Position numbers and translations under genes: made by a program
NCBI GenBank assembly: GCA_017499595.2
Contig: CM039000.1
Location: forward strand, 434,001-498,000
DNA from: Psilocybe cubensis
Lineage: Eukaryota
Length of the DNA: 64,000 nucleotides
Direction: 5' to 3'
The notes under the pieces: generated by a model
Told to the model about the DNA's origin: nothing
What the model saw: the letters and a program-made list of their open reading frames with translations, nothing else
Database searches by the model: none
Shown: positions 1 through 64,000 of the stretch, in pieces
Numbering within the stretch: position 1 is the stretch's first letter
Layout of the letters: every line of letters starts with the position of its first letter

Positions 1-1792
1 CATTCGTGATTTAATTTCTGAAGTTTTTATTCTCATCTAATAGATTTTTCTGTATTATTTAAGATTTGTACGGCAGCGATAGTTTTACATAGATTCCGTG
101 TGCAGTACTGGATCTTTTTTTAACAACTCAACACCCTCAGCTTTACGATATGACAAGTTGTTTCCATCGCATTCCGTTATGATTTTGATTTTGTCCCATT
201 AATTACCATTAGACTTTCTGACTCCAATGTATTCGGTTATTTATCCTTGTTGAACCCATAGGTGCATGTACTCTGATCCCTGTAAATAGTAACGACAATC
301 GGGCAATGGTGCCGTCGTGAGTCCACAGCTATGCGGCTAATAAAGAATGATCCGCTCACAGCCACGTCATTATCAAAGTAAGTTTACCAAGACTCCTTAG
401 CCGTCTATGACTCCAATATGAGTCAGTACTAAAAACAAAAGAAGTTGAATATTCATTTATCTCTAATCCATCAGTACGAATTCAGAAACTGCCGGCGTCC
501 GGCTGTCAATCTGTGTGGGCGGCGGCACTGCTATGTACCTTTGTTTCAAGTTGACCCGCCCCAAATGAATATACTGCTAGTATCTGTGTATCATGTTCCC
601 ACTGTATACATATCTGAGCCGAAGTCTAACTTCGAGCTACTGGACTTTTGTTTATGCACCAATATTTATGTAGATTTCACTTCATCTAAGAGCAACTTGA
701 ATGCTAGAAATCAACATCAGACCTTGACCATGTTGTGTGCAAAATTCGTCGCCGATGATGCTCCGCTTCAATGTTTCATTCCAGCATACCTTGAATACAC
801 ATTCGTTTGTCTCGCTTCGCGGATCACAATGAAGTGCCTTTGCTGTTGTGAAGCAAAATTAACGTTCACACAAAAGATACTAGCTACGTGATGCATTCCG
901 AGTCCTTCCCATGATCATCAATACCTTAAGACTTCTCCCTTTTGGGACTAGTCTAAAGCTCTCTTATCCCTCAAAAGTGTATGCAATTAAGTATGTGATT
1001 TCTACCCGTGACGAAGCTTAACGAAGCTTAGTTGAGAGATACTCCGGTTAGGAGGCTCAGTCACTGGTTATCTAAACTTCCTTCCTATCTTCACCTTTTA
1101 GAGGTGGAAGAAAGCAGGCGTTGATCAACTAGTGCTTATATGTAGACTCAGAGCTATCAGAAGATGAGCCTGCCTTATCTCATAACGTATCACGCTTAAG
1201 ATCGCTAAGATACGCGAGAAGATTACAACCTAAGTGCTAAACTCTGCACGCCTGCAGTTGCTAGAACGGTATCCGTAGTAGCTTCATTGCCAGAAGTTTC
1301 TATCACTGGGCCGCACTATATTTTGAGAAACTATGGTTCTCTATCACCTATCACAATTTTCCCTGACCTTGTTCACCCATGTAAATTGCGTTTGGGTATG
1401 TCTATAAATAGACAAGATATCCATCGATTTCACAGGTGTAATGTTCTGACACTTAGGTTGTTACTTCAATACAATACTTACAAGCCATCCATACTTACAG
1501 TCATTTCTCTTACTCCCCACCTTGACGTAGAATTGTGGCAAATTGTGGTTGATTGCAAACCCCCTGTATCCGCGGATAATTTAACGTCACGTGGCTCCGG
1601 GTGTGCACCCGAATTTCAGAATCAAAACGCCTTCTCTTCCATTGTGCACGCAACTTGTTCCAATTCTTATACCACCGCGGGATATCCAAGCGGGTAATCA
1701 AACCTTTTTTGCTTCCTTTCTTCAGCGTTCAACAACTAATACGGTACCCTGAAGTTTGGGACTTCAAGAAAACGTCCAATCGTTCAAGGTCC

Positions 1793-4678
1793 ATGTCGGA
1801 GCAAGATCCTCTACTTGGAGAGCGAGGTTCAGAAGGATACGACGGAGATCGATCTGTCGGAAAGGCTGTACGAACAGTTGGACCTTTGGATATATCACGC
1901 TCGACACGTTATGGGATATTGGCAGGCCTTTGGAGTGCGACGTTTCTCTCAGTGCGTTCTCATGGATTTTGTGCAATGTAATTAGCTTCTGATTTGCATT
2001 GGCTTCCTTAGGCCCTTAACCGTGAGTGGCAACTGCTCATAGAAGTATCGATGAATTCACGTCTCTGCAGAAACTTTGGTTCCAACTAGTGCGTCGGCAT
2101 GGGCCCGTGCTCTCTTAAAATATACACAAGCTGATGACGCCATGTTAGTGATACCCTCAATATCATCCGAATTCAATAGATCAAATCAGGCGAGTTGGCT
2201 GGGCACGTCGTGAGTTCCACGATCCCATATATCCCGACATATCTAAAAGCATACAGATATCTACTAGCGACATGTACCTTTACGCCACTGTATGGGCGTC
2301 TTTGCAATGTGTTGGGCAGGAAAGGTGCTAACCACACCGCTCTGGTTTTCGCCGGCGCTGGAGTTCTCATGTGCGGATTATCAAATAGCATGGAAATGTT
2401 GATTACAGCACGATTCGTGAGCTCTGTTTTGATTCCAGCAAAAACTGATGTTCATTTTTCATAGCTTTCAGGGATCGGAGGAGGTGGATTGATGACAACT
2501 TCATCGTGAGCGAACTACTCTTGCTCATCTAACAGTTCTAATCGCTTCTTCAGGATCATTGTCAGCGATATGTACAGCATGAGAGTTGGTTGAAGGATCT
2601 CTCAAAGTTGGCTTGGTATTCACGCTGATTTACAGAGTCGAGGTCTGACACAAGGTGTTGCAAGTGTCTTCAATGGAGTGAGTTTGCCAACCGGATCGAT
2701 CAAACTAGAATGTGACACGTTCTAGCTTGGATTGGGATTTGGAGGACCTTTTGGCGGATTAATCACCGACTGGTATATCAACCATCATGTCGGTCTAGGA
2801 CAGCTTCCGCTAATCACTGTGCCTTTAGGTTGGGATGGAGATGGGCGTTCCTCATCCAAATCCCTCTCTTTTTTGTGTCATACTGTTTGACGACCTATAA
2901 CTTGAATTATGTCACCGAGGTAAGGCTTCCTCTCAGCTTGGGTGTCCCCTCAATCCGATCCGACATACTAGGGAACGGGGAAAAGCACCAAGGAAATTCT
3001 GCGACGGATCGATTACCTAGGGAGTGCAAGTTTGATGATGACTGTAAGATTTCTTTGATTCTGAATCCCGTCTTTTCTCATCGCCATCATGCACAGGTTG
3101 GCTCTATCCTTATGTTTCTCAGTGCCCGCTACAATGAAACGCTTCCAGTAAGCTTGTCGTGATTTTTTTCAATTCTTAACAGTTTTTACGTCCGTTTACA
3201 GTGGTCCAATCCTCGTGTGATTATTTCTATCACTTCCGCGGCTGTTTTTTCCGTTATTTTCTTCCTCGTTGAACTTTTTGTTTCACCTGAACCGGTTCTA
3301 GCCCCGTTCCTTCTAAGACGGAAGATTCCAGTTCTCGTCGGGTTCTCAAACTTTCTTGTTGCCATCTGCAATTTTTCTATTGTTTATTTCTTCCCGATGT
3401 GGTTCCAAACAGTTTGCTTGACAAACGCCTCTACCGCAGGTAAGAGTATTTCGCTGTTATGTGTTACATGGTCAGGAATTGATTTCTAACACACCGCAAG
3501 GTTTACACCTGCTTCCGAACAGTCTTTCCATGTCAACAGGGTCTCTGTTCGCCGGATGGATGATGCATAAGACGGGCCGGTACAAAAAGATAAATCTCGT
3601 TTTCGGAGCATTCCCATTCATTGCAGCTGTTTTTATCTATCACATACGTGAAGATTCAGGACCAATACAATCGTGGTTCAGCATTGTATGCCGTATTCCA
3701 TCTGCATATCTGTTGATATCTCCTGACAAGATGTCATTTTGACAGATTCCCCTGGGCTTTGGAAACGCCGTTGTTCTTCAAACTATGCTCAGTATGTCTA
3801 GTTTCTTCACTTTTATGCATGTGGCTGTGAGTGAGACAAAACTTCTTAGTTGCATTGTTGGTCCATGTTCCAGGTCAGTCGTCCTTTTCACCGAACACAT
3901 TGATCCAAAATTTTGACCCTTTTCGTCAGAGAACTGTATGGCCATAGGTACTGGGTTCGGTCAGCTCTTCAGAGGAGTAGGCCAAGTTGGAGGTGTGGCA
4001 ATATCTTCAGCTATATTCCAGTCCAAATTGGAGACAGAACTTCGTAAACGAATACAAGGACCGGATGCTGATGACGTACGTATTCACACGCGTGGGTCCC
4101 TGTGGATGCACACACTTACAACTATCGTCCTATCTATATTCTGTTGTTCACATAGTGGGTCAAGAAAATTCGCCAAAATGCGCGCCTTATCATACAACTT
4201 GATCCAGACATGCAGCGAAAAGCGCGAGACGCATACTCTGTAAGCTTGAAATCTGTGTTCTTCTTTGCTGCGTGCTCTACGTTGTTAGCATACATTGTCC
4301 GACTTCCGGTAAAATTTTTTTTGGTGTTTGACTTACTCCCTGCGGTTGTTAACAGCGGTATGTTGATAGATTCCCGACAAGAAACTAGAGCATCGGAAAC
4401 CCAGGCCAAAATCGTCTCAGGAGCCTACGGAACCATCGACGCAGACCTCAAGTAGCTCCGGCTTTGATTCCCATGAAGAACCTGCCTCCTCTTCATCTGC
4501 AACCCCATTCGATAGCGATGGAGACGATGATAATGATAACGACTTTAACGACCCAAATAAAACACAAGACTTTCGAAAAACTCCACGCCGACGGCTATCA
4601 ACGTACGAAAACGCTGACGAGGTTATCGCTGATTTGGAACAAAATAAAGTAGCTAACACAGGGAGAATGCAGAGGTGA
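1793..4678 (+). CDS. Multi-exon MFS transporter (DHA2/vacuolar basic amino acid transporter-like)
   Basis: Spliced fragments MSEQDPLL..., TPLYGRLCNVLGRK (MFS motif A-like), GWRWAFLIQIP, PEPVLAPFLL, GQVGGVAISSAIFQ; many short GT-AG introns; acidic C-tail ending TGA at 4676-4678. Confidence 0.85.
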
Positions 4679-6103
4679 TTGCTGTCGTTGGATACCAAAC
4701 AATACTACTAAAAGTGATGGGCCACGATGGTCAGCGCGGCCACGAGCATCCCACGACTTTTTCTTTCTACCAATTTCATAGATGCTTGCATGCTTTGCAG
4801 AACATTTTGTTATCTTCTTCATTCCTGTTTTGCCTGTTGTGTATCTATCATTCCGATCGAGTAATGCAGTGCTCTGGTGGTTTTAATTACGCAGTGCCTA
4901 TTCCCAGACGCTGAGAATCAGATTCAGGATGCCATCTTGAAATACCTAGAGATACGTGTCTTGCATGTAGTTAATTGTGTCAAAACACTTACTCGAAGGA
5001 GGTATCCTAGTGCGAAGGTACTCTGGTTCTAATTTTATATCCAATTCCAGTATGTCTAAGAGGTCGTTGCTGCCGACTTGGTCAGTAACCTGAATTATTG
5101 CTCAAGTGGGTATATAAACAATCCTGATCATGCGCTCGTCCGAATTTGGCGTACATATTAAGGTCTAGGCAACCTGACAGTTGACTCACTGCTTGATCCA
5201 CCGTCGGCCGTGATTTGAATACAATACTGGTCATTTGTGATATGAGAGATGAGATATCCACTAATTACTCGTCTTGCTAGTTCCCTTGGGCCTTAACGAG
5301 TGCGGCCTCCATTGAAACCAACTTAACGCTACATCGATTGACTAGCAACTAGAAAGCCTACAAGACAATATAGTATAATGCCTTGTGATAAAAAATAGCA
5401 GTGAATCATAATACAATAGTCAATATTGTAATTTTCACGATACCCTAAAAGCACCCTTGGTACGTTGGCATCACAACCCAGAACATAAGTTATGAGAAAC
5501 CAACTGCTATAGAATGGACGAACATCGTATCTTAAACCATATCTACCAAGTAACTCCTTTAAAAACATGTGTCTTCGAGGACTTATACTGATATTCGTCT
5601 ATTTCTTTACAGTGGTTGATTGACAACAGCTCCAGATTTAGGGTCATTAGTAGTCGCATCAGCGCCGTATAGTTGTATCTCAAAAGTGTTGGCCAGATAC
5701 GGTGGAAGGCGATATTTATGCCGTTGTATATACACATATATCAACAATGCAATTTTGAGCGTGGTATGAATGTAGAGAGCAAGATTTGGATGCTTCCATA
5801 CTAGTTTCCATCAGGTTTACTGAGATCAAATCCCAAGTTGCTGTGTGCAGCCGTTTTGTCGGCCGTAAGCGGCCGACTTTACAAACTCAGAAGGCTATAC
5901 ATTTTAATTTTAGAGTCCGCCATCAATTTTCTTCAAAAAGCCGAGTCCTGCCGAATAAGCACAAAATTGCAAATGGTGTTGTAAAACTCGGTTCAAGCAA
6001 CCAATGTAGGTTACTCATAGAGTAAAATATTACACTCGGGTCTCTATGAGTCTATCTACCACCCACAAGCAAATCTAAAACGACTATTCTTCCGTCATTT
6101 CTA

Positions 6104-6870
6104 TCATGCCTTCGAAAAATCGGCTGTCAATTTGACACAGAACATGTCGGTATCATCTGGGGTTAACCCTTTCACTTCGACATTAAAATTGGCTGGAAAG
6201 GCAAAATGTCACGTTAGGAGGAAAGTTTTTAGAGGGAATTGGATTAGTGTGTATTGAAACCAACCTGGAGGAATGTCCTTAGGAAGAGCTACTGTATGGG
6301 AGATTGTATACGAGTCGGGTAGCACAGGGCACTGGACTGTTGCATTCGCCTTGCGACTATGAGACTGCGTAAGCTCATACCATTTACGCAGAGAGAGATA
6401 GAAGACGCACGCTTCTTCACAGATATCGTAATTTTTCTTAATTATGTTGATCAAACCAACTTTCACTATAACGTTTGCATTTGCTCCTTCCTGTCGTATC
6501 AGCTTATGAGTGACGCGTAAACAGACATTATGCAGTTCAAAGACAAACTTTTATTTCTCTCTGAACCAACGCCTTCACGGTGACGGTTAAATCCTTTCCA
6601 GGTTTGGGAGGGTCTGGAGAAATCTGAATCGATTCTATCTTCACTCCATCGTCGGATAGTCCTGAGCAGAGAATGAGTGGCCAGCTCAGCTGTCCTATAT
6701 ACACCTAATCATTTCGTACCACAGTTCACCCAACTCCAGCTCTCAAAGGTATGTACCGAACCATTGATGGCTTCCATGACCTGCTGCTCAGATTCACCGC
6801 TACCTGCAACTAGAGACAGAGTAGGAGATGCGAGAGCTAGAAATGCTGCGAAAATGAGGGTTGAGCGCAT
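6104..6870 (-). CDS. ML-domain (NPC2 / PG-PI transfer protein-like) secreted lipid-binding protein
   Basis: Signal peptide MRSTLIFAAFLALA, then WSWVNCG, IQISPDPPKPGKDLTVTV, VKVGLINII...DICEEA, VQCPV...VALPKDIPP, DMFCVKL; spliced. Confidence 0.85.
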
Positions 6871-7599
6871 GGTGGATAGAGTTGTGGTGCAAGTTGTTGA
6901 GTGTCTGGTAGTGTGATTTATATACGTATAGAACTGGTCTTCTTTTCGGTCCAGGCTACAGGTTGAATGGTCATTACGTATGCGTTACTCGCTTTGCTAG
7001 CAATCTGACTAGCTGAAATTGCGGAGACTCGCATATGTTAAAGACCCCAAGTTAAATAAGTTATGACGACGTTCACAGAATCACAATGATCTTGACTAGA
7101 AAAACAATCGATGCCTCCTGTGATCTCAGAGAGTTGATTTTTGTGAGTGCGGTATCACGTCTGGATGTGCCAGGTACAATTATTATTAGTGAGAAATACC
7201 TTCAAACACTCAAGGTGGTTCTCCGAACAGTACGACGCGCCTAGTTTTGTCTAATAATCGCATAACGTTATCACCTCTACTAGATTTCAGTTGTCACCAA
7301 AAAGTTACCAATTAGTTAAGGATTTCATCACCATGCCGAAAGTACAACTTTTATGTTGAGAGTGTCTTCAGCTAATTAGAAAACTGTGAGATACCCGATA
7401 CTGTGTTCCAAGAGTAACTATTGCATCATAAATTTACCGGTCAATCATGACGTTAATTCATGTCGAAGAAGGAAGAACGAACCATCTCCAATTGCATGGC
7501 AGGATTCATCTAAGGAGTTAATCTGTTGGTTTTCGACATTTGAACTTGCACGGTTCGTAACTTCGTTCCTAGAAATATGTCGCTTCATTCTCCAAACAT

Positions 7600-8396
7600 C
7601 TAATGCCGCATTCCGAAAATTACACCAAAACCGATTAAAAGAGCACCTATCACTTGCAAAGGTCTAATTATTGCCATTTGGTTACGAAACCTGTCCAACT
7701 CTTGTTCTGCTTCTTCGTGTCGTCTCCTAGCTCCAGTCAAAACATCTATGTGAGGCGGTCTTGAATAATGTTGTCCCGCACCCATTGAAGTTGAACCCGC
7801 CGGTCTTTGCGGAGGCGGTCGATACGCATAGTCGGGAGGTGGCGTCTTCTGAAATCCTCTGGAAGGAGATTCCCAAGCATGACTGGCTCGCGCAGCCCTT
7901 GAAGGTGGTGGACGTGGATGGTAAACGTGTCCATGGCGAGGTGGAGCGCGATGTAGTAGGCTGCGGTCATACGCTCGCCTGAAGCAGTGTTAACATTCCG
8001 CCATATTAAATAGTGATACCACGATGCTCACCTATCACGGTCATTACTCAACACTGAGTAAGCCTCGCTAGCCTTTTGGAACAGTGCGCGCGATGACGGG
8101 TCTTTGGATACATCAGGGTGATGCAATTTGCTTAGCTGAAGCCATATAAGGCCATGGCATTCTACATGATAGCGGGGAAGAACAAAACCTTGTAAAAATG
8201 TGACTAAACAAACTTGGAATGTCAGTACAAGAGTCCCCACCAGTAGTTTGCTTGGCCCATCATGGCTTACTTTGATTTGAGATTTCGATGCTCCTTCTGG
8301 CACCCCTAACGTTTCATAATGCGTGCGTCTTCTGCATGTTGTCGAAAATTGTCTAATTTTAAGCCGAAAAAAAGATGATTTTGTCGACGTTATCAT
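7600..8396 (-). CDS. DnaJ/J-domain protein with probable mitochondrial presequence and C-terminal TM segment
   Basis: THYETLGV...[12 protein letters not shown] (HPD motif), [12 protein letters not shown]...RAYD; basic N-terminus; hydrophobic C-terminus [14 protein letters not shown]. Confidence 0.85.
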
Positions 8397-8584
8397 CGTC
8401 TAATGTCGATGTGGTGGTGGTTGAATGCTGAGAGCGGCGTCACCGGCTAAACATGGGGCAAAAACTGTGAGAGATGGGTTAGGGTTTAGGTGCGCGGTCC
8501 TCGGTGTGGATGGCGAATGCAGAGCAAAAGAGCCTTTCTTCCGTGTACCACAGTGCGTCGAGGCTGGGGGTTTGCGAGGACATC

Positions 8585-9402
8585 ATGAACAGTCCTATTC
8601 AAATGACATTGGATTTAGTGAGCTCGTTATTATCCTTTCTCCTTTCAGCTGTGAAATCGACTTATGTCAGTCTTACAGGTTGTGGATCGTCTGACACTGA
8701 AAGATGCTCTACGAGGAGTTCTACATTCTATACTCTTTCATCGCCTTTTGGGGACAATTAAGCCGCAGACATTTGAGGTTCTTGACGTGACGATGGTAAA
8801 GGATACATGCCTTGGCACAGCGAGGGTTTCCACTGACAGATTGGAACGTAGCCTGGTGTATCAGATCCTCAAATCGAACAGCTTGTATATGAAAAGGTGG
8901 ATGCCTTTTGGAAGGGGATTGAAGGAGGTCCAAGCAAAAGGGGGCAGGTACACAAGCGCTCATTTATGCACGACTCGCCGCTTACCCTTGTACAGATGGT
9001 CGTGACCATGGCTGAGAAAAAAGTCAAGAAAACCTGGTTTTCTACGGGTGAGGAAGAGGTTCCATGGGAGCAGTGGTACGCCTATTGCGATGATGACGAA
9101 ATGCCCTTACACTAACGTTGTTCCCCAGGGTAATCAATGCTGAACTTCGACAACCAAAAAATGACCGTGGTTCGTGCTGAAGGATTCCTTTCTCTTCTTT
9201 TTTGCTCATATTCCAAACGAAAGATCGCGAGACCTTTCATGCAAACCTGGCTTCAGCGCTAACGAAAGCGATCAATACCATCCTCACATATACTGCATCC
9301 GACAAAGGTCGCGCAGCAGTCCCTCCTATCACTGACGCTTCCTCGATATCACCTTTTCCTTTCAAAGTGACCGCCAAAGTCGGAAACTTGGAAATCGGCT
9401 GA
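8585..9402 (+). CDS. ATG101: Autophagy-related protein 101
   Basis: LRGVLHSILFHRLLGTIKP, WF finger KKTWFS, EEVPWEQW, VPPIT...PFPF; multi-exon; head-to-head with the DnaJ gene. Confidence 0.85.
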
Positions 9403-10398
9403 ACTGCACTCAATTATCTTTGATGACCCCACATCCCTATCGGTCGAAGAAGGCCCAATTCTAATGCTGCGCTGTTTCGCGATGGTTAATCGATCTGGAT
9501 AGACATGAATACATACCCGGTAAGCTGGCATAGCTTCCTCAGAAGCTGCACTTAGATCGTCTAGATACTCCCATGCGAGGCCTGCGTGCTAACAAAAGCA
9601 TGAGCCTAGTTTCAATACGAGACTTATTTCGAATGAACCACCAAGACGACATCTGAACCCAAGAGTGTTTACGCTAGATCATCATCAAGGAGAAGACCTA
9701 TGAAGAACAACGATGCGCATTTTGAAGGATGGTCTAGGCTTGCCAGCTTTTTTCAGTTCCCATGAAGTCAAATACCTGTGGTTATTTTTCGCTGAAGTGG
9801 ATTAACCCGTGACAGAGTCGTTCACGTCATCCCTAAAATGCTGGCATATCTGCTACTCAAATTCAAACCCTTCTGGGATACCTGGGTCACTTGAATGTTC
9901 ACTAGATGAAAGAAGAGCCGCTCTTGCTCTCACACCTTGATCGCGCAGTAGCTTCGTCTATTTCAGGCTTGTCTCTTATCGCCTTCATACAGGATTAACA
10001 ATCTTTGGTTACAAGAAACACTAGACAACATTCCTTTCAGACAAGATGATACTCAAGGATTTCACTTTCTCAAATGCAAAATCATACGAATTTTTGCAAA
10101 AATTTGGTTGAAAATGCACATAGTTAGAAATAGAAATAAGGTTCGTGCCCCACTACGCCTCTCAGAAACGAGGTGATGGATGCCATCTAGAGTTCCGTCA
10201 GCGAAGCTTTTTCGAGCGTCTCTTCATATCGCTATCCAAGTACCGATACTGCGGCGTCGTCGGTCGACGTATATAAAGCTCTCCCCTCACGACACTGGGT
10301 TTCCTCAGTGCCATCACCATCCGTTGTATTGGCCCTTCTGTGCTCAAACCCTTTACTCCCTTCTTTTTTTCCTACTTTGCTCACTTGTTAGACAAGGA

Positions 10399-13300
10399 AT
10401 GCCACCACGAGCGTCATCAAACCGAGGCGGTACCCATAGGGGAGGAGCAAACGTTCCTCCCCGAGGGGCCCGAGGCGGTGGTGCCGGTCGTGGAGGCCAG
10501 TCCTCAATCAGTCTACCTGGTGCGGCAGGTGAGCACTGAAATTGCAATAGAATAGTCGAATATTATTCCACCTTTGTGGATATCTGTTAACCTTTTATCA
10601 TCATACTAGCACCGTCTATTTCGTCCCATGTCAAGACCGTTGGTGTCAAAAGACCCAATTATGGCTCTGCTGGACGGGCCATGGAAGTTTATGTCAATTC
10701 CTTTGCTGTCAAAGATGTGCCAACTGGCCATGTTTTTCACTATGATGGTATGCTTTAACTATGTTCCCTTTGTCTCCATTTTTGAAACCCACAACTCTGA
10801 CTTGATGGATCTTGCGTAGTCGGTAAGTTGTTGACACCCTTTTGACTTCATTTTTTGGAGAGTGTGTCAACGAATCCTAACTTGTTTATAGTTGTGGAGC
10901 CAGACAAACTGCCTGCTAGGTTTAATATGAAGCTTTTCAAAGTTTTGCAAGAACAGGAAAAGAATGTGTTTGAGCCAAAGATCTCATATGATGGTCAAAA
11001 AAATGCGTTTGCACCCAGAGAACTCCCTTTGGGTCCAAATGACAGTCGAAAGGTAAGTAATGAGTACCACTGGCTGCTGGCCGAAGTCCGATCAGGTATT
11101 CTTTTCCTTTCCCAAACAGTTCCCGGTTAGCCTTCCCCAAGCAAATGGAGGGAGCAAGCCGACAAGACCACCAAAAGTCTATCATATCACGCTCACGAAA
11201 GTCGCGAAGATAAACCTAGCGTTCGTTTCTATTTGATTATTTCCTATGACCTTATATTCTGACTCGTTGTCGAATCATTCTGAATAATTAGTGTCCTCGA
11301 GAACTACCTCAATGGCCAGCAGTCCCATGATGAGACCGTGCTGACCGCTATCATGGTCAGTACGCTATCAACGATGCATATAGCACCCAGTTAATCTCTG
11401 AACTACGCTAGGCCCTTAATGTTGTCATTCGCATGGAACCAAACCAGAATAACACGTTCAATAAGCGTTCCTTTTTCATTCCTGAAGGTAGGCGCCCTAT
11501 CGGTAAAGGCATGGAATTATGGCGTGGTATTTTTCAATCTATCCGCCCAACCTTTCAAAAACTCGTCGTCAACATCGACCTTGCCACCGCTGTGATGTAC
11601 CGTGAAGGCCCATTAATCAATCTCTGTATGGAATATTTCTCAGCGGATGTCCCAAATATCGGCCCAAAGTCATTCACAGCCAATGTACTCTCGGAGTATA
11701 GGAGGGTTCAACTCGCAAGGTTTATTTCTGGTTTAAGTGTTACCGTCGCTACTACCGGATCCAAGATGAGGGTCATTCGCGGGCTTAGCGCAGAGGGAGC
11801 GAGCACCTACAGGTTTGAAGCCCGCGAAGGCCACAGCCTCACCGTCGCCCAGTACTATAAAAGCATTGGGATGGTTCTGCAATATCCAGATGTCCTTTGC
11901 GTTCAGGTTCGTATCTTCAGCTTCCTCCATCTTCAACGAATCGTGACAATGTATTTAGTTGGGATCCTCTGCCATGGTACCCCTCGAATTGTGCTTTGTA
12001 CCAAGGGGTCAAGTTATGCGCAAGCAAGTACCAGCCGACAAAGTCAACGATGTACTAGAGTTCTCGACGATGAGGCCACAGGAACGTCTGGAGCAGATCA
12101 AAAAGGGTATTAGGGTAATTACCACTGTATCCACGCCAATGAGTGTTGCACTGATTTGGGTACCGTCCAGGACCTTCAATACGGGCAGTCTGATTACGTG
12201 CGTGATTTTGGGATGGAAATAAACCCCAATCCTATGAAAGTTCAGATGCGCGTTATCGACCCCCCAAAACTCAGATATGGTCCAGGCAGTCAACCAATCG
12301 TCGTAAGTCTATATTTAGTCTGAACCATGCCTCATATCCTCTTAAACCTTTTCCTTGCTCGCAGAACCCTCGCAATGGCTCCTGGAATATGTTCGTAGAC
12401 CTTATTGTTTCTTGGGATACTTGTACTTGTTGCTAATTTTGGTGTTTGAAGGCTTGACAAGAAATTTTATAAGCCAGCTACCATCGCGCGGTGGATTGTC
12501 GTTGTATATGAGAGTCGAAACCGGTTCAGAGATGATGTCCAGAGATTTATCATCAAATCTTTTCTTGACGCATGCAAAGGCGTGGGTGAGCTTACGTCTT
12601 TTTTCGATTTTTCCTGCCCTTTAACTGTCTCATCCAGGTGTAGTTGTTGAGAATGAGACTCCATTGGTAAAATTTGAGCACCCACATGGGAAAATTCAGG
12701 ATGTACGTGTGTTTTTTTATCATAAATATTCTGAATCTTGTGCAAAGCGTCCTGAAACGAGTTTAGCAACTCCTCCTCGCCGGCAAGGAGTGCATGGCGA
12801 AGTTGAATGGACTGCCCACGCTAATGGTAATCATTCTCCCTGAGGGAGCGGGCGACATTTATACCGCCGTGAAGCAGTATGTGCTGAATGTCATGGTGCG
12901 AACTATTATTCTAACTACTTTGGCAATAGCTTTGGAGACGTTACAGTGAGCCTTCTTTTTTTTGTCGAGTTCCAAGTTGACTGGTTTATAGGTTGGAGTA
13001 GCGACTCAATGTCTCAAATTTTCGAAGTGTGCTAGGGCGAAATCGCAATACTGGGCAAATGTTTTATTGAAGTAATTCTATTGCCCTCTGAGGGTTTCAT
13101 GACGTGTCGACAAAGCTCTAAATATTTATCAGGGTAAACGTAAAACTTGGAGGCATAAATGTTATACCCGATCCTGGACACCCTTCGGTAGCCGCAATTA
13201 CAGACCCGCACAATCCTACTATCGTTATGGGTAAGTTCATCACGTTCAAGCTTATAACTTGTACGCTCAAAAGAGCACATTCCGTATAGGCGCAGATGTC

Positions 13301-14638
13301 ATACATCCTTCTCCTGGCTCCAATGATCGCCCGTCGTTTACTGCCCTTGTTGGGAGCGTCGACTCTAACGCTGCCAAATACGTTCCGACGACTCGTGTGC
13401 AAACTGGACGTCAAGAGATTATTGAGGATCTAGAGGACATGACCAAAGTACGCATTTGGCATTTGACAGATTGGGTCCTTTTGGCTCAGCGAATATTCTA
13501 GGAAATTCTTCAGCTCTTCATTAGCTACCAACGAGGTGTTGAGAAGAAGTCAGGAAATCTTAAGAGGCTCATCTTCTATCGAGGTATGTTCGCCAAATGC
13601 TGCAGGGCCGTGTTTTCATGTCTGTGCCTCGTAATAGATGGTGTTTCCGAAGGACAATTTAAGCATGTGTTAGAAAATGGTATTGTCTTAGTCGTTCATG
13701 TCTTCTCTTCCGTGATCTCATTGCGATGGCTCACAGAACTTCCTATGATTCAACGTGCGTATACGGGCATACTTTCATGCATAAAACCTTAAAATTGCCA
13801 CAGGAGCGTGTGCAGAACTAAAGCTGAACCCGAAAATTACACTCATTGTTGTTGGAAAGCGCCATCATAACCAGTGAGGAGTTTCTTCAAATCTTGATAT
13901 ACCCATGTCCTTATTTGATTTTTTAGACTTTTCCCAACAGGACCTACAGAGGATAGGAGCGGAAATTGTCCAGCCGGCTCCGTGATCGATCGCGAAATCA
14001 CACACCCAACAGATTTTGATTTTATTTTACAAAGCCATGCCGGAATCCTTGGGACTAGTCGCCCTGGCCACTATTCCGTGAGTGCATATTCATTGCATGA
14101 TGGCACACTCATTCATACCTTTCATCAGGTCTTGCATGACGTATGTTTCGTTTAGTTGAATGAAGCATAAAAAACTAATGGGATTCCTTGACCGGCTACT
14201 GCTTCCTTAGGAATATGGATTCAAGTGCGTACCTTGTAAAATAATTTCGCAATGATCTAACTAAGACGCCTTTCAGTGCCGACTCCCTACATGCCCTTTC
14301 ATTTGCGTTATGTCATGTATACGCACGTTCTACGCGCTCTGTTTCCATCCCTGCTCCGGTTTATTGTTTGTCGCGTTCAGTTTGACACTCTGAGCACATT
14401 CTAATTCAGTTTCAGATGCCGATATCGTCTGTTCACGTGCAAAGAACCATTACGATCCACAAGGCTCGCTGCGGTTGTCCGAGACAGGATCTCAGGTCTC
14501 CGGCACAAGTGGAGGTTATTTGGAGTCATTCAAAGCTGGATTCAAACCTCTTCACAGCAACCAGAAGCGGTTAATGTACTTTTGTGTAAGTTTAAACTTG
14601 GTCCTAGATTTAAAGTAATTGCTCATTTATTCCAGTAA
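10399..14638 (+). CDS. Argonaute (QDE-2-like; N-terminal RGG, PAZ, MID, PIWI)
   Basis: RGG-rich N-terminus; [85 protein letters not shown], terminal MYFC; many introns. Confidence 0.95.
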
Positions 14639-14902
14639 TTTTTGTCTCAACCAACAAACTTCCGATTCTGTGCTTTGTGTTTGTAGTAGTCTCATATATC
14701 TTCCTAATGGCAAGTTACTGCGGTCGACTCCATGGTAACCTGTCATTCATTTCTCTCCTTTTGAGCAATATTTGAAACATAGCGTTCAACGTGTGTTATT
14801 GTTATTGTTGTTGTTGTTGTGTTGTGTGTATATCTTCTGTTTTTAAATTGACATGTCACCGTGATGGTCATGTAAAGACAGGGCCATTTCATACCTGTAT
14901 GT

Positions 14903-15204
14903 CATAAGACAGTTTATTTATAACGTACATTACCTAAGATTTAATAATAAGGATATTACGTGAGACATGGTGGATTTACTCCCGCTACCTAATTAGGAGA
15001 TTAGCGTGATGTACGTGTGATTTATCCTGGCAAATCATAGCGTACATGACGTGCCATTTAGCACTAAATGGAGCCGCCGGGTGGCATGCGGGATCCGCGT
15101 GTCGGGCTGCACGGGAAAAACACGGGCCGCAAATGAACCGGACGGGTCCATCTACATCCCGTGTATTGCAAGCAGACGGATCCGTTTTGACCCGTGTTGT
15201 GCTG
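14903..15204 (+). repeat. Left TIR of KDZ-1 (302 bp)
   Basis: Reverse complement of 30194-30495; only two mismatches seen, both CpG/TpG transitions. Confidence 0.95.
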
Positions 15205-15297
15205 TCAGACGGACCCATTTGACCCGTGTCTTCCCAGAGAGGGAGGGTTATTTATGGGGTATTGCAAGTCAATGAGCACAAGGGCTCCAAAAATAAT

Positions 15298-16476
15298 TTA
15301 TTCATCTCTACCGGTATACAAATGCTTTTCCAAACTCGATTCAATCCCTGCCAGCCCAGCGTCAATTTCCTCCAGCACATTATAAGTCAGAATCTCTGAC
15401 TGCAGCTGATGCAGCCGGAGGTTCTTGAACGTTGTAACCTTTCCGTCATAACTACTGTCGCCGACGGAACTGTCAATTATTTGGTCGTATGTTGCCCGTA
15501 GCTGCTGCTCGGTATAATTCTAAAATAGTTGTCAGTATCTAGTGCTTGGTAATATCTGAGTACATACATATAGAAAAGGAGGGTTAAAATACGCCGTCTG
15601 ATCTGTCACATTCTCGAACTCAATGTCAGACTGGGTGGGAGGCGAACCGGGGTAGCCGCCCATGGGATCAAACCTGCCGTAGGTTCGAAAATAAGGGTTT
15701 TGAAGGAGCAGGTGGCATGCTTCAGGGGGTGGAGAATAGCGACCTTGCTTCCTCTCAGAGAAAATAGCTAGACGAGAGTCCATAATGATTTTGTCGACGA
15801 CAGACGTGTATGAAACATGTGCTGCCATCAACGGCGGAGCCGCATCATCCCGGATGACAGGCATAGGTGGAGGATCCAGGGTATCTGGAATAACAGGCAT
15901 AGGGGGAGGATCCAGGGTAGGTGGAATGACAGGCATAGGGGGAGGAGCTAGGTTATTTGGAATGATTGGCATTGGCGGCGGAGCCAAGTCGTTCCGGATG
16001 ACAGGCATTGGCGGCGGAGCCGTGTCGTTCCGGATGACAGGCATTGGCGGCGGAGCCGTGTCGTTCCGGATGACTGGCATTGGCGGCGGAGCCAGGTTAG
16101 CTGGAATGACTGGCATAGGGGGTAGAGCCAGGCTAGCTGGAATTACTGGCATTGGCGGCGGAGCCAGGTCTTTCCGGATGACTGGCATAGGGGGCGGAGC
16201 CAGGTTAGCTGGAATAACAGGCATAGGGGGTGGAGCCAGGTTAGCTGGAATTACTGGCATTGGCGGCGGAGCCAGGTCTTTCCGGATGACTGGCATAGGG
16301 GGCGGAGCCAGGTTAGATGAAATGACTGGCATAGGGGGAGGAGCCAGGTTAGCTGGAATAACAGGCATAGGGGGTGGAGCCAGGTTATCTGGAATGACTG
16401 GCATTGGCGGCGGAGCCAGGTCATCCGTCCTTGCTGTGCGTTTGCTTTCCTTAGAGTTGCTAATATTTGAAGACAT
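15298..16476 (-). CDS. KDZ-1 cargo: proline-rich repeat protein of unknown function
   Basis: ORF 15532-16476 with (LAPPPMPVIxxN/D) repeats; GT-AG intron ~15520-15568 joins a last exon NYTEQQLRATY...GRDE* ending at 15298. True start may lie further upstream. Confidence 0.6.
15825..16425. repeat. 36-bp coding minisatellite, ~16.5 copies
   Basis: Unit like ggcattggcggcggagccaggttagctggaatgact; encodes a 12-aa repeat on the minus strand. Confidence 0.95.
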
Positions 16477-16959
16477 TGCTGATGCTCAGAAATCAATTTA
16501 AATTTACTTGAATTAATGCAATTAGTCTTACATTTTATAGGTTTTACGGGAGGAGGTTCCTTCAGTTTTTCGAGAAGCCTGGTAAGATTGTTGAGACTGG
16601 TGTAGTCAATGGGGGAATTTTTGCTAGAGGTGGGAATAAAGTTGTAGGAGGACATACAGTCCAGAAAGTGCAACTGGGTGGGCTTGTTTATATATCTCAC
16701 GGAATACAATACTATCCGAGGATTCTCCATGACACGGAAATAGATTCACCCGTGTATCGAACTTAGCAACTTTTGCACAAACTGGATCTGGTGAAGAAAT
16801 CACATGACTCAGATTGTACATGTTTGTGTATGGTTTTGTTTTGCGGGACCGCTTTTTTTTAGACTTTTTTTAGACTAACTCCAACCATGATCACCACCCC
16901 ACGTTCTACCGTGCCTCACCCATTAACGCGTCTTCCCCCCCAAAAAAAACGCTTTCCCA

Positions 16960-19537
16960 ATGGCCTCTTCATCTTCCACCACCGCCACCTTCGCCCAACG
17001 CCTTGCTGACTGGGAAAAAACCTTTACAGAGTGCTACCGCAATGGCGAAAGCGCGTTCAACGCTCAGTTGGAGCAGCTCTACAGGGACTTGGTGAGTAAT
17101 CGATATCCCTTGAGCATAAGACTTACTGAACAAAAAAAATTCATCCAAATAGGTTCCACTGTGTCAAGAACACGTCAGGGACGCGGCCAACTTCCGCCTC
17201 GTGGATTATGTCGCAAGCCCTGTCGTGTATTCATACAAGACCAGCCAGGGCAAGGACGGCAAGCAGGTAGCAAGGTTCGAGATTGACTGGGCAAATTTGC
17301 ATCATCAAGTTGCAAATTTCAAGGCATACCAGCAAGGCCAGGAGGCACAGAGGAAGAGGAGGGAGGAGGAAGAGCAAGAGAAGAGGAGGGAGAAGGAGGA
17401 GCAAGAGGAGGAGGAGAGGCAGAGGGTGGAGGAGAGGAGGAAGAGGGAGGTGAGGAGGAAGAGAGAGGAGAAGAAGAAGAGGGAGGAGGAAGAGGAGAGG
17501 CAGAGGGAGGAGGAGGAGGAGAGGCAGAGGGAGGAGGAGAGGAGGAAGAGGGAGGAAGAGAAGCAGAAGGTGGAGGAGAGGAGGAAGGAGGAGAGGAGGA
17601 AGAGGGAGCAGGAGAGGAAGACCAGGGAGCAGGAGAGGCAGAAGGCGGAGGAGAGGAGGAAGAGGGAGCAGGAGCAGGAGCAGGAGACAGACGAGGAGAG
17701 GAACAAGGAGGAGACGGAGAAGAGACGGGCCGAGAAGGGCAAGGGCAAGGCAGTCGAACCCCCGGTGGAAGACGGACCCGTGACAGACGCCCACAAAGAC
17801 AAGGGCAAACGGAAAGCAGCGGACCCCGTGGAGTCCATTCAGTTGGCTCCAGCGGACTACAGGGGCCCACGGACAAGGAAGGGGGAAATCATTCCCCACA
17901 TCACCGCCTCCAACATGCCTGGTCACCCAGCGTACAGGGAGAAGCTGGAAAGATTGGCGAAGTCCAAGCAGGGGAAGTTCAGGAGCAAAGCAATCATAAG
18001 AAGCCACACGGACGAAGACGCGGACGCCGACGTCGACGAGGACGACGAAGGCGATGACCAAGAGGCCCCGCCTACCACCCCCACCCGGAAGATGCTCACC
18101 CGGTCTGCAAAGAAGGACGCCAACCAGGACAATATCCCCCCCATCAGGAAGGCGCGGTCGAGATCCGAGAAAGCGCGCCAGGTGCCGGAGGGGATGGTGG
18201 ATATGGTGGAAAGGTGCACGGGATGCACCAAATTCAAGGTGCCGTGCCATGTCAAGGGAGAGACAGGCACTGAGCCTCTCGTCCCCGTAAAGCACCAATC
18301 TTGCGAGTCTTGCAAGTCTCGCAAGATTCACTGCAGTTTCTACCCGGGACGTTTCTACCCGGGACGCAACACTGTCGCCGGGCAATTCAACCTCTCGACG
18401 CCGCTGGGAAGTTACGGGGAGGTGTTGAAGTTGGAGGAGGGAGAGGATGTTCCGGCGAAGGGGAAGGCCGGGGAAGGGTCGTTCCCTGAGGATGTGGGAG
18501 AGCTGCTTGTGCAGCTGTTTGAGCGACAAGGCCGACTGATGGAACGGATGGATGGCCTTTCCGCGTCCATGACGGCGATAAACGCACGGATTGCAACGTT
18601 TGCCGAGACAAACTTGGCGGTGGAGAAGAGGATGAAGACCGTCGAGGACAGCTTCCAAGAGCTGAAGGCCGAGTGGACCACGGCAAAAGAACAAGTGGCA
18701 GGAAACACTTCGCTTTCCGTCACGATGTTCAACAACATCAAGCAGGCGATCCAGGACGTTCAGTACGTGGTCGGGGTTTTGCTGGAGCAGGATGAACAAA
18801 GGAATCCCGCCCCCAAACAGGCAGCAGGACCCTCCAAGACGGAGGTTGAACAAGAATCGGGTCCGTCGCGGACCCGTGAACCCACCTCTGCGCCACAATC
18901 CCCCAGCCCACCACCACCGCCAGCACCCCTCCCTTCCCCACCTCCACCTCCAGCAGCACCCATTCTCCCTTCCCCTCCTCCACCACCGCCAGCACCTGTC
19001 CTCCCTTCCCCACCCCCACCTCCACCCGCACCCGTCCTCCCTGCCGTGTCTGCGCCACCAACAGCGCTATTCTTGCCCGGTTCGACTCCGGAAGCGCCTT
19101 CGCCCCCCCCAGCTGGCCGACCCTCGCTCCCACCGGTACCACCCGTCCTTTCCCTGTCTCCACCACCCCCTCTCCCAGCTCCACGTCCTCGAAGTTCGAC
19201 GTCAAAGGCCGCACCGTTGTCAAAGGGTGCACCATTGTCAAAGGCCGCGCCATCGTCATCGTCAAAGGCCGGCCCATCCTCAAAGGCTAAGCCATTGTCA
19301 AAGGCTAAGCCATCCTCCAAGGCTGGGCCATCCGGGAATGGACACTCATCGGAGTTGTCTGATCCCTCGGACAGCGACGAGGTTGAAATTGTGGAGGAGG
19401 ATGTTGAGATCGTGGCGTCCACGCTGCCCGCGTCGAACATAGCCACAAAGACAAGGGCTGGACGGAAGCGAAAGGCGGAAACGACTCTGGCTGAAGCATC
19501 GCGCTCGCCCAAAAAACCCAAGGCCCAAAAAAAGTAG
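16960..19537 (+). CDS. KDZ-1 cargo: coiled-coil protein with Zn2Cys6-like cluster and Pro-rich tail
   Basis: Exon 16960-17091, intron 17092-17152, long exon in the frame of ORF 17201-19537; E/R/K-rich helix; CTGCTKFKVPC-x18-CESCKSRKIHC six-Cys motif; second coiled coil; basic NLS-like C-terminus. Confidence 0.75.
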
Positions 19538-19802
19538 TGTATTTCAAATCTTTGTAACTTTTTTTGGTCTCCTTTTTTGCCTTGTCTCATAGATTGCATT
19601 GTACAATTTTTAATATTTGGACTGTATATAGTTTTTACTCTCATGTGCTCATCTGTTTTATATCTCTCCCAAAAAGTAGCACTTGATGATTTTTAATGAA
19701 CCCGCTTTCTGTTTTGATTTTGTGTGAAAACATGTTTGAGAAACATCAAGATAAGAATGAAAAGCATCACATTCAATAGGTATTATGAATCTACTTCAGC
19801 AG

Positions 19803-22113
19803 CTAGGCTTTCAAAGTTTTTTTTCTTTGTCTTTTACCTGCTACAACAAGCAGACTTGCTTCCTGAAGTGCTAAGGCATCCGAAGTCACATTCCTGCGGG
19901 CCCGTGTTTCATCCGTATCTGGACTTGTTACTGTCTCCACAAAGGCATCACAAGTCACGTCCCTGCCGGCCCGTGTATTATCCGTGTCTTGGGTTGTTCT
20001 TGTCTGAACTCCACTTTCTTCCACTGTGTCAAGTGGATCTGAGTAGGGCTTTGTTTTTTTCCTAGGTTGAATCCTTCTAGTTGGTTTTGGCTTAACTGGG
20101 GCCGGTACAGAACTCTCTTCATCGGGTCCGTCCATTTCCGCCGTTCCGACATATGGCTTTGTTCTTTTTCTTGGCATAATCTTTCTAGCTGGCTTGGGAG
20201 GCGCCTCCTCAACCTCTGGAGTTGGGCTGGATGATGGATTGACAATTGTTGGGCTGGATCTACTTGGTAGAGAGGGTGGCTCGCTAGATCTTGAAGGTGC
20301 GTCGGTAGGAGTCTCATCCGTCTCTGGCGTGACTTCAAATCTGGCAGTAGTGCGTGGCATCGCGGATGCCGGACTGCCCCGTCCATTATCAAACTCTGAC
20401 AGATTGGATGATTCAGAGTCGCTTGAAGATTGGGTTTGAAGTCGTATAGCTTTTTGCCTCAGGCGACGTTTGGTTATTGCTGCAGGAGGTGGAGGTATCG
20501 GGTGGGCTTCTAGGCCGTCAAACAAGTTGGACGGATAGAGAGGTTCCATAATATCATAGCCATTTCCAAAAACCTTTGAAAATTTAAAGGGGATGTCTCC
20601 TTGGGCTTGACGGTCCCTCCATAGCTTGAGAATTGCAGAGGTTGACTCCAGGCGGAGCCGGCTCGGATCCGTCACGGGGATTGAACTTGGCCAATACTCT
20701 GGATCAATCATTTCTGCAGAACGCCTTTCAAGAGCATCCCAAGGAACACTTGAACCAGGCCTGTCCTTGGCTAAAGCTGTATACATAGTTAGCAAGTTTG
20801 TTGAGGACATAGACAAATTACACACCATAAACCTTGTTCATGTAAATTCTAATAATTGACTTTTGTGCATAAGCGACTTCTCTCCCAGTTGAGCCATAGA
20901 TAGGACTAGGTACTATTGGAAATCCATTGCTGCTAAACTTGAGGGATTTTTCATGAAACGATGCATCTGGCAGTGCTGGATTGGCCACACCCTTCTCTAT
21001 TTCTGAAATGTGGACGAGGTATTGAACAAATGCTCTGTGAAAAGCGGCCAACTCGGATGGAAAGAGTTGCCCAAAGGAAGGAATTCTGACATCGTCGAGT
21101 GCTAGATCGCTTGTCTGGGTCCTTCAATGCCCATCAGTCAACATTAATACGGGCCAAATTATTCCGCCGCGAATGCTTACGGCGGAAACTTTATCCGCCG
21201 TAGGGTGTTTACGGCGGATAAAGTTTCCGCCGTAAGCATTCACGGCGGAACTTGTTCATGCCGTGTTTAACACTTACATTGAGTATTCGATTTTACCCTC
21301 AATATCATAATGCCCCTCAAAGGTAATGGACCTCATACCCATTCTCTGCCACTTAAGTTTCTCCATTTGTCGAAGTATTTTTCTGCCTTGCCTGGCAGCA
21401 GTCCTGCAGATGTCAGATTGACGGCGGAAACAAGTTCCACCGACTCACTTTGCCTTCATTGATTTTGAAACACCTTTCTTATTCCATTCCTCGAGGATCT
21501 CCATGAACCTGTCCCGCTCCTCCTGAGTCAATCTGGCCTCAACCTGCTTACGTCCTTGTTGATAAAACTTCATCCAATCTTTACTTCCACGAGCAGCATT
21601 CCCTGATAGAAGCGCAACCTCGGAGTCAATCTCTGCCGACTTCTCCTCACGGAATACCATCTGAAAGGTTATACGGGAGTTCAATCCTTCCAATTTTACA
21701 CCAATTCGATTTGATGCATGGTTTCTAAACCAATTAAATATTCGCTATTGTGATGGTTTATGTGTGTAACAAAATTTTCAAAGAAACAACGAGCTCACAT
21801 GCTTCTTCACCTTCCATTCTTTGTGTAGTTGCTTATCTTCCTTCCTAGCACGTCTAGAGTATCTGTGATCCCATGTAGCTTGCAGCTCAGGTATGACAGT
21901 GTTCTGTATGTAGTCTGCTTTGGATGACTTTGATGTATCTTTGTAGGGCTGTACATGCTTTTTCAACACGCGCATTTCCTTTGTTGTCCAAATATTTGAT
22001 TCTTCCGGCGGAAAGTCACCCTCCGCCGTCTGTCCGTTTCTGGGTCCGTTGTGGGTTGTGGCATTTGCGGTAGAAGGAAGCGGATCCGCGTCGGGGGATG
22101 CATTGGTGGGCAT
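19803..22113 (-). CDS. KDZ-1 cargo: multi-exon helical protein with possible HMG-box-like segment
   Basis: Exons WTTKEMRVLKKH..., WMKFYQQGRKQVEARLTQEERDRFMEILEEWNKKG, WQRMGMRSITF, GFPIVP, IDPEYWP...LWRDRQ; clearly homologous to 39683-42077. HMG assignment is inference from known KDZ-linked HMG genes. Confidence 0.65.
21162..21250. repeat. Intronic near-perfect hairpin (41-bp arms, 7-nt loop)
   Basis: ttccgccgcgaatgcttacggcggaaactttatccgccgta-gggtgtt-tacggcggataaagtttccgccgtaagcattcacggcggaa; one mismatch; inside intron 21122-21277 (-). Confidence 0.95.
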
Positions 22114-22992
22114 AATTGCAGTGATGTAACAAGTAGCTTATCGATGAGTATCTGTGTGATCTGGTCAAATCTCACGTCATACGGAGATAAAATAAGCTTC
22201 CGATCATACTAAATAAATGATGTGATGTCATATTTTTCCCAATCAGGTAATCCCGCTTCATCGTCGGCCACGATGATCAAAGCATGCTGGTCGCTGTCAC
22301 ATACATTGACCTCATGATTTTGCAATAGTTCCCTCTGCATTCAATCAATAAACATGGAATTTTGTAAACATTTAGCGCTTTATATAAAGATAATTTTACA
22401 AGGTTTTAAATTCTTGTCAGATGGCTGTAAAGATACAGAAACACAAAATGCAAATTCACGTCTTCTCACCCAAAACTTGTGAAACCCAAAACGGCAGTCA
22501 TCTCAGAGACCATGAGAGGTATTCAAATGCATAATTTTTTTCAAAAAATATAATGATCCCAGTGAGCTCATTTTGACACATTTTCTAGTATATTGAGAAT
22601 ATCTCCTTAAATACGAGGATTCACATTCTACAAAAAATGTCATTCGGTAGCTATTAAAAATATCTTTCATATGATATACGCCGGAGGAATGAGGGGCCAG
22701 CCAGTGAAAAGATATTTCAAAAACACTCCAAAGTGTGGTTCTGAAAGGGTCGTTCTGCATCATATTGTACATTTATGATGGGATCACGTCCATTTTGTGC
22801 ATCTCTGGATTAAGTTTTGTTCATAACATTTCACTCACTCATCCAAATATGCTGCAAGATAAGTCATATGAAAGCTATTTTTCTCCTCTTTAAAACGGCA
22901 TAATTGAGGGAAATTTATCTACAGAAATAAACATGTTATACTACATTTAGATCTGCGCTCACAGGCTATCAGACTCTTTGTTTCCAACATCC

Positions 22993-25900
22993 ATGGGCTT
23001 CAAGAAAGTACCTGATAGGGGATCGGATGAGGAGTTTCCCAATGTTCGGGAGGCCTCCTGGTCTAGTGGGGCCAAGAAACGAAAGAGAAGGCGGCCGAGG
23101 ATCCACAAACTTCCTGCAGAATCATCATCAACAAACCTCCCTCAAACAACGACTTACTCTTTCCAAAACCATGAACACAACATTCTGGAAGAAGAAATAC
23201 CTCATTATCCGGGAGATCTAACTGATCAGCAGGTACTTGATAACCTGAGACAGCTAGATGACGACAGAACGGGAGGAAAGGTATGTTTTAACATGTTTTC
23301 AGTAGAATGATCAGGATGACTTTACCTATCCAGTCTCAAAATGATTACCTGAGGGAATGGCTCCCGAAACGAGAGGTGTATCTTGGAACAATGATTGGAG
23401 GAGAAGCCCCGGATCCGGATCTGAATGGACAGTGTCAGCAATGTCAAGGAATGTCTGGAGTGTGGAGATGTTGCCAATGCTTTGGCTCTAGAATTTTGTG
23501 TTCTGAATGCCTGCGAAGAAACCATCAATTTACACCTTTCCACCGCGTTGAGAAGTGGACGGGTCTATATTTCCGTCCGGGAGCTCTGTGGGAAGTGGGT
23601 GTCAAGTTGTATTTGGGTCATAATGGGAAACGTTGTCCTTATCCCACGGATCCGAGCCACCTAGGATGGGACGGCGGAAACAATTCATCCGGGAGTCATG
23701 GGCACGGCGGAAACAATTCGCCCGTCTTTGAAGATGAACACGGATTGGACCTGGATCCGCTTCCTGCGAGCAATGACCAAGAATCCTTTACGGCTCAGCT
23801 TCTGGCGGACCCGGAGGTACCCCATTTGGTTGAGCTGGACGATGGAGACGATGAAGACGATGATCTATTCGAGGAAGTCGATACAACCTATCTGGACCAA
23901 CCTCGTCCAAAGGCAGCAGACAACAATGGAATTCCTTTCAAGGCAATTGTGCACACCTCCGGAGTCCATTATCTGCCCGTGCGAACATGCACATGCCGGT
24001 CCGTCCGCCTTCCGTCTATCGATTTACAGTATCTGGAGATGGGATTATTTGCAGCCAGCTTTGAAAACGTTCAAACTGTGTTCACAGTTGAGGTCCTTGA
24101 GGACTTTCGGATGGACAACCTCGAGTGCAAAATGTCGGCTTATCAGTATTACCAAAAGTTGCGAAGACTGACTTCGCCAGCGTTTCCAAAAAAGGTGCTG
24201 AACCGCTATCGTGAATTGAGAAGGCTTAGTAGAGAATACAGGGACCTTGTCCTGAGACGACAATACGGAGAAGGGCATACAAGAGAAGCGGTGGTCCCTT
24301 ACTATCGTCATTGCCATGATTCATCACCAGAGAGGATGGGTATTAATGTATCTGATCCAATTGACGGCGGATCTGATAGTCCGTCTCAAGAAGTCGGAAT
24401 GTCAACGGACCCGTCTCTGGGACACGGCGGATTAGATGGTCCGCCTGTACCACAAATGACGCGGACCGAGGATCATCCCGAAGTTGAAGATAGGAGAGGG
24501 AAGTTGGCCTTATTCTGCCCCGCCTGTCCACAGCCTGGAATAAACCTACCTGATAACTGGATTGATGATGCTGATAGGCAAGTTTTAGTTATTCTTCAAG
24601 GGTGACTGCAATTAACAGCAAGTAGCAATCTGTACATACGTAGTTATGTTGCAGATGGTAATTTCAAAGCAGATCACCTCAATCAGAAAAACGAGGGAGA
24701 CGATGTTTGGTTGAGCGTTGGAGAAGGATACATGACTGCTCCGGGCCCTTACAAGGAGCACATTAAGGAAGCAATTTCTCTTGCTCCACGTTATAAACGG
24801 GTGCGTTATCTACCATGATTTATCTTTCACGGCGGATGCTTACGCTCCGTGTCAAAATCTTCTACGGCGGATGCTTACTTTCCGTGTCAAAAAATATCAG
24901 GAACAAACATGTCATAACTACCACGCCCAGAAAGCTGAAAACAGAGTCAGCCCGGGTAAGAGAGTACGTGGAATTGGGGCACACGCTTGCGCTAGGCACG
25001 GATGCTTCTGTCCATCCAGCGTTGTCGATTTTGACAAAGGTGAAAAGCAGATGCACATGGATTGGTCTTTGACTCAGGCCAGGGAAACTACCAACACACA
25101 GGGAATCACAAAACATTTGGAAATCTACGATATAAACTGTCAATATTGCGTTAACTTGGCAAGGCGTCTCTCAGAGTCCACAAAAATGCATTGGCCACCT
25201 TCTGTTAAAATGATTTTTGCAATTGGTTTATTTCACGTCCACGGGCACAAGACGGAATGTCTTTACAACTATGCATCCACCTATGTCCCGGGTGTGGGAA
25301 TCATTGACGGAGAAATCCTGGAGCCGTTGTGGTCCGTGTTAAATGACACATCCCGGAGTACACGTTCCGCTACCACTGCCCATCGAGCAGAGGTTTTGGA
25401 CGACCACATGGGGGATTCCAACTGGAAGAAGACCATTAATATGGCTGCAACAATTGCTGCAAAGTTCAAACGGGCACGGGAACAGTCCGGAATCACAGAC
25501 CAATTTTATAGGGGTATCACGGATCAACAAGATTCCGGGCTCATCAACACTTGGGAAGATGAAATTTCAAAAGCAGAAGCGGACCGAGAACAAGGTGTGG
25601 CCAACGCTGTTGGCAAGGTAATGGCAAGCAAAGTGAAAACGGCTGCTGGACGCCAAGAAATTGAATTGCATCTTTCAAATATGGAACTTACATCTAATGG
25701 TGCTACTGGAAAGGCAGCATGGATATCATCCGGCTTAAAACTGGAGCAAGCGCAGTACGATTATTTCAATTGCATCCTACAGAATTTAACATGTTTTTAG
25801 ATTGGAGCTCAGGGACCATGTCAGAAAGCTCGGAAAGCATCCTTCCACCGCGCAGAAACTTGACTTGGTCAATAAACGTCGCTCCATGCGGACCCGCGTT

Positions 25901-26876
25901 GAAGCCTTCTGTCGATCCGCTATGACCTTCATGGGCGAAGATGTCTTGGAGGATATTCAAGGGGACATTGCTCCCATACTTGACTATGAAGTCAGTGACA
26001 ACGACGATCCTGATCTTGGAAATGTCAACATTACCCGCGCGGATCCGGAACGACAGCCGCTTCCGTTTCCCTCCGCCGTCAAACAAGATTTCTTTGACGG
26101 CCTTGACGCGGGAACAAACCTCATTTTAAAAGGGCTTCGCAAACTTGAACTTCAAATAAGACATGGCCACGCAGAGGACTGTCTGGAAGCGGTCCGGTCA
26201 GCCTTGATCCAGCTTTCTTGGCAGTATAAATATCAGGTTCGGACCGCCGACTCCGTCTATATGGGGACTCGTGCTTGGGATGGCGTCAAGCTTTTGAATG
26301 CTTCCTGGAAATTGCACCGGCGACTCTACAACACAAACCGTCAGAAGATGATCTATTTATCTGCTGGCGTGCGAGACGAGGATAATATTCGGAAACAATA
26401 TCCCATTCTGCAAGTCCATGATTGCAAGCATAGTAATGCCGTGTCGGATCCGAACATTCGCGGAGGAAGCTCGGACCGTCTAAGTTGGATTTGGAGATCC
26501 CGTCAGGGCCTGGACAATGATAATCAATTATACGTTAATGAGTGTGAGTACTGCCATTTGTATTTCTAATTTTTTTCTCAAAGGTTTCTTAGTCTTCAGG
26601 CTAAACTGGCTCCGCGCGCGAGCTCAGAGGAATAGATGGCAAGAGGAGCTGGCCTTGACAAAAAAGGAAATGGAATGGACTGTCAGATTTTATGTGTATA
26701 TGGCAAAGACATGGCGTGCACGGCATGATTTTGTTCCTGACAGGTTAGTTGGTCACAGGGCAAATGCTCAAAAGCAGATTGCCATGTGGAATGATCTGGG
26801 GCGGGCCGCGGATAAGGTCTTCCGTCAAATTAACCCGGAGTATCCGTCCGTGTGGAGATTTATAATTACAGATTAA
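22993..26876 (+). CDS. KDZ transposase with CxC2 cysteine cluster, apparently intact (6 exons)
   Basis: CQQC..WRCCQC..CSEC..H.FTPFHRVEKW; CxC2 region VHTSGVHY..CTC; LALFCPACPQPGINLP; ADGNFK; CARHGC; YDINCQY; FHVHGHKTEC; DGEILEPLWS; LDDHM; WLRARAQRNRWQEE. Introns 23281-23333, 24578-24625 (GC-AG), 24801-24900, 25755-25800, 26544-26592 keep the frame. Confidence 0.92.
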
Positions 26877-26920
26877 CCAGTTCTTTGAACATTCTTGTTG
26901 TATCTCATCTTGTTGAATTC

Positions 26921-28545
26921 ATGCACTTACCGCGGCTTTTTAAACCTCCTGTCGAGGACGAACATCATCTCCTTACCTATGATGAGCGACGTGCTCTGGC
27001 CAAAGTTCATGTCCATATTTGTGGTGCACGGATCCGTGCCGGATACCGTTTGTTCATTGCAAACGGAGACTCTGTTTCCTCCGTGCGTCGCCAAAAATGG
27101 ATGTATTTGCTTGACCTAGAGGTGGTAAGACAGTAATTTTGAACTATTATATCTTGCATTGAGAACTGCTCGATAGGCTATACTGCTGAGAGTACTCGGA
27201 TACTGCTATGTCAATGGATTCCAAGTCGATATTCCATTTTTTATATCAGAAATTCTCAATCAGAGCGTACATGCCGTTTTGAACCGAACTCCCCACCATC
27301 GAGCTGTTTTATTTGAATCTCTAAATCAAAGCTGGTCAGCATGGGAAGATGATGAAATTTTAAATCAGACCAAGAGCTGGGGATATTGGTGGAGGGACGG
27401 ATTTGCTGAAGGCGATGAGTGGCAAGTTGCCTTTGTTACCGTTGAATCGCAAGCAAGAGAATTTTGGAACAAGGTATGTTTTTTTATTGCTGTGGATTAT
27501 ATCTGATTTGCGTCCTTCCCACCAGGTGGTTCTGCCTGAATACCAACAAGAGGTACTCCGGCTAAATAATCAGAGGAAAGAAGCTAAGGAGGGCGCAAGT
27601 TCATCCACCTCTGGGCCTCCAAGAAATCAAGAAAACAATCCCAAGGGCAAGGGAAAGGCGGCTGAACGGACATCCGTCCCCACCTCGGGGAAGCACGGAT
27701 CCGCGTTGACGGGAAAGCACGGCTCCGCGTTTTCACCGCCCACGGGGAAACCCAATCCGCCGACCCGTGTTGCAAACACGCGGGATGAAACATCCCCAAT
27801 TGCAATTTCTGACCACAGACCGCCCTACTGTCCCCGCTGCGGTCAGCCTATCCTAACGGGCGTAATGAGGGAGTTGGCTCACCTGCGCCGGAATGTGGCG
27901 GACAAAATGAAGAATGCCCATAAAGCAGTGACTACTTCTTCGGCCGCCTTGGGCAGATATTCTGTATTGGAGAAGATGTGGATTGACTCTAAGGAGCTCC
28001 CGTTCTCTAACGGCAAGGGGCTTTCAGCCAAATACAAATTTCAGCATCCCGTTCACCCTTCTCCTGACAGTTGGGGCGCTATAACGGCTCAAGCCCGGTC
28101 CTTCAAGGTCTCAAAGCTCAAAGTCGCTTCATTTTACATCAACGACATTTTTTATTCTTTTATTGCCGTCAAGGAACTACCTTTTCATCCACTCTGGTAT
28201 CATTCGCCACCCTCCAACACTGCAAATATTCATCTCCCAACAGATACTCTGCCTACGCCCGGTTCCGTCAGCCCTCCGTCAAATGCACACACCAGCAATG
28301 CCTTCCTTTTTAACGCAAGGTCAAGACCTGTTTTCCCGGGAGAAGAGGATGATATTGATAGTACGTCCGATACCACTGAATCCTCTACACCAGCTACGTT
28401 TTTAGAGCATCTCGCACAGGACTTTGAAGAGGAGGCGGATGAGGAGTCTTCCGCCGGTGATACGACGGAGGAGTCAGATGCTTCCGGTAACTCGGAAGAG
28501 CTTAGCGAGGACGTGTCGGAAACACCCTGGGATGAGGAATCTTAG
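26921..28545 (+). CDS. KDZ-1 cargo: conserved unknown protein (WW and CxxC motifs, acidic tail) downstream of the transposase
   Basis: CGARIR..KWM..LDLE / GYCY..G..VDIPFFI / WWRD / CPRC; homologous to 46111-47829 and 58176-59746. Confidence 0.65.
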
Positions 28546-28686
28546 TTGCCCACCTCTCGCACAGGACATCGAAGAGGAGGCGGATGATGCCTTTTCCGCC
28601 GGTAATACGACGGCGGAGTCCGATGATTCCGGTAACCTTGGAAGAGCTCAGCGCGGACGCGTCGGAAACACCCTGGGACAGAGAAT
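28408..28686. repeat. Diverged ~144-bp tandem duplication spanning the stop codon of the CxxC cargo gene
   Basis: ctcgcacaggac...gaagaggaggcggatga...ggaaacaccctggga occurs twice (~28411 and ~28556). Confidence 0.85.
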
Positions 28687-28772
28687 TCTGGTTGTGCTGT
28701 AGCTTTCGTACTGTTTTGGTTTGGAAATATAAAAAAATCTTCCCCAAACCCAACTTCCAAGTCAAAAACTGA

Positions 28773-30052
28773 TCATATTTCAAAATCAAAAGCGTTGGTG
28801 GCCGGTAAATTTGCAAAAAGATCGTACGTAGTAGACCATCCTGCCTCTTGGACTCCCAGCTCTTCAAATACAGTCCTACGCATGTAATAGACTATGACTG
28901 CCCTGTCTCCATCGCACACCGCGCCGTGTTGAAGCAACCTGCCGGTAATTGCAACAAGGGTCATGGGATCATACTTGTACCGAAGTCCAAGGCCCGGAAG
29001 CTCAAGCCGTCCGTGTTCACCCTTCCCAAGCGGCATCAAAAAATCGTACCATGAGTAGCACGACCCATTATCCCGATGGTATGGTGTATCTCGGTTGCTG
29101 ATCACGGTCATGACTCCAAAGGGCGAACTCCAAATTGTGAGAATTTGCTTCAATATTTCAGCCTTATGGACAAGCTCCGGTTCCGCAGCAAGCCGTTGAA
29201 GAAATTTCATTCCCGCCCGGTACTGCTCGGGATGTATAATGCTCAAGATGGCTCCCAGCAAAGCCGAAGATGTCGTCGTGTCTCGTATAAACTCCTGTCC
29301 AATTGGATTACACAAGTCCAAGGAGACCTCAAGCGGGTTGGACGTCTGAGGAAAATATGAGGCAGTATAATAATTAGCATACAAGTTTCTCACCTCATGG
29401 CCTTGCTGAAACCATGCCGGGGAGAAGTTAATATTTCCAGGTTGAACCCAACCTGGCTCATGTCGAAAGTAACTGTCATTGACCCTCCAGCTTGTGGCCA
29501 AAGGTACCGCCTTGTGAATCATTGTTTCAATATCCCGTAATGAATTCCACACACTCTCCTGTTACTCTTTAGAAAGCATAATATATGAATTAATTGGTCT
29601 GTTTCTAAAACTCACCACCCTTGTCTCTGACAAAATACCTGGCAGGTACCACACCAATATGTTGCCTGCACTATCGACCACAGTTCCGGGCAGGGTTTGG
29701 TACTGTAACGCGGAATGCACCGGAGAAAACTTGTCTTTCAGGCGAGCCTCAACGGTAAAATTCTGACCCGTGCAACGTGCACTGAGATGAGTCAAATATT
29801 CTTCTGCATCCCACGTCGTATATTCTGCCATTCACACATTATTTAATCTCAATTTTCAAAGCTTATTGATTGCATACCTTGATTTTCAAATGCCTGCAAA
29901 ATCACCTCCACAGCTAGATTGCACTCAAACATGGTCTCAGCACTGAAGTTTTCCCGGATTTGATTAGGCAGTTCTGCATGCCAAAGACGACTAGCTATTT
30001 GTGCCTTCATGTAGTTTGAGAGGGATTGGGTTAGCTCAAAGGCATAATCCAT
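28773..30052 (-). CDS. TET/JBP-family 2-oxoglutarate/Fe(II) nucleic-acid dioxygenase
   Basis: Four exons; IHPEQY, NRDTPYHRD (HxD), LELPGLGLRYKYDP, LLQHGA (distal His), DRAVIVYYMR (2OG-binding Arg), matching the fungal TET/JBP pattern; no stops seen in exons. Confidence 0.88.
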
Positions 30053-30193
30053 GCTATCAGGGTATGTGGAAAGGAATGTGCTGCCAGTATAATCTATACA
30101 CCTTATTACATATATTAACGGTCATCCGATGTATGATTCTTCAAGGCGGATATTTGTCGGAATACAGAAGCGGGTGGATGAATGGACCCGTCT

Positions 30194-30495
30194 CAGCACA
30201 ACACGGGTCAAAACGGATCCGTCTGCTTGCAATACACGGGATGTAGATGGACCCGTCCGGTTCATTTGCGGCCCGTGTTTTTCCCGTGCAGCCCGACACG
30301 CGGATCCCGCATGCCACCCGGCGGCTCCATTTAGTGCTAAATGGCACGTCATGTACGCTATGATTTGCCAGGATAAATCACACGTACATCACGCTAATCT
30401 CCTAATTAGGTAGCGGGAGTAAATCCACCGTGTCTCACGTAATATCCTTATTATTAAATCTTAGGTAATGTATGTTATAAATAAACTGTCTTATG
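30194..30495 (-). repeat. Right TIR of KDZ-1 (302 bp)
   Basis: Inverted copy of 14903-15204. Confidence 0.95.
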
Positions 30496-31099
30496 TGCCT
30501 GTATATTAATATATTCTTTTCTGGATAAAGATCTGGGGGGAAATGAGAGTGCATTGGTTGTTCCAGGTGGGCTTTTATAGCTTTTTGCTACAGGTCATAT
30601 GGTATAGGTGACATTAATGGGTACAGACGGTAAATCTCTGTCCCCCTGATGTGATCCATTTCGAGTCATAATTCTTTAAGCTTTAGCTTTATCAGTTACG
30701 GATACATGCGTATCCTTCGAACTTTTCTTGTGAGATACTGGTCGATCTGCTTGCTTTATGCGCATCGATATTGAATGGCAACATAGCTCTGATCTACCCT
30801 TAGTCCCTACCCACCCTTAAAGGTATGATCGTTCTCCGTTTCTTTACCATCTATAGTCTCCAGTGCCACTTTTCTCGAATACTATTTCTGTTTGTATCTG
30901 GAGGCTGTTACAGTCTCACTTGTTTAAGTACATCCACGACTTGAACACGACCCGAACACGAGGTGTGAAATGAGGATGAATCTGGTTCAAATCAACCCCG
31001 CAAAGCTCGTCTTGAACTCTCACACTTACAGGTAATCACGACAATTTTTGCAAGCAGCTTGAGGCTCTTCTTCCTTGAACTGCTAGAATATTTCTGGCC

Positions 31100-31989
31100 A
31101 TGGCAAACGATCCGGGAAAAAACAACTTCGGCAGTAAAGATGTCATTATTCTGTAAGCCTTTTTCTTATTAAATTTACTGGTTCTTACTGCAACCTTTCC
31201 TGCTTGCCGCAGAGTTGCTGGTGCATCTGGTTCTGGAAAGAGTACGGTGTGTCAGCGTTTATGCAATTCGATTCACCACAAAGACTCAAAACAATATTCA
31301 ATATAAGTTTATCAACTATCTTTTCAATCAACCAGTTATGCCTGTCGAACATGGATTGGTATCATCCACCGCTGACATTAAGTACTCTTTGATGGAGGAG
31401 ATCAGTTGGCATACTGCCCAATCAACCACGCAGGGCTATCGTCTGGTTCTTGTGGAACTTCCGGGGCACCACAATTCGCTTATATCTGACAAGGCCATTC
31501 TGTGGGATACGGTCAAATGGCTTCAGTCCATGTAATGTCGGGTAACTTAAATCACTGAAAATTTCCTGACATATTTTCCAGATGCAGAGTTGCTACCTTC
31601 GGGGGTGTGATATATTTGGCCAATGTGTCCACAAATCGCCCTCGCTTACCTGATCCCGACGAAGTTACCGTCCTTACACAGGCATTCCAGCATTCTCCCT
31701 CCAATATATACTCTAGGCTTGCTCTGGTTACCACCCAGTGGGGCGACTTTAACGCTACGGAGTCAACGAGAAGGGAGAGTTACCGAGATGGCCGAGAGCA
31801 GCAACTCACTGCAGTGGGTTGGCATACATTGATCTCCAAAGGAGCAAAGCGTTACCGGTTCGAAGATTCTCGAAAAAGTGCGGAGACAATTGTCAGTGCA
31901 CTCCTAACGTCGGTTTTTTCTGGCGAACAGCTTGATATTTCTTCCCTGCTATCACAAATTCTGTATTATCACAACAACACCAGCACGAG
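31100..31989 (+). pseudogene. P-loop GTPase-like gene (MMR_HSR1/AIG1-like fungal family) interrupted by the Gypsy LTR
   Basis: DVIIL|VAGASGSGKST|FIN (Walker A), LVLVELPG (G3-like, D>E), GGVIYL, LVTTQW, REQQL...W; reading frame runs into the LTR at 31990. Confidence 0.7.
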
Positions 31990-32293
31990 TGTGATGATTC
32001 GTTCAATTACTAACTACTTATTTAGCATAGATACTCGTGACTGACTAGTAGATTAGATCATGGACACTCACGGGCACTCTAGATAGGTGTTGGAATCATT
32101 GTATTGGATTCGGGACTGATTATTTGGGCTGACATATTTGTATTCTGATTCAAGTAACTACGTATTTAGTCCGTTTCGCGATTCGGATAGTATATAGTCT
32201 GTATTTTACTCACGGAATCAACCCAGTGCCAGATTCCTAATTCCACACTCCATTTTGGGCACCTTCTCCTTTTGTATATTTGAGTTTCTGACA
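31990..32293 (+). repeat. Gypsy 5' LTR (~304 bp, TGT...ACA)
   Basis: First 176 bp identical to 51190-51365; 3' end inferred from ...ctgaca followed by a putative PBS. Confidence 0.8.
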
Positions 32294-32329
32294 AGTTTGA
32301 TTCCGTCTAAATCCTCTTTGCGGATCATC

Positions 32330-33337
32330 ATGTCTGAACAATCTACTCCTATCAACCCCGAGGACCCAACTCCCAGTCAGCCACAATATGTTACCGATTT
32401 CACTCGTATGCTCGAGGCCCTCACGACTCAGCAAGTCAACCTCGAGGGAGCTTTTACTCGGTTTCTTAACATGCAAAATCACGCGTTATCAGCACCTCCA
32501 CCAGTTCAAGCGTCTACTCCAAGACCCTCAGGAGGACATGTCAAGATACGCGAACCAATTATGTTTAGTGGCAAAATGGACGAAGTCACGCCATTCATTA
32601 ACAACCTTCGTCGTATCCAGGAGTTTAACTCGCAGGATTTCCCGACCGATCATAAGAAGGTTTTATATGCTAGCATGTACCTTAAGGCCGGGATTCCTTT
32701 GGAGTGGTTTGCTCATCTTGAGAATATCAACTCTCCCTTGCTTCATGATTGGGATGGCTTCATTCGCACGTTTAAGGATAAATTCGCAGATCCTAGACTC
32801 ACGCTTACCGCCGACCAGAAGCTGGATGCCCTTGTTCAAACGAAATCCGCACATGATTATTTAACTCAATTCCTTGAGTTATCTTCTCATCTCGACATGA
32901 CCGAACAGACTAAAATTAATTGATTTATGAAGGGTCTCAAGCCAACCATTAAAGATCACTTAGTCGGAATTGTAGATCGCCCTACTACACTTGCCGATTG
33001 GGAGTATATTGTGATTCAGATTGACTCTAATCTTCATCAAGGCGACATGGAACGTCGTCGCGAAGAAAAGAAGAATCCAATCTCCAAACCAACTCGCATT
33101 ACTCCTCCTACTTCTTCTGCTGTTGCTTCCAATCCGGATGTTGTCCCAATGGACGTCGATGCTGTTTCAACTGCTGCTCCAAAAACGACTGGCAAACTTA
33201 ACCCTCAAGAGCGTCAGCGTCGCATTGACAAGAACCTTTGTCTTTATTGCGGTAGTGCTGACCACAAGGTGAACGCTTGCCCCATTCGTCAAGCCAAATA
33301 CGGCGAGTACCCAAAAGCCCAGCCGGAGAGGAAATAG
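32330..33337 (+). pseudogene. Gypsy gag with in-frame TGA at 32921
   Basis: EPIMFSG, VLYASMYL, FMKGLKP, VVPMDVD, zinc knuckle CLYCGSADHKVNAC. Confidence 0.88.
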
Positions 33338-35087
33338 TTCCTACTTCTTCGGCAACAGATGGAACTGATCTTAGTTCATCCTGTCACGCCCCACCATTCA
33401 TCCGTGCCAAGAGCGGAGAATGGATATCAGTTTCTAGTGCTCCTAGGTTTACGTTTCATCATCATGTCCGGTTAGATCCTATGAATAGATCCCACTTCTT
33501 TATTCCGATAACGATCTCATTTCCTAACCGTCAAGCAATCAAAACCTACGCATTCGTGGACTGTGGCGCGACACTCTCTCATATTTCCGAATCATTCGTT
33601 AAACGACACTCATTACCCAAGACCATCAAACCTAAACCTGTCCCCATCTATACTATCGACGACAGGCCTTTGTCTTCTGGACTTCTCACTCACGACGTCA
33701 TTACGTCACTCAAAGTTCGGACACATTCAGAGGTTATCAAATTAGGCATTGTTTCTATGCCATATCCAGTACTTCTTGGCCTTGATTGGCTTTGTGAGCA
33801 TAATCCTGATATAGATTGGATCCGCGGCAAATTGGCTTTATCTTGTTGCGGCGCCAATCATCATTTTCCTGTTTCGGCCTTTGGCAAAGGCTATAGTCTT
33901 GCAAGTCCATCGGTCACCTCTCATCTTTCTGTATCTTCAGTCGGACTAGGCCTACGTCTATTCCAAAAGAAGCCCATCATTCAATCTTTGCCAGATCTCT
34001 CTCCGGCTCCTACTCCGGTCCGTGAGAAGTTCACACCAGGCATCTTTTCTAATTTTAGAACGATGCCATCAATCATTCGACCTGTCACTCCAACCGGCCC
34101 TAGTCGTGCGGAACTCTTGTCTATTTGGTGCACCCCTCCAGAACCTCAGCTTCCTGTCTATGGTTCCCCAAACAAACCTATCAATATATCCAAACTTTCC
34201 CCTCAACGTTTCAAGAAGTACGCCAAGAGTGCTGCGATTAATTGTGTCTGGTACACAACAAATGCAGAACTTAAAGTACGTATCAACGCATTGACAAGTG
34301 ACGCTGATGCACCAGTAGATATCGCCAAGGATGATCCAATACCCCTTCCTGTGGACGATGTACCTGACCCTGACGAGGTGCTCAGGAAAACCGTACCAGA
34401 AGCATATCATGAATTCCTCGACGTATTCTCACCCGTAGAGGTCCTCAAGATGCCTGAACATCGTCCATTCAACATCAATATCAAAATCGAAGATGGAAAG
34501 GAACCACCTTTTGGACCAATTTATTCATTAACCCCAGACGAGCGAAGAGTACTGGCAGAATATATCAAAGAACAACTCGAGAAAGGTTATATTTGTCGCT
34601 CGTCATCCTCAGCCTCCTCGCCTATCTTATTTGTCAAGAAAAAGACGGGCGAACTTTGTCTCTGTATAGATTATTGTGGGCTCAATGCGATAACCAAGAA
34701 GAACAGGTATCCACTACCTCTTACGAACGATTTAATTGACAGAGTCGCAGGTTGTGATCGTTTCACGGTGATCGACCTCAAAAACGCATTCAATTTAATC
34801 CGAGTTAAAGAAGGAGACGAATGGAAAACGGCCTTCCGAACTCACCTAGGTTTATTTGAGTATACAGTCATGCCTTTTGGTTTAACGAACGCACCCGCCA
34901 CATTTCAGGCGTTTATTCAGGACACGCTAAGAGACATCCTTGATATATTCTGCGTTGTATATATCAATGACATACTAATCTACTCTAAACCCAGACAGGA
35001 TCATGACAAGCTCATACGTCAAGTCCTTGAAAGACTCCGAAATTCCAAACTATTCGCAAATACCAAGAAATGCGAATTCAAGAAAAC
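33277..35087 (+). pseudogene. Gypsy pol 5' part (protease, RT)
   Basis: AFVDCGAT, LLGLDWL, SSPILFVKKK, KNRYPLP, WKTAFRT, VMPFGLTNAPATFQ, YINDILI (decayed YxDD), KKCEF. Confidence 0.92.
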
Positions 35088-35344
35088 CACATACTAAGAC
35101 TACATAGTACTGTATAACATGGTACAGTGGACTGGTATAATGTATCGTATGATAGGGATTCAATAAATTCATTCATACACTGAATATGACATATCTATAC
35201 ATAGTAATCTACATTGTACTATACTGTGTGCAATCCTTGAATGTGGAGAGGAGGTACCCGTCACATGGGTGGGTCGGGTGTAGGCACTTGCACACAATGG
35301 GTGTCGGAGAAATCGAATGTTGGTGTTGGGTGTCCGACTTGCAG

Positions 35345-35742
35345 TGTGCGAGTGCAAGTGCAAGAGCGTGAGTGCGAGTGTGAGTGTAGGTGCGAGTGCG
35401 GGTGCAAGTGTGGGTGCAGGTGTGGATGCGGGTGCGGGTGGGAGTGCGAGTGCAAGTGCAAGTGCGAGTGGAAGTGTGAGTGTGAGTGCGGTTGCAAGTG
35501 TGGGTGCGGGTGCGGGTGGGAGTGCGAGTGCGGATGCGGGTGGGAGTGCGAGTGCGGGTGCGGGTGCGGGTGCGGGTGCGGGTGCGGGTGCGGGTGCGGG
35601 TGCGGGTGCGGGTGCGGGTGCGGGTGCGGGTGGGAGTGCGAGTGCGGGTGCGGGTGCGGGTGCGGGTGCGGGTGCGGGTGCGGGTGCGGGTGCGGGTGCG
35701 GGTGCGGGTGCGGGTGCGGGTGCGGGTGCGGGTGCGGGTGTG
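35345..35742. repeat. (GCGGGT)n hexamer array, left subterminal region of KDZ-2
   Basis: Near-pure gcgggt runs 35554-35740 with degenerate gcgagt/gcaagt copies to the left. Confidence 0.95.
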
Positions 35743-35850
35743 AGAGTCATTCAAGAATCACTAGTAATACTAGTAGGTTGAAAAAAATTATTGTACAATT
35801 TCAAGGACAATATTCATTCATAACAAAAATGGCTACAGTAAACTATCCCA

Positions 35851-36428
35851 CTACTTTTCAAGATCTTCACGAATACTATGCCTTTCTTCTAACTTAATGA
35901 GAGTTTTTGCCATGCATTGATCCATGTATGCATGATATCTCCTATCCCCGTCAGCCACCTTCAATTTTGCAACCTCCGCCATAAAAAGCCGATGCACGGC
36001 ATCCTGATACGAAATGCCAAGTCTCTTTTGCAAAGCACACACTTCAGCGTGAAGTGCGAGCATCTCATGATCCGTCAAAGACTGAATAGTTTTTAGTTAA
36101 ATTCCTCCAATGTATAAGTGACTAAAATAGGCTTACATTTTCGGGGGGCACTCGTAAAATACCGGACAGGGTGATATACGCATCAGACTTTTTGGCATTA
36201 GACTTCTGTAAGAGAATTAGCAATGAATTTTGAAAATCATAATTAGCTTGCACTTACTTGAGTCAGGTCGGCACTAGTGACACTGACATCCTCTGTAGCA
36301 CCCATGGTTTCCAAATCGTGCTCCAAAGAGGATAACATGAAGCGGGGGACAACATATTTAATGTTGTCCGGGCCATCAACAGCGATGTAGCCTTCCGGGA
36401 TGTTTGGTAAGGTGTTCTGGACACTCAT
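35851..36428 (-). CDS. KDZ-2 cargo: small spliced protein of unknown function
   Basis: Three probable exons: MSVQNTLPNIPEGY..., KSNAKKSD...CPP, HAEVCALQKRLGISYQDAVHRLFMAE; GT-AG boundaries visible. Confidence 0.55.
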
Positions 36429-36701
36429 ATTGGGGGAATTTGACAATAACAGATAGCGACTCACCATAACTAAGGGCCTTTTATATTTGTCGGACAAGCC
36501 TCAAGCCGTTATCTAGGCGATCAGTCGGATACGCGCTTCAAGGGGCAAATGATTAAGTGCATACAATCATGTGATCGTGAACCGGATAACGAGCAACAGG
36601 GGCCCAAGCCGCTTAGCTCTCTTATCCTTTTTGCTTCCTTCCACCACCAGCCCACTAGCCCGCTCCCAAGCTTGCACCTCAAGAACTCAACTTTATATAC
36701 C

Positions 36702-39534
36702 ATGGACTCCAAAATCACCACCGCCCAATCCCTTCGTGCTGCGCTTGCAAAACTAGACGCCGATATCAAGGAGGCAGTGAAGAGTGGGGAGGTTAAAAAG
36801 ACGATGAGGAAGTTGAATGTGGTCCTGGTGCACCCGAAATTTTTTTTTACCGTGTTACATTACTAACCTAGAGGTACAGAGAGAGGTCTTGCGCGTCAAA
36901 AAGGCGAAGACCCATCCCGAAATCTTCAAGGAATTCGGCCACTTTTTGTGGTCGGTTGTGGTGGATTACAAAAGGTGCAGCAATGCGAGCGACTTTGACG
37001 TTGCTAGCTTCGCTGCCAAGCATCGCGATGCGCTGGCAAAAATTGAGGGCACCGGCCCACAATTGACGTCTACCACAGAGTCCGGACTTGTCAATCCGAC
37101 ACAAGTTCCCGACATGTCGCAGTCGGCTACCGCTCGCATTCCCCATGTATCGCAGTCGGCCACCCCTTGCCTTTCCGACGCATTGCAGTTGGCCACCCCT
37201 CGCGTTTCCGATGCTTCACAGTCGCCTACCCCTCGTGTTTCCGATGCGTCGCAGTCAGCTGCCCCTTGCGTTTCCGACGCATTGAAGTCGGCGACCCCTC
37301 GTGTTCCCAATGCGTCGAAGTTGGCGATCTTCCGTGTTCCTGATGCGTCAAAGTCCGCCATCCCGCAGGCGGCGGCAAATGACATTCCAAATGTGTTGCA
37401 GTCGGCCCCAAATCGCGGTAACCGCAAGACACCCGCAACTCAGTTGTCCGCAGAGTCGGGCGGGTTCAAGCTGACGCCCTCTGAGGCTACAATTTGTAAG
37501 TACTATTCATATTGCTATGTGTTACCTTTATATTAAATCACTGGTGGGTTTCTTTTAACTCAGTGGCATTGTCCAATGTAATAATGAAGCCAAACCATGC
37601 CTCAAGGGCAGTTGCAGGTATGTATTTCACTTTTTATGTATATGATATTCTCTTTGATGTTGCTACTTATACTAGAACTTGCTACTTCATCCTCAACCCA
37701 TCATGTTCCTCCGCCTGCCAATAACCCGGCTCAAAAGTCCAAGACCCAGATTCAGCGAGGAAAGAGGGGCTCAAAGAGCGGCGAGAGCTCGAGGGGAAGC
37801 CTCCCAACAAAGTCAGTCGGTTTGTTCGCTCATGAGGTTGCGATGGCACACTTTGACCGCCCCGATAGCCCTGAAAACAAGTTCAGGGCATTAAAGCTGC
37901 AAAAAATGCTGAAGAAGGCTCCACCCCAAGAGCCCAAATCGGGCTCTGAATACGAAGAAGTGTCGGAGAGTGAGGAGTCGGCCGTGGAGACTGGGTCAAA
38001 GCGCAAGAGGTCAGTAAAGGCGCCGACTCCGACAACAACGACTCCAACTCCGACTACGACTACAACTACAGCCACAAAGTGTGATCGATGCCTCAAAAAC
38101 AACAAAGAATGCCAGGAGATATTAAGCGACAGTGGGAAACGTGCGTATGCCTTTTGCAGCAAGCACAAGAAGGGTTGTACATGGGGAGGTATCTTGGTTT
38201 CTGAAAATCGTCGGGCGAACAAGGCATCTGCGGCAAAGACGTCAAAGAGGGGACCGAAGGGCAAGAAGTCGGAATCGACTCCTCCCTCTAATGATGAGGC
38301 CATGCCGCCCAAAAAACGGGTGAAGTCTCAGCAATGTGTGTGCTACATAGCTATTTGATTTTTTATGATTCTAATTTCCATACATCTTTTCTAGTTGTGA
38401 TAGACACCGATGAGGCCTCAGAGGGCGAACAGGCTGCTACAAGGCCAACACAAAGGTCGATGCAGAAGCAAAAAAGCAAGCCTTCGGAATCGGGTGCGTT
38501 TAAATATATTTTATTTACCTTGTTTGAAGCTCATGTTCTTTGAAGTCGATTTTGTTAAGATTAGCTCCGGCTCCGACACCCCCGCTCCTTCCAAACCTGC
38601 TCCGACTTCTGCATTCTCTGCACCCTCAGCAGCAGCTCAGAACCCCGCTTCTCTTCCATCGCGTTGTTTGCAAGACTCCGACATCATTGACATCCCAACC
38701 ATTTCCGACTTCGCCAGGCGCATCAATGAGTTGGAAATCATGGGTTGCGCGACTCAGGTTGACTTAGCAATTCTAAGAACAACCAACGAAGATCTGCAGG
38801 AGGAGCTTTCCAACTTGAAAGCGGAATATAACTCCCTCAAGCGCGGTTACGACAACCTATACGAGAGAGTTAGTAGGCATCGCAATGCTGCGGTTGATCG
38901 GCATTCGGCGTTTTCGTCGAAGTGGGAGGCTGGGATGCAAAAGGTCAAAGCCGAGGTGAAGTATCTGTCCGACTCTCTTGAAAGGACCGACACCACTCTC
39001 CTCTCTCTTGAAGGCCGCGTTGACGAGATTCAAATGATGCATCAAATGACTAGTGACGGCGCATACCTTTCTGAGGAGTTGGGTGAAGACTTGGAGAGTG
39101 CCAGTGAGGATGGTTTGGAGGATGGTTCAGTTGCAATGGATTTGTCTTCGGATGACAAGGCAAGTACTTCCAGCCCTGCTACCAACCTCAATGCCGACTC
39201 CGACGTCAACGACAATCCCGCTTCCGCTTCCACCTCCGACTTCGACGCCGATCCCGCTTCCGACAACGCCGATCCCGCTTCCGACCACACCGATCCCGCT
39301 TCCGCTGACAATGCCGATCCCGCCTCTGATGGCACTGCTAATGCTGTCACGGGTAAGAAAGCGGATCACAACGCCACTGACACCAACATTTCTGCTGCGG
39401 ATCACGGAGTCAAGGCAATCGGAAGTGAAAACATTGAAGGTAGTGGCCCAATCGGTGATGTTACTCCTCCGCAACCACCCACTACACCACCAGCACTTCC
39501 ATTGTCACCCCCCCCCCCCGCCCTCTATAGATAA
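36702..39534 (+). CDS. KDZ-2 cargo: Zn2Cys6-like coiled-coil protein (one Cys apparently lost)
   Basis: Multi-exon; 11-aa repeats VSDASQSATPR; CDRCLKNNKEC-x10-YAFCSKHKKGC; coiled coil LRTTNEDLQEELSNLKAEYNSLK; acidic/Pro tail; same position and strand as 16960-19537. Confidence 0.65.
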
Positions 39535-39682
39535 CAATGCATTGTAGTAGATTGGTGGGGGGCTATTTTTTAAAAAAAAAATTGCTTAATATAATAATTT
39601 GTTTGCTTGTTCTCATATATCACTGAGTACCTAAAATTGCACCTTAGGTATAATAGAATGTAAGCTAAAATAAAGCCGGCAA

Positions 39683-42077
39683 TTAACTAGTTCGCTCTCG
39701 AGGGCGTCGGGCCCGTTTTCCCTCAATAATCAATGTTTCTTCTACTTCTTTTCGTTTCCTTCGTGCATGTACAGGAGCGGGTTTATGCGCAGAAGCGGGT
39801 GTGGATGCAGGTTCAGGGGCAGGTGGTGCTAACACAGAAGCGGGTTCCTGCTCAGGAGCAGATGTGGATGTGGGCTCAGGGGCAGGTGGTGCTAACACCG
39901 GAGCAAGTTCCTGCACAGGAGTGGGTGCATGCATAGGAGTAGGTGTGGATGTGGGCTCAGGGGCGGGTGTGGATGCCAATACAGGTGCGGGTCCCTGTAC
40001 AGGAGCGGGTGCAACTGAACTTGTTGGCACCTGCAACCCAAGTAGTTGGTCAGAAACCCGCCATGCATCCTCTAGTTCTTGATGATTCTTCTGATGCTCT
40101 GCAATCTCCGCTGGAGTAGTAGGTGGTTTCCTAGGTCGGGGTCGGGGTCGGGATTGAGAACTTTGGATGGCAGGGGGTTGAGTTGCAGAGGATTGAGTGC
40201 CAGAGATTTGTTGACTTGCATCCTTTGGATCCACAACATTATTGGAGCTGCTAATAGGCCCACTTCGCAATGCTGGATCAATCATACAATCCAAAATTAT
40301 GTTGGTACTGGGAGGTGTTACAGTCCCAGTATGCATAGATTCCTGGGTGGAGTCAAATGTAATCAGACTTGATGCACCCTGCATTTCCTCAATTCGCATT
40401 GGAGTTTTCTTTGGCTTCTTGGGTTTTTTGGGTGGTGGAGGCCGACGTTTGGGTTTTTCTGTGTCAACATTGCGAATCTCATCGGGATACCATGTATCTT
40501 CCACATCCTCTCCTTTTCTCCCCTTTTTAACCTTGTGAAAGCGAAACACTTGACTGAGTGGAAATGTTTCTTGACGTGATCGGAGATGTGTAAATAATTT
40601 GCGCAAGTCTTCAAGGTCAAGGAATTGGGGTCGCTTCAGCTTGAAGCGGGGTGGTAAATATTCTGGAGAGATGAATTTGGATTGATAGAGTTCAATTGCT
40701 TCGTAGGGGGTTTGCGAAGTCCGACCGTGTGTCGCAAGTTCTATAAAAAAAATAATACCAGTTAAATTCAAAGTCTTCAAATGTGATTATGCTTACTATA
40801 GTTTTGACCAAGGTAAAGACGGAGCAGTGATTCCAAGTCTTTTCTATTGACCTTGGATGCATCAAAGTCTTGAGGTAAGATTGGGAACCCATCGGCATCT
40901 TGTTCAAGTATTAATAGATCAGATTTTGCTGTTATATGTATCCCAGATGTTGCTCTTTCTTTGGCGTTTAATAATCCACGGACATAGGTACTGATTAGCC
41001 TCTTCATCTGTGTTACTTCATCTGGCTTTTGCTCTTCAAATAGTGTTGAACAGACCCCAATAACACTGGCTACTTGATCATGACTATATATTAAATCAGT
41101 CGGAGTCGGGCGGAGTTATTGAATCAATCGGAGTCGGTTAGGTCGGAGTCGGCCATGATAAGTAATCAGTCGGAGTGTGTCGGAGTCGGAAATGAGTAAC
41201 GTGTGAAAATGGACTTGTAATTAAAACGCACACTTGGACTGAGAGTTGGCCAGATTCATTAATCTGGCAAACAAATGTGATACTCATTAATCCCATTTCT
41301 GCCCATTGTTGGTTTGCTGCCTCATCTAGCTTCTTGAAGGCATATTTCTTTGCTTTTCTAAATACAATTTGAATAGTAGGTCAATATTCTATTTTAATAA
41401 AACACTGACTTGCGTTTGTCTTCATCAGAGTAAACCACGGATGCATAATTTGCTGCTTCCACATCCAGCTGGCGTTTTTCGCGGTCGGACATTCGAGAAA
41501 TGATGTTGCTCATTGCTTTCATGCGGTTTTCGAAAACGCCTGGTGTCCCAACTCCTGCTGATTCTATTCCCAGAATACTAGCAATTTCCTTGTAGACTTC
41601 GTCTCTTCTGTTATACCAGAGAACAGTCGTGCGCTTCAATTTTTTACCCATTGTGGCTGCTTTAGTAAGTTTCTCCCCCCTCCAGTTGTTTCGGATCCAT
41701 GCAAGTAGTTTCTATAACATAAGAATTCAGTTGCAAATATAGTATAAAATATATAGCGTTATACCTATTGTATTGTCGGACCCGACACCCGACAGAAATT
41801 CTCAATAAAAATCAATTACTCCAATAGGTGCACATACCTTTGCCTCCTCCTGCATAAATTCTTTACTACGGCTTACGGTTCTGGTTTTACTCCAGTAATT
41901 GAAAAGATCAGGTAGTATTTCGCACACCACCTGCTTACGATCAAGGTTAGTTGCAGCTTTAGTGTAATTATCTTTGTGTTTCTCAATTATTTCGCGTTCT
42001 TGTCGATCATAGACTCTAACCAGTCTATCATGGGCACGAAAGATGTCTTCGAGTACCGCATTTTCAGTACTGGCCAT
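39683..42077 (-). CDS. KDZ-2 cargo: homologue of the helical/HMG-like gene
   Basis: [34 protein letters not shown]...HLRSRQ, terminal IEGKRARR align with the KDZ-1 gene. Confidence 0.65.
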
Positions 42078-42386
42078 ACTATACCAAATAAAATAAGTTA
42101 AAATTGATGAGGTAGTTCTCTACAGAGCCAACAAATATTGGAACAGACTAACCTTGAGGCTATGTTGAGGCTTGGGTTCTCAGAATCAGATGCACCCCAA
42201 AAATATTGGGGGTTGGAGAAGAATGAATGTGGAAACACACACACCAGAATCCTGCTCCCTTTATACAAGTCCATAAACATGAGCACATGCATATTAGGTA
42301 AGGCTAAACTGTGCAGTTGGATTGAGCCACCCTAATGTATAGCAATAATCAACCAAGACAGGAGCTTTTCTTATCTTGTTCCTATC

Positions 42387-45300
42387 ATGCCATCTCAACG
42401 AACATCAAGTAACAGAAAGTCTAGAAAGAAGGCACTGTACGAGGATGATGCCAATGCAGCAGATGCTGTCACATACAGAAATCAAACCAGAACCACTCGA
42501 GCAGGAAAGGTGGTTTCAGAACTGGTCAAGGTCTCTTTGAGTACTGCAAGTCAACCCCATAAAAAGATTCCAGTGGATCCGGGAGAACAGGAGCAGAACA
42601 CATTTAACGGGGATGGTGGCTTTAGTGAGGATGAAAACCAGCCATCCACAAGTCACCAGAATGACAATGCAGTCCCAAAAATACGGAAGGTATGAGCATT
42701 GTTTTTCATTGTACAAATTCATCTTACCAGTATTCTATGGCCCATAGACACAGCGAGACTATATCAATGAATTTGTGTCTCGTGTGGATAGCTTACTGGG
42801 AGCATTATTAACCCGTGAAGCACCCAACATTTCTGAGGACTCTGAACATCCTATTTGTTCTAATTGTGATAACTCAATTGCGGTATGGCGGTGCAAAGAT
42901 TGCAGCTTACCATCCCTTGTTTGCAGAAAGTGCATGAGACATACTCACCGTACAAATCCAATGCACAAAGTAGAATGTTGGACAGGAACACACTTCAGGC
43001 CGGCTTATCTATGGGAGACTGGCACCTATATTCTGATACCCCATCATACTGGAGACTCTATGTGCTCTTCATTGACTTTCCAGGTTAATTACCTTGAAGG
43101 TATTGAAGAAACCAAGGACGAGGAGGAACAAAATCAATTACAACAATTGAATTGGAAACAAGCGCCCGTCGGACCATTGACAGATCACACGGACAACATT
43201 GACATTCAGATGGATACTCTTGAGGATAACCCAGAGAATTTGGATCCGGATGGCCCTACAGATGAGGAGTTTGAGGAATACTTGGATAGGTATTGAGAAA
43301 ACCCACATACATTGGACAATATCCAAGATTTCGACGATGAAGAGGAAGTAGATGAGGTGGAAGCCGATATATGTGATTTGCCACCCTATCTCCGACCAAA
43401 GTCGGGAAGCAAAGCCATTCCAACACAGACTCCAAAGACCGATGGACTTAATAACGCATATATTTGGGCAGTTTACACTAATGGTGTCCACCACTTGGCT
43501 ATGGTTTATTGTGTTTGCCATGGTGCCAACAACCTTCCTCTGGATAACAAGTTTTCACCGTATCCGTACAGTCTTCTCTGCCCAACTTCTGGATTATTTT
43601 CGTTTATCCAATCTTGAACTCAAGGCCTCAGCATATCAGTTTTACTCCCTTGTCCGACGAATGACAAATCCAATGTCTCCTTCAAGTGTAGTAGATCTAT
43701 ACAACGAGTTCCAAAGAATGTCCCGACTTTGGCGGTGGATGAAAAAACTTAAATGGGCGGGGTTTGCAGGGCATAATGGGAGGACTGCACTGTCTGTTGG
43801 AAAAGGAGAGCTTGCAATTTTCTGTCCTGCATGCCCACAACCTGGAATCAATTTACCCACTAATTGGAGAGAGGACACAAATCAATGGGTGTATAAGCGG
43901 ATATTCGTGGCGGATGGAAATTTCAAGGCTGATCATGTCCGCTCAGAAAAGCCATCTCGGGATGTCTGGCTTTCAGAAGGTAGTGGCATGATACCAGATT
44001 GTACAGAGTATCATGCTTTTCTCAAATCTGCTATTGAGGCACTAACGGTGCGTTTAATTAACTTGCTACTTTAATATCATTTGGAAAGCTAACTAATACT
44101 AGGGTGCTCCATGCGAGAACACATTCCGTGCAATTCAAAATTCTCTGTTGTCAAAATCACCTTGCGATGTTACAGGAATTGTCGGCATTGCATGCACCCA
44201 ACATGGCTGCTATGCTCCAAATGCTCTTGTTGACCTTTTCAAAGGTGAGCAGCAAAAAAATGTCGACTTTGCATTTTTAGCTGCACTTGCATCGACCGGT
44301 GTCCATCCCGACCAAGGCACAATGGTTATATATGACATTGTTTGCCAGTATATCATCTGGCTACTCAAACGGATTAAGGATCATCTCCCTAATGGACTCA
44401 AGATTGACAGAGCAATTGGGATGTTTCATGTTCATGCACACAAAGATGAGTGTTTTTTCCGATATGCACCGACTTTTATTCCTGGTGCCGCTTGTGTTTG
44501 CGGAGAAATTCTTGAATCGCTCTGGGCCGACTTAAATGCCATATTCCCTGCAGCTTGTACAGCAACATTAGCACATCGAGCAGAGATTCTTGATGATCAC
44601 GCATGCGATTCCAACCACAAAAAGGCACTTGGGATAACCCGATATCTTTGCCGACGATATTTGGAAGCCGAAGAAACACGAGAAAAATATCGGATATGTT
44701 TCTCTAACCTTACCAATGCTGCCGATCCCGAAGCAGTCCAGTTGTGGACTAAGCAGATTGAGCATGTAGAGCAACATCGGTTGGAAGATCCAAAGCTCAT
44801 GGACATTTATATGGCTAAACGGCCTGGATCTGCTCCAGTCAATACAGCCGCAAGTGATTGTGCATGTCCGACTGCACCACTTACTCCAGTACAATCGTGG
44901 ATTTAATTTGCTTTAGTAATTGAAGAGAAACAGTACGTATAATTGTTTTAAATATTACTTTTCTAATACAAGTTTTGATGTTTTAGATTGGATATACGGA
45001 TGCGTGCTCGCCGTCTTGTCAATCATGACCGCCTCACCGACCGTGTCAAACTTCAAAAACTGCGCGATGCCCTCAAAACATTAATGGTTCAACTTAATAA
45101 ACTCCAGGCCAAAGCGGGTGTTATTGCTACTGGGAGGCAAGATATTGACATATCCGACCAGATTTTAATTGACTGGGAAGATGAAGAAGATGTTTTGGCT
45201 CCGGGGTCGGGTCCGACAGTAAACGAGGACATTGATCTACAACCAATATGCTTACCGTCGAATGGTGCTGCAAGCGAAATTTATGCATCAGATGAACTTG

Positions 45301-46062
45301 AAGCCAGAATATCAAAAGCTAGAAGTCACCTTAACCAAATCCGAGAACTAATAGCAGAGCGGTCTTTCCAGTTTAAAGAAGTTGTCCGAAAGGGTCCACA
45401 AAAAGGAGTTCGCACACGAGGTCAAACAGCGGTAAAAGAGTTGAAAGATCAAATTTCAATGCATGCACAGGCGTACTCACACTGCCAAAGTCGTATTGTA
45501 AAGCTCAGGGCCGATGATGAAATTCTCAAGGAATTGCGCATTTTAACCAAAGAAGACATCAAATCAAGTACTGCTATTCTCAATCCAAATTTGCCAGGAT
45601 CAACCAAATTTCGTTTATCATGGATTTGGTATTCTGTACACCAAAGGTTCGGACCACGATGGGCGCTTGACCCAACAGCTACACCTGATGCCGACCCAAA
45701 CACATTGTCGGAGGAAGCAGATCCCGCTACTGTGCTTGAATGTGAGTTAATTCAATGATATATTATGGGCGCTTATATATTTCCGACCCGACTATGTAGT
45801 TAAACGAGTTCATTGGTTGCGGGCACGAGCACTCTATCATCGGTGGCAAGAAGAAGCAACACTAGTGCGATATGAAATGCAATGGACTGTTGCATTTTTT
45901 GTACACCAAAGTGAGAAGTGGAAGACATACATTATGTCGGACCCGACACTAAGTTTGGGCGCAAGAGCATATGCATATCGGAAATCAGAAGCTTGGTATA
46001 GCTTGGCATTGGCTGGGGATTACTTATTTAGGCGGGTAAATTCACTCTACAAGCCACTGTAA
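42387..46062 (+). pseudogene. CxC2-KDZ transposase, inactivated
   Basis: FCPACPQPG, ADGNFK, YDIVCQY, FHVHAHKDEC, GEILESLW; in-frame stops at 43294 (TGA) and 44904 (TAA); deletion/frameshift near 43545. Confidence 0.9.
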
Positions 46063-46110
46063 TTTGAAATACTTCTCTTTCTTATCTACTTCCATCTATC
46101 TACATCCATC

Positions 46111-47829
46111 ATGAGTGCTGAACCCAAAGCTATCAAAGTCATCCGTGTATTCGACCCTTTTGACCACAATTATGCACGTTGGTCAAAAAAAGGCAGACAG
46201 ATTCAAAAGACTGCTATATTTTCAACGTCTCGATTCCGAGAAATTATGGAACACATCATCAAGGTCCCTACTGCGCGTCAAAAAAAGTGGATGCAAGAGT
46301 CTCTGCAGATGGAATTGGTAAGTTTTTCTGTCACATGATTGTCCGACTTATCACATGGCAATGACGCACCCCGATCAGGATGCTGTCTCGACGTGTATCG
46401 GCAATGCCTATGCAGGATCCCAGGTCATTGAAATTCCGCTGCTTCTGCGTTCTCTATGCGACACATTGGCCGTCGCTTCAACCGACTCGCTTCCGCTGGA
46501 TATTGACCCCGGGATGGTTGATTTACTGGCCGCAGGAACGTCTAGTACGGCACTGGACAGACGGGTTAACTCGTATTCGCATGCATGGTGGTTGAAGAAC
46601 ACCCCGCCTGCCGACATCACCGACATTTTAAACGGTGCTAATCTTCTTGAGATCATGAAGTATCATGAAGCCGAGTTGAAGAAATTTTTGGAAAAAGAAT
46701 GTGAAGATTTGTCTAAGGCGTCACAATCGACAGCATCGGTGCCTTCTGATGTTGTTCCAACTCAAATTAAGCCGATTCTTATGCTTCTCAAGGATGCCGA
46801 TTCCGCGACATGCAATTCCTGTTCCCGACTTTCCTTTCTCGCCGACGATTTACTTCACCAACTACGAGGATTCAAAACCATGTTGATGGCTAATGTTGGT
46901 CAATTGAGCAATGGTGTCGATCGCATTGCACGGCGTGCTGCAGGTTTTTTCAAGTTATATGAGGCTTCTCAGTCTTTATCATTGAAACCCGAGCCTACAC
47001 CCGACACACCTTCATCCAAGTGGACTTGGGGTGCGCAACTCACCGTAAAGCAGGTACACATTCATTTTGAAGTCGAATTTATAGTCAAGAACTTACCGCT
47101 TTCGCAGGTTTGCGCTCTTGGTGTGGCTACCAAAACGGTTCATTCGGGCTACGTGAAGAGCCTTTGAGATGGCGGGGACTTGGGTGAAAGATCGGAACTT
47201 GAATCCAATTTGCGCACCCACTCACAACATCCATCCGATGACCTGTCATCTCGTGCAGAAAGAAAGGCCCCGCCATCCGATGTACTTGATTTCCCCAAAT
47301 ATTTCAAGACTGGGACAGATGGTTCGGATTTCAGTGGCGGAGAAATGGCCGACTTTGATGTCGGCAGTGAACACAGCGCCAAATCGGACAATCTTGAAGA
47401 TATTCTTGACGCCGCGCTTGAACTTATGGAAACAGAAGATCAACAGGCTGCGGCATTGGAGAGTTTCCAAGAACTTGATCAAACCGATAGCAATTCGGAC
47501 AGCGGCAGGTCTGAAGCTATCAACCAAGCATTAGATCTCTATGCGGATGAGCTTGAAGATAGTGACTCGAGCGGGTCGGACTCCAATCACTTGGCCGACT
47601 CCCTAGCCAACGAAGCGGCTGATCTTTTCTTTGATTCTGCGGATGGTATGTAGCATTTCAATTTAATTGCCTTGAAATTCTTCTGACTAGCGACTTCTTT
47701 GCAGAATCCGACCATTCAATGGATATTGACCAAAACAATGAGGATATCAATGAAGATGAGGATTCCGCTCAACCCCAATTCACGTCGAAGCACTTTTCGG
47801 GGAACTTGGAGCTTGATCTTTTTGAGTAA
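46111..47829 (+). pseudogene. KDZ-2 conserved WW/CxxC cargo gene with in-frame TGA at 47165
   Basis: SRFRE..KWMQESLQMEL, GNAYAG..IEIP, WWLKNTPP, CNSC, RRAAGFFKLYE, KWTWG; frame continues after the stop; 3' end approximate. Confidence 0.7.
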
Positions 47830-47969
47830 TGCGTACATACTTAGTATTCTATATACTATCTATGTACTTTCAAATTTTATTTGTTGAATTTCTGTGTGCA
47901 CACTTGGTACTACTTATTGAGTAAAACACAAAAATCCTAAAATTGCTGCTATCTCCAAACCACAAATCC

Positions 47970-48540
47970 ATACACCCGCCAACTGCCACCATAAAAGGCC
48001 CCAACCCCGCCAATACAGGCTACCTTCTCACAATATTCTACCCAACCCCGCCATTTTTCAATTTCCCACATCCTTGCACAATATTCCGACTACCCGACAC
48101 CACTAGCCCGCACCCCGCACATTATTCCAACTACCCAACCCCGCCATTTTCCCATTTTCCGCACCCTGCACAATATTCCAAGCACCCGACCCCGCCATTT
48201 TCCCATTTCCTGCACCCCCGCACAATATTCCGACTACCCGACACCACTAGCCCGCACCCCGCACAATATTCCGACTACCCAACACGACCAGCCCGTACAA
48301 TATTTCAACTACCCGACCCCGCCATTTACCGATTGCCCGCACCCTCGCAAAATATCCCGACTATCGGGTCATACACGCTCCGACAACTGTATTCCCCGAC
48401 CCCAATATTTTTCAACTGCCCGCGACCCGTACAATACACAATGTCCCGACTACCTGTCATGCCGGCTGCGACAATCACATTCTCCAACCCCTCCATTTGT
48501 TGATTACCCGCACCCCAGTACAGTATCCCGATTACACATG
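47970..48540. repeat. Right subterminal repeat array of KDZ-2
   Basis: Recurrent cccgcacaatattccgactacccgac and cccgccatttt units. Confidence 0.85.
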
Positions 48541-48726
48541 GACCGGAACCAAAATATCTCGCTGGCAGGTACATTCAATGAAGCCATATAATGCACTACA
48601 TTGTGAGTCTCCTTTGCGGGAAATTTTGCATTCAATGATTCAGTGAATTTATTGAACCCACATTATATGGTACATTGTAAGATACTTTGATACACTTCTT
48701 CTTGTACATTGTAGCATGCCTACCTG

Positions 48727-51177
48727 AGAAAACCCAGGTCGAATATCTAGGATTCATTATCTCTTCTCAGGGTGTCCAGATGAAACTGGCCAATGCCACG
48801 CACGGTCAAGGAGATCCAATCATTCCTCGGTTTTAGAAATTTCTACCGCAGATTTGTTGATCATTATTCCGAAACTGTACTCGCATTGACCAGTCTAACG
48901 TCAAAGGCAGCAAAAGCGTCTTTTAACGGAATTACAGAGGCCGCTCAATCCGCTTTCGAACGCTTAAAACTCACATTTACGACTGCTCCTGTGCTTCAGC
49001 ACTTCGACCCTCTCAAACCTAGCACAATTGTCACGGATGCTTCGGACTTCGCTATCTCTTCTATTCTCCTTCAACCAAATGACAATAACTTATTACAACC
49101 CGTTGCTTATCATTCTAAGAAACTATCTCCGGCGGAAATTAACTACGAGATATATGACAAGGAACTTCTCGCCATTGTCGATACTCTTCGCGATATGCGC
49201 TCATGGCTTGTCGGTTCCCCGCACCCAGTTTCCATCCTCTGCGATCACAAGAATCTTGAATATTTCATGACATCGAAAACGCTGAATCGTCGTCAGGCGC
49301 GTTGGTCAATGTTGCTATCGGAATACAACTTTCAACTCAACTACAAACCTGGAAAATCGAACCCTGCTGACGCTGCATCACGTCGCCCGGACTTCGCGCC
49401 TAAAGAGGGGGATGACGTCGTTAAAAAATCAATTCAAACCGATTTTGACTGAGTACCATCTTCAAAGATTATTCCCTTCTAACAAACCTTTGTCAGAACC
49501 ACCAACAATCTCTTCAATGTCCACCTTCACGCTGGATAACTCGGAGTTATTGGATGAGTTTAAAGAAGCTTTTAAACATGATCTACAGTGGCGCGAAGCC
49601 CGTACTCAATGCGATGAGTCATTCACTTCTGTAAATGATTTAGTCTTTCACAACGGTCGTCTCTATGTTCCAGAATCCCTTCGTCCCAAAATTCTGCAAC
49701 TTCGCCACGATTCAGTACTTTTGGGTCACCCTGGACGCGCAGGAACTTATGACCTAGTTGCAAGAGATTTTTCCTGGCCAAATATGCGACGTTACGTGCG
49801 ATCCTATGTGTCTTCCTGTGATCACTGCGCCAGAAATAAGATCTTCCCTCACAAACCTTATGGGCTACTCCAACCCTTGGATATTCCTCATCGTCCCTGG
49901 TCGTCAATCTCCATGGATTTTATTACAAAGTTGCCTTTATCTCATGGTTACGACACGATATGGGTTATTTGTGACCGGATGACAAGGGCCGCTCATTTTA
50001 TTCCAGTGAATGAATCCATGGATGCACCAACACTCGCGCACATATACATGGACAGGATCTTTCATCATCACGGTTTCCCTCAATCCATCGTCTGCGACAG
50101 AGGATCCGTTTTCATATTGTCATTCCTTACAAACCTTATGAAACTCTGCGGAACAAAAATGCGACCATCAACGGCTTATCATCCACAAACGGACGGGCTT
50201 ACTGAGAGAACAAATCAGACTCTGGAAGTATACTTGCGCGCCTTCTGTTCATACAATCAGGACGATTGGGTTGACTATTTAGCGACAGCTGAGTTTTTGT
50301 TTAACAACACGATCAATTCCTCTACTCAGCAGACACCATTCTATGCCAACCTAGGATATCATCCTGATTTCGAAATCAAGATCTCCGAACGCTCAACAAA
50401 TCCTCTGGCAAATGATGTTGCTTTGCACCTCGACATCATACATCGAGAACTTCGTGCCGAGTTACAGCATTTGAACGAATACATTGCTCATCAATATAAT
50501 CAACACCACATTCCTGGACCTGACTTCAAACTCGGAGACCTGGTCTGGTTACGTCGTCGCAACATCAAGACAACAAGACCTTCGGACAAACTAGATTATC
50601 GCAAGATAGGACCCTTCAAAATCCTTGACAAGAAAGGATCATCATCATTTCTTCTCGACCTTCCTTGCTCTCTATCTCGTTTACACCCTGTCTTCCATGT
50701 GTCGCTCTTGGAACCTTATATTCAAAGCGACCTATCACATCCTGAATTCCCTTCGAAACTGATTTTGGAAGAAGACCCCACACCAAAAATCAAGAAAGTT
50801 CTGGACTGTTGTCGAGTCGGCAGGCGATACGACTACTTGTTGTCCTGGCAGGAACTCCCTGATTCAGAAAACTCTTGGGTCCCATTTTCGGAAATCTCGC
50901 AACGCGACTATGACATTATTGAAACTTTCCATTGTCGAAATCACTTGAAGCCTCACCCCCCTCGCTTCGATTTCTCCGCTCTACCCCATGTTCAACCTCA
51001 AAGTTTTACGGACATACCAAACGCTCCAATCGTCGACTACTTGGACCCACAAGTATACATGGACAAGTCTAATATACAATCCAAACCTTGGATGAAGGAA
51101 TACGAACCACCTCATCATCAACATTCACGAACCGGCTGAACAATAAAACCCCCTTCACGATACCTCGCTCAGGCCTA
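48727..51177 (+). pseudogene. Gypsy pol 3' part (RT thumb, RNase H, integrase, chromodomain)
   Basis: VEYLGFII, TDASD, YEIYDKELLA, DHKNL, H..GHPG..CDHC, ISMDFI, TAYHPQTDGLTERTN, GPF, HPVFHVSLL, chromodomain YLLSW..LPDSENSWVP; small deletion ~48783, frameshift ~49425, TGA at 51137. Confidence 0.92.
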
Positions 51178-51189
51178 ACGAGGGGGTAC

Positions 51190-51365
51190 TGTGATGATTC
51201 GTTCAATTACTAACTACTTATTTAGCATAGATACTCGTGACTGACTAGTAGATTAGATCATGGACACTCACGGGCACTCTAGATAGGTGTTGGAATCATT
51301 GTATTGGATTCGGGACTGATTATTTGGGCTGACATATTTGTATTCTGATTCAAGTAACTACGTAT
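51190..51365 (+). repeat. Gypsy 3' LTR, first 176 bp (interrupted by KDZ-3)
   Basis: Identical to 31990-32165, then switches abruptly to a KDZ terminus. Confidence 0.92.
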
Positions 51366-51696
51366 CAGTGTGAAATGCTACATTGTATCGTAACATAGGA
51401 TACAATGCCCACTACAATGTACCATATGATGGGGGTTTAATGAATTCATTGAAACCCTGAATCTAGTACTTTCAAAAAGGTAACTACATTGTGGTGTATC
51501 TTCTCGATTCATTGAATGTCTAACATTATACAAATATGTAGTATCTAATCATACCTTTGTTTGTTCACTAGTAAAATTGTTATGGGTAAGGATTTGAATG
51601 TTGCATTAAATAGGACTGGTATCGGAAACCTAATTTTTGCTAGTATTCCGACATCACTGTACTCGGATTGCATCCTGCGCTGGCATCAATAGAGGT

Positions 51697-52585
51697 ACGC
51701 GGCCTGCCGCGCGCGTCGCTTACAGGCTATGCGCACCAATGGGAAACGCGCGCATTGGACAGTTTCCGACCCGCCGCTGCCGCGCGCGGCACTGCGCACC
51801 AATTGAAAACCTGCGCATCTGCTAGATTTCCGACCCGCCGCTGCCGTGCGCGGCGCTTACACGCTATGCGCACCAATTGGAAACGCGCGCATCGGACAGT
51901 TTCCGACCCGCCGCTGCCGCGCGCGGCGCTTACACGCTATGCGCACCAATTGGAAACGCGCGCATTGGACAGTTTCCGACCCGCCGCTGCCACGCGCGGC
52001 GCGGCGCACCAATTGAAAACCTGCGCATCTGCTAGATTTCCGACCCGCCGCTGCCGTGCGCGGCGCTTACACGCTATGCGCACCAATTGGAAACGCGCGC
52101 ATCGGACAGTTTCCGACCCGCCACTGCCGCGCGCGGCGCTTACACGCTATGCGCACCAATTGGAAACGCGCGCATTGGACAGTTTCCGACCCGCCGCTGC
52201 CATGCGCGGCGCGGCGCACCAATTGAAAACCTGCGCATCTGCTAGATTTCCGACCGCGCGGCAGCGCTTACACGCTATGCGCACCAATTGGAAACGCGCG
52301 CATCGGAGAGTTTCCGACCCGCTGCTGCCGCGCGCGGCGCTTACACGCTATGCGCACCCATTGGAAACGCGCGCATCGGAGAGTTTCCGACCCGGCGTGC
52401 GGCGCTGCGCACCAATTGAAAACCTGCGCATCGGACAGTTACCGACCCGCCGCTGCCGCGCGCGGCGCTTACAGGCTATGCGCACCCATTGGAAACGCGC
52501 GCATCGGAGAGTTTCCGACCCGCCGCTGCCGCGCTCGGCGCTTACACGCTGTGCGCACCACTTGGAAATGCGCGCATCGGACCCG
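51697..52585. repeat. CpG-rich subterminal tandem array of KDZ-3 (64-73-bp monomers, 210-bp higher-order period)
   Basis: Monomer tttccgacccgccgctgccgcgcgcggcgcttacacgctatgcgcaccaattggaaacgcgcgcatcggacag; variant ctgcgcatctgctaga at 51811, 52021, 52231. Confidence 0.95.
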
Positions 52586-52920
52586 CTATCACATTCAACT
52601 TGTATTTAGTTCATTGTACTTCTAAATTATGTGATCTGTTCATTCTTATTTCACTTGATTTCATAGCATACATAGAAGACAAATGATATAATTTGATCAT
52701 ACAGACACAGTATGCTACTACTCAAACTTGAACATGTTAACATCTAAAAATTTATCAAAGTATGCAGGAGTGAATACCAAACCACTCTGTTCCAGTTCCG
52801 ACACAGCTAGCAACGGGGTAGTTTCAACATGTACATCGTTATGAATTCTAAGAATTTGTTGAGGATATAACAAAGTTACATACCACTCTCCGACTGGAAC
52901 TCGCTGCCACTACCCTCATC

Positions 52921-53208
52921 TAATGGAAAGTAAATCTCAGTACGATAGAAACGAACTGATATATTTAGTAGATACCTAATGGAAAGTAAATCTACGTTAA
53001 GAGTAAGTAAGATTGAATAGAACACAAGTAAGTTAGCTGGCACACACCTCAGTACGATAGAAACGAACTGAGGTGGTGCCACTCCTTCGAGAGAAATATA
53101 AACGAAAACTACGATGAATGTAACACCAACAAGTATGAATGTAACACGAATTATACATAGCCCAGACCGCCGTCACGAGGACGCGCCGGTCAGTTTGTCA
53201 ATCCAACA
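52921..53208 (-). repeat. Copia 3' LTR (288 bp)
   Basis: No differences seen versus 57888-58175. Confidence 0.95.
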
Positions 53209-53215
53209 CTCCCCC

Positions 53216-56200
53216 TCAAACTGCGGCGCGTAAACCCATCGCGTTCGCAAAGTGCTTCGCTTTCGCGCTCGGAAGAGCCTTCGTGAGAGTGTCGGCAGTT
53301 TGGTCATCGGTAGGGCAGTAAATCAACTTGATAGAGCCGGAGTCGATAATGTATCGAATAAAGTGGTAACGAATATCGATGTGCTTTGTGCGTGCGTGAT
53401 ATTGACCTCCGTGAGCGAGAGCGATGGCCGATTGATTGTCGCCGTAGAGTGTGGTGGGGTGTACTATCTTGATATCGAGTGCGCTAAAAATATCGTTAAC
53501 GAGGCTGCGTAACCACATGGCTTCCTTTGAGGCGTGGGTAGCGGCCACGTATTCGGCCTCGGCTGTCGACAGGGTGACCAACTCCTGCTTTTTCGACGAC
53601 CACGACACAGCTCCTCCATCCACCACGAACACGTACCCCGAAATCGCCCTCCTGTGGTCTTGCGACGCCCCATCTGCGTCTACGAAACCCACCATGTCCC
53701 TCTTCTCACCGCCATACGTCAACGCCAAGTCTCGGGTGCCCTTGAGGTACCGAAAAATCTTCTTCACCGCCTCCCAGTGAACCCACGCCGGGTTGTCAAC
53801 GAATTGCGCCACGGTATTTGTCGCAAACGTGATGTCGGGTCGCGTTCCCATTGACGCGTACATGAGCGAGCCCACTGCTTCACGATATGGTACGTTTTTC
53901 ATCCGTGCAATGTCTGCAAGAGCGGTCGGGCATTGTGACCTGGCAAGTGGCTGACACGGATCCATAGGGATAGCACTTGGTTTCAGGTCGTCGAAATTGA
54001 AGCGCGTCAAGATGGTGTCGATATACGCATCCTGGGAGATGGAGACGGTTTTATTGGCGGTGTCGCGAGTGATTTTGAAGCCGAGGAGCCATCTGCATTC
54101 ACCAAGGTCCGTAATCTTGTATTTCTTGTTGATTTCGACCTTAAACTGCGCAATTAGTGGCGTTGAACTCCCCGTTACCAGGCAATCGTCGACGTGTACC
54201 CCCACGATGACAATTTCGCCATCCACCACCTTCACAAACACACCTGGATCCGCCTCCAACACCCTAAACCCCAACTCCCCCATCGCCTTTTTCAACGCCT
54301 CATACCAATTCCTCGCACCCTGCTTCAACCCGTAGAGTGCCTTGTGAAGGCGATACACGTAGCGACGTGAGTCCGTTGCAAATCCGCGTGGCTGCTCGAG
54401 GTAAATGACTTCATCTTCATCCAGGTTCGAGTTCAAGAACGCGCTATCGAAGTCGATGCTTTTGAGCGGCCATCCATTGCGGTTAGCAAGTGCAATTAGG
54501 TATCGGAAGGTGGGCAGGCGTGCGACAGGTGCGAAGGTTTCCGTGTAGTCCACGCCATGGATCTGAGTGAATCCGCGTGCGACGAGACGAGCCTTGTACT
54601 TGTCAATCTCGCCTGCGGCATTCTTCTTGATGCGTAGGACCCATTTGCTGCCAACGACGTTAGCATTTGGTGGGCGTTCAACCATCTTCCATGTCCCGTT
54701 CGCCTCGAGTGATGCAAGCTCGGCTTTGATCGCGGCCTCCCATTTCGGCCAGTCGGATCTCCTTCTCGCTTCGTCGTATGTCGGGTTCAGCCCCTCAGCT
54801 GCATCCATTGCAGTTGCCATCGCAAAATCCATCGCCTCAACAATGTCCCATGCATCCGCCAACAGCCCTTCATCACCTGCACCCTCAACACTGGCCTCGC
54901 CTTCCTCGCCCTTCTCGGAAACCTCTGGGACAACCTGGAGACCGCGCGGGAACTGGCTTGCTGCAGGTAAGTTGCTAACTTTTGCAACTCCCTGCCGAAT
55001 GTCTCTGACGTACGCGCTCTCCTTTCGCAGCCGTGTACTTCGACGTAGCTCAGGTTCTGCTGTTGTAGGAGTGTTGGTGTCGGGTTTGGGAATGTTTGGG
55101 GACACGTAGCGCTTGGAATCATCCTCACGCTCGTCGTCTGACTCCCCCTCAAGCGGTGCGTGTTCCAGTACTACCTCATCTGGCATAAATCTGACACTTC
55201 GCTCAACTATCACAGATCTCTTCTCTGTGTAGTACACCCGGTGGCCGTGGCTTTCTTCATCAAACCCGACCCACTTTCCTTGCTTTGCTCGACCGTCCAG
55301 CTTCGAAGCGCTAGTATCATGCACCCACATGTCACAGCCCCATGGTGGAATGTTCGAAATGTCCGGCTTTTCACCCGTCAACACCTCGTATGGTGTTGCT
55401 TCCCCAAGCGCCTTTGTTGAGGTGCGGTTCTTCAGATAGACCGCATGATGCATTGCCTCACCCCACAAAAACTTTGGTAGGCCACTGTCGTGTCGCATTG
55501 CACGCACCTTGTCGAGGAGTGTGCGGTTGAGGCGTTCCGCAACGCCGTTGTATTCAGGGGTGTCATGTATGGTGAGTCTTCGAGTGGTGCCGGCCGCCTT
55601 GAGATGGGCTGAGAATTCATTACTTAGATATTCTCCCCCTCGGTCACTGTGGAGTTTCTTAATGGGGGCGTCAAACTGGGTCTTCAGCCAGGCTTCAAAC
55701 TCGCAGTAGTGCTGGAAGACCTCGTCCTTGGTGTGCATCAGGTAAATCTTTGTGTACCGAGTGTAGTCGTCTGTGAAGCTGACGAAGTAAGACTTATGGT
55801 TGATAGTCTCCACAGGTGCATCACCCCACACATCCGAATGGATCTCCTGGCCAAGTTCCGTGGCCTGCTCCTCCACCCGCTCTCTTGCTATTGGCTTACG
55901 ATGGGCCTTCCCCCACTCGCACGATGGGCAAAACGACGGCTTGCTGTCCTCATCAAGCTCGACTCCAGTTACCAGGCCCTTCTCAACGAGCTTCCGCGCT
56001 GCATCATGGCTGATGTGCCCCATCCGGCGGTGCAATTCATCGATGGTCAACACCTCGACAACCCGCCCAGCATATCCTGCTGCCTCCGGACGTGCCGTGA
56101 ACACACGGTAAAGTCCATTCTGCACCTCGATCTTCCCCAGCATCTCACGCGATCTGTTGTAGATCCGACAGAGTGCTCCTGAGAACACAATGGTGCCGCC

Positions 56201-57781
56201 CGCCTGTGCAATTCGGCTGATGGAGACCAGGGTAACCCCCATCTTTGGGGCATAAAGGACATCACGGAGCAACTGCTTTGTTGCAGGCCCATCGCCGTTA
56301 GGTATGTCAACATACATATCTCCCTTGCCAGTCGCAAAGAACTGACGTTTATCGGCAGCTGTGATAGGCTTTGGGTCGGTCTCAACGAAGTTAACGAAGC
56401 GATGTCGGTGTCCGGACATGTGGCGCGTAGCACCCGAGTCGTACAGATCCATGTCGACAAGGGTCTGCTTTTGAGTGAGGGTGGCAAATGTGAATGTGCT
56501 GTGGGCTTCATCTGTAGCAGTAAGGGACAGGACTGCTCGAGAGGTAGGTGCGTAAATTTCCTCCCATTCGTCATCGGAGTCATCATCGGAGTCTGACACA
56601 GATTGCAGACCCGGAAATTCCTCATCACTGTCCTCATCGCTGGAGTTGCTAACTGACTGGAGGGCTGGCATGCCTTCAGAGTCAGCATCGGAGATGGGAT
56701 CGTACTCGGAGCAGCTGGAGATGAGCTCGAGGATATCGGCGTCAGAAAGGGAGAATTCGGATGCGGAAGAACAGGTGAGTTCCTCCGACAAAACATTGAA
56801 TTCATCATCTGATGTGGTCATGGCCATCCAACCCTCCTCGTCCCCATCATCCTTCGCACTAGCCGCTGTCTCCTTCCCCTTCCCCTTGTTGCCTTCGCCT
56901 CCACTGCTCTCCTTGCCCTTCCCCTTGGACTTCGAGCTACTCGGGCCTTGCCCTGCCCTTCCGCCACCCTCTGCCCAGCACTCGGACTTGAAGTGCCCAC
57001 GCTTCTTGCAGTTGTGGCACTCGACATTCTTCTTCCACCCGCCCTTCCTCCCACGTGAACTTCCCGCATCTCCATGAAAGGCCGAGTTTTCTTCTCGCCT
57101 GCCGGTACCCTTCTGGCCCAGCGCACGACGGTCATACTCTTCGGTCACCGTGTGCATCAATTCCTCAGCGGATAAAGTTGTGCCAATGACGCTTGACGTG
57201 GCGTTTACGGCGGATATGTAGGGGTCGTAGGAAGGTGGGAGAGATCCCATGATGATTGCATAGAAGTCGTCATCAGATGGCGGCTGTCCCATGGCCGCCA
57301 AATCTTCGCGCATCAAGCGCAGCTTGTTGAAGTGTGCTCGCACATCTCCACGGTCCGGGCAGCGTTCCTGCTGTAGCCGGCGTCGCAAATCCACGGAGAC
57401 CATCCGTGATTTGTTTTCGAAGTCTCTTGCGAGAGCATCCCAGATATCGAAGGCGGTTCCTTTGCCTTGGATTTTCATAAAGTGTGAGTCCGAAATCGTT
57501 GCCGCAATCTGTTGCTTAACGATCGCCTCTCCTTGGTTCCAGGCCTTCAGCTCCTTTCGCCATTCCGCATCAAGAACTTCCTGCTCGGTGGTGAGCGGCT
57601 GATTCGGGACACGAGTGATGGGGTCCGGCGGAGCTACTGCGGTTCCGTCGACGTGCTCGAGTTTGCCACGCGCGTCAATGGACCATAGAAAGCGTTGCTT
57701 GTAGATCACCCAGTTCTTGCCCGCCTCGTCGAGCTTGGGGATCTTCATGAAGTCGTCGCTAAGTTTGGAAATGGAAGACAT
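53216..57781 (-). CDS. Copia Gag-Pol polyprotein (gag, PR, IN, RT, RNase H)
   Basis: CHNCKKRGHFKSEC, YDSGATRH, LHRRMGH..CPSC, SDVWG/SDRGGEY/NGVAERLN, YKARLVARG, ALYGLKQ, VHVDD, FVDAD, TKHIDIRYH; uninterrupted. Confidence 0.97.
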   Translation of the reverse strand: MSSISKLSDDFMKIPKLDEAGKNWVIYKQRFLWSIDARGKLEHVDGTAVAPPDPITRVPNQPLTTEQEVLDAEWRKELKAWNQGEAIVKQQIAATISDSHFMKIQGKGTAFDIWDALARDFENKSRMVSVDLRRRLQQERCPDRGDVRAHFNKLRLMREDLAAMGQPPSDDDFYAIIMGSLPPSYDPYISAVNATSSVIGTTLSAEELMHTVTEEYDRRALGQKGTGRREENSAFHGDAGSSRGRKGGWKKNVECHNCKKRGHFKSECWAEGGGRAGQGPSSSKSKGKGKESSGGEGNKGKGKETAASAKDDGDEEGWMAMTTSDDEFNVLSEELTCSSASEFSLSDADILELISSCSEYDPISDADSEGMPALQSVSNSSDEDSDEEFPGLQSVSDSDDDSDDEWEEIYAPTSRAVLSLTATDEAHSTFTFATLTQKQTLVDMDLYDSGATRHMSGHRHRFVNFVETDPKPITAADKRQFFATGKGDMYVDIPNGDGPATKQLLRDVLYAPKMGVTLVSISRIAQAGGTIVFSGALCRIYNRSREMLGKIEVQNGLYRVFTARPEAAGYAGRVVEVLTIDELHRRMGHISHDAARKLVEKGLVTGVELDEDSKPSFCPSCEWGKAHRKPIARERVEEQATELGQEIHSDVWGDAPVETINHKSYFVSFTDDYTRYTKIYLMHTKDEVFQHYCEFEAWLKTQFDAPIKKLHSDRGGEYLSNEFSAHLKAAGTTRRLTIHDTPEYNGVAERLNRTLLDKVRAMRHDSGLPKFLWGEAMHHAVYLKNRTSTKALGEATPYEVLTGEKPDISNIPPWGCDMWVHDTSASKLDGRAKQGKWVGFDEESHGHRVYYTEKRSVIVERSVRFMPDEVVLEHAPLEGESDDEREDDSKRYVSPNIPKPDTNTPTTAEPELRRSTRLRKESAYVRDIRQGVAKVSNLPAASQFPRGLQVVPEVSEKGEEGEASVEGAGDEGLLADAWDIVEAMDFAMATAMDAAEGLNPTYDEARRRSDWPKWEAAIKAELASLEANGTWKMVERPPNANVVGSKWVLRIKKNAAGEIDKYKARLVARGFTQIHGVDYTETFAPVARLPTFRYLIALANRNGWPLKSIDFDSAFLNSNLDEDEVIYLEQPRGFATDSRRYVYRLHKALYGLKQGARNWYEALKKAMGELGFRVLEADPGVFVKVVDGEIVIVGVHVDDCLVTGSSTPLIAQFKVEINKKYKITDLGECRWLLGFKITRDTANKTVSISQDAYIDTILTRFNFDDLKPSAIPMDPCQPLARSQCPTALADIARMKNVPYREAVGSLMYASMGTRPDITFATNTVAQFVDNPAWVHWEAVKKIFRYLKGTRDLALTYGGEKRDMVGFVDADGASQDHRRAISGYVFVVDGGAVSWSSKKQELVTLSTAEAEYVAATHASKEAMWLRSLVNDIFSALDIKIVHPTTLYGDNQSAIALAHGGQYHARTKHIDIRYHFIRYIIDSGSIKLIYCPTDDQTADTLTKALPSAKAKHFANAMGLRAAV

Positions 57782-57887
57782 GGTTGACAGTAGGAAGTGG
57801 AGAGTTTTCTCAGAGAGTAAATAGGTCACTGGTCGGTTGAGTAGAATGAATGCTGGATTGATTCAGTGTCTCTCGGGGCCCATAACC

Positions 57888-58175
57888 TAATGGAAAGTAA
57901 ATCTCAGTACGATAGAAACGAACTGATATATTTAGTAGATACCTAATGGAAAGTAAATCTACGTTAAGAGTAAGTAAGATTGAATAGAACACAAGTAAGT
58001 TAGCTGGCACACACCTCAGTACGATAGAAACGAACTGAGGTGGTGCCACTCCTTCGAGAGAAATATAAACGAAAACTACGATGAATGTAACACCAACAAG
58101 TATGAATGTAACACGAATTATACATAGCCCAGACCGCCGTCACGAGGACGCGCCGGTCAGTTTGTCAATCCAACA
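57888..58175 (-). repeat. Copia 5' LTR (288 bp)
   Basis: Reads TGTTGG...CCATTA on the minus strand, followed directly by the PBS. Confidence 0.95.
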
Positions 58176-59746
58176 TCATCTTCTGCAATATCTGACTGCC
58201 TTCCTGTTTCTTCGTCCAAAGTTCCGCCCAAGTTGTCATCCAACCCCGCATTTGTGCTGCTGTCATCGTCGAAAAGGCCTAATGCTGCATCCAAGCTGTC
58301 ATCCGACTCGGAACCAAAAAGGTTGTCGTTTGCGGCTTGGTTTATAATATCGTTATCCGATTCGGAGTCACTGGAGTTGCCATTACTGGAGACTGGATCC
58401 GCCGCTTCTGTAAAATCTTCAACGCTGGAAAGCGGGACCTGATCTGCAACTTCTGCAAAATCTCCGACACTGGAAGGCGGGCTCCCTTCGGTACCGTACT
58501 TGAAGTAGTCGGGTTGGGTGAATGTGGCGGAAGGCAATGTTTGGACGGCGGATATGGCTGCAGAATCAAAGGTGCCGACCTGAGACAAAGAGTCTTCAGT
58601 GGAATATTTAACCTTTTGCCCTTCCTTGAGATTTTTTGCGTATCCTGTATGTTCTTTCGGATTGCTGACCTCGGAAATGCTGAGGACATCTTTGATGGTA
58701 AGAGATTTCCCCCAAGTCCACTTGTCGGATGGGGGCGTCTGCTTTGAATTCATCAAATCGGCGGGTATTTCGGGTTTGCGGGTTTTGATGTTGTCGCGTC
58801 CATACGTTGCCGCACCCTCAATAGCAGCATCGTCAAGTTCCTGGCTAAGCTCGTAGAGCTTGAAAAATCCCATTGCACGTCGCGAAATACAAGCAACTTG
58901 GTTGGAGGCTACATCGGCAAGACATGTAGAGAAATTCTTGACACCTCTGAACTGAACAAGCAGATCATCAGAAAGATTACGGAATTTAGCACAACAACCA
59001 CAGTGTATGTCACCGGGTTTAGAGTCGGGAACAATCTGAGTCGGATAAATAAAGTTTGTCTGACCAGGGGCATCGGGAGGGGGATCAAGAGTAGACAGCT
59101 GCCCATGACGTATACCACTCGGCTCAGCGGGAGGCAGCGGTTTGGTGGAATCCTTTGCTTTGGGGAAACTTTTAGCATACTGTTCACCATGAAATTTCAC
59201 GATTTTCCCAATGGTAAGATGATTTAACATTCTTTCGGGACTTGGGGGGGTATTACGAGTCCACCAGTCATAAAGGTATTTTTTGACACCTTTCTCAAAA
59301 CCCTGGTCATTGTCATCCGCGGCCAAAGAGGGCAAAAGATCGGGGTGAAAGTCCATTGGAAACTCTTCGGGTAGACATGCAAAAAGAGATTCGGAAAGAA
59401 GGCGAAGGATGTATGGGATATCCAGCACCCAACCAACTGCATATGCTTGACCGACAACTGCCATAATGTAGTGCTATTGAGTACATGAGATTTATCAGTG
59501 ATAAGATGATGATCATTTCTGATAACACACCAATTCTTCCTGAAGGCAACGTTGCATCCATCCATGGTTGTCCAGACTGGCGTCGATGATATGAATTAAA
59601 GCCTCGCGAAGTCTAGAAGCACCACAATATATGATTCCTTGCGCCAAAACCTGCTCGGCCTTTTGGGACCCAACTTGGATGTCAAAGGGGTTGAACGGTC
59701 TGATCGTGATCAAGGGTTGGTCAAAAAATGACTCGGAGTCACTCAT
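58176..59746 (-). pseudogene. KDZ-3 WW/CxxC cargo gene, 3' end split by Copia (remainder at ~52876-52920)
   Basis: CGASRLRE..WMQRCLQEEL, GQAYAVG..LDIPYIL, WWTRNTPP, CGCC, RRAMGFFKLYE, KWTWG; removing the Copia gives ...IAEDEGSGSEFQSES. Confidence 0.75.
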
Positions 59747-59778
59747 GGTGGTTGCAGATTAAGGACAAAAATTTCAAA

Positions 59779-62700
59779 TTACAAAGGTTTGTAATGTTTA
59801 TTTACTGATCTAAAAGATCGATCTGATATCAAAGCCAAATGATGCCACATTTGCGCTTTGCGATGTGCATATGCTATTGCACCCGGCAAAATTGTCGGGT
59901 TATCCTTGATAGCCGACTTCCAGGTTGCACTCTTGTGTAAGAAATATGTCACGGTCCATTGCATCTCATACCTAACCAATGTACTCTCCTCCTTCCATCG
60001 TTGAAAGTGAGCTCTGGCTCTTAACCAATGTACTCTTTTAACTGAAAGGTTAATAGAAATTAGCGCTCAACAAAAATAGAATCAATATGAGAAATTAACT
60101 GACATTCAAGCACTGTTGCCGGATCAGCGTTATCGCCGAGAGAATTTGGATCGGCATTGTCGGGAGCGTCGGGATCCAGCACCCATCGGGGACCTAACCG
60201 TTGATTTACTGAGTACCATATCCATGACAAGCGGAAATTTGTCGATCCTGGTATGTTCGGGTTAAGAACAGCGGTACTTGATCGGACATCATCTTTGGTG
60301 AGGACCCGAAACTCCCGAAGAATATTGTTGTCGGCACCAAGTTGAACTAGGCAATCTCGACATCGTGAGTAGGCTTGTGCATGATGTGAAATGCGTTCCC
60401 TCAACTCCTTTGCTGCCGCTTGTCCTCGTGTACGCACACCTTTTCGTGGGCCCTTTCGTATGACATCGGAATACTGAAATGACCTCTCTGCAATAAGTTC
60501 TCGAATTTGATTCAGGTGTCCTCGAGCTTGTGAAATCCTAGCATGTATTTCAGATGGTGCATGAATGATGTCCACATTCCCATTAGAAGGTAGGAATATT
60601 GTTTGAAGGTCAATAGGCTCATACACTGCTGAACCCGATCCCGGCGCCAAAATGTCTTCCTCATCCTCCCAATCTATAAAGAGTTGTTCGGGTATTTCAT
60701 TCCCTTTGGAAGCTGTCGGAAGAACTCCCGCGTCATTTTGCAGAATGCTTAGTTGAGCCATTAATGCTTTTAAAGTTTCGCGTAGCTTTATTAATTTGTT
60801 ACGTTCTGCAAGCCGATCATGGTTAATAAGGCGTCGGGCTCTCATCCGAATGTCCAATCTGTGTGTATAACTATTAACACCATGATAAATAATCAAGACT
60901 GATTTAAACACATACTGTCTTTCTTCCACAACTACTGCAAATTGTATCCATGACTCAATCGGGTTTAGAGGTCGATGCGGAACTGCATCGGGAGTGACTG
61001 TGGAGGTTCCAGGCCTTTTTGCTGCATATATATCCATAACCTTTGGGTCCACCAACCTCTTGGACTCAGCTTCTTCAATTTGTTGTTTCCATAACTTTAC
61101 TGCATCGGGGTCAGCTCCTTGGGTTAAGTTTACAAATGCTACCCGATACTGCTCTTGTTTTTCTTCAGCCTCATCATGCCTACGACAGAGATATTTTGTG
61201 ATTCCAAGAGCCTTTTTGTGATTAGAGTCGGAAGCATGATCGTCTAGCAACTCTGCACGGTGCGCCAGAGTTGCTGTGCGGGCGGCGGGAGATATATGAT
61301 TCAAATCCGCCCATAGTGATTCCAAAATTTCTCCGCAGACGCAAGCGGCACCAGGAATGAAGGTTGGTGCATATCTAAAGAAACATTCATCTTTATGAGC
61401 ATGTACGTGAAACATGCCAATTGCCCGATCAACTTTGAGTCCTTTGGGGAGTAGATGCCCAATACGCTTGAGAAGATAAATGATATATTGACAGATTATG
61501 TCGTAGATAACCGCTAGGCCTTGGTCGGGATCAACACCTGTTGATTTTAATGCTGATAGAAGGGCAAAGTCGACATTCTTTTGTTGCTCTCCTTTAAAAA
61601 GATCGACAAGTGAATTGGGGGCGTAACATCCATGCCTTGCACAGGCAACCCCCACAATGCCTGTAACATCGCAGGATTTTGATGATAATAATGAATTTTG
61701 GATTGCCCGGAATGTGTTTTCACATGGTGCTCCCTGAAGAGGGTAGTTAGATATTCCACCTGTTATTTATCAAATACAAAGCTCTTACTGTCAATGCTTC
61801 AATGGCGGATTTCAAAAATTCACCATACTCCATTCGATCGGGTGTCATTCCACCACCTTCCGACAACCATATATCGCGGGATGGTTTTTTAGATCGGACA
61901 TGGTCTGCTTTGAAGTTTCCGTCCGCTACAAAAACACGCTTGTAGACCCAGCGATTGGGGTCATCTTTCCAGTTGGCACTCAAATTGACACCAGGCTGTG
62001 GACATGCTGGGCAGAAATTGGCTAGTTCTCCCCGCCCAACCGACAGTGCACTTTTGCCGTTATGGCCTCCGAATCCTGCCCATTTTAACTTTTTCATCCA
62101 TCTCCATAAGCGGGACATCCGTCGAAATTCATTATAAAGATTGACAACGGTATGCGGGGCAGTCGGATTGGTGACACGTCGCAATAGGGAGTAGAACTGG
62201 TAAGCAGAAGACTTGAGTTCTAAATTTGAGAGTCGAAAATAATCTAATAATTGTGCGGAAAATAGTGTGCGGATTTGCTGGAAACTTGTCGGTAGCAATC
62301 GGCATGCCATGAGATCTAAAGGAAGCTGCCCCGACCCATGGCAAACGCAAGATACCATAGCCAAATGATGAAGGCCATTAGTATGCACAACTCGCACATA
62401 GGAATTGTTTAACCCATCAGCAAAGGGGGCATTTCCAGTGAAGGTAGAGTTGGGATCCCGATTCCCGACCGTTGGTGGCGAAAGATATGCTGGCATGAAT
62501 CGGACATCGGAGTCGGCATCACCTACCTCTGCTTCATCATCACCATCTTCAAATCCCTCCAAATTTGATGGATCCTCCCGAAGCTGGTTGAGATACTCCT
62601 CAAACTGATCATCTGTAATGCCATCTGGATTTTGGGTATGTTCTGAGTCCTCCTTAGTATCATCCATAAAAATATCATTGTCATATCTTGAAGGATATGA

Positions 62701-63524
62701 AGGTGATTCAGATGTCGGGTGTGCGACGCGCAGTAGAGCCTGTTCTTCAAAGTCTTTCCGCTCTTCCAACTCCTCAAGAAGTTGCTTTTGAAATGTTAGA
62801 GATTCGCATAGAGGAGGAAATTCTGCAGAATGGTGAGATATTAATAGATAACATCCCACCTCCCATAGCTCTGCTGATCGGAAATAGGCACCATTCCAAC
62901 GCTCTATCCTATGCATTGGATTAACCTGATGCTCATGTCGTATGCACCGTCTGCATAATAGAGATGGAATAGAGCAATCTCGACACCTCCATACCGAGAT
63001 GCAATCGTTATGGCATTGTGTGCAGATGGATGGTGCATTAAGCGCCCTCGGCGCTTCTCGACTCAGCAATGCACCAAGTATATCATCCACTCGTTCCACA
63101 AATTGCAGAATGTAGTCTCTTTGAGTCTTTAACGTATAAGATAAGCCAGCAACTCCATTTAAAACTTTGAAATTACCTTTCGAGGTCTGGAGTCTACAGG
63201 TCTTCCATCGTCGCGGTGGTCATCAGTGTTGTGTATGTCATAATCACCTTCATAGCCTTCTGATGTATCCTGATTGTCTATATGCCATGGATCACCTGTA
63301 TTACGCCTCTGTGGAACTGCCAATGAGACTGGAACAAGGAAAGTCAGTGATTGTAATAATAGCTTGCATTTTTTGATACCTTTTACCAAGTCCGGAACCG
63401 TCCTTCCAGTTCTTGTTGTACGAGTACGATTTTCATATGTTACTGCGTCTGCTGCATCAGCATCATCCTCATATAATGTCCCCTTTTTGGATCTTCTTGA
63501 ACTTTTGGTTCTCTGTGACGGCAT
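59779..63524 (-). CDS. CxC2-KDZ transposase of KDZ-3, no lesion seen
   Basis: MPSQRTKSS start; CTQC..WRCRDC; VHTNGLHH..CVC; FCPACPQPG; ADGNFK; CARHGC; YDIICQY; FHVHAHKDEC; GEILESLW; LLDDH; RYEMQWT; about six exons. Confidence 0.88.
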
Positions 63525-63720
63525 AGAAAAGGAATAGAAAGAGCAGAACAAAGTACAAACGTGAAGACTCTTAGGTTCCTTATCATGAAATCGATTAGAT
63601 CTTATTCCTGAATGGAGGTTGTGAAATTTGTCATACAGGCCTGAAAAATATAAATAGGGAAACCTTCTAGCTAAGCTGAATTCTTTACACCCCCATAAAA
63701 AGGTATAAGCAGCCCAGAAC

Positions 63721-64000
63721 ATGTCGGAGATAGATGAGCAAGATGTTCTAGATGTTTTTCAGACCCACGATAGGCGCAAGAGGGTGTACAATAGTCTGGA
63801 GAGAAAGGAAATAGACCCTTTCAAAGAAGAATATTTTGCGGCAACATCTAATCTTGAACGCAAACAGGTTGTATGCAAGATTCTCCCTTAACTATTTAAT
63901 ATTTGGGTTACGACAGGAAGTAGACGTCTGTCTGCAACTCAGGAATTTGCACAAAAAGAGGCAAAGGTATGTTACTATTGGTTACTTACCTGACAATATT
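63721..64000 (+). pseudogene. First exon of the KDZ-3 helical/HMG-like gene with premature TAA at 63889
   Basis: MSEIDEQDVLDVFQTHDRRKRVY...TSNLERKQVVCKILP*LFNIW...KEAK|gtatgt, homologous to 41802-42077; absent from the ORF track. Confidence 0.75.

Follow-up and report, generated by a model that had tools for sequence, protein, structure and literature searches.

TET-carrying DNA transposons of the Kyakuja (KDZ) type were reportedly described by Iyer et al. in 2014, and the VANDAL/VANC system is said to have been studied by Hosaka in 2017 and Sasaki in 2022. An anti-silencing role of the TET gene in Kyakuja elements has already been proposed (Kojima 2025, PMC12730594). That paper offers the speculation that AG-type TETs have no target specificity, and term searches of its main text find no mention of dispersed motifs, zinc clusters or accessory proteins that bind DNA. 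The KDZ1-3 elements of Cryptococcus neoformans are described as mobile and 6–11 kb in size; they have TIRs, a transposase of the CxC-KDZ type and additional ORFs in which no domain is recognisable, and the description reports no TET, motif or reader (PMC11588098).

Some proteins encoded by plant transposable elements recognise family-specific 8–10-bp motifs in dense clusters and cause loss of methylation (bioRxiv 10.64898/2026.08.24.746577; PMC10398659). The En/Spm (CACTA) protein TnpA contacts DNA through paired tri-helical HTH motifs; its target, an 8–10-bp motif containing CpG, is densely clustered near the element ends. Binding by TnpA results in family-specific hypomethylation and activation, host demethylases being required, and the motif sets track element phylogeny (bioRxiv 10.64898/2026.08.24.746577).

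KDZ-1 is a whole autonomous Kyakuja/KDZ-type DNA transposon of Psilocybe cubensis and has recently been mobile. It resembles the TET-carrying Kyakuja elements of Agaricomycetes in its CxC2-KDZ transposase, 7-bp TSD, CA..TG repeat ends, AG-type TET (best solved relative CcTet) and multiple copies in a mushroom genome, and the idea of a TET countering methylation of its own element is common to both accounts (PMC12730594). However, two Laccaria Kyakuja families are described as lacking TIRs, whereas KDZ-1 has TIRs of 302 nt, and it also differs from the Laccaria elements in having two extra bases between the TSD and CA/TG (PMC12730594). With the Cryptococcus elements it shares large size, mobility, TIRs, the transposase type and the presence of further ORFs that lack recognisable domains (PMC11588098).

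The likeness to Arabidopsis VANDAL elements consists of short family-specific motifs, fast-changing tandem repeats in the element's own non-coding regions, an element-encoded non-transposase protein and sister families with different motifs (PMC10398659). VANDAL elements belong to another transposon superfamily in another kingdom and have no sequence relation to KDZ-1, which also differs in its many exonic motifs, its inverted dyads and its own demethylase; VANC binding and methylation loss have been demonstrated, and the KDZ-1 counterpart is a candidate (PMC10398659). As in En/Spm, a second element-encoded protein is involved in the reading given here, as a candidate. Unlike the TnpA system, this candidate is a Cys-cluster protein, the sites extend over the whole body rather than the termini, and a TET is aboard (bioRxiv 10.64898/2026.08.24.746577).

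KDZ-1 and its genes

The window is the whole 64,000-nucleotide stretch of P. cubensis DNA that was analysed, and the features of KDZ-1 within it are given in Table 1. Two other DNA runs (X1 and X3) are without KDZ-1 at this site. Their contigs pass directly from position 14893 to 30498 with 7 letters in common, and the 15,604 nt skipped at this joint equal KDZ-1 plus one TSD copy. In the left TIR the outer ~175 nt have a high AT content and contain repeated words of the ACGT type, and CGG dyads crowd the inner ~125 nt.

Table 1. Features of KDZ-1 and their positions in the window
Feature	Position	Strand	Basis or remark
Left TSD copy CCTGTAT, 7 bp	14894..14900	.	Empty-site contigs X1, X3; sequence checked
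KDZ-1, 15,597 bp	14901..30497	+	TIRs; Pfam CxC2, KDZ, Tet_JBP; empty-site joint
Left TIR, 302 nt, starts CA	14903..15204	+	Repeat comparison
Inner left end cluster, 5 merged CGG-N11-15-CCG loci	15078..15226	.	Includes CGGATCCG 15177
Gene 1, proline-rich repeat protein	15533..16476	-	314 codons open from ATG 16476
Gene 2, CysCC, 838 aa (P0003)	16960..19537	+	tblastn P0003, 100%
CysCC six-Cys domain, CX2CX6C-X18-CX2CX6C	18215..18334	+	Pattern scan
CysCC long predicted helix (coiled-coil candidate)	18494..18697	+	AlphaFold2; ~55 residues behind Cys domain
Gene 3, ORF-B, 668 aa, conserved	19806..22113	-	tblastn of paralog P0011
Palindromic cluster, 5 ACGGCGGA units	21162..21250	.	Inside ORF-B intron 3 (21121-21276)
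Gene 4, CxC2-KDZ transposase	22993..28545	+	Paralog P0013, 1,691-aa model, ~10 exons
Transposase CxC2 cluster	~23943-24176	+	Pfam, E 1.1e-21
Transposase KDZ domain	~24645-25422	+	Pfam
Transposase intron, ~100 nt, mostly two 35-nt units, each with a ACGGCGGA...CCGTGT dyad	24798..24897	+	
Gene 5, TET/JBP dioxygenase	28776..30052	-	Three exons, read by eye
Cluster, 5 merged CGG dyad loci, mostly within right TIR	30171..30320	.	120-270 nt upstream of TET ATG
Right TIR, 302 nt	30194..30495	-	99% complementary to left TIR
Right TSD copy CCTGTAT, 7 bp	30498..30504	.	Empty-site contigs; sequence checked
Ten CGGATCCG sites	15177, 20664, 22081, 23410, 23647, 26040, 26445, 27029, 27696, 30214	.	Window count

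The element carries five genes, which encode a proline-repeat protein, a six-Cys coiled-coil protein (CysCC), ORF-B, the CxC2-KDZ transposase and an intact TET. The repeats of the gene 1 protein are encoded by a 36-nt tandem array at 15854–16421, where CGGCGGA copies encode the repeated peptide; a Pfam search of this protein finds no family. CysCC has exons at 16960–17094 and 17153–19534 plus the stop codon, separated by a 58-nt intron. ORF-B has five exons (22113–21799, 21744–21448, 21405–21277, 21120–20821 and 20777–19806), and these match paralog P0011 in ungapped tblastn alignments with 97–100% identity per exon. The TET exons are at 30052–29879, ~29825–29612 and 29558–28776. The Tet_JBP domain lies at ~28878–29378 (Pfam E 9.5e-19), and comparison with CcTet (7vpn, E 1.5e-27) aligns the HRD and the distal H.

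Inverted CGG dyads along the element

An earlier note on this DNA had reported two 8-mers as recurring in KDZ-1. All ten CGGATCCG positions that it gave agree with window matches, and its claim of confinement holds, as the ten lie within 15177–30221 and the other 48.4 kb of the window contain 0. In 100 dinucleotide shuffles of the whole window CGGATCCG averages 0.72 copies and never exceeds 3. ACGGCGGA or its complement is present 19 times in the window (shuffle mean 1.20, maximum 5), with 17 copies inside KDZ-1 and two outside, at 57207 and 58545. The note had counted at least 16 within the element; the 16 listed are there, and a copy at 20137 was overlooked. Its placement of ACGGCGGA in both introns and coding sequence is correct on the exon and ORF maps.

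Both 8-mers stay enriched against the Markov and codon-shuffled backgrounds that had been suggested as a check. Markov chains trained on KDZ-1 itself (200 simulations per order) give expectations of 0.26–0.67 for CGGATCCG and 0.28–1.70 for ACGGCGGA at orders 1–3, 1.9 and 5.5 at order 4, and 4.1 and 9.9 at order 5, a model that already takes in the motif. When synonymous codons are shuffled across 9,627 nt of long ORFs, 0.42 and 0.56 are expected, respectively, where 7 of each are observed, and 0 of 1000 shuffles reach 7 in either case. The ACGGCGGA copies are partly clustered or duplicated, with five in one 89-nt palindromic cluster, three pairs within short direct repeats and the CGGCGGA copies of the gene 1 array coding for its repeated peptide, and thus represent about 10 independent places. 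According to the paralog gene models, the eight internal CGGATCCG sites are all exonic. Seven are in long ORFs, six of these in the x-Asp-Pro reading phase. CGGATCC counts are 21–23, of which 20 come from CGGATCCG palindromes, and one-off variants are nearly absent. These data support CGGATCCG and ACGGCGGA as truly KDZ-1-specific and selected at the DNA level.

Both 8-mers are part of a wider pattern of inverted CGG dyads over the whole 15.6 kb. With tandem repeats masked, CGG-N2-CCG occurs as 22 dyads where about 2.4 are expected, and these include the ten CGGATCCG. CGG-N11-15-CCG, which includes ACGGCGGA pairs, occurs as 88 dyads at 67 merged loci, with ~11.5 expected. By spacer, the counts are 10, 28, 20, 18 and 12 at x = 11, 12, 13, 14 and 15 (~2.3 expected each, repeats masked), and 0 at x = 16. 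Elsewhere in the window the x = 11–15 counts are all near expectation (host flank 6, KDZ-2 9, retroelements 6). When triplet positions are fixed and orientations are shuffled 2000 times, none of the shuffles reaches the 66 inverted pairs at x = 12–14 (mean 30.6, sd 4.5, maximum 44) or the 22 at x = 2 (8.8); no excess of inverted pairs is found at x = 4–9 and x = 16–20. Exon sequence (8,799 nt) has 43 dyads where synonymous-codon shuffling gives 9.2, and 20 where it gives 2.7 (0/1000 each). The dyads are maintained as DNA sequence, and those within exons are spelt by the codons chosen where the protein is tolerant or reads Asp-Pro. The loci are partly mutual copies, from the mirrored TIR and internal duplications, and about 50–55 are independent as estimated by eye. 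The spread of spacers is due in part to CGGCGG doublets.

An origin without any reader, in which the pattern falls out of composition, duplications within the element or CpG decay and repair that depend on context (e.g. methylation and TET acting unevenly across CpG contexts), is quite improbable. It draws on the duplicate nature of several motif copies and on CpG context, since 55–58% of CpGs are in CGG/CCG context in all three KDZ elements vs 33–39% in host flank and retroelements (summed from the context table). However, a context bias cannot make pairs specific in orientation and spacing, which exceed their shuffled number twofold at x = 12–14 and vanish at N16, nor can it yield one exact 8-bp palindrome tenfold almost without one-off variants. 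Total CpG is also not depleted (47.7 per kb in KDZ-1 vs 43.8 in host flank), and KDZ-2 shows the same context bias yet has no TET gene.

Dyads are present in exons and long introns as well as in promoters and at the inner ends. Four of the five loci at the left end are in the left TIR (13.2 loci per kb), and the inner TIRs are the densest parts at 13–17 loci per kb vs 2.5–9 elsewhere. The divergent CysCC/gene 1 promoter has two loci, and the transposase/ORF-B promoter (22114–22992) is motif-poor with one. Motif-bearing repeats fill two unusually long introns: ORF-B intron 3 has 156 nt, where the other ORF-B introns have 42–54 nt, and the transposase intron has ~100 nt (42–58 nt being the range of ordinary introns in KDZ-1). 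Motif units turn over, their number differing among KDZ-1 copies; in one run a copy is without 21179–21241 (a 63-nt gap), and other copies have loose ends at 24881 and 24894.

The form CGG-Nx-CCG is usual for sites of fungal Zn2Cys6 factors (Gal4 N11, Put3 N10, Ppr1 N6). The dyads may therefore be sites of a host Zn2Cys6 factor, accumulated to borrow a host activator and not read by KDZ-1 proteins, and the clusters upstream of TET and CysCC are in keeping with this. Such an origin has a small chance of being correct: borrowed sites are expected in promoters but introns and gene bodies contain most loci, the host flank is without such dyads, and sister elements in the same genome have other words, which fits private over shared readers.

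Binding of short CpG-containing subterminal repeats by transposases is classic, e.g. in maize Ac. The dyads could thus be transposase sites whose CGG half-sites are read by CxC2 or another N-terminal part; the inner-TIR clusters would serve end recognition and synapsis, and the internal copies would be enhancers, decoys or leftovers. The dyad density, which peaks in the inner portions of the two TIRs, the Cys-rich CxC2 of the transposase (E 1.1e-21) and the use of other CpG words by KDZ-2 and KDZ-3, whose transposases have diverged, all count for this explanation. Transposases themselves are also argued to activate cognate copies (bioRxiv 10.64898/2026.08.24.746577). It is nevertheless rather unlikely, as ~58 of the 67 merged loci are outside the TIRs, over 15 kb, and are codon-written into exons, which end recognition does not need. 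In addition, no ACGGCGGA copy is found in the TIRs, and the separate repeated word set of the outer TIR could serve the transposase.

Sister elements and candidate readers

KDZ-2 has a transposase 40–45% identical to that of KDZ-1, and its enriched words are GTCGGAC (13 vs 0.7) and GTCGGAG (16 vs 1.4). These form direct hexamer repeats without inverted dyads, and the motif cluster sits between exons that match ORF-B exons. KDZ-2 encodes its own Cys-cluster protein but no TET, thus the motif system is independent of TET in cis and a link between the two is not obligatory. The different motifs together with a separate Cys protein would fit family-specific recognition as in VANDAL/VANC.

Inverted CGG dyads with preferred spacers would be required by a protein that reads CGG as a dimer, and a self-recognising reader in KDZ-1 is plausible. 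The dyads could be how KDZ-1 recognises its own copies, by serving as docking sites for a dimeric CGG-reading protein made by the element, with CysCC as the best candidate; this tentative reading is possible rather than probable. By occupying the clusters that lie at the inner ends, in the long introns and ahead of TET and CysCC, such a protein would tag the copies of its own element and may turn on their genes or keep them open, as with plant TnpA and VANC. The co-encoded TET would then strip CpG methylation from the same copies. CysCC as the reader, and any link to TET, we can only infer.

The earlier note had proposed a self-recognising anti-silencing system with a Zn2Cys6-like reader that would recruit a TET and/or the transposase. 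Element-specific CGG dyads, the TET and a six-Cys ORF are indeed present, however in KDZ-2 the motifs occur independently of a TET in cis, and the six-Cys domain falls below the Zn_clus cut-off with its halves swapped. The description of CysCC as cargo was mistaken, since the gene belongs to the conserved backbone of this transposon lineage.

ORF-B could instead be the DNA reader, as a TnpA-like accessory protein with a tri-helical domain, and CysCC would then do something else. KDZ-2 has an ORF-B homologue (102 aa at 27% identity, E 5.8e-8), the ORF-B tag of another P. cubensis element family adjoins the transposase tag (JR316_0013533, JR316_0013534), and the largest motif cluster is in ORF-B's own intron. 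The structure model of ORF-B is poor overall (mean pLDDT 38.9) and residues 41–110, the sole confidently modelled part, form a small tri-helical bundle (pLDDT 71–80 in six of seven blocks). Homeodomains are among its fold matches (4j19 Z 5.5, 1lfb 5.3, 8pi7 5.2), however these are no better than unrelated helical proteins (top Z 6.0). A Pfam search to E 1 gives ORF-B no family, two chance-level matches aside, and one homeodomain-like module by itself leaves pairs of inverted CGG half-sites unexplained. A reader role for ORF-B is improbable.

The candidacy of CysCC comes from its putative Zn2Cys6-like cluster with swapped halves, behind which a flexible linker leads to a long helix. Canonical Zn2Cys6 clusters have a spacer of 5–12 residues and that of CysCC is 18. 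By sequence comparison the six-Cys domain resembles such a cluster with the halves swapped, below the Pfam cut-off: Zn_clus, the sole Pfam family found, scores 19.1 bits with the domain alone and 11.5 with the whole protein (cut-off 21). In the best solved match, LAC9 (E 0.039), triad 2 lies on the first half and triad 1 on the second. An AlphaFold2 model of a 218-aa piece is weak overall (mean pLDDT 63, 46–73 per block in the Cys domain), and predicts a helix at residues 106–173 with pLDDT 73–87 per 10-residue block.

CysCC is like the Gal4/LAC9 factors in its six Cys in two CX2CX6C triads, basic residues and a dimer-type helix behind them, and the sites are alike in their inverted CGG half-sites, preferred spacer and clustering of several upstream of TET. 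It is unlike them in its sub-threshold score, swapped halves, 17–18-residue spacer, ~55-residue linker and transposon origin, and the sites differ in having two spacer classes (2, and 11–15). Counting against CysCC, these spacers are broader than a rigid Gal4-type dimer gives, and the transposase CxC2 or ORF-B could be the reader. A Flammula alnicola protein with 29% identity to CysCC keeps the six Cys and scores 21.7 bits with Zn_clus over half of the profile. The contig of this protein and that of the nearest foreign transposase have the same length (135,911).

An inverted CGG code in KDZ-1

The 8-bp palindrome CGGATCCG (CGG-N2-CCG) is found ten times in the window, and all ten copies lie inside KDZ-1, the Kyakuja/KDZ transposon at positions 14901–30497, as the earlier note had it. 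The expectation for the window is 0.72, with a maximum of 3 in 100 dinucleotide shuffles. The second enriched 8-mer, ACGGCGGA or its complement, is found 19 times where 1.20 are expected; 17 copies are inside KDZ-1 and two are outside (57207 and 58545). The earlier list of these copies was incomplete, having missed the one at 20137, and the enrichment that it described is real. The copies are partly non-independent: one palindromic cluster contains five of them, and short direct repeats contain three pairs. Both enrichments also hold against other backgrounds. Markov models of orders 1–4 trained on KDZ-1 give only 0.26–1.9 copies of CGGATCCG and 0.28–5.5 of ACGGCGGA, and synonymous-codon shuffling of 9,627 nt of long open reading frames gives 0.42 and 0.56, respectively, where seven of each are observed (0/1000). 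A maximal-order Markov expectation was discarded and replaced by these order-wise simulations; it is uninformative because 7-mers explain 8-mers.

Counts of the spacing between CGG and CCG triplets place both 8-mers within a wider dyad code, of which they form the tips. Every word enriched in KDZ-1 relative to its flanks contains ACGG/CCGT or CGGA/TCCG, e.g. ACGG (167 observed, 61 expected), CGGCGGA (29 and 1.8), ACACGGG (11 and 0.2) and GACGGA (30 and 3.7). Copies of CGGCGGA in the 36-nt array at 15854–16421 are not counted as independent sites since they code for a repeated proline-rich peptide. With tandem repeats masked, there are 22 inverted pairs of the form CGG-Nx-CCG (dyads, where x is the spacer in bp) with x = 2, and x = 11, 12, 13, 14 and 15 give 10, 28, 20, 18 and 12; about 2.3 are expected per spacing, and there are none at x = 16. 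Over x = 11–15 there are six dyads in the host flank, six in the retroelements and nine in the sister element KDZ-2, all close to expectation.

When triplet positions are held fixed and orientations are shuffled (2000 rounds), KDZ-1 has 66 inverted pairs at x = 12–14 against 30.6 (sd 4.5; 0/2000) and 22 at x = 2 against 8.8 (0/2000), and displays no excess of inverted pairs at x = 4–9 or x = 16–20. In 8,799 nt of exons, dyad counts of 43 and 20 compare with 9.2 and 2.7 after synonymous-codon shuffling (0/1000 each); everted CGG pairs show a mild rise only, 14 against 7.7 (19/1000). The 88 dyads at x = 11–15 (about 11.5 expected in total) merge into 67 loci, or approximately 50–55 independent loci after a by-eye discount of the mirrored terminal inverted repeats (TIRs) and internal duplicates. 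Flanks of the half-sites are weak: position −1 is A in 51% and position +1 is A in 46%; the signal is carried by spacing and orientation. One form of dyad unit, ACGGCGGA-N7-TCCGCCGT, pairs ACGGCGGA with TCCGCCGT. In addition, 14 pattern matches, which represent twelve distinct composite sites, combine the 2-bp-spacer palindrome with a third half-site at a distance of 7–10 bp. The dyads are not interpreted as hairpins or cruciforms, because conservation is limited to the CGG ends and the spacers are not self-complementary.

Dyads are densest in the inner portions of the two TIRs, with 13–17 loci per kb compared with 2.5–9 per kb elsewhere. Five dyad loci precede the start codon of TET by 120–270 nt, and two are in the 485-nt divergent promoter of gene 1 and CysCC, the six-Cys coiled-coil protein; the promoter between the transposase gene and ORF-B, a 668 aa open reading frame, has one locus only. 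Copies of ACGGCGGA occur in both introns and coding sequence, in agreement with the earlier note. Intron 3 of ORF-B is 156 nt long compared with 42–54 nt for the other ORF-B introns, and the extra length is a five-unit ACGGCGGA cluster. A transposase intron of approximately 100 nt is made up of two 35-nt dyad units. Other KDZ-1 copies display a 63-nt gap in the ORF-B intron cluster, and the number of units in the transposase intron cluster varies; the motifs are thus in fast-changing tandem repeats, as in systems of the VANC/TnpA type. The motif-bearing repeats of KDZ-1 include the palindrome cluster and repeats of 33, 35, 60 and 145 nt.

All eight internal CGGATCCG sites, when mapped onto the exon maps of paralog gene models, fall in exons, and six of the seven in long open reading frames are in x-Asp-Pro phase, on either strand. 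At two sites Asp-Pro is conserved in foreign relatives, and CGGATCCG is therefore written there by codon choice. Pairs of ACGGCGGA sit in lineage-specific linker insertions. The C-terminal region of the transposase (27686–27731 and 28410–28694) displays short coding duplications, with units of 24 nt and 145 nt, that bear CGG dyads. CGGATCCG is present in one 24-nt unit and has diverged in the twin unit.

The KDZ-1 element and its sisters

The arms of KDZ-1 at 14903–15204 and 30194–30495 are 302 nt each and 99% complementary. The sequence CCTGTAT flanks the element on both sides. In DNA contigs of two public runs position 14893 is joined directly to 30498 with seven letters shared, and thus other strains have an empty site with a single CCTGTAT; the KDZ-1 copy here is an insertion of 15,597 bp that duplicated 7 bp of target. 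The target-site duplication of Kyakuja elements is 7 bp in size (PMC12730594, section 3.2.1). The inverted repeat begins with CA at 14903 and ends with TG at 30495, with two extra bases on each side (GT and TG) before the target-site duplication; the Kyakuja trait with which these ends were compared is 5′-CA..TG-3′. The transposase displays the KDZ domain in a Pfam search (PF18758, E-value = 1.2e-37, 130 bits with a cut-off of 26.6; 7.9e-41 in the paralog P0013) and an N-terminal CxC zinc-chelating cluster, CxC2 (PF18803, E-value = 1.1e-21, 77.5 bits with a cut-off of 27).

KDZ-1 is polymorphic between strains and is probably active. The family is multi-copy, as paralogous proteins of 85–100% identity are found on other contigs; contig depth summed over KDZ-1 is about 10–15 times that of the flanks, which is not a copy number. 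The insertion, missing from the two DNA runs above, lies at the 3′ terminus of a host gene that contains Argonaute linker-1 and PAZ domains (11412–12113). This gene is covered by spliced contigs of two runs, presumed to be RNA, whose ends at 14857 and 14897 fall just short of the insertion point. The contigs of these two runs are on flanking host genes only and have no bearing on KDZ-1 expression; no RNA run is listed among those that contain KDZ-1.

Predicted genes of KDZ-1, with positions in the window
Gene	Product	Position	Strand	Features
1	Proline-repeat protein	16476–15533	minus	
2	CysCC	16960–19537		838 aa from two exons; matches P0003 at 100%
3	ORF-B	22113–19806	minus	five exons, from a paralog 97–100% identical
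4	Transposase	22993–28545		about ten exons, mapped with paralog P0013; CxC2 and KDZ domains
5	TET	30052–28776	minus	Tet_JBP; HRD and distal His

The gene 1 protein contains about 16 tandem proline-rich repeats of 12 residues each and belongs to no known family. KDZ-1 carries a TET gene, as had been claimed. Its Tet_JBP domain (PF12851) is above the Pfam cut-off (E-value = 9.5e-19, 67.7 bits against 34.9) and covers profile positions 3–163 of 164. The HRD and later H of the iron triad match the corresponding residues of CcTet (7vpn, E-value = 1.5e-27), the closest solved relative; the KDZ-1 TET is classed as AG type.

Two more KDZ elements are in the window, KDZ-2 (35136–48679) and KDZ-3 (from about 57950, truncated where the window stops). 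The transposases of both share 40–45% identity with that of KDZ-1, and there is no nucleotide similarity. KDZ-2 has the gene order of KDZ-1, i.e. Cys-cluster protein, ORF-B and transposase, and the two ORF-B sequences are 27% identical over 102 aa (E-value = 5.8e-8). Because of this common order CysCC and ORF-B are regarded as backbone genes of the lineage and not as casual cargo, the role in which CysCC had been cast. No TET gene is found in KDZ-2 (35136–48679), so the motif system either predates the TET gene or does not depend on it. The Cys domain of KDZ-2 has five Cys and no Zn2Cys6 match in Pfam or PDB. In-frame stops in its gene (37534 and 38356) may lie in introns.

The enriched words of KDZ-2 are different, i.e. 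GTCGGAC (13 observed, 0.7 expected), GTCGGAG (16 and 1.4) and GGTCGGA (8 and 0.1). It has direct hexamer repeats in place of inverted dyads, and a motif cluster (41099–41186) between ORF-B exons that match those around the KDZ-1 cluster. The short motifs accumulated in KDZ-1 are thus family-specific, a property of VANC/TnpA-type systems. In all three KDZ elements 55–58% of CpGs are in a CGG/CCG context, compared with 33–39% elsewhere; ACGG is the favored CpG word of KDZ-1, and TCGG that of the other two. ACGG/CCGT reaches 11.1 per kb in KDZ-1 against 2.6–6.2 in host flank and retroelements, and CCGA/TCGG reaches 11.5 in KDZ-2 and 11.7 in KDZ-3 against 4.5–9.2, with total CpG similar.

Candidate reader of the dyads and a possible role of TET

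The Cys pattern of CysCC is CX2CX6C-X18-CX2CX6C (18215–18334). Canonical Zn2Cys6 spacing is CX2CX6C-X5-12-CX2CX6-8C. Both Cys triads are present and conserved, with a spacer of 18 residues, or 17 in a Flammula alnicola relative. Among 1.84 billion representatives, searched exhaustively with phmmer, there are five relatives only, four in P. cubensis and the one in F. alnicola, which has 29% identity and keeps all six Cys, the N-terminal domain and the helix. This relative and the nearest foreign transposase are on contigs of equal size. ESM Atlas gives Basidiomycota clusters only (scores 0.81–0.83, under the lead level of the tool), and metagenome scans give no match for either the CysCC piece or the F. 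alnicola relative.

Zn_clus (PF00172) is the sole Pfam family seen in CysCC and fails the cut-off of 21 bits (19.1 for the domain alone, 11.5 for the whole protein); each triad matches only profile positions 1–14. The F. alnicola relative scores 21.7 bits over positions 1–15 only, half of the profile. The best solved match of the Cys domain, a weak one (E-value = 0.039), is the LAC9 Zn2Cys6 domain, where triad 2 falls on residues 7–23 (first half) and triad 1 on residues 28–51 (second half). The halves are therefore swapped relative to LAC9 and not in the order of the solved Zn2Cys6 members. Judged from its sequence, CysCC is Zn2Cys6-like but does not pass as a member; the six-Cys domain of the earlier description stands, and the score below the Pfam cut-off and the swapped halves tell against membership. 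An AlphaFold2 model of a CysCC piece (7-row alignment, mean pLDDT 63, weak overall) displays one short helix per triad, then about 55 residues of disordered linker and finally a 68-residue helix with pLDDT of 73–87 per block. A homodimer prediction of the Cys-plus-helix piece with zinc scores 0.11, which is evidence neither way.

The dyads are, with good support, probably protein-binding sites under selection. Their reader is likely element-encoded because the sister elements use private words; recognition by host factors appears improbable. CysCC is the favored candidate, tentatively, ahead of the transposase, ORF-B and host factors. ORF-B has no Pfam family, and its structure model has a mean pLDDT of 38.9. 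The sole confidently modelled part is a small helical bundle at residues 41–115 (21448–22113, minus), whose conserved final helix, Asn-Trp-Phe-x-Asn-His, is shared by ORF-B of KDZ-2 and of the paralog. Fold searches give generic helical matches (Z up to 6.0), among which homeodomains (Z 5.2–5.5) do not stand out; this modelled likeness is a lead only, and ORF-B would be an unlikely reader. Neither CysCC nor ORF-B displays VANC or TnpA homology, judged from Pfam families alone.

From dyad placement and plant precedents we infer that the dyads together with TET may activate or de-silence KDZ-1's own copies. The precedents are VANC for anti-silencing (PMC10398659), and TnpA and transposases for activation of own copies (bioRxiv 10.64898/2026.08.24.746577). 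The KDZ transposase could itself read the dyads, although this is rather unlikely; the case would still be unusual, with dyads selected throughout a 15-kb element, including synonymous codon choice, and a Zn2Cys6-like domain with swapped halves. With CysCC as the reader, a private epigenetic escape kit can be proposed, which as a complete scheme is doubtful. The approximately 50–67 CGG dyads would form an address label across the promoters, introns and even codons of KDZ-1, and the permuted Zn2Cys6-like protein would read this label as a dimer. The co-encoded TET dioxygenase would be brought to, or switched on at, exactly the labelled copies, so that KDZ-1 would remove its own methylation and leave other repeats as they are. 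Between sister elements both label and reader would have changed, in the way that VANDAL/VANC families diverged in plants.

Many fungal transposons carry TET genes. Their presence on Kyakuja elements and an anti-silencing role are already in print (PMC12730594); section 4.2 of that survey argues that each TET serves its own transposon family and speculates that TET acts without target specificity. Extra open reading frames of unassigned function are noted in Cryptococcus KDZ elements (PMC11588098). In the literature covered, to which the supplements of the Kyakuja survey (these might list the KDZ-1 family) do not belong, no report was found of dispersed dyads or a zinc-cluster accessory protein in KDZ elements, or of sequence-specific anti-silencing in fungi. 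An element-private dyad code with a conserved Cys-cluster protein offers a concrete, testable answer to how TET could gain specificity. If true, sequence-specific anti-silencing, so far shown in plants, would also exist in fungi and include demethylation by oxidation. Experiments are feasible in this cultivable mushroom, since KDZ-1 is strain-polymorphic and probably active.

Retroelements around KDZ-2

KDZ-2 has imperfect inverted ends of about 50 nt and is nested in a Gypsy reverse-transcriptase region (32198–35097 and 48784–51139). A third copy of its right end (48630–48679), 84% complementary, is found at 51413–51462, 2.7 kb on and past the Gypsy integrase. A tandem array with periods of 73 nt and 210 nt (51704–52582) lies between the Gypsy and Copia elements. 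The Copia-type polyprotein open reading frame (53216–57862, minus, 1,548 codons) is apparently intact and displays gag, a protease-region barrel, integrase and RVT_2.

Follow-up and report, generated by a model that had tools for sequence, protein, structure and literature searches.

So far, descriptions of KDZ/Kyakuja elements have centred mainly on the transposase and a TET/JBP passenger. CACTA/En-Spm and PIF/Harbinger encode a second DNA-binding protein, TnpA and a Myb-like protein respectively, that acts on repeated subterminal motifs, and Starships are large multi-gene fungal elements with a tyrosine-recombinase 'captain' and variable cargo. The elements described here differ from CACTA/En-Spm and PIF/Harbinger in having three or four accessory genes instead of one, as well as in folds and superfamilies, and from Starships in combining a DDE-type KDZ transposase with a fixed gene set; Pfam scans of the element ORFs revealed no tyrosine-recombinase captain.

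Kyakuja-1_LB, Kyakuja-2_LB and other TET+ Kyakuja share with this locus the KDZ transposase, the 7-bp TSD and an Agaricomycete host (Kojima 2025, PMC12730594). An AG-type TET/JBP gene lies inside the TET+ families, and one of our elements, KDZ-1, also carries TET/JBP internally, assigned at family level. The available text of that paper describes no accessory genes beyond TET, and it discusses transposon TET enzymes as 'non-target-specific'. The Cryptococcus elements KDZ1, KDZ2, KDZ3 and KDZx1 (Huang et al. 2024, PMC11588098) are also large, mobile KDZ elements with TIRs and TSDs. They measure 6.4-10.9 kb, belong to the Dileera or Zisupton clades, and have 8-bp TSDs, CxC1 or CxC4, and two extra ORFs without predicted domains; the available text of that report mentions neither a conserved plan of several genes nor tests of selection or analyses of motifs, and our comparison with it is by description. 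A literature search, outside the Kojima 2025 supplements, Iyer et al. 2014 and Chavez et al. 2014, found no paper describing a Kyakuja gene plan.

In the window, a 64,000-nt stretch of Psilocybe cubensis DNA, we found three KDZ (Kyakuja-type) transposase genes with their elements, KDZ-1, KDZ-2 and KDZ-3 (Table 1). The results point to a fixed unit of four to five genes that is under selection; in addition to the transposase (T), it includes a Zn-cluster DNA-binding-like protein (B) and three families without Pfam assignment (A, C and E). This would rank Kyakuja among the eukaryotic cut-and-paste transposons with the most genes. Taken as one whole, the data are best explained by a Kyakuja core gene set together with a mechanism in which B may mark the element as self, a combined reading to which we assign a probability of roughly 0.75.

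Table 1. Features of the window; gene coordinates are those of gene models predicted from the sequence.
Feature	Position	Strand	Basis and remarks
KDZ-1 left TSD CCTGTAT	14894..14900		Identical copy at 30498-30504
KDZ-1, complete TET+ Kyakuja-type element	14901..30497	+	15,597 bp; TIRs, TSD, polymorphic insertion
KDZ-1 small minus-strand ORF, (LAPPPMPVIxxx) x15 proline-rich repeat	15532..16485	-	36-nt x 15.9 tandem array
KDZ-1 gene B	17153..19537	+	794-aa ORF; 5' exon outside model
KDZ-1 gene C, multi-exon	19803..22113	-	Maps to P0001 over 22113-20003
KDZ-1 transposase, CxC2 + KDZ, several exons	22993..26876	+	Pfam, P0016 mapping; stop 26874-26876
KDZ-1 gene E	26921..28545	+	P0002, 99% identical; exons 26921-27085, 27177-27482, 27523-28542
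KDZ-1 TET/JBP dioxygenase, two exons	28776..29831	-	Pfam Tet_JBP; exon 29565-29831
Gypsy LTR retrotransposon split by KDZ-2	31990..51365	+	176-nt LTRs 100% identical
KDZ-2, complete TET-less element	35088..48726	+	13,639 bp; CA...TG ends; TSD AGAAAAC
KDZ-2 gene A, two exons	35854..36500	-	Exons 36246-36500, 35854-36096; jackhmmer to A of other loci
KDZ-2 gene B, about four exons	36702..39534	+	ORFs 52 and 46 nt apart; five-Cys cluster
KDZ-2 gene C	39683..42119	-	BLASTP to KDZ-1 C; first exon 41805-42119
KDZ-2 transposase, decayed	42387..46056	+	Pfam; tblastx to KDZ-3
KDZ-2 gene E	46322..47653	+	BLASTP 3e-35 to KDZ-3 E
KDZ-3, inverted, continues beyond window	51366..64000	-	End resembles KDZ-2 right end
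Copia LTR retrotransposon nested in KDZ-3	52913..58175	-	296-nt LTRs 99%; Pfam RVT_2, gag, rve
KDZ-3 gene E	58157..59473	-	3' end reaches 19 nt into Copia LTR
KDZ-3 transposase	59785..63758	-	Pfam CxC2 + KDZ
KDZ-3 gene C first exon, divergent from transposase	63709..63888	+	Matches KDZ-2 C

Structure and insertion sites of the three KDZ elements

Pfam matches to CxC2 (PF18803) and KDZ (PF18758) were located in the ORFs 23292-25797(+), 43352-44903(+) and 60063-63219(-). For KDZ-1, KDZ-2 and KDZ-3 in turn, the KDZ domain scored 130.1, 123.6 and 132.4 bits (cutoff 26.6) and CxC2 scored 77.5, 27.7 and 57.4 bits (cutoff 27). The 7-bp TSD is CCTGTAT in KDZ-1 and AGAAAAC in KDZ-2 (35081-35087 and 48727-48733); the second end of KDZ-3 lies beyond the window. 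An empty site for KDZ-1 was present in two public runs (X1, X5), with the joint 14893->30498 and 7 letters shared. This joint skips 15,604 nt, exactly the element plus one TSD copy, while a contig from run X8 spans the left junction. In the public runs the KDZ-1 insertion is polymorphic and the read depth is multi-copy. KDZ-2 splits a young Gypsy element into a part with gag/PR/RT (32198-35094) and a part with RNaseH/IN/chromo (48784-51136), both recognised by Pfam, and removing KDZ-2 in silico restores an in-frame Gypsy RT reading KCEFKKTQVEYLGF. These results showed that KDZ units transpose whole, as units of 13.6-15.6 kb with a 7-bp TSD.

The TIR arms of KDZ-1 (14903-15204 and 30194-30495) are 302 nt long and 99% complementary, whereas the Laccaria Kyakuja families are reported without TIRs (PMC12730594). 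In metagenome loci, the L013/L018 family has a TIR of at least 145 nt, and none was found within L022. KDZ-2 begins and ends with CACATAC...CCTACCTG, matching the CA...TG termini given for Kyakuja (Kojima 2025, PMC12730594). The KDZ-1 termini, GTCATAAG...CTTATGTG, have the 3' TG, and the 5' end is GT instead of the CA expected from the TIR partner. KDZ-3 resembles KDZ-2: its positions 51413-51462 match the KDZ-2 right end (48630-48679) in inverted orientation at 84%, its transposase shares 67-80% amino acid identity with that of KDZ-2 (tblastx), and its first C exon is 47% identical over 66 aa to KDZ-2 41883-42080. A subterminal array of 73/210-nt units occupies 51704-52582 of KDZ-3 (TRF). The tRNA and Rfam scans gave zero matches, and a scan of viral contigs recovered no relative.

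A shared gene plan in divergent lineages

The initial annotation had claimed that KDZ-1 and KDZ-2 lack obvious DNA similarity and nevertheless share gene order and orientation, and both points were borne out. Both DNA similarity (one 54-nt match of 72%) and translated similarity (tblastx) were limited to the transposase; the order B(+), C(-), transposase(+), E(+) is common to both, and the visible part of KDZ-3 shows the inverted plan, E(-), T(-) and the first exon of C(+). The plan consists of two divergent pairs plus one gene, A/B, C/T and then E directly downstream of T. A small minus-strand gene had also been proposed as a shared component. One is indeed present at that place in KDZ-1 and KDZ-2, but the two are not homologous. 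In KDZ-2 it is gene A, which jackhmmer connected with A of L004, L013, L016 and L022 (E 3e-17 and 5e-23), and for which dN/dS between L004 and L016 was 0.08 and 0.25. Gene A was not detected in KDZ-1. The KDZ-2 ORFs at 35169-35750 were ruled out as the gene at this place, being a (GGTGCG)n microsatellite.

TET/JBP occurs only in KDZ-1 among the three elements, as first proposed. It matched Pfam Tet_JBP with 67.7 bits (E 9.5e-19; cutoff 34.9), and HRD followed by a later His is visible in 28776-29561 (HxD...H triad). The position and strand of TET differ among metagenome loci, and TET is an optional extra.

Homology of B, C and E extends across lineages in which the transposases share only about 36-40% identity. 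Between the KDZ-1 and KDZ-2 lineages the homology was detected by BLASTP for C, and by profile comparison only for E and for the six-Cys cluster of B. C gave a BLASTP E of 1.1e-6 with collinear exons (KDZ-2 41397-41711 and 41141-41380), and KDZ-1 C corresponds to P0001 (Psilocybe cubensis JR316_0009877). Family alignments showed that C is multi-domain, with an exon for a conserved W[FI]xN helix and three other blocks of conservation. The label 'HMG-like' given to C in the initial annotation was not sustained, with zero HMG matches at E<=1 in 14 C-domain sequences, P0001 and P0003. A homeodomain (three helices in 60 residues, WFxNxR in the third) was also considered for C and found no support: Pfam gave no match, and a PDB profile search gave NANOG at no better than E 0.22. 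About 25-30 residues separate the putative helices 2 and 3 of C. Pfam assigned no family to A, C or E, PDB sequence searches returned nothing significant, and in a protein cluster atlas C matched only Basidiomycota clusters and E had no match. Three word-index protein searches gave one hit each.

Gene E contains a G..IP block, WW, CxxC, SWG/KWTWG and an acidic tail. A WW/CxxC gene on the plus strand had been placed downstream of the transposase in both KDZ-1 and KDZ-2, and the two proved homologous: hhalign of KDZ-1 E against the KDZ-2/KDZ-3 family gave 96% (E 4.5e-9, 159 columns). An HMM of KDZ-2/KDZ-3 E did not recover KDZ-1 E; spliced KDZ-1 E scored 4.6 bits against it, and 7 of 2,000 shuffles scored as high.

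Gene B has a Zn2Cys6-like six-Cys cluster, then a coiled-coil-like region, then a low-complexity tail. The earlier description of a plus-strand Zn-cluster coiled-coil gene thus stands for the Cys cluster and the coiled-coil-like region; however, KDZ-2 B has only five of the six Cys, and the Pfam cutoff was missed. KDZ-1 B consists of an E/R-rich region, the cluster CX2CX6CX18CX2CX6C, the coiled-coil-like region and a P-rich and basic tail, and KDZ-2 B of the cluster CX2CX6CX14CX6C, a coiled-coil-like exon (Pfam DUF7491 coiled-coil, E 0.0015) and an acidic/P-rich tail. In the L004 group the cluster reads CX2CX6CX10CX2CX6C. Fungal Zn(2)-Cys(6) proteins follow the spacing rule CX2CX6CX5-12CX2CX6-8C, and the 18-residue middle loop of KDZ-1 B is longer than the 5-12 residues of this rule. 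The strict six-Cys motif occurred in 9 of 6,291 ORFs, and 8 of these 9 sit at the B position. Pfam Zn_clus (PF00172) was the best match in 8 of 9 B segments, at 13.2-20.9 bits (KDZ-1 B, 19.1), under the cutoff of 21. Because the PF00172 gathering score was not reached, we label B 'Zn2Cys6-like'. The KDZ-1 cluster aligned with those of other lineages at all six Cys (hhalign 90%, E 1.5e-6), while KDZ-2 B fitted the B profile weakly (P 0.0032). No similarity between B lineages was detectable beyond the 56-column cluster, and jackhmmer left the B genes unjoined.

Synteny and selection across metagenome loci

We assessed synteny in 74 metagenome loci with a KDZ transposase, many of them near-duplicates (41 clusters); the sample is skewed to KDZ-2/3-like lineages, since KDZ-3 served to confirm the pattern search. 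Of 18 informative loci, 16 had C upstream of T, in 14 cases on the opposite strand and in 2 on the same one; C was not found in the other 2, L038 and L069. Counted by family, the figures were 12 opposite, 1 same and 2 none. E lay downstream of T in 12 of 15 informative loci (11 on the same strand, 1 opposite) and was not found in L063, L066 and L067. Among loci with any match, C was upstream of T in 19/19 and E downstream in 20/20. KDZ-2, L013, L016 and L022 have the complete A-B-C-T-E order. Departures from the plan are seen in L048/L049, where C is on the strand of T, and in L043, whose E-like gene lies on the strand opposite to T.

Selection was measured in the locus pair L022/L023, which is the one pair behind the dN/dS values of B, C and E; dS is saturated in many pairs, KDZ-2 vs KDZ-3 included. 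The dN/dS was 0.24-0.32 for B, 0.11-0.31 for C and 0.35 for E; by comparison, the transposase gave 0.08-0.22 and off-frame ORFs gave 0.9-1.9. In Mantel tests, the distances of T correlated with those of C (Spearman 0.54, reached by 0 of 5,000 permutations) and of E (Spearman 0.26, reached by 19 of 5,000 permutations).

These results bear on whether the accessory genes could be host genes, captured once or repeatedly and carried as functionless passengers. Host-gene capture is known for large DNA transposons, A, C and E lack a Pfam family, and KDZ-2 contains broken gene copies. Its transposase has an in-frame TGA (43294-43296) and a frameshift near 43546, and its E a single in-frame TGA at 47165-47167 with the frame unchanged across the stop; some copies therefore do not keep their genes. 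However, gene order is kept in 12-14 families, the accessory genes co-diverge with the transposase, their dN/dS is 0.1-0.35, and C and E matches in the fetched loci never lie elsewhere relative to T. We therefore regard passenger status as highly improbable. The proposal that the cargo is a core module, not the product of random capture, was supported by both synteny and dN/dS: because they are homologous across lineages, co-diverge with the transposase (C and E) and are under purifying selection, B, C and E look like core parts of the element and not captured host cargo. The same helper-gene layout is found in unrelated soil fungi, and the helpers therefore look built-in, not picked up. A, B, C and E can serve as annotation markers to delimit elements in mushroom genomes and to mend fused or truncated gene models.

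Relation of gene E to the transposase

E might instead represent 3' exons of the transposase gene, yielding a long T-E protein or isoforms, and the plan would therefore be one gene shorter. Only 45 nt separate the KDZ-1 transposase stop from the E ATG (26921), and E shares the strand of the transposase in 19 of the 20 loci in which it lies downstream. T and E are fused in the public model P0016 (1,559 aa) and in the representative P0004 (717 aa), and many E ORFs start without Met, directly at the conserved block. However, the transposase carries its own in-frame stop, two other public models give a standalone E of 492 aa with its own 5' exon, and the fused model omits most of the KDZ core, covering Pfam profile positions 161-217 only. 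Moreover, Met stands at, or at most 10 residues before, the conserved N-terminal block in 7 of 16 aligned E sequences, and the E-like gene of L043 lies on the other strand. We consider the exon interpretation somewhat unlikely and treat E as a gene of its own.

Lineage-specific motifs and a possible role of gene B

Each lineage has its own short CGG/CCG-containing motif, strongly over-represented across the whole element: ACGGCGGA in KDZ-1, TCCGAC in KDZ-2 and KDZ-3, and TCCGGCA(T) in the L004 group, with different motifs in other lineages. The window contains 19 copies of ACGGCGGA where 1.2 are expected, and 17 of these lie inside KDZ-1; GTCGGA has 86 copies where 26 are expected, with 67 inside KDZ-2 and KDZ-3. 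A palindrome at 21162-21250 in KDZ-1 includes ACGGCGGA. For CCGGCAT, 42 copies were observed, the expectation being 1.85 in L018 and 1.61 in L004. Host flank, Gypsy and Copia showed no such motifs. Motif density was only 1.2-1.7 times higher outside conserved ORFs (L004, L013, L016, L018), and no constant spacing was found between motif pairs.

Since the CGG/CCG motif is specific to the lineage, the Zn-cluster protein B suggests itself as a binder of its own element. We propose this tentatively, at slightly less than even odds; T or C could bind in its place, because the motifs track lineage. As a Gal4-like dimer, B would recognise the motif over the whole element and in the subterminal arrays, and this binding would mark the DNA as 'self'. 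B, C and E, with TET where present, may then keep the element unsilenced and transcribed from two bidirectional promoters, and may help the transposase to locate its own ends.

A comparable system is VANDAL21/VANC of Arabidopsis, in which sequence-specific anti-silencing was established experimentally through binding and hypomethylation (Hosaka et al. 2017, PMC5735166). There too, a transposon-encoded accessory protein is associated with enriched, often tandem, family-specific motifs that differ between related families (PMC5735166). VANDAL21 belongs to the Mutator superfamily, however, and VANC is unrelated in sequence; VANC motifs are mainly non-coding (PMC5735166), whereas those of KDZ include CpG and are found in exons as well, and the binder in KDZ is a candidate deduced from sequence. 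By analogy, and with low probability, Kyakuja could be a sequence-specific 'self-marking' anti-silencing system in which B shields the CpG motif or directs TET/JBP, with C and E in the same complex. The TET/JBP directed by B could be the element's own or come from sister copies. In this reading B would be fast-evolving, and the family motif would have been multiplied throughout the element, reaching codons as well as introns, intergenic DNA and the subterminal arrays.

B and C could also be classical transposition cofactors, comparable to the second ORF of CACTA/En-Spm or PIF/Harbinger, binding subterminal repeats and bringing in the transposase but taking no part in silencing; the element-wide motifs would then be a by-product. 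Both proteins are DNA-binding-like, most lineages that keep B, C and E are without TET, and the motifs cluster in subterminal arrays (KDZ-3 51647-52519, the L004 left end, the L018 right end and KDZ-1 15833-16414). The motifs also run through introns, intergenic DNA and coding exons, however, occupying from 13/32 to 20/27 of the 500-nt bins. End recognition alone would not need motifs spread across the element, and we hold a pure cofactor role to be doubtful. Self-marking by B remains our preferred reading within the core gene set, and the lineage CGG motifs provide a bench-testable hypothesis for self-recognition of the element and possible aiming of TET.

The repeat ORF of KDZ-1

The proline-rich repeat ORF of KDZ-1, which is not homologous to gene A, is probably coding, judging from its codon pattern. 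Variability among its repeats was 0.29 at codon position 3 compared with 0.106 at positions 1 and 2. The third base of the Met codon never varies, and the Val codons are GTC, GTT and GTA.

Elements in the window

The window is fungal, transposon-rich DNA, in which Pfam searches located CxC2 and KDZ transposase domains at three sites, together with one Gypsy and one Copia element. The insertion point of KDZ-2 lies in the reverse transcriptase of the Gypsy element, and excising KDZ-2 in silico restores the frame KCEFKKTQVEYLGF. Section 3.2.1 of Kojima (2025, PMC12730594) describes a 7-bp TSD and CA...TG termini for Kyakuja; KDZ-1 and KDZ-2 have such a TSD, and KDZ-2 has such termini. Unlike the "no TIRs" of that description, long TIRs were found here. 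In KDZ-3, the reading frame of gene E extends 19 nt into the Copia LTR, which cuts E short in the acidic tail.

Coordinates of elements and selected features in the window
Feature	Position	Strand	Length	Description
Argonaute fragment	11412-12113			ArgoL1 and PAZ domains (Pfam); left host flank, some 3 kb from KDZ-1
KDZ-1	14901-30497		15,597 bp	302-nt TIRs, 99% complementary; 7-bp TSD CCTGTAT on both sides
Repeat ORF of KDZ-1	15532-16485	-		36-nt repeat
TET/JBP domain	28776-29561	-		Pfam
Gypsy	31990-51365			176-nt LTRs, 100% identical; split by KDZ-2
KDZ-2	35088-48726		13,639 bp	CA...TG ends; 7-bp TSD AGAAAAC
Gene A of KDZ-2	35854-36500	-		two exons
KDZ-3	from ~51366	inverted		runs past window edge; end 84% like KDZ-2 right end
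Copia	52913-58175			nested in KDZ-3; 296-nt LTRs, 99%

The KDZ-3 end lies next to the Gypsy 3' LTR, at most a few bases away (51340-51400), and comparison of 31985-31989 with 51366-51370 revealed no Gypsy TSD. Two metagenome contigs (L013, 15-159; L018, 11866-12010) represent a second family with long TIRs; the repeat, in which both contigs terminate, is 145 nt or longer at 96.6%.

A conserved gene plan

KDZ-1 and KDZ-2 both carry, from left to right, B(+), C(-), T(+) and E(+), where T is the CxC2/KDZ transposase and the others are accessory genes (B Zn2Cys6-like, C with a W[FI]xN helix, E with WW and CxxC motifs); C and T are divergently oriented. KDZ-2 has an additional divergent pair, the small gene A(-) and B(+), whose start codons are separated by about 240 nt. 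The part of KDZ-3 inside the window, with E(-), T(-) and the first exon of C(+), follows the same order in inverted form. These results bear out the order that the initial annotation had read in KDZ-1 and KDZ-2 (Zn-cluster, helical, transposase and WW/CxxC genes) and, inverted, in the visible part of KDZ-3. It had also rightly placed TET(-), a TET/JBP dioxygenase gene, in KDZ-1 alone among the window elements. Its statement that KDZ-1 and KDZ-2 share no obvious DNA similarity held except within the transposase, the cores of which are ~36-39% identical.

We then considered metagenome contigs carrying the transposase core, for which a pattern scan yielded 74 loci in 41 clusters at 90% nucleotide identity. 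In 18 loci the contig extends 4.5 kb or more upstream of the core; C was found upstream of T in 16 of these, on the opposite strand in 14 and on the same strand in two of one family (L048, L049); no C was found in L038 and L069. Downstream sequence of 2.8 kb or more was available for 15 loci, and E followed T in 12 of them (on the strand of T in 11, on the other in L043), with no E in L063, L066 and L067. C and E never swapped sides, as no fetched locus gave a C match downstream or an E match upstream, in agreement with the earlier view of the cargo as a core module. The complete A-B-C-T-E order was present in KDZ-2, L013, L016 and L022, and L004, L018, L023 and L035 show whichever parts of the plan their contigs cover. 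In KDZ-1 and L043, TET is a minus-strand gene downstream of T, whereas it lies upstream on the plus strand in L063, L065, L066, L067 and L071; in L063, L065 and L067, where C was also seen, it stands between C and T. Cryptococcus KDZ elements carry extra ORFs of unknown function (Huang et al. 2024, PMC11588098); a conserved plan is not described in the sections of that paper or of Kojima (2025, PMC12730594) compared here.

Between C and TET, the TET-upstream lineage has additional conserved ORFs on the plus strand (L063, 3880-6390; L067, 3905-6345; dN/dS 0.10-0.23), one of them Cys/His-rich with a PHD-like pattern, CYVC...CDRC...H...CFVCMAC.

Identity of the accessory genes

Gene A is a two-exon gene in KDZ-2, L004, L013, L016 and L022. 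The small minus-strand gene claimed for both elements is thus real in KDZ-2, but A was not found in KDZ-1, whose ORF at this place is a different, 36-nt-repeat sequence. This ORF varies at third codon positions, and two sites that discriminate between the frames point to the minus one, so it probably encodes a distinct proline-rich protein. The KDZ-2 ORFs at 35169-35750 were rejected as a gene, being a hexamer microsatellite.

All genes at the B position are built alike, and jackhmmer failed to link those of different lineages. The strict motif CX2CX6CX8-20CX2CX6C occurred in nine of 6,291 ORFs, eight of them at the B position, and Pfam Zn_clus was the best match, below threshold, in 8/9 segments. 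Two B cluster profiles, one including KDZ-1 B, aligned with 90% probability (E 1.5e-6) and all six Cys matched. The Zn-cluster gene proposed for both elements is best described as Zn2Cys6-like; KDZ-2 B, with five Cys, is a weak match to the profile (P 0.0032). The ninth six-Cys ORF (L007, 6997-7569) is located 2 kb past E, on the strand of E, and could be part of a neighbouring element.

C of KDZ-1 and KDZ-2 share 27% identity over 102 residues (BLASTP, E 1.1e-6), and more collinear C exons were located via the P. cubensis protein P0001. The W[FI]xN helix is conserved and its likeness to homeodomains is non-significant; the label "HMG-like" found no support. The P0001 model (20003-22113) looks faulty in that it treats the conserved W[FI]xN segment as intron.

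E of KDZ-2 and KDZ-3 match directly (E 3e-35), and a direct HMM search with the KDZ-2/3-type E did not pick up KDZ-1 E. A full HMMER scan with P0002, the public model matching KDZ-1 E, gave 12 representatives, whose alignment matched the KDZ-2/3-type family in hhalign (probability 96%, E 4.5e-9, 159 columns) across the G..IP block, WW motif and CxxC helix. A Psilocybe cubensis protein on record is 99% identical to KDZ-1 E, so the window probably derives from this species or one closely related to it. KDZ-1 E starts 45 nt past the transposase stop, and public models at this locus conflict (492 aa vs 1,559 aa); E may be a separate gene or part of the transposase gene. Model P0016 (22993-28542) looks faulty, joining T and E and omitting most of the KDZ core.

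Selection and co-divergence

Neutral evolution of the cargo was not what dN/dS indicated. Between L022 and L023, B gave values of 0.24 and 0.32, C 0.11-0.31 and E 0.35, compared with 0.08-0.22 for the transposase and 0.9-1.9 for off-frame ORFs; gene A gave 0.08 and 0.25 between L004 and L016. Evolution is slower in the transposase than in the accessory proteins, and pairwise identities of C and E follow those of T (Spearman 0.54 for C, with 0/5,000 Mantel permutations as high; 0.26 for E, with 19/5,000).

Lineage-specific motifs

In KDZ-1 to KDZ-3 (the last to 64000) and loci L004, L013, L016, L018, L022, L023, L044, L063 and L067, every lineage has its own CpG-containing 6-8-mer, ~3- to 26-fold over-represented element-wide. 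The window contains 19 copies of ACGGCGGA (1.2 expected), 17 of them within KDZ-1; GTCGGA/TCCGAC occurs 86 times (26 expected), 44 in KDZ-2 and 23 in KDZ-3, 12 of these in its subterminal array. L018 and L004 each contain 42 copies of CCGGCAT (1.85 and 1.61 expected), TCCGGCA(T) being the motif of the L004 group, and further lineages have CCCGCC, CCGACGG or CGGCCGA. Sites lie in subterminal arrays, inverted pairs, introns, intergenic DNA and exons, and nothing comparable was found in host flank, Gypsy or Copia. These motifs are a new feature of KDZ elements. All include CGG or CCG, the half-site of Zn2Cys6 proteins. The pattern resembles VANC/VANDAL21, in which, as the relevant part of Hosaka (2017, PMC5735166) describes, a protein encoded by the transposon recognises motifs specific to its family and strips them of methylation; in KDZ elements, B may be the binder.

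A near-perfect 41-nt palindrome (21162-21250) and a 35-nt duplication (24822-24892), in introns of C and the transposase, are both composed of ACGGCGGA units; in runs X1 and X5, 63 nt of the palindrome are missing from the contigs of other copies.

Mobility and decay

Contigs from four public sequencing runs were aligned to 14000-31500. In X1 and X5, one contig each joins 14893 to 30498, skipping 15,604 nt, with 7 letters fitting both sides; the gap is KDZ-1 plus one TSD copy, that is, an empty site. A contig of run X8 spans the left junction, 32 letters into the element, with zero differences, and at the right junction reaches 30 letters inside, one below the bridging threshold. Word depth was ~120-390 inside KDZ-1 vs 13-25 in the flanks, depth not being equal to copy number, and loose contig ends at 14903 and 30497/30498 run on into differing sequences; both are compatible with a multi-copy family.

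KDZ-2 splits a Gypsy element with identical LTRs, and so inserted later than this very young retrotransposon. KDZ-2 is nevertheless decaying: T has an in-frame TGA and a frameshift, and E has an in-frame TGA. Recent insertion despite these stop codons suggests mobilisation in trans. Around the premature TGA of its transposase (43285-43305), GAGAAAACCCACATACA resembles the element's left junction AGAAAAC/CACATAC, which may be chance.

Follow-up and report, generated by a model that had tools for sequence, protein, structure and literature searches.

The third intron of the accessory gene of KDZ-1, a transposon of the mushroom Psilocybe cubensis, contains an 89-nt palindrome. We put at about one in two the probability that this hairpin is a copy-specific, unstable triplication of a 26-nt mini-palindrome derived from the 8-nt CpG word ACGGCGGA, and that such words are putative docking sites. 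The DNA analysed is a stretch of 64,000 nucleotides (contig CM039000.1, positions 434,001 to 498,000; hereafter the window), and all positions given below are counted from its first base.

Three KDZ elements are represented in the window. KDZ-1 (14901..30497, + strand) is flanked by a perfect 7-bp target duplication (CCTGTAT), has 317-bp inverted ends with GT..TG as its outermost bases, and contains a CxC2+KDZ transposase on the + strand and a Tet_JBP gene on the - strand (28776-29561). KDZ-2 (35088..48726, + strand) is nested in a gypsy retrotransposon, has the flanks AGAAAAC(C) and has the ends CA...TG. The KDZ transposase domain and the N-terminal CxC cluster are present in both elements (PF18758, KDZ: 1.2e-37 in KDZ-1 and 1.2e-35 in KDZ-2; PF18803, CxC: 1.1e-21 in KDZ-1 and 3.2e-06 in KDZ-2). 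KDZ-2 seems to be without a recognisable Tet gene, as the KDZ-1 Tet frame matched only itself in tblastn at E<=1e-4. The third element, KDZ-3, contributes a single exon of its accessory gene to the window (exon 1, 63721-63984).

The accessory genes of KDZ-1 (19806..22113, - strand, 668 aa) and KDZ-2 (39686..42077, - strand, 670 aa) each have five exons, and their intron phases are identical (0, 2, 2, 1). Intron 3 of the KDZ-1 gene lies at 21122..21277 (- strand), as the first-pass annotation had proposed; it is a GT-AG intron (GTAAGT...AG) of 156 nt in phase 2. The proteins that match best come from P. cubensis; its gene model P0001, as deposited, has 668 aa, is 97% identical over the queried exon and runs across the junction of this intron. 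Intron 3 of the KDZ-2 gene (41084..41231, - strand, 148 nt, phase 2, GTGCGT...AG) is homologous to it in place and phase, and is spanned by the deposited model P0005, 96% identical over the queried exon. On comparison of the sequences, the position and phase of this intron, common to KDZ-1 and KDZ-2, are older than both families.

The protein encoded by the KDZ-1 accessory gene is predicted to fold into an HMG-box-like domain (approximately aa 124-196) and a GTF2I-like domain (approximately aa 296-428). The label "HMG-like", which it had been given earlier, may hold by fold but not by sequence profile. When the exon-B domain, modelled with a pLDDT of 80, was compared with 48,161 chains, ranks 1-10 were all HMG boxes, with Z only 4.4-5.0 and an rmsd of 2.6-11.1 A over 59-78 aligned residues (over all comparisons of the accessory protein, Z for HMG boxes went up to 5.4); Pfam HMG_box, on the other hand, matched 0 of 8 members of the accessory-protein family at E<=5 and none of the five KDZ-1 accessory-gene reading frames at E<=0.01. 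The fold matches are weak, the highest Z being 7.0 for GTF2I (89/90 residues aligned); Pfam DNA-binding families found no match among the family members, and Foldseek against the PDB returned no match at E<=0.001, whether for the exon-B domain or for the model of the whole protein. By its predicted fold, the accessory protein looks DNA-binding.

The palindrome in intron 3 (21162..21250) had been described as an 89-nt near-perfect inverted repeat built from about six CGGCGGA units, and this description proved accurate. Its 41-nt arms (21162-21202 and 21210-21250) are separated by a loop of 7 nt and pair at 40 of 41 positions (98% complementary); within 21163-21249 the unit CGGCGGA occurs six times without mismatch, its orientation alternating. 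The six words make up three mini-palindromes, of which the left (21162..21187, 26 nt) reads TTCCGCCG-N10-CGGCGGAA and the right (21225..21250, 26 nt) is its reverse complement. Among the 16 pairs listed for the 64 kb, no other local inverted repeat comes near the palindrome in size, the runner-up having arms of 22 nt that match at 73%. CGGCGGA itself occurs 34 times in the window against an expectation of 5.02, a count reached in 0 of 100 shuffles. The palindrome is no assembly artefact: raw reads (X21) and a 67-nt contig (X1) cover it, with a variant at 21170 as the sole difference.

The same reads and contigs, which derive from related strains, were used to judge the form of the palindrome in those KDZ-1 copies that could be resolved (a further set of contigs, X10, ends at 21066 and resumes at 21278, with intron 3 outside its coverage). 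Repeats have been gained or lost between related copies: the long form is present in only about a quarter of the resolved copies, and the others have one of two deletions of 63 nt, each of which retains one 26-nt mini-palindrome. Short form A (joint 21161>21225, 127 reads) retains the right unit and short form B (joint 21178>21242, 130 reads) the left; 9 further X21 reads also skip 63 nt. Approximately 73-76 X21 reads cover the palindrome loop, compared with approximately 495 in the flanks, and the X1 contig depths are 48.2 for the long form and 75.9 and 78.1 for the short forms. In the short forms, intron 3 is reduced to 93 nt and the stem to only 10-12 bp. Part of the short forms may have arisen as PCR or sequencing jumps over the hairpin, although two studies agree on them and 16 reads link form A to a diverged flank.

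Long DNA palindromes in bacteria and yeast are deleted via slipped mispairing between short direct repeats. Similarly, in KDZ-1 the two alternative 63-nt deletions each end in a direct repeat of 8-9 nt (a microhomology) inside the palindrome, and each leaves one unit from the end of an arm. The difference is that the KDZ-1 variants are fixed in separate genomic copies of a multicopy element, and that the direction, from long to short, is deduced. The long form probably came first, and both short forms probably followed by slippage between these repeats.

The words are specific to one family and are dispersed well beyond the intron. ACGGCGGA occurs 17 times in KDZ-1, 0 times in KDZ-2 and 19 times in the window, whereas GGAGTCGG occurs once in KDZ-1 and 8 times in KDZ-2, and GTCGGA 6 times in KDZ-1 and 44 times in KDZ-2. 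The words are spread over 10 clusters, and KDZ-1 has inverted pairs beyond the hairpin at 22006-22028 and 28595-28617. The words are also overrepresented in coding DNA, as determined by shuffling of synonymous codons in stop-free frames or deposited models (the frame 23292-24602 includes a 42-nt intron). In the reading frames of KDZ-1, ACGGCGGA occurs 7 times compared with 0.36 under shuffling (approximately 20-fold; 0/1000 shuffles reach 7), although the pairs 23671/23704 and 24364/24424 may be local duplications, so that the independent events may be fewer than 7. Four of these sites lie inside the deposited transposase model P0158. CGGATCCG likewise occurs 7 times in KDZ-1 frames against 0.46 expected (0/1000), and in the frames of KDZ-2 there are 49 GTCGG against 17.6 +/- 3.5 (0/1000; approximately 2.8-fold). 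A 36-bp array at 15832-16425 has CGGCGGA in another context (TTGGCGGCGGAGCC); being a proline-rich, coding-type repeat, it was not counted as the same word.

Arrays are not peculiar to intron 3; several other introns carry the family word as well. In KDZ-1, it is found in 3 of the 12 introns modelled in two genes, and the two longest of the 12, with 156 and 100 nt, are among the three; a 94-nt transposase intron has none. The 100-nt transposase intron (24801..24900, + strand) has a tandem duplication of 35 nt that contains ACGGCGGA twice. Intron 2 of the accessory gene (21404..21448, - strand, 45 nt), adjoining the hairpin, has one ACGGCGGA in a degenerate tail-to-tail pair, which is a degenerate copy of the palindrome unit related to 21243-21264. 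In the KDZ-2 accessory gene, GTCGG is present in both enlarged introns (126 and 148 nt) and absent from the short ones (52 and 56 nt). Of the enlarged pair, intron 1 (41712..41837, - strand, 126 nt) contains GTCGGACCCGACACCCGAC. Intron 3 carries the GTCGG array that the first-pass annotation had counted at about seven copies: there are 8 GTCGG and 1 ATCGG, all on the + strand, with 5 of them extended to GTCGGA, and the 8 GTCGG are arranged in three direct repeats that each start with AATCARTCGGAGT (TRF did not score the array as a tandem repeat). The subterminal repeats of KDZ-2, too, are built around GTCGG, and the right subterminal 650 bp contain 11 CCGAC, within 48086-48586; the arrangement GTCGG-N3-GTCGGAA occurs twice in this element. 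The 317-bp inverted ends of KDZ-1 have no ACGGCGGA, and CGGATCCG, ACGGACCC and similar words are found there instead; thus, KDZ-1 does not have ACGGCGGA as a classical end-binding motif.

Other KDZ lineages were represented by the metagenome contigs L001-L006, obtained in a profile search with 7 sequences. They fall into three lineages (L001/L004/L005, L002/L003 and L006), and in all three the homologous phase-2 intron is 48-50 nt long, has at most one word and no array; a long hairpin is absent from all six contigs. An array at this place is therefore dispensable. By their sequences, these lineages possess words of their own, CCGTCGG being found 7 times in the 2.4 kb of L006 (once in intron 3) and CCCGCGG 15 times in L002.

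In the explanation that we favour, the functional unit is likely to be the word and not the 41-bp stem. The words, mostly in inverted pairs 7-11 nt apart, would be sites at which a DNA-binding protein with sequence specificity docks. This protein would most probably be encoded by the element itself, with the accessory protein (HMG-box/GTF2I-like) and the transposase, through its CxC2 domain, as the candidates. Local duplication would let such sites build up wherever the sequence is free to change, namely in introns and non-coding ends. The palindrome of KDZ-1 would then sit in an old intron tolerant of additional sequence, and the hairpin would be an unstable by-product of the pile-up of words in permissive introns; KDZ-2 would present a parallel case with another word (GTCGG) and with direct repeats. 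Both the binding of the words by a protein and the identity of that protein are what we infer from the analyses taken together. Among the three roles that the first-pass annotation had offered for the intron array (protein-binding site, cruciform or Dicer-substrate hairpin), that of a protein-binding site is the most plausible.

The alternative that survives best, though we regard it as rather unlikely, is that the palindrome is neutral: a duplication by fold-back or template switching that a permissive intron took up and that slippage is now eroding, with words that are functionless left-overs of duplication. The scarcity of the long form among resolved copies, the microhomologies in which the deletions end, the short array-free introns of the three other lineages and the resemblance of several word pairs to local duplications are all as expected for neutral decay. 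Against it stand the excess of words over synonymous shuffles in the coding sequence of both elements and their spread over 10 clusters. In addition, each family has its own CpG word, L006 and L002 included, for which duplication alone is insufficient to account.

It is considerably less probable that the CGG/CCG inverted pairs are sites for a host transcription factor and form an intronic enhancer. Zn2Cys6 zinc-cluster proteins, a class of fungal proteins that bind CGG half-sites, would be candidates for such a factor. The units are inverted half-sites that contain CGG, they have a fixed short spacing, and they are located within transcription units. This leaves unexplained why two elements in one genome have words that do not overlap, and why the words fill coding sequence too.

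We give marginally less credit still to a source of hairpin RNA, in which Dicer would cut the 41-bp stem in the intron and the small RNAs would act on the element. The near-perfect stem can fold from either strand, and as RNA the 156-nt intron reaches -94.7 kcal/mol, compared with -41.6 +/- 4.0 for shuffles (z -13.3; 0/200 equally good). However, approximately three-quarters of the resolved copies retain only the 10-12-bp stem, the KDZ-2 array does not fold (z +2.6), and the relatives L001-L006 have no hairpin. It is also unlikely that a Dicer hairpin is directed at the motif of its own element: a word of 7-8 nt cannot guide a 21-nt small RNA elsewhere, and the small RNAs would thus match this intron only.

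Very little probability remains for the view that conservation of position implies a functional platform, with intron 3 of the accessory gene as a dedicated array site across KDZ families. Intron 3 is the longest intron, or nearly so, and has the densest array in both families of the window. Against this, the same intron in the three other lineages is short with no more than one word, an outcome that the first-pass annotation had itself named as a refutation of its reading, and words occur in other introns too. As 2 of 4 accessory-gene introns are marked in each family, the chance of sharing at least one is, by simple arithmetic, 5/6. Finally, an independent foldback MITE inserted in the intron is hardly credible, since, despite the foldback shape of the palindrome, its borders (AAATTA on one side, CTTGTT on the other) show no target duplication, the 64-kb window has no second copy of it and its read depth is below, not above, that of its flanks, and the shorter alleles end within it and keep 26 nt, so that they are not empty sites.

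The docking-site reading can be extended, although the extension is speculative and on balance improbable: KDZ transposons might run a system of self-recognition similar to those of VANC and TnpA, in which their own CpG words, coding ones included, would be read by a fast-diverging accessory protein, and, in elements that carry it, Tet/JBP would be aimed at their own methylated CpGs. ACGGCGGA, GTCGG(A), CCGTCGG and others would then be the words of the respective lineages, and the arrays in introns, with the palindrome as one of them, would serve as fast-evolving landing pads of high density. As KDZ-2 appears to have no Tet gene, the aiming of Tet would be limited to elements of the KDZ-1 type or to action in trans.

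The nearest known parallel is the VANC21 system of VANDAL21, a Mutator-like element of Arabidopsis (Hosaka et al. 2017, PMC5735166; Sasaki et al. 2023, PMC10398659), in which VANC21 binds tandem repeats of a motif in introns and other non-coding parts, with wide gain and loss between copies (PMC5735166). As far as these accounts describe it, the likeness to the KDZ elements extends to short family-specific motifs, found as local repeats in introns and in intergenic and terminal non-coding parts, to repeat gain and loss between copies, to other motifs in related families, and to an accessory protein beside the transposase. The differences are that the host is a fungus and the superfamily is KDZ (Kyakuja-type); that the words contain CpG and are in excess in coding DNA too, with one array palindromic and not tandem; that the accessory protein is unrelated, having predicted HMG-box/GTF2I-like folds in place of the DUF1985 + DUF287 of VANC (PMC5735166); and that KDZ-1 has its own Tet/JBP gene. 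The KDZ elements are known here from sequence, and their binding and anti-silencing are putative.

A second parallel is TnpA of the CACTA element En/Spm, with its subterminal motifs (Zabala and Vodkin 2008, PMC2613891; Sasaki et al. 2026, bioRxiv 10.64898/2026.08.24.746577). TnpA binds clustered family-specific motifs (10.64898/2026.08.24.746577). According to these descriptions, this too is a two-protein element, in which the accessory protein reads reiterated direct and inverted motifs able to form palindromes; motifs and binders diverge together between subfamilies in one genome; dense clusters are required for targeting; and TnpA directs CG hypomethylation. There, however, the sites are subterminal, whereas the KDZ-1 word is internal and not in the inverted ends; the transposase belongs to another superfamily, and binding in KDZ is putative.

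Kyakuja elements with Tet/JBP have been described in Agaricomycetes (Kojima 2025, PMC12730594), and those of Laccaria have 7-bp target duplications and CA..TG ends, without TIRs. The present elements share with them, as described in that account, the KDZ transposase with CxC2, the Tet/JBP gene (in KDZ-1), a 7-bp target duplication (perfect in KDZ-1), CA..TG ends (in KDZ-2) and a host in the Agaricales, but KDZ-1 differs from the Laccaria families in bearing 317-bp inverted ends. HMG, hairpins and subterminal repeats are not mentioned in the main text of that paper, and its one "palindromic" passage concerns other elements. Among the papers listed in literature searches on KDZ elements, no title or abstract opening deals with arrays of motifs inside such elements or with hairpins there, and the 10 papers of one such listing do not contain the name Psilocybe cubensis.

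Should the words be neutral, KDZ-1 would still provide a clear case, in nature, of how a long palindrome decays via two alternative slippage deletions in a multicopy family. If, instead, they are docking sites for a protein of the element, fungi would have, in these mushroom transposons, an equivalent of the anti-silencing systems of plants (VANC, TnpA), from which some KDZ elements would differ by carrying the demethylating enzyme itself, and it would become testable how transposons that bear Tet/JBP shield only themselves from cytosine methylation.

The DNA of the window is that of a basidiomycete, its nearest proteins being models deposited for Psilocybe cubensis, which are 97% and 96% identical over the queried exons. 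A Pfam scan of the long reading frames identified one gypsy and one copia retrotransposon as well as three KDZ transposons, all three of which combine a CxC2 cluster with a KDZ transposase domain. KDZ-1 is a complete-looking, 15.6-kb element (14901–30497), bordered by a perfect 7-bp target duplication, CCTGTAT (14894–14900 and 30498–30504), and by inverted ends of 317 bp that match at 98% (14901–15219 and 30181–30497), whereas passages of PMC12730594 state that the Kyakuja families from Laccaria are without TIRs. Its Tet_JBP gene (28776–29561, minus strand; Pfam 9.5e-19) is the only one that tblastn with this Tet frame detected in the window. KDZ-1 also has a proline-rich frame of 36-bp (12-codon) repeats (15832–16425) and a low-complexity open frame of 794 codons without a Pfam match (17153–19534), both of them putative genes. 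KDZ-2 (about 35088–48726; ends CA...TG; flanks AGAAAAC(C)) lies within the gypsy element, the 176-bp LTRs of which are 100% identical (31990–32165 and 51190–51365), and splits it in the reverse-transcriptase region (insertion flanks 35081–35088 and 48727–48734). Excision of KDZ-2 in silico and joining of the flanks restored the gypsy reverse-transcriptase frame (EFKKTQVEYLGFI); thus, the gypsy copy was in place before KDZ-2 inserted. The copia element (1548-aa open polyprotein frame; two identical 289-bp LTRs, 52920–53208 and 57887–58175) is situated between a tandem array (51704–52582) and the KDZ-3 transposase. The array, with periods of 73/210 bp and a unit containing CGGCGGGTCGGAAAC, which holds both CGGCGG and GTCGGA, may represent KDZ-3's subterminal array. 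Exon 1 of the KDZ-3 accessory gene (63721–63984, plus strand) is 45% identical to residues 1–86 of P0005, and the remainder of the gene, including intron 3, lies outside the window.

When the deposited annotation models P0001 (668 aa) and P0005 (670 aa) were fitted to the accessory genes of KDZ-1 and KDZ-2, respectively, each gene resolved into five exons and four predicted GT–AG introns. The introns are 54, 45, 156 and 49 nt long in KDZ-1 and 126, 52, 148 and 56 nt in KDZ-2, with phases 0, 2, 2, 1 in both. Given the identical phases and the common five-exon structure, introns 21122–21277 (KDZ-1) and 41084–41231 (KDZ-2) are homologous, as the first-pass annotation had proposed. The inverted repeat that it had reported in the KDZ-1 intron lies exactly where it was placed, with 41-nt arms (21162–21202 and 21210–21250) that are 98% complementary around a 7-nt loop, and its approximately six CGGCGGA units are six exact copies of alternating orientation. 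As RNA, this intron folds at −94.7 kcal/mol vs −41.6 ± 4.0 kcal/mol when shuffled (z −13.3; 0 of 200 shuffles as good), and the runner-up among the 16 pairs of local inverted repeats listed for the 64 kb has 22-nt arms at 73%. The 89-nt palindrome comprises three mini-palindromes, the outer two of which (21162–21187 and 21225–21250; TTCCGCCG-N10-CGGCGGAA) are mutual reverse complements. The KDZ-2 intron does hold an array, counted there as about seven GTCGG(A); the number is eight GTCGG plus one ATCGG, all on one strand, in three repeats starting AATCARTCGGAGT. No secondary structure was found in the KDZ-2 intron by RNA folding against shuffles (z +2.6).

The common position of array and hairpin had been taken as a sign of a conserved functional platform. 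A profile scan of metagenome contigs yielded six KDZ loci in three other lineages (L001/L004/L005; L002/L003; L006), and in L002, L003 and L006 the accessory gene is divergent from the N-terminus of the adjoining KDZ transposase, as in KDZ-1. All three lineages have the equivalent phase-2 intron, at 50 nt (65 nt with the next in-frame AG), 48 nt and 50 nt, respectively, and inspection of the printed sequences revealed an array or hairpin in none of the three; the L006 intron has one copy of that locus's own word, i.e., its short family-specific CpG-containing motif. The phase-2 intron is old, unlike the arrays in it.

The copies of KDZ-1 themselves vary. Raw DNA reads (X21) and contigs of a separate study (X1) were placed on 20300–22200. 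In X21, depth is about 495-fold in the flanks vs 73–76 reads spanning the palindrome loop, and there are two joints at which 63 nt are skipped (21161>21225, 127 reads; 21178>21242, 130 reads), a third, minor joint having 9 reads; the shorter-side anchor reaches 72–74 nt and the junction ambiguity is 8–9 nt. The same three forms occur in X1, at depths of 48.2 (long) and 75.9 and 78.1 (short), and in both studies the long form makes up about one quarter of the resolved KDZ-1 copies. Each short form retains one outer mini-palindrome, leaving a 93-nt intron with a 10–12-bp stem, and since these outer units mirror one another, what distinguishes the two forms is which way round the 10-nt spacer lies. 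Of about 75 reads of the 7-nt loop, 16 have it in reverse-complemented form, and about 60% of reads carry T at position 21170, a base that renders the palindrome perfect. In the simplest history, slippage between the members of one or the other of two pairs of 8–9-nt direct repeats would have removed 63 nt from an older long palindrome. Library preparation retains some small likelihood as the source of the short forms, through jumps across the hairpin, but both studies give the same picture and one of these forms (A) is tied to a diverged flank by 16 reads. In itself, the hairpin is an unremarkable unstable palindrome, though a very clean one. Of 106 variant places listed between X21 copies over 20300–22200, C>T and G>A account for 74, a share that fits methylated-cytosine deamination or RIP-like mutation of the family.

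The units of the arrays are words specific to each family and dispersed throughout the elements. Of the 19 window copies of ACGGCGGA, 17 lie in KDZ-1, none in KDZ-2 and two elsewhere; GGAGTCGG is found once in KDZ-1 vs eight times in KDZ-2, and GTCGGA six vs 44 times. A second dispersed KDZ-1 word, the palindrome CGGATCCG, has all ten of its window copies in KDZ-1, one of them in each inverted end. Synonymous-codon shuffling gave expectations of 0.36 for ACGGCGGA and 0.46 for CGGATCCG in KDZ-1 reading frames (seven observed for each) and 17.6 ± 3.5 for GTCGG in those of KDZ-2 (49 observed), with 0 of 1000 shuffles reaching the observed count in each case, in frames several of which are reading frames rather than verified transcripts (23292–24602 includes a 42-nt intron, 24602–24643) and with some coding word pairs that may be local duplications. 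Four KDZ-1 word sites are translated as D/H-G-G in the transposase model. The right subterminal repeats of KDZ-2 have the GTCGG word as their core (11 CCGAC in 48086–48586), and the palindrome GTCGGACCCGAC, which contains this word, is found in three places in KDZ-2. The metagenome loci have dispersed CpG words of their own: CCGTCGG occurs seven times in 2.4 kb at L006 (144–2213); L002 (58–6705) has 15 CCCGCGG and eight CCGTCGG, six of the eight as CCCGTCGG. Nor is the hairpin intron special within the elements: the one ACGGCGGA of KDZ-1 intron 2 belongs to a degenerate inverted pair that is related to the unit beside the hairpin, the transposase intron 24801–24900 (100 nt, in agreement with deposited model P0158) has two in a 35-nt tandem duplication, and KDZ-2 intron 1 (126 nt) contains GTCGGACCCGACACCCGAC. 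As each family has two marked introns among the four of its accessory gene, the chance that at least one is common to both is 5/6 (our own arithmetic).

The accessory-protein family has 280 cluster representatives at E ≤ 0.001. The label "HMG-like" is a fair one for the fold, family membership being unproven: none of eight members matches Pfam HMG_box, even at E ≤ 5, and when the exon-B domain was folded alone (pLDDT 80), HMG boxes took ranks 1–10 among 48,161 chains, at Z of only 4.4–5.0. With an AlphaFold model from 30 sequences, confident for residues 40–440, as query, Foldseek returned nothing at E ≤ 0.001; VIA-align gave a GTF2I domain/repeat as the top match (Z 7.0; 89 of 90 residues; model residues 296–428) and many HMG boxes on residues ~124–196 (Z 4.5–5.4). 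Residues 296–428 of P0001 correspond to exons D–E, at about 19806–21121, and Pfam GTF2I weakly matches the family member P0012 (E 0.013). The modelled folds suggest a protein that is plausibly DNA-binding.

Passages of the cited papers describe arrays in the introns of VANC21 and VANB21 and also upstream of VANA21 for VANC21/VANDAL21 in Arabidopsis (PMC5735166), and, for Spm elements with their clustered motifs, a TnpA that directs CG hypomethylation of cognate copies (10.64898/2026.08.24.746577; PMC2613891). As in the systems so described, the KDZ words are short, family-specific and different between sister families, the arrays are local duplications in introns and other non-coding parts, they are rapidly gained and lost between copies, and the elements encode an extra protein. 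Because of this match, the words may be read, with a probability of about one half, as putative docking sites for a sequence-specific protein, in which case the hairpin would be an unstable amplification in a permissive intron and the 41-bp stem itself would have no role. The binder would most likely be the accessory protein or the CxC2 domain of the transposase; that the words are bound at all, by what, and with which epigenetic consequence are the parts that we infer. Against docking stand the absence of ACGGCGGA from the KDZ-1 inverted ends, the weak fold evidence for the accessory protein and the three other lineages without an array in the homologous intron. Pure neutral decay is possible, if on balance unlikely, and it is improbable that the words are sites of a host zinc-cluster-type factor. 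A Dicer hairpin is hard to sustain, given the short forms of KDZ-1 copies, the unfolded KDZ-2 array and the lack of a hairpin in the other lineages, and it could not act "against the motif", which is too short. Very little likelihood is left for the conserved platform, the homologous introns of the three other lineages being short and free of arrays. An independent MITE at 21162–21250 is very unlikely, because depth falls below that of the flanks, no duplication flanks the palindrome and the window has no second copy.

These arrays and the folds of this accessory protein are not described in the Kyakuja/Tet literature consulted, including passages of PMC12730594. Of greater interest than the hairpin is the system of CpG words, each specific to one family, in fungal transposons that carry Tet, which would be, if binding were shown, a new form of a known kind of system.

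Follow-up and report, generated by a model that had tools for sequence, protein, structure and literature searches.

We analysed a stretch of 64,000 nucleotides of Psilocybe cubensis (GenBank assembly GCA_017499595.2, contig CM039000.1, positions 434,001 to 498,000), here called the window, and all coordinates are counted from its first letter. This fungal DNA is densely populated with transposons, one of which is KDZ-1, where a transposase gene, a Pro-rich frame and a TET/JBP dioxygenase gene (TET below) lie between long terminal inverted repeats (TIRs), flanked by a target-site duplication (TSD). The features of KDZ-1 are:

14894..14900, no strand: left copy of the TSD, CCTGTAT, the same letters as at 30498-30504
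14901..30497, plus strand: whole KDZ-1 element, 15,597 bp, delimited by read joints, depth and inverted ends
14901..15204, plus strand: left TIR, with the tip 14901-14902 being GT, where the right end and the other copies have CA
15535..16485, minus strand: Pro-rich tandem-repeat frame of 12-aa units, facing outward to the left end, annotated in P. cubensis
22993..28545, plus strand: CxC2-KDZ transposase gene, convergent with TET (Pfam CxC2 PF18803, E 1.1e-21; KDZ PF18758, E 1.2e-37)
28773..30052, minus strand: TET/JBP dioxygenase gene, 373 aa, an exact stop-to-ATG span supported by splicing, Pfam and a structure model
30053..30193, minus strand: spacer of 141 nt between TET and TIR, not part of the inverted repeat
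30194..30497, minus strand: right TIR, with the tip CACATAAGACAG reading inward; the tip motif also occurs upstream of TET in relatives
30498..30504, no strand: right copy of the TSD, CCTGTAT

The inverted repeat pairs 14903-15204 with 30194-30495 over 302 nt at 99% identity, and with the tips the full TIRs measure 304 nt. Both mismatches in the 302 nt are CpG/TpG transitions, and the 304-nt TIRs of the KDZ-1 family were probably once identical. We aligned the raw DNA reads of two runs carrying the same species label (X16 and X17) to positions 13500-31900. The flanks had a depth of 32-42 and most of KDZ-1 one of about 450-630 (less in the tandem-repeat bins), a ratio of about 14-17x. Reads joining 14893 to 30498 (36 in X16, 20 in X17) skip 15,604 nt, i.e., the element and one TSD copy, and at this joint 7 letters fit either side; such precise empty-site reads mean that those genomes have at least one allele free of the KDZ-1 insertion. 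In the two runs, loose read ends from other copies numbered 255 and 248 before 14903, and 379 and 407 behind 30497. The KDZ-1 family is therefore multi-copy, the insertion varies between genomes, and KDZ-1 is a complete, recently mobile and apparently autonomous element. Its right terminus ends in ..TG. In X16 and X17 alike, the loose ends just before 14903 have a consensus closing with CA; at its own left tip, KDZ-1 departs from this family sequence with GT, which may make this one copy immobile.

The reads also reveal how this copy has decayed. At the best-supported sites, the window carries A/T and the family G/C in 19 of 21 near-unanimous disagreements between reads and window, and of the 19 transitions private to this copy, 12 fall at a CpG of the family, against a background of about 20-27%. 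A CpG bias among transitions is the signature of 5mC deamination, and KDZ-1 was therefore probably CpG-methylated at times.

According to section 3.2.1 of the survey by Kojima (2025, PMC12730594), TET-positive Kyakuja elements have a 7-bp TSD and 5'-CA..TG-3' tips; for Zisupton and Dileera the same paper gives an 8-bp TSD (PMC12730594). On its CxC2 and KDZ domains, its 7-bp TSD and the apparent CA..TG tips of the family, we class KDZ-1 as a Kyakuja-type element of the KDZ superfamily. In tblastn, its transposase matched an annotated P. cubensis protein (P0185, 1691 aa) over residues 1-1691 in eight collinear pieces with 92.5-99.6% identity; the second piece (23331-24800) contains one stop and reads through a frame break near 24605-24736, which we take for a putative intron. 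The relatives of the transposase found by searching are CxC2-KDZ proteins of Agaricomycetes, Laccaria and Coprinopsis among them. The Pro-rich frame is 94% identical to P0032 (320 aa) across the non-repeat tail, and all five of its matches come from P. cubensis. An 8-mer peculiar to KDZ-1, TCCGCCGT, occurs 17 times in the element; as TET, the spacer and both TIRs are free of it, we dropped it as a link to TET regulation.

The TET gene, modelled from the sequence and checked by script, consists of four exons (30052-29878, 29824-29616, 29558-29394 and 29345-28773) separated by three GT..AG introns of 53, 57 and 48 nt. The spliced product of 373 aa is a 100% match to P0019, which carries two P. 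cubensis locus tags in its source, and has a single exchange (T62M) relative to P0001. The TET family of P. cubensis, taken at 90% identity or more, comprises 17 distinct proteins, and 12 of the 15 among those listed have 373 aa; the listed members form two subgroups, which deviate from P0001 at 0-3 or at about 20 residues, with P0021 deviating at 10. When queried by tblastn with two TET proteins, the whole window yielded no second TET gene. An HMM search, proposed as a check in the initial annotation, matched the largest TET frame to Pfam Tet_JBP (PF12851) with an E-value of 9.5e-19 and 67.7 bits, above the curated cut-off of 34.9, over profile positions 3-163 of 164. That annotation had described the TET/JBP gene as intact and as enclosed by defined transposon ends, with a TIR just upstream and the ATG about 140 bp from the inner edge of the right TIR. 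The domain match, the complete 373-aa frame and the annotated P. cubensis protein bear out the first part and the TIRs, the 7-bp TSD and the empty site the second, and the distance measures 141 nt (ATG at 30052, TIR edge at 30194).

Two further elements of the KDZ superfamily lie to the right of KDZ-1:

35088..48726, plus strand: KDZ-2, a TET-less, Kyakuja-like element of 13,639 bp with a 7-bp TSD (AGAAAAC) and 5'-CA..TG-3' tips
51366..64000, minus strand: KDZ-3, which runs off the window and is TET-less in its visible part

KDZ-2 sits within a Gypsy element, in its reverse transcriptase; the matching LTR segments of this Gypsy element lie at 31990-32165 and 51190-51365. KDZ-3 itself holds a nested Copia element with LTRs at 52913-53208 and 57880-58175. 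Both contain CpG-rich tandem arrays (48107-48295 in KDZ-2, observed/expected CpG 1.53; 51704-52582 in KDZ-3, 1.57), placed between the 3' end of the transposase and the end of the element. The initial reading that KDZ-2 and KDZ-3 lack TET and carry CpG-rich arrays in its place agrees with the single TET found by tblastn, with KDZ-3 being covered in its visible part. However, the KDZ domains of the two are 76% identical to each other and only 32% identical to that of KDZ-1, and therefore the "equivalent position" compares distant families and demonstrates no recent loss of TET. Judged by these identities, KDZ-2 and KDZ-3 belong to a separate family without TET and did not descend from KDZ-1 by losing the gene.

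A structural comparison links the TET of the window to a characterized enzyme, the closest solved protein being CcTet of Coprinopsis cinerea (7vpn, E 3.3e-37), with an identity of about 26% in the structural alignment. CcTet converts 5mC into 5hmC, 5fC and 5caC. It is bifunctional, acting on both 5mC and 6mA, as described by Zhang et al. (2024, PMC11040006). Among 1.84 billion representatives searched, 1151 TET relatives appeared at E ≤0.001 and 578 at ≤1e-10. A first AF2 model, built from an alignment of 18 sequences, reached a pLDDT of 34.9 and was thrown out; the model from an alignment of 131 sequences has a pLDDT of 95.4 and a pTM of 0.94. In Foldseek this model superimposes on the CcTet chains with TM 0.85-0.87 and E of about 1e-33, and on further solved enzymes with lower scores (NgTet1, TM 0.45-0.49; TET2, 0.49-0.50; CMD1, 0.36-0.45). 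The TET of the window is thus predicted to have the double-stranded beta-helix fold of the solved TETs. Through a pairwise alignment with 7vpn, we mapped the residues tested in CcTet (PMC11040006) onto the window enzyme:

Metal ligands H326, D328 and H376 of CcTet: H273, D275 and H323 in the window, conserved
2OG ligands R385, T323, Y361 and R321: R331, T270, Y308 and R268, conserved
D337: D284, conserved
W204 and R205: W152 and R153, conserved
R393: R339, conserved
F391: Y337, differs
G331: Ser278, differs, with Gly277 adjoining
R96 (loop-1): Gln79, differs

The HxD motif, the distal His and the Arg, all listed as present from the first, correspond to H273-R-D275, H323 and R331. Their columns are nearly invariant in the alignment of 131 relatives (H 127/128, D 122/127, H 118/119, 2OG R 109/120), and the column of D284 has D in 118 of 125 relatives. 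Regarding the differences, the exchange F391Y left CcTet active (PMC11040006), and the G331-equivalent column is mostly G (58 of 125 relatives) or S (46), less often A (7) or T (6). Alignment and model together portray the predicted protein as a CcTet-like Fe(II)/2-oxoglutarate dioxygenase of full length in which no metal or cofactor ligand is missing. From these residues, activity on 5mC is a fair inference; with Ser278 at the position of G331, activity on 6mA cannot be inferred.

To compare the layout of the gene in relatives, metagenome contigs were scanned with a TET alignment, which gave 47 loci. The tip motif, CACATAnGACAG, was found in the same orientation 458-907 nt upstream of the TET start in nine of the 17 loci whose TET N-terminus is complete and whose upstream sequence extends for 458 nt or more, and a variant of it in a tenth; about 0.009 matches would be expected by chance over the 36.3 kb examined. 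In KDZ-1, the distance from the tip to the TET ATG is 445 nt, of which 304 nt are TIR. The transposase is convergent with TET in 11 of the 12 loci holding both genes and co-directional in one. The relatives sharing the terminal, inward-reading and convergent layout have a protein identity of 31-63%, and a terminal, inward-reading TET gene is, as far as these sequences tell, a conserved design. Such a position confines the TET promoter to the terminal few hundred bases of the element. As for the TIRs, beyond the first 25 nt or so, the terminal region of the relatives aligns poorly with the TIR of KDZ-1, and of six long metagenomic loci, among which none spans both ends of an element, five had no inverted repeats and one (L038) a single unrelated 76-nt pair.

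A conserved word, TCACATGAC (pattern CA[CT][AG]TGAC, in most cases ATCACATGAC), precedes the TET start by 57-87 nt in 18 of the 25 metagenomic loci whose TET N-terminus is complete, and it is part of a longer conserved block. Compared without gaps, these 18 loci have 14 different upstream sequences, of which those of L029 and L030 appear to belong to a single family with a 9-nt shift; the background, at the rate calculated from all 47 loci, is 0.0045 per locus in that range. The exact word is absent from the window, whose spacer holds at -77 (30129-30121) the letters TCGGATGAC, a match in 7 of 9; the window's version is degenerate, and the chance of such a match anywhere in the 31-position range is estimated at about 0.04. 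It is followed by a TATA-like run, TAATATATG, at about -60 (approximately 30117-30109), also inside the 141-nt spacer. With one mismatch allowed, the conserved upstream 10-mer occurs 5 times in the window against 5.5 expected and is not enriched overall. On these comparisons, the likeliest place for the TET core promoter is the spacer, outside the TIR, and transcription of TET would most likely start there, as the relatives suggest.

The initial annotation had instead let the promoter overlap the TIR, and from this it had derived an identical left TIR firing inward, antisense to the Pro-rich gene. We regard it as rather unlikely that promoter and start of TET lie in the right TIR and that the left TIR also fires inward in the manner of MuDR. 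In its favour, an autonomous promoter must be near or in the TIR, given that 304 of the 445 nt from tip to ATG are TIR; the TIRs are the densest 300-nt windows of KDZ-1 in CpG (observed/expected 1.3, against 0.8 overall); and one of them holds, at -303, a variant of the conserved word that is off by one letter, TACATGAC. The Pro-rich frame does lie on the minus strand, so that the antisense geometry of the earlier proposal stands. However, the word of the relatives maps to the spacer, where the 7/9 match and the TATA-like run are found, and not to the TIR, and the poor alignment of the relatives' termini with the TIR argues in the same direction. As the spacer lies outside the repeat and has no counterpart at the left end, the left TIR would have no reason to fire. 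A spacer promoter remains our preferred reading, and the TIRs could hold upstream elements for TET, with TACATGAC as a candidate. Spliced contigs of the neighbouring Argonaute gene are present in two assemblies presumed to be from RNA (X18 and X19). For the TET region, neither assembly has a contig in the 25 bins of 15342-30691, although such a hole proves nothing.

Taken together, we consider it probable that TET is a cargo gene of a complete, apparently autonomous Kyakuja-type cut-and-paste transposon of P. cubensis, that it is transcribed from the spacer and that it serves an anti-silencing role. In the proposed mechanism, which draws on the biochemistry of CcTet and on the survey of fungal TET transposons, the TET protein would oxidise 5mC, and perhaps remove N6-methyladenine, on duplex DNA, and the oxidation of 5mC would counteract the silencing of KDZ-1's own family by CpG methylation. 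Oxidised mC accumulates around transposons in C. cinerea and L. bicolor (section 4.2 of PMC12730594), and, together with the CpG decay of this copy and the chemistry of CcTet, this makes countering the methylation silencing of its family the likeliest role of TET. The same section states that an anti-silencing role of a transposon TET is "not experimentally validated" (Kojima, section 4.2, PMC12730594).

It is unlikely, in our view, that the main job of TET is something other than CpG demethylation of its own element, be it removal of 6mA, JBP-like hydroxylation of thymine, a stable oxidised regulatory mark or a genome-wide action with no preference for the family. The bifunctionality of CcTet (PMC11040006) would fit such a job, as would the oxidised mC of C. 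cinerea, which covers retrotransposons and centromeres too, and the hypermodification of bases by other TET/JBP enzymes (both section 4.2 of PMC12730594); the G331-equivalent, too, is a small residue (Ser), unlike the Asn/Asp of conventional TETs. However, D284, equivalent to the D337 that is central to 5mC oxidation in CcTet, is kept here and in most relatives, the CpG bias in the decay of this copy speaks for a methylation of KDZ-1, and a Pfam scan of the element detected no glycosyltransferase or other modifying gene.

An extension of the anti-silencing role, which we consider improbable as a whole, would be that the long TIRs arose by copying the TET-side end to the other end, that TET keeps both CpG islands demethylated and thereby permits transposase binding and its own expression, and that the left copy forms a second inward-firing region antisense to the Pro-rich gene. 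If true, KDZ-1 would be a self-contained unit keeping itself demethylated. That TET is a neutral passenger, or a host gene lately trapped between the ends, with no contribution to the transposon is very improbable: although its function is predicted and the two RNA-like assemblies have no contig over KDZ-1 (which, as said, proves nothing), the same terminal, inward and convergent layout recurs in relatives with 31-63% protein identity, the full 373-aa frame is kept in most of the listed paralogues, and the catalytic columns hardly vary.

Returning to the anti-silencing role, if an enzyme lets the transposons of mushrooms evade silencing by methylation, the TETs that they carry are, by their predicted function, the foremost candidates. 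KDZ-1 offers a clean, delimited example in a cultivable fungus, with TET and transposase intact, exact ends, a known empty site and several copies, and the upstream word and the fixed terminal position of TET provide handles for promoter and knock-out work.

Among known systems, VANC of VANDAL21 (named in the introduction of Kojima, PMC12730594) resembles the TET of KDZ-1 in function, as we infer, since here too a transposon would carry its own factor against epigenetic silencing; VANC, however, is no TET/JBP-type enzyme. Maize MuDR, whose TIRs contain the promoters of mudrA and mudrB (PMC10401008), has, like KDZ-1, two convergent genes between long TIRs and a terminal gene that begins near the TIR. 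It belongs, however, to the Mutator superfamily, and KDZ-1 has an inward-reading gene at one end only and, according to the comparative evidence, a proximal promoter word placed outside the TIR. CcTet (PDB 7vpn, 7w5p and 8jkk; Zhang et al. 2024, PMC11040006) shares with the window TET the whole-length fold, the metal triad, the 2OG ligands, D337, W204/R205 and R393; it differs in G331 (Ser in the window), in R96 (Gln) and in a sequence identity of about 26%, and for the window enzyme the activity is predicted. Closest to KDZ-1 are the TET-positive Kyakuja elements of Agaricomycetes (Kyakuja-1_LB and Kyakuja-2_LB of Laccaria bicolor, and others; Kojima 2025, PMC12730594), which have the KDZ and CxC2 domains, the 7-bp TSD and, as it appears, the CA..TG family tips in common with it, as well as an AG-type, CcTet-like TET/JBP cargo and a host among the Agaricales (PMC12730594). 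The tip of KDZ-1 begins with CACATAA, as does the consensus of Kyakuja-1_AuPo (Table S1 of PMC12730594). In contrast, the Laccaria Kyakuja families are described as elements that "have no TIRs" (PMC12730594), whereas the KDZ-1 family has TIRs of 304 nt, and the left tip of this copy is GT against the CA of Kyakuja (PMC12730594). The name Psilocybe does not occur in the main text or in Table S1 of that survey (PMC12730594). The pairing of TET with Kyakuja is thus already known in mushrooms, and KDZ-1 adds to this picture, without changing it, a species outside the published survey, a variant with long TIRs and a candidate cis-element.

A block approximating AATTTTCCCATCACATGACTGGTTC lies 57-87 nt ahead of the TET start in 18 of 25 metagenomic relatives of the TET/JBP gene carried by KDZ-1, a Kyakuja-type transposon of the window, and is a candidate promoter element for TET genes carried by transposons. 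Examples of the block among contig loci L002-L043, and the only exact ATCACATGAC of the window, are:

L007, 640-660: block upstream of TET
L033, 885-905: block upstream of TET
Window 16799-16808, + strand: sole exact ATCACATGAC, within KDZ-1

The last of these is situated about 160 nt 5' of the first ATG (~16960) of a large charged, Pro-rich frame (16927-19537) and has the same orientation, and the word may have a role at more than one gene of KDZ-1.

The terminal inverted repeats (TIRs) of KDZ-1 have internal features of their own:

30331-30348, with a mirror copy in the left TIR: small palindrome CCATTTAG..CTAAATGG, about 150-165 nt from the tip
15158-15229: 33-nt unit in 2.2 copies, spanning the left TIR's inner boundary

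At the same place in A2, an alignment including some of the metagenomic loci (columns 165-185), another palindrome, CATTTGCATGCAAATG, is found in L002 and L004, and a partial palindrome in L022; a palindrome about 150-165 nt inside the tip could represent a subterminal hairpin or binding site that has been conserved. The final copy of the 33-nt unit falls outside the left TIR repeat and is without counterpart at the right end of KDZ-1, and the matching right-end TIR edge shows small indels (after 30193; at 30137 and 30212) in about half of the DNA reads from the KDZ-1 family.

The gene to the left of KDZ-1 belongs to RNA silencing:

10846-14897, + strand: Argonaute gene with ArgoN, L1, PAZ and Piwi matches, ending just short of the KDZ-1 insertion site

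Because the spliced Argonaute contigs of two RNA-like assemblies end at 14857 and 14897, 3-43 nt from the target site duplication, KDZ-1 is placed at or just past the 3' end of this gene. Between 31990 and 51365, a Gypsy element carries the TET-less element KDZ-2 in its reverse transcriptase, and KDZ-3, which has no TET gene in the part within the window, may have used the Gypsy LTR as its insertion target, since the 3' LTR match stops exactly at the KDZ-3 end (51365/51366) and the 5' copy continues beyond 32165. A Copia element is in turn nested within KDZ-3.

The left tip of the KDZ-1 copy in the window reads GT (14901-14902); CA forms the tip at the right end (reverse complement) and is also present in the loose-end consensus of the other copies. 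Two neighbouring changes at the extreme left tip might have rendered this copy immobile; alternatively, the GT may be an assembly error. Across the copy (14901-30497), 21 private differences from the family were listed, 19 of which are G:C to A:T transitions, and 12 of these 19 fall on CpG sites of the family, a sequence pattern consistent with decay driven by methylation.

Follow-up and report, generated by a model that had tools for sequence, protein, structure and literature searches.

The hexamer TCCGAC, together with its reverse complement GTCGGA, occurs at about ten times the chance frequency along the full length of two sister KDZ transposons of Psilocybe cubensis, KDZ-2 and KDZ-3, and within the stretch of DNA analysed here this strong enrichment is confined to them. 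It appears to be the KDZ-2/KDZ-3 version of a pattern that is general among the Kyakuja-type KDZ transposons we sampled, where each lineage favours a short word of its own and words group in accordance with transposase phylogeny. Such a pattern would fit families that label their DNA for the proteins they themselves encode. On balance, we lean towards a reading of these family ‘words’ as element-wide candidate recognition sites for a DNA-binding protein that the element itself encodes.

Distribution of TCCGAC across the window

The window, 64,000 nt of contig CM039000.1 (434,001-498,000), holds host genes, KDZ-1, a Gypsy element, KDZ-2, KDZ-3 and a Copia element (Table 1). Over its whole length TCCGAC and its reverse complement are found 86 times, as against 25.6 +/- 4.8 in 100 dinucleotide-preserving shuffles, none of which reaches 86. 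With segment boundaries corrected and expectations taken from a first-order Markov model (Poisson P), KDZ-2 carries 44 sites (28 on the plus strand, 16 on the minus) against 4.5 expected (3.23/kb; P 3e-28), and KDZ-3 (51366-52912 plus 58176-64000) carries 23 against 2.4 (3.12/kb; P 2e-15), with a modest excess, 9 sites in 5.8 kb, in its body. There is no excess in the host segment 1-14893 (8 against 5.3), in KDZ-1 (6 against 6.6), in the Gypsy element that served as internal control (2 against 3.1) or in Copia (3 against 3.4). The first-pass annotation, which had described the two sisters as dense in the word and the retroelements as poor in it, is borne out by these counts.

Enrichment centres on the core CCGAC (97 against 16.7 in KDZ-2; 41 against 9.0 in KDZ-3), preceded in KDZ-2 by T 44 times, C 26, G 19 and A 8. 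KDZ-1 has words of its own: 17 of the 19 copies of ACGGCGGA/TCCGCCGT and all ten of CGGATCCG lie inside it, and the two outside copies of the former sit in Copia (57207) and KDZ-3 (58545). Across 5,240 aligned columns of the two sisters (60% identity), no site keeps its place, whether among the 11 of KDZ-2 or the 9 of KDZ-3; the density of the word is maintained while the positions turn over.

Table 1. Transposable elements of the window, with the repeats and genes of KDZ-2
Feature	Position	Strand	Description
KDZ-1	14901..30497	+	15,597 bp; 7-bp target-site duplication CCTGTAT
Gypsy	5' part 31990..35087; 3' part 48734-51365	+	LTRs 31990-32165 and 51190-51365, 100% identical
KDZ-2	35088..48726	+	complete Kyakuja-type KDZ transposon, 13,639 bp, termini 5'-CA..TG-3'
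KDZ-2 target-site duplication	35081..35087; 48727-48733		AGAAAAC, 7 bp; from sequence and empty-site joint
KDZ-2 subterminal inverted repeat	35136..35185; 48630-48679		50 nt, 76% complementary
KDZ-2 left subterminal array	35346..35744	+	(GTGCGG)n, ~66 units
KDZ-2 gene A	36474..39531	+	several open frames; Ser/Asp-rich, coiled-coil stretch
Gene A coding repeats	37105-37368; 39245-39323		33-nt and 21-nt units
KDZ-2 gene B	39686..40786	-	~100-aa N-terminal domain, conserved in 10 metagenome loci
GTCGGAGTCGG cluster	41097..41192	+	four or five units; AT-rich gap without open frames, upstream of gene B frame
KDZ-2 transposase gene	42748..46070	+	B-box-like zinc finger, CxC2 (PF18803), KDZ catalytic domain (PF18758), conserved C-terminal part
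Likely transposase intron	45752-45799	+	48 nt, GTGAGT..TAG; holds TCCGACCCGAC
KDZ-2 gene D	46110..47650	+	downstream of transposase; conserved in KDZ-3 and 11 metagenome loci
KDZ-2 right subterminal array	47970..48540	+	units ~41-51 nt, form CCCGCACCCCGCACAATATTCCGACTACCCGAC
KDZ-3, first part	51366..52912	-	includes array 51690-52585
Copia nested in KDZ-3	52913..58175	-	LTRs 52913-53208 and 57880-58175, 99% identical
KDZ-3, second part	58176..64000	-	gene D homologue, KDZ domain, CxC2 cluster

Structure of KDZ-2 and its relatives

KDZ-2 is inserted in the reverse-transcriptase region of the Gypsy element. Contigs from all four other runs join 35080 directly to 48727, with 8 letters that could belong to either side of the joint, and the 13,646 bp that they skip fit the 13,639 bp of KDZ-2 plus a 7-bp target-site duplication. 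Loose contig ends at 35088 (X5) and 48726 (X7, X8) show that KDZ-2 has copies at other sites; the element is thus mobile now or was recently, and TCCGAC resides in a working element. KDZ-3, which extends beyond the window, has the opposite orientation to KDZ-2, and the end homologous to the right end of KDZ-2 accordingly sits at 51366; here the block 51413-51462 corresponds to the 50-nt repeat of KDZ-2 and is 84% complementary to 48630-48679.

Kyakuja-type KDZ DNA transposons of Agaricomycetes are described by Kojima 2025 (PMC12730594), which cites Iyer et al. 2014; there, Kyakuja-1/2_LB are given 7-bp target-site duplications and CA..TG termini, and the families are stated to have no terminal inverted repeats. 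The elements in the window share the KDZ catalytic domain and CxC2 cluster, the 7-bp duplications (KDZ-2 and KDZ-1), the CA..TG termini (KDZ-2) and, in KDZ-1, a TET/JBP cargo gene, but unlike Kyakuja as described in that main text KDZ-1 has terminal inverted repeats of ~303 bp (2 mismatches) and KDZ-2 its subterminal inverted block. Subterminal repeats, tandem repeats and binding sites each receive no mention in the main text of PMC12730594, nor do element-wide family words, of which we found no description in print.

The arrays of KDZ-2 and KDZ-3 that bear TCCGAC are located 190-1,220 bp from a terminus, do not align with each other, and carry the word in opposite orientations towards the near terminus; exact TCCGAC is dense beside one element end only. 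The array of KDZ-3 (64- and 73-nt units) contains 11 exact copies, and that on the right of KDZ-2 only 4, alongside 7 of CCCGCAC and several degenerate forms (TCCAAC, CCCGAC). The truly end-symmetric motif of KDZ-2 is CCCGCAC rather than TCCGAC: it is the reverse complement of the GTGCGGG of the left array, and is found 33 times at the left, 7 times at the right and once elsewhere.

Within the genes of KDZ-2, sites in coding repeats and in introns had been reported. The repeats, both in gene A, are real. As for introns, a probable one, recognised from sequence features, contains the site at 45782, whereas the site at 45936 is coding, and the GTCGGAGTCGG cluster occupies an AT-rich gap. The conserved C-terminal part of the transposase stops at a TAA near 46068. 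Gene A matches no Pfam family and has no homologue among 73 metagenome loci; gene B likewise matches no Pfam family, with weak similarity to a GTF2I-like repeat only.

Family words and the transposase tree

To the three elements of the window we added 27 representative loci from 73 metagenome relatives, and called a word strong where the dominant 6-mer had a G of at least 19 after repeat masking, against at most 11.5 in the controls (host, Gypsy and Copia). Each word was chosen post hoc as the best among 2,080 classes, a choice for which the controls, three segments of one window, provide the calibration. A strong own word was found in 17 of the 27 metagenome loci, which are loci rather than bounded elements, and in 19 of all 30 representatives (G 19-165), at roughly 4-20 times expectation; the other 11 had none. 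The words include CCGGCA, CCCGC, GGCGGA, CCGACT, GGCCGA, CCGACGGC and CGGTAC. They are common within clades and differ between them, CCGGCA being the mark of a clade of 13 rows, and GGCGGA is common to KDZ-1 and locus L044 despite only 50% protein identity. Mapped onto a tree of 21 family representatives, the word classes can be explained by 9 changes, one more than the theoretical minimum of 8, and none of 1000 label shuffles needs 9 or fewer.

The first-pass annotation had proposed that each family holds a private ‘address’, with family-specific flanks around a shared CGGA core. The former part is supported to some extent, in that motif and transposase lineage change together; the latter is not supported. 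CGGA is no denser in KDZ-2 (8.5 per kb) than in Gypsy (7.9) or Copia (8.9), and by our own reading no more than about 4-5 word lineages, out of roughly 11, contain CGGA/TCCG; the feature common to all 19 strong words is a CCG or CGG triplet. Equal density in retroelements and host genes, or a lack of correlation between motif and protein lineage, had been named in advance as grounds for abandoning the idea, and our data go the other way on both counts.

The words also extend into sequence homologous with the KDZ-2 transposase gene, where their density matches that of non-coding DNA. Over the 2,844 bp of KDZ-2 homologous to other families there are 7 TCCGAC against 0.94 expected, and the corresponding figures are 21 against 1.3 for CCGGCA in L007, 15 against 0.75 for the own word of L013, 10 against 0.32 for CGGTAC in L058, 12 against 1.1 for GGCCGA in L057 and 7 against 0.65 for CCCGCT in L020, with no family enriched in this DNA for the words of another. 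The 21 sites of L007 are spread over all six combinations of strand and phase and are often synonymous with residues conserved in KDZ-2 (PA, PGI, CR). An own-word excess within homologous transposase DNA argues that the word acts at the level of DNA.

A candidate recognition system and its alternatives

We infer from this pattern that a protein binds the word, and suggest what its identity and the effect of binding might be. Each lineage appears to carry its own short word, built on a CCG/CGG triplet, over a whole element of 10-16 kb, on both strands and in genes as well as non-coding DNA, with local tandem amplification, as in the arrays that KDZ-2 and KDZ-3 have near one end. The putative reader would most likely be an element-encoded protein that binds DNA sequence-specifically, perhaps through the N-terminal zinc modules of the transposase (the B-box-like finger and CxC2), or else the product of accessory gene B or gene D. 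More sites per copy may improve binding and hence the efficiency of transposition or the upkeep of activity, such that selection on the element would hold word density while single sites turn over; binding might join the ends, favour the family's own copies or shield the DNA from CpG methylation. The palindromic forms of some families (CGGATCCG, TCGGCCGA, TGCCGGCA) are as expected for dimeric binders. Saying this, identity compared segment by segment (B-box region, CxC2, catalytic domain, gene B) reveals no divergence that tracks the change of word. Known transposase sites in other superfamilies cluster near the ends, and the density of TCCGAC at one end only counts against a binding-site reading.

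Known systems offer partial parallels. The subterminal transposase-binding repeats of plant cut-and-paste elements (AAACGG hexamers in Ac/Ds, 12-bp TnpA motifs in En/Spm) are likewise short, CpG-containing words repeated beside the ends, and the CCCGCAC arrays of KDZ-2 are inverted between its ends; yet such sites are limited to a few hundred bases per end, whereas a KDZ family word runs element-wide and enters the transposase frame undiluted. In being short, lineage-specific, far above chance and present on both strands in any reading phase, the words resemble the over-represented recognition words of bacteria, the uptake sequences of Neisseria and Haemophilus and Chi, where drive similarly rewards copy number and not position. 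The bacterial words, though, label an entire chromosome and function in DNA uptake or recombination, whereas in the present case one eukaryotic transposon family is labelled, and the reader is putative.

An element-encoded reader has to be weighed against a host one, which we regard as unlikely: each family may have gathered sites for a different host DNA-binding protein, such as a fungal zinc-cluster factor, in the service of expression or open chromatin. Gal4-type (Zn2Cys6) fungal factors read CGG/CCG triplets, which the strong words contain without exception, in some cases as inverted pairs (CGGATCCG, TCGGCCGA), and the GTCGGAGTCGG cluster, in its AT-rich gap upstream of gene B, is placed where a promoter element might be. 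No KDZ-2 frame matches Zn2Cys6 (PF00172), even at E <= 10, so a reader of that type must be the host's. However, the triplet pairs have no fixed spacing; the words are no rarer in transposase-coding DNA, whatever the codon phase, than in gaps, which is atypical for transcription-factor sites; and within one genome KDZ-1 and KDZ-2/3 use different words while the host genes of the window show none.

We consider it quite improbable that the words are a by-product of mutation, with a biased methyltransferase, TET/JBP or repair making or sparing CpGs. Every strong word does contain a CpG, KDZ-1 carries a TET/JBP gene, and methylation-linked decay acts here, since 27 of 40 visible differences between window transposon copies and those of other strains are CpG-to-TpG/CpA. 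Against this, the excess of TCCGAC is absolute (44 where equal 6-mer frequencies would give ~6.7) and KDZ-2 equals the host genes in CpG density (43.8 against 43.7 per kb), which means that protection from decay cannot explain it. Complete KDZ-2 has no Tet_JBP match among scanned frames of at least 120 aa, and a mutation process would not give distinct 6-8-mers to sister families in one genome. Motif CpGs have been lost from the window copy at the same rate as others (with 40 of 287 differences visible, the 6-mer takes 1 of 13 losses against 7.4% of CpGs, and the CCGAC core 2 of 13 against 16%), which also counts against the binding-site reading.

Tandem arrays and Ser-Asp low-complexity coding might inflate the counts with no selection on the DNA, an account that is very improbable and, as a full explanation, largely refuted; it covers only part of the excess. 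Eleven of the 23 KDZ-3 sites do lie within one array, 15 of 38 sites within frames read as Ser-Asp in frame, a single acidic tail of gene A accounting for 9 of these, and spacings of 6, 12 and 18 nt in the CCGGCA families show slippage of the hexamer. But gene A, with 18 of the 44 KDZ-2 sites, spells 10 of 17 Ser-Asp dipeptides TCC-GAC against 14% expected by codon use (P 2.6e-5), and Gypsy and Copia frames do so in 1 of 19. KDZ-2 without gene A still has 26 sites in 10.6 kb against 4.7 expected, 5.5 times background. If every array is reduced to a single count, 34 sites remain in KDZ-2 and 13 in KDZ-3; when all but the first unit of each tandem repeat is masked, the word keeps first rank among 6-mers in both elements (38 against 3.9 and 14 against 2.2), and in KDZ-2 minus its arrays it is likewise first, among 1999 6-mers. 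Sites fall on both strands and in phases 0, 1 and 2, and own-word excess persists in homologous catalytic-domain DNA.

Hardly credible, finally, is a signal acting in transcripts (export, splicing or protection from RNA interference): CCGAC does favour the coding strand in the right half of KDZ-2 (roughly 36 to 8) and, in matching sense, in the KDZ-3 body (17 to 9), and one copy lies in the likely intron, but in most families the strands are near equal (41/46 in L007, 18/18 in L015, 18/17 in L069), the word also fills untranscribed-looking subterminal arrays, and the copies in the KDZ-3 array lie on the strand opposite to the one favoured in genes.

TCCGAC in KDZ-2 and KDZ-3

The window holds 86 copies of TCCGAC and its reverse complement GTCGGA taken together; shuffled sequence holds 25.6 +/- 4.8, and none of 100 shuffles reaches the observed number. 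The excess resides in two of the three KDZ DNA transposons, KDZ-2 and KDZ-3, with host DNA, KDZ-1 and the Gypsy and Copia retroelements all near expectation (see the table of features, compiled from a Pfam scan of 51 open frames, repeat searches and direct reading). The words of KDZ-1, ACGGCGGA/CGGATCCG among them, are in turn nearly confined to KDZ-1 (27 of 29 copies in the window). Taken together, these counts show that the first-pass annotation was right to describe KDZ-2 and KDZ-3 as dense in TCCGAC and the retroelements as poor in it, and the density is not shared by retroelements and host genes.

Features of the window, with TCCGAC sites observed and expected per segment
Feature	Coordinates	Strand	Sites	Expected	Remarks
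Host genes	1-14893		8	5.3	From Pfam scan; includes DnaJ fragment near 8,000 and Argonaute PAZ/L1 frame at 11412-12110
KDZ-1	14901-30497		6	6.6	Encodes CxC2, KDZ and TET/JBP oxygenase
KDZ-1 target-site duplication	14894-14900, 30498-30504				CCTGTAT, 7 bp
KDZ-1 open frame	17153-19534	+			794 aa
KDZ-1 catalytic domain frame	24736-25797				PF18758, E 1.2e-37
KDZ-1 TET/JBP oxygenase frame	28776-29561	-
Nest	31990-64000				Two sister KDZ elements in one Gypsy copy; Copia later entered KDZ-3
Gypsy	31990-51365		2	3.1	176-bp LTRs, 100% identical
KDZ-2	35088-48726		44	4.5	In reverse-transcriptase region of Gypsy
Open frame over (GTGCGG)n array of KDZ-2	35241-35894	+			218-aa open frame
Gene A (KDZ-2)	36474-39531	+
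Gene B (KDZ-2)	39686-40786	-			N-terminal domain of ~100 aa also in 10 metagenome loci of several word classes
KDZ-2 catalytic domain frame	44103-44903				PF18758, E 1.2e-35
Gene D (KDZ-2)	46110-47650	+			31% identical to KDZ-3 copy over 302 aa; also in 11 metagenome loci
KDZ-3	51366 to beyond 64000		23	2.4	Opposite in orientation to KDZ-2; at or in the Gypsy 3' LTR, which it abuts or truncates
Copia	52913-58175		3	3.4	Nested in KDZ-3; 296-bp LTRs, 99% identical
Gene D (KDZ-3)	58160-59473	-
KDZ-3 catalytic domain frame	60063-61766				PF18758, E 2.5e-38

Pure inflation by repeats and codon use would be a rival explanation, and some inflation is evident: 11 of the 23 sites in KDZ-3 lie in a single 64/73-nt tandem array, 16 of the 44 in KDZ-2 lie in six small arrays (the other 28 are outside any array), and of the 38 sites that open frames contain, 15 encode Ser-Asp in frame, nine of these within a single acidic tail of gene A, a gene of KDZ-2. 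With each array counted once, however, 34 sites are left in KDZ-2 and 13 in KDZ-3; with repeats masked, TCCGAC still ranks first among 6-mers in KDZ-2 (38 against 3.9) and in KDZ-3 (14 against 2.2); and the 10.6 kb of KDZ-2 other than gene A hold 26 sites, where the window background rate predicts 4.7. All three phases (0, 1 and 2) and both senses are represented among the sites within frames. Gene A writes Ser-Asp as TCC-GAC in 10 of 17 dipeptides, where its own codon use predicts 14%; for the frames of the Gypsy and the Copia the count is 1 of 19. Most of the excess persists after correction for arrays and Ser-Asp coding.

The enriched core is CCGAC (97 against 16.7 in KDZ-2, 41 against 9.0 in KDZ-3), with T as the preceding base in 44 cases, C in 26, G in 19 and A in eight. 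By itself, CGGA reaches no higher density in KDZ-2 than in the Gypsy and the Copia, and the ‘shared CGGA core’ of the first-pass annotation does not hold up; what the families have in common is a CCG/CGG triplet. The exact word is dense near one end only of both KDZ-2 and KDZ-3, oriented towards the near terminus in KDZ-2 and away from it in KDZ-3, and the word-bearing arrays of the two elements do not align with each other. An end-symmetric motif of KDZ-2 is instead GTGCGGG: the left (GTGCGG)n array holds 33 copies, and the complement CCCGCAC is found seven times in the right array and once elsewhere. The left array can be read as an open frame of Cys-Gly/Cys-Glu repeats, which is almost certainly not a gene, and an extra CCGCTGCC is seen at 52394, within the KDZ-3 array, in one sequencing run of another strain.

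Across 5,240 aligned columns of KDZ-2 and KDZ-3, none of the TCCGAC sites (0 of 11 and 0 of 9) is conserved in position; density is kept while individual sites turn over. Decayed neighbours of the word (TCCAAC and similar) are not notably enriched, and an analysis of spacing found neither helical phasing nor a fixed distance; what it did show was multiples of 3 and 6 (slippage, coding) and a few palindromes.

Family words in related elements

As a stand-in for a census of all genomic KDZ families, one metagenome scan with an alignment of the catalytic domain yielded 73 loci, 27-72% identical to KDZ-2. TCCGAC is the dominant word in none of the 47 loci of at least 3 kb (best rank 27); in many loci another word dominates, such as CCGGCA in locus L013 (105 against 4.9) and AGCGGG in L020 (40 against 3.4). 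After repeat masking, the top word scores G of at least 19 in 19 of 30 representative elements and is weaker in the other 11; control top words score 5.0 (host), 8.3 (Gypsy) and 11.5 (Copia), and none of these holds a CpG. All 19 strong words contain CCG or CGG, and tandem repeats hold a minority of the word copies (29 of 105 in L013). The word classes comprise CCGGCA, with flanked forms TCCGGCAT and ACCGGCAC; CCCGC(T/C); GGCGGA, common to KDZ-1 and L044 at 50% protein identity; CCGACT; AATCGG/CCGATC; CTCGGC/GGCCGA/TCGGCCGA; CCGACGGC; and CGGTAC.

Counting was then restricted to the stretches that match the KDZ-2 transposase gene by homology, in which the families are comparable in protein composition. 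Coding DNA was delimited with a tblastx-based mask, as open frames of at least 100 aa cover ~80% of any of the sequences and are useless as a mask. Within the homologous coding DNA a family's own word is in excess, and the words of the other families are not.

Own-word sites in DNA homologous to the KDZ-2 transposase
Element	Word	Sites	Expected
L007	CCGGCA	21	1.3
L013	CCGGCA	15	0.75
L058	CGGTAC	10	0.32
L057	GGCCGA	12	1.1
L020	CCCGCT	7	0.65
KDZ-2	TCCGAC	7	0.94
KDZ-3	TCCGAC	4	0.86

The L007 sites occupy all six combinations of strand and phase, and are often synonymous with residues conserved in KDZ-2, and word density is equal in conserved coding DNA and elsewhere; the pressure therefore acts on the DNA and extends over the entire element. 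When the word classes are mapped on a tree of 21 family representatives, nine changes are required; the minimum is eight, and none of 1000 shuffles gives nine or fewer. This shows that the word is inherited along lineages with occasional switches (L045, within the CCGGCA clade, is an example); it does not amount to co-evolution with a particular protein. The proposal of a ‘private address’ for each family is supported in part, in its family-specific words and in their correlation with protein lineage, but not in the CGGA core that it had supposed. When same-word and different-word pairs were compared for identity segment by segment (B-box region, CxC2, catalytic domain, gene B and gene D), none of these segments tracked the word.

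Structure and decay of the nest

All three elements carry the KDZ catalytic domain and an N-terminal CxC2 cluster (PF18803), the latter scoring 27.7 bits in KDZ-2, barely over the cut-off of 27. KDZ-2 spans exactly 13,639 bp, begins with CA, ends with TG and is flanked on either side by AGAAAAC; Kojima (2025, PMC12730594, section 3.2.1) describes a 7-bp target-site duplication and CA..TG termini for Kyakuja elements. KDZ-2 has no terminal repeat, only a subterminal 50-nt inverted block. Introns are predicted in it from sequence at 45752-45799 and possibly around 41097-41192. KDZ-1 likewise has a 7-bp duplication, with termini GT..TG, and its terminal inverted repeats of ~303 bp differ from Kyakuja-1/2_LB, for which the same paper gives none; with only two mismatches across these repeats, the KDZ-1 insertion is young. 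One end of KDZ-3 lies outside the window. Judged by identity in the catalytic-domain protein (79%) and in DNA (69% across 2.5 kb, beyond which only a 109-bp subterminal block aligns), KDZ-2 and KDZ-3 are sister families. The 794-aa open frame of KDZ-1 has no Pfam match and is one of several overlapping frames on both strands; its surroundings are GC-rich (53-55%) and dense in CGGA (8.1/kb on the + strand).

In all four other runs, from two studies, contigs join 35080 to 48727 and skip 13,646 bp, and so represent the Gypsy without the KDZ-2 insert; loose contig ends at 35088 and 48726 mark copies of KDZ-2 at further sites. A 26-nt stretch at 48784 is present in the Gypsy copies of three runs and missing from the window copy, shortly after the KDZ-2 insertion site. 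No target-site duplication surrounds the Gypsy in its present state in the window, so that its 3' LTR may have been truncated by KDZ-3.

Compared with the contigs of the four other runs, the window Gypsy together with KDZ-2 (33000-52950) differs mostly by A for G and T for C. Among the 40 differences shown, out of 287, 27 have CpG in the other copies and TpG/CpA in the window, and four run the other way. Such a bias is the mark of methyl-cytosine deamination or of a RIP-like process in the window copy, and indicates that the nest has decayed as methylated DNA does. CpGs of the motif shared in this decay: the 6-mer accounts for 1 of 13 losses and the core for 2 of 13, where they make up 7.4% and 16% of CpGs, a result that bears on the reading of the word as an epigenetic footprint.

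Candidate readers, known systems and implications

The simplest account, we suggest, is that the word would be recognised by a sequence-specific DNA-binding protein of the element itself, and that the high copy number of the word would be kept since well-marked copies of the element do better. The words could instead be sites for host factors, or an epigenetic or mutational footprint; against both of these, as against pure inflation by repeats and codons, stand the occurrence of sites in all coding phases, the magnitude of the excess in absolute terms and its symmetry between strands. The same three observations speak against an RNA signal.

Candidate readers of the word would be the N-terminal modules of the transposase, a B-box-like finger and the CxC2 cluster (frames at 42748-44071 in KDZ-2), as well as gene B and gene D. 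Downstream of its N-terminal domain gene B has a Pro/Ser/Thr-rich tail with basic runs; it belongs to no Pfam family, and profile searches with the domain gave only weak matches to GTF2I-like repeats (PDB 2dzr at E 0.09, 2e3l and 2d9b), with a Pfam PF02946 match at E 0.1 in one of nine members. We regard this possible similarity to GTF2I-like DNA-binding repeats as a lead, not a finding; gene B is probably a conserved, undescribed accessory protein of KDZ elements. Gene D, which lies downstream of the transposase gene, has no family assignment.

Pulling these threads together, we tentatively propose, as a reading with somewhat less than an even chance of being correct, that each Kyakuja-type KDZ family writes a private CCG/CGG-centred word through its whole sequence, synonymous sites included, that its own protein or proteins recognise and coat the 10-16 kb element, and that the transposase is largely private among sister families. 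As every word holds a CpG, such recognition may be coupled to methylation state, or may, together with the TET/JBP cargo, protect the element from silencing.

Subterminal binding repeats have long been known in other transposon superfamilies. Those of the Ac/Ds and En/Spm kind lie at both ends, inverted, and are rare inside the element, a pattern that CCCGCAC follows in KDZ-2; TCCGAC does not, being one-ended, oppositely oriented in KDZ-2 and KDZ-3, and mostly outside arrays. From the CGG-triplet sites of Zn2Cys6 (Gal4-type) proteins the KDZ words differ in that opposed sites show no preferred spacing and PF00172 has no match in KDZ-2 frames. With uptake sequences and Chi they have in common that a lineage-specific word lies far above chance on both strands, in any coding phase and in non-coding DNA; for the KDZ words the readers are candidates only (B-box, CxC2 and the gene B domain, with its weak GTF2I-like similarity). 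We found no description in the literature of an element-wide, family-specific word that extends into the element's own reading frames, although an earlier mention may exist, supplements included. In the main text of Kojima 2025 (PMC12730594) the terms ‘subterminal’, ‘tandem repeat’ and ‘binding site’ are absent, and the Cryptococcus papers in which KDZ elements are reported active (10.1101/2024.08.15.608186, PMC12810828) describe, in their available parts, terminal repeats and target-site duplications only.

KDZ elements are large cut-and-paste transposons, and a family word running through the whole element offers a testable handle on the DNA-reading protein. If our proposal is true, it would amount to a self-addressing system of a eukaryotic transposon, comparable to bacterial uptake sequences, and to a new case of selection on synonymous sites within a selfish element. 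Were sister families indeed to keep different words, their transposases would not be freely shared, which bears on the theory that DNA transposons share their replication machinery "publicly" (PMC13558583). Looking for such words in a sequence could also be a direct way to bound and to classify KDZ elements, non-autonomous derivatives included. The terminal 200 bp of KDZ-1, KDZ-2 and KDZ-3 have no counterpart among the 73 loci, so that the ends of these relatives stay undefined; in two of them (L021:12700-16131 and L063:12600-16079) the family word ends abruptly ~3.5 kb short of the contig end, which may be an element boundary and suggests that the words could serve to delimit such elements.
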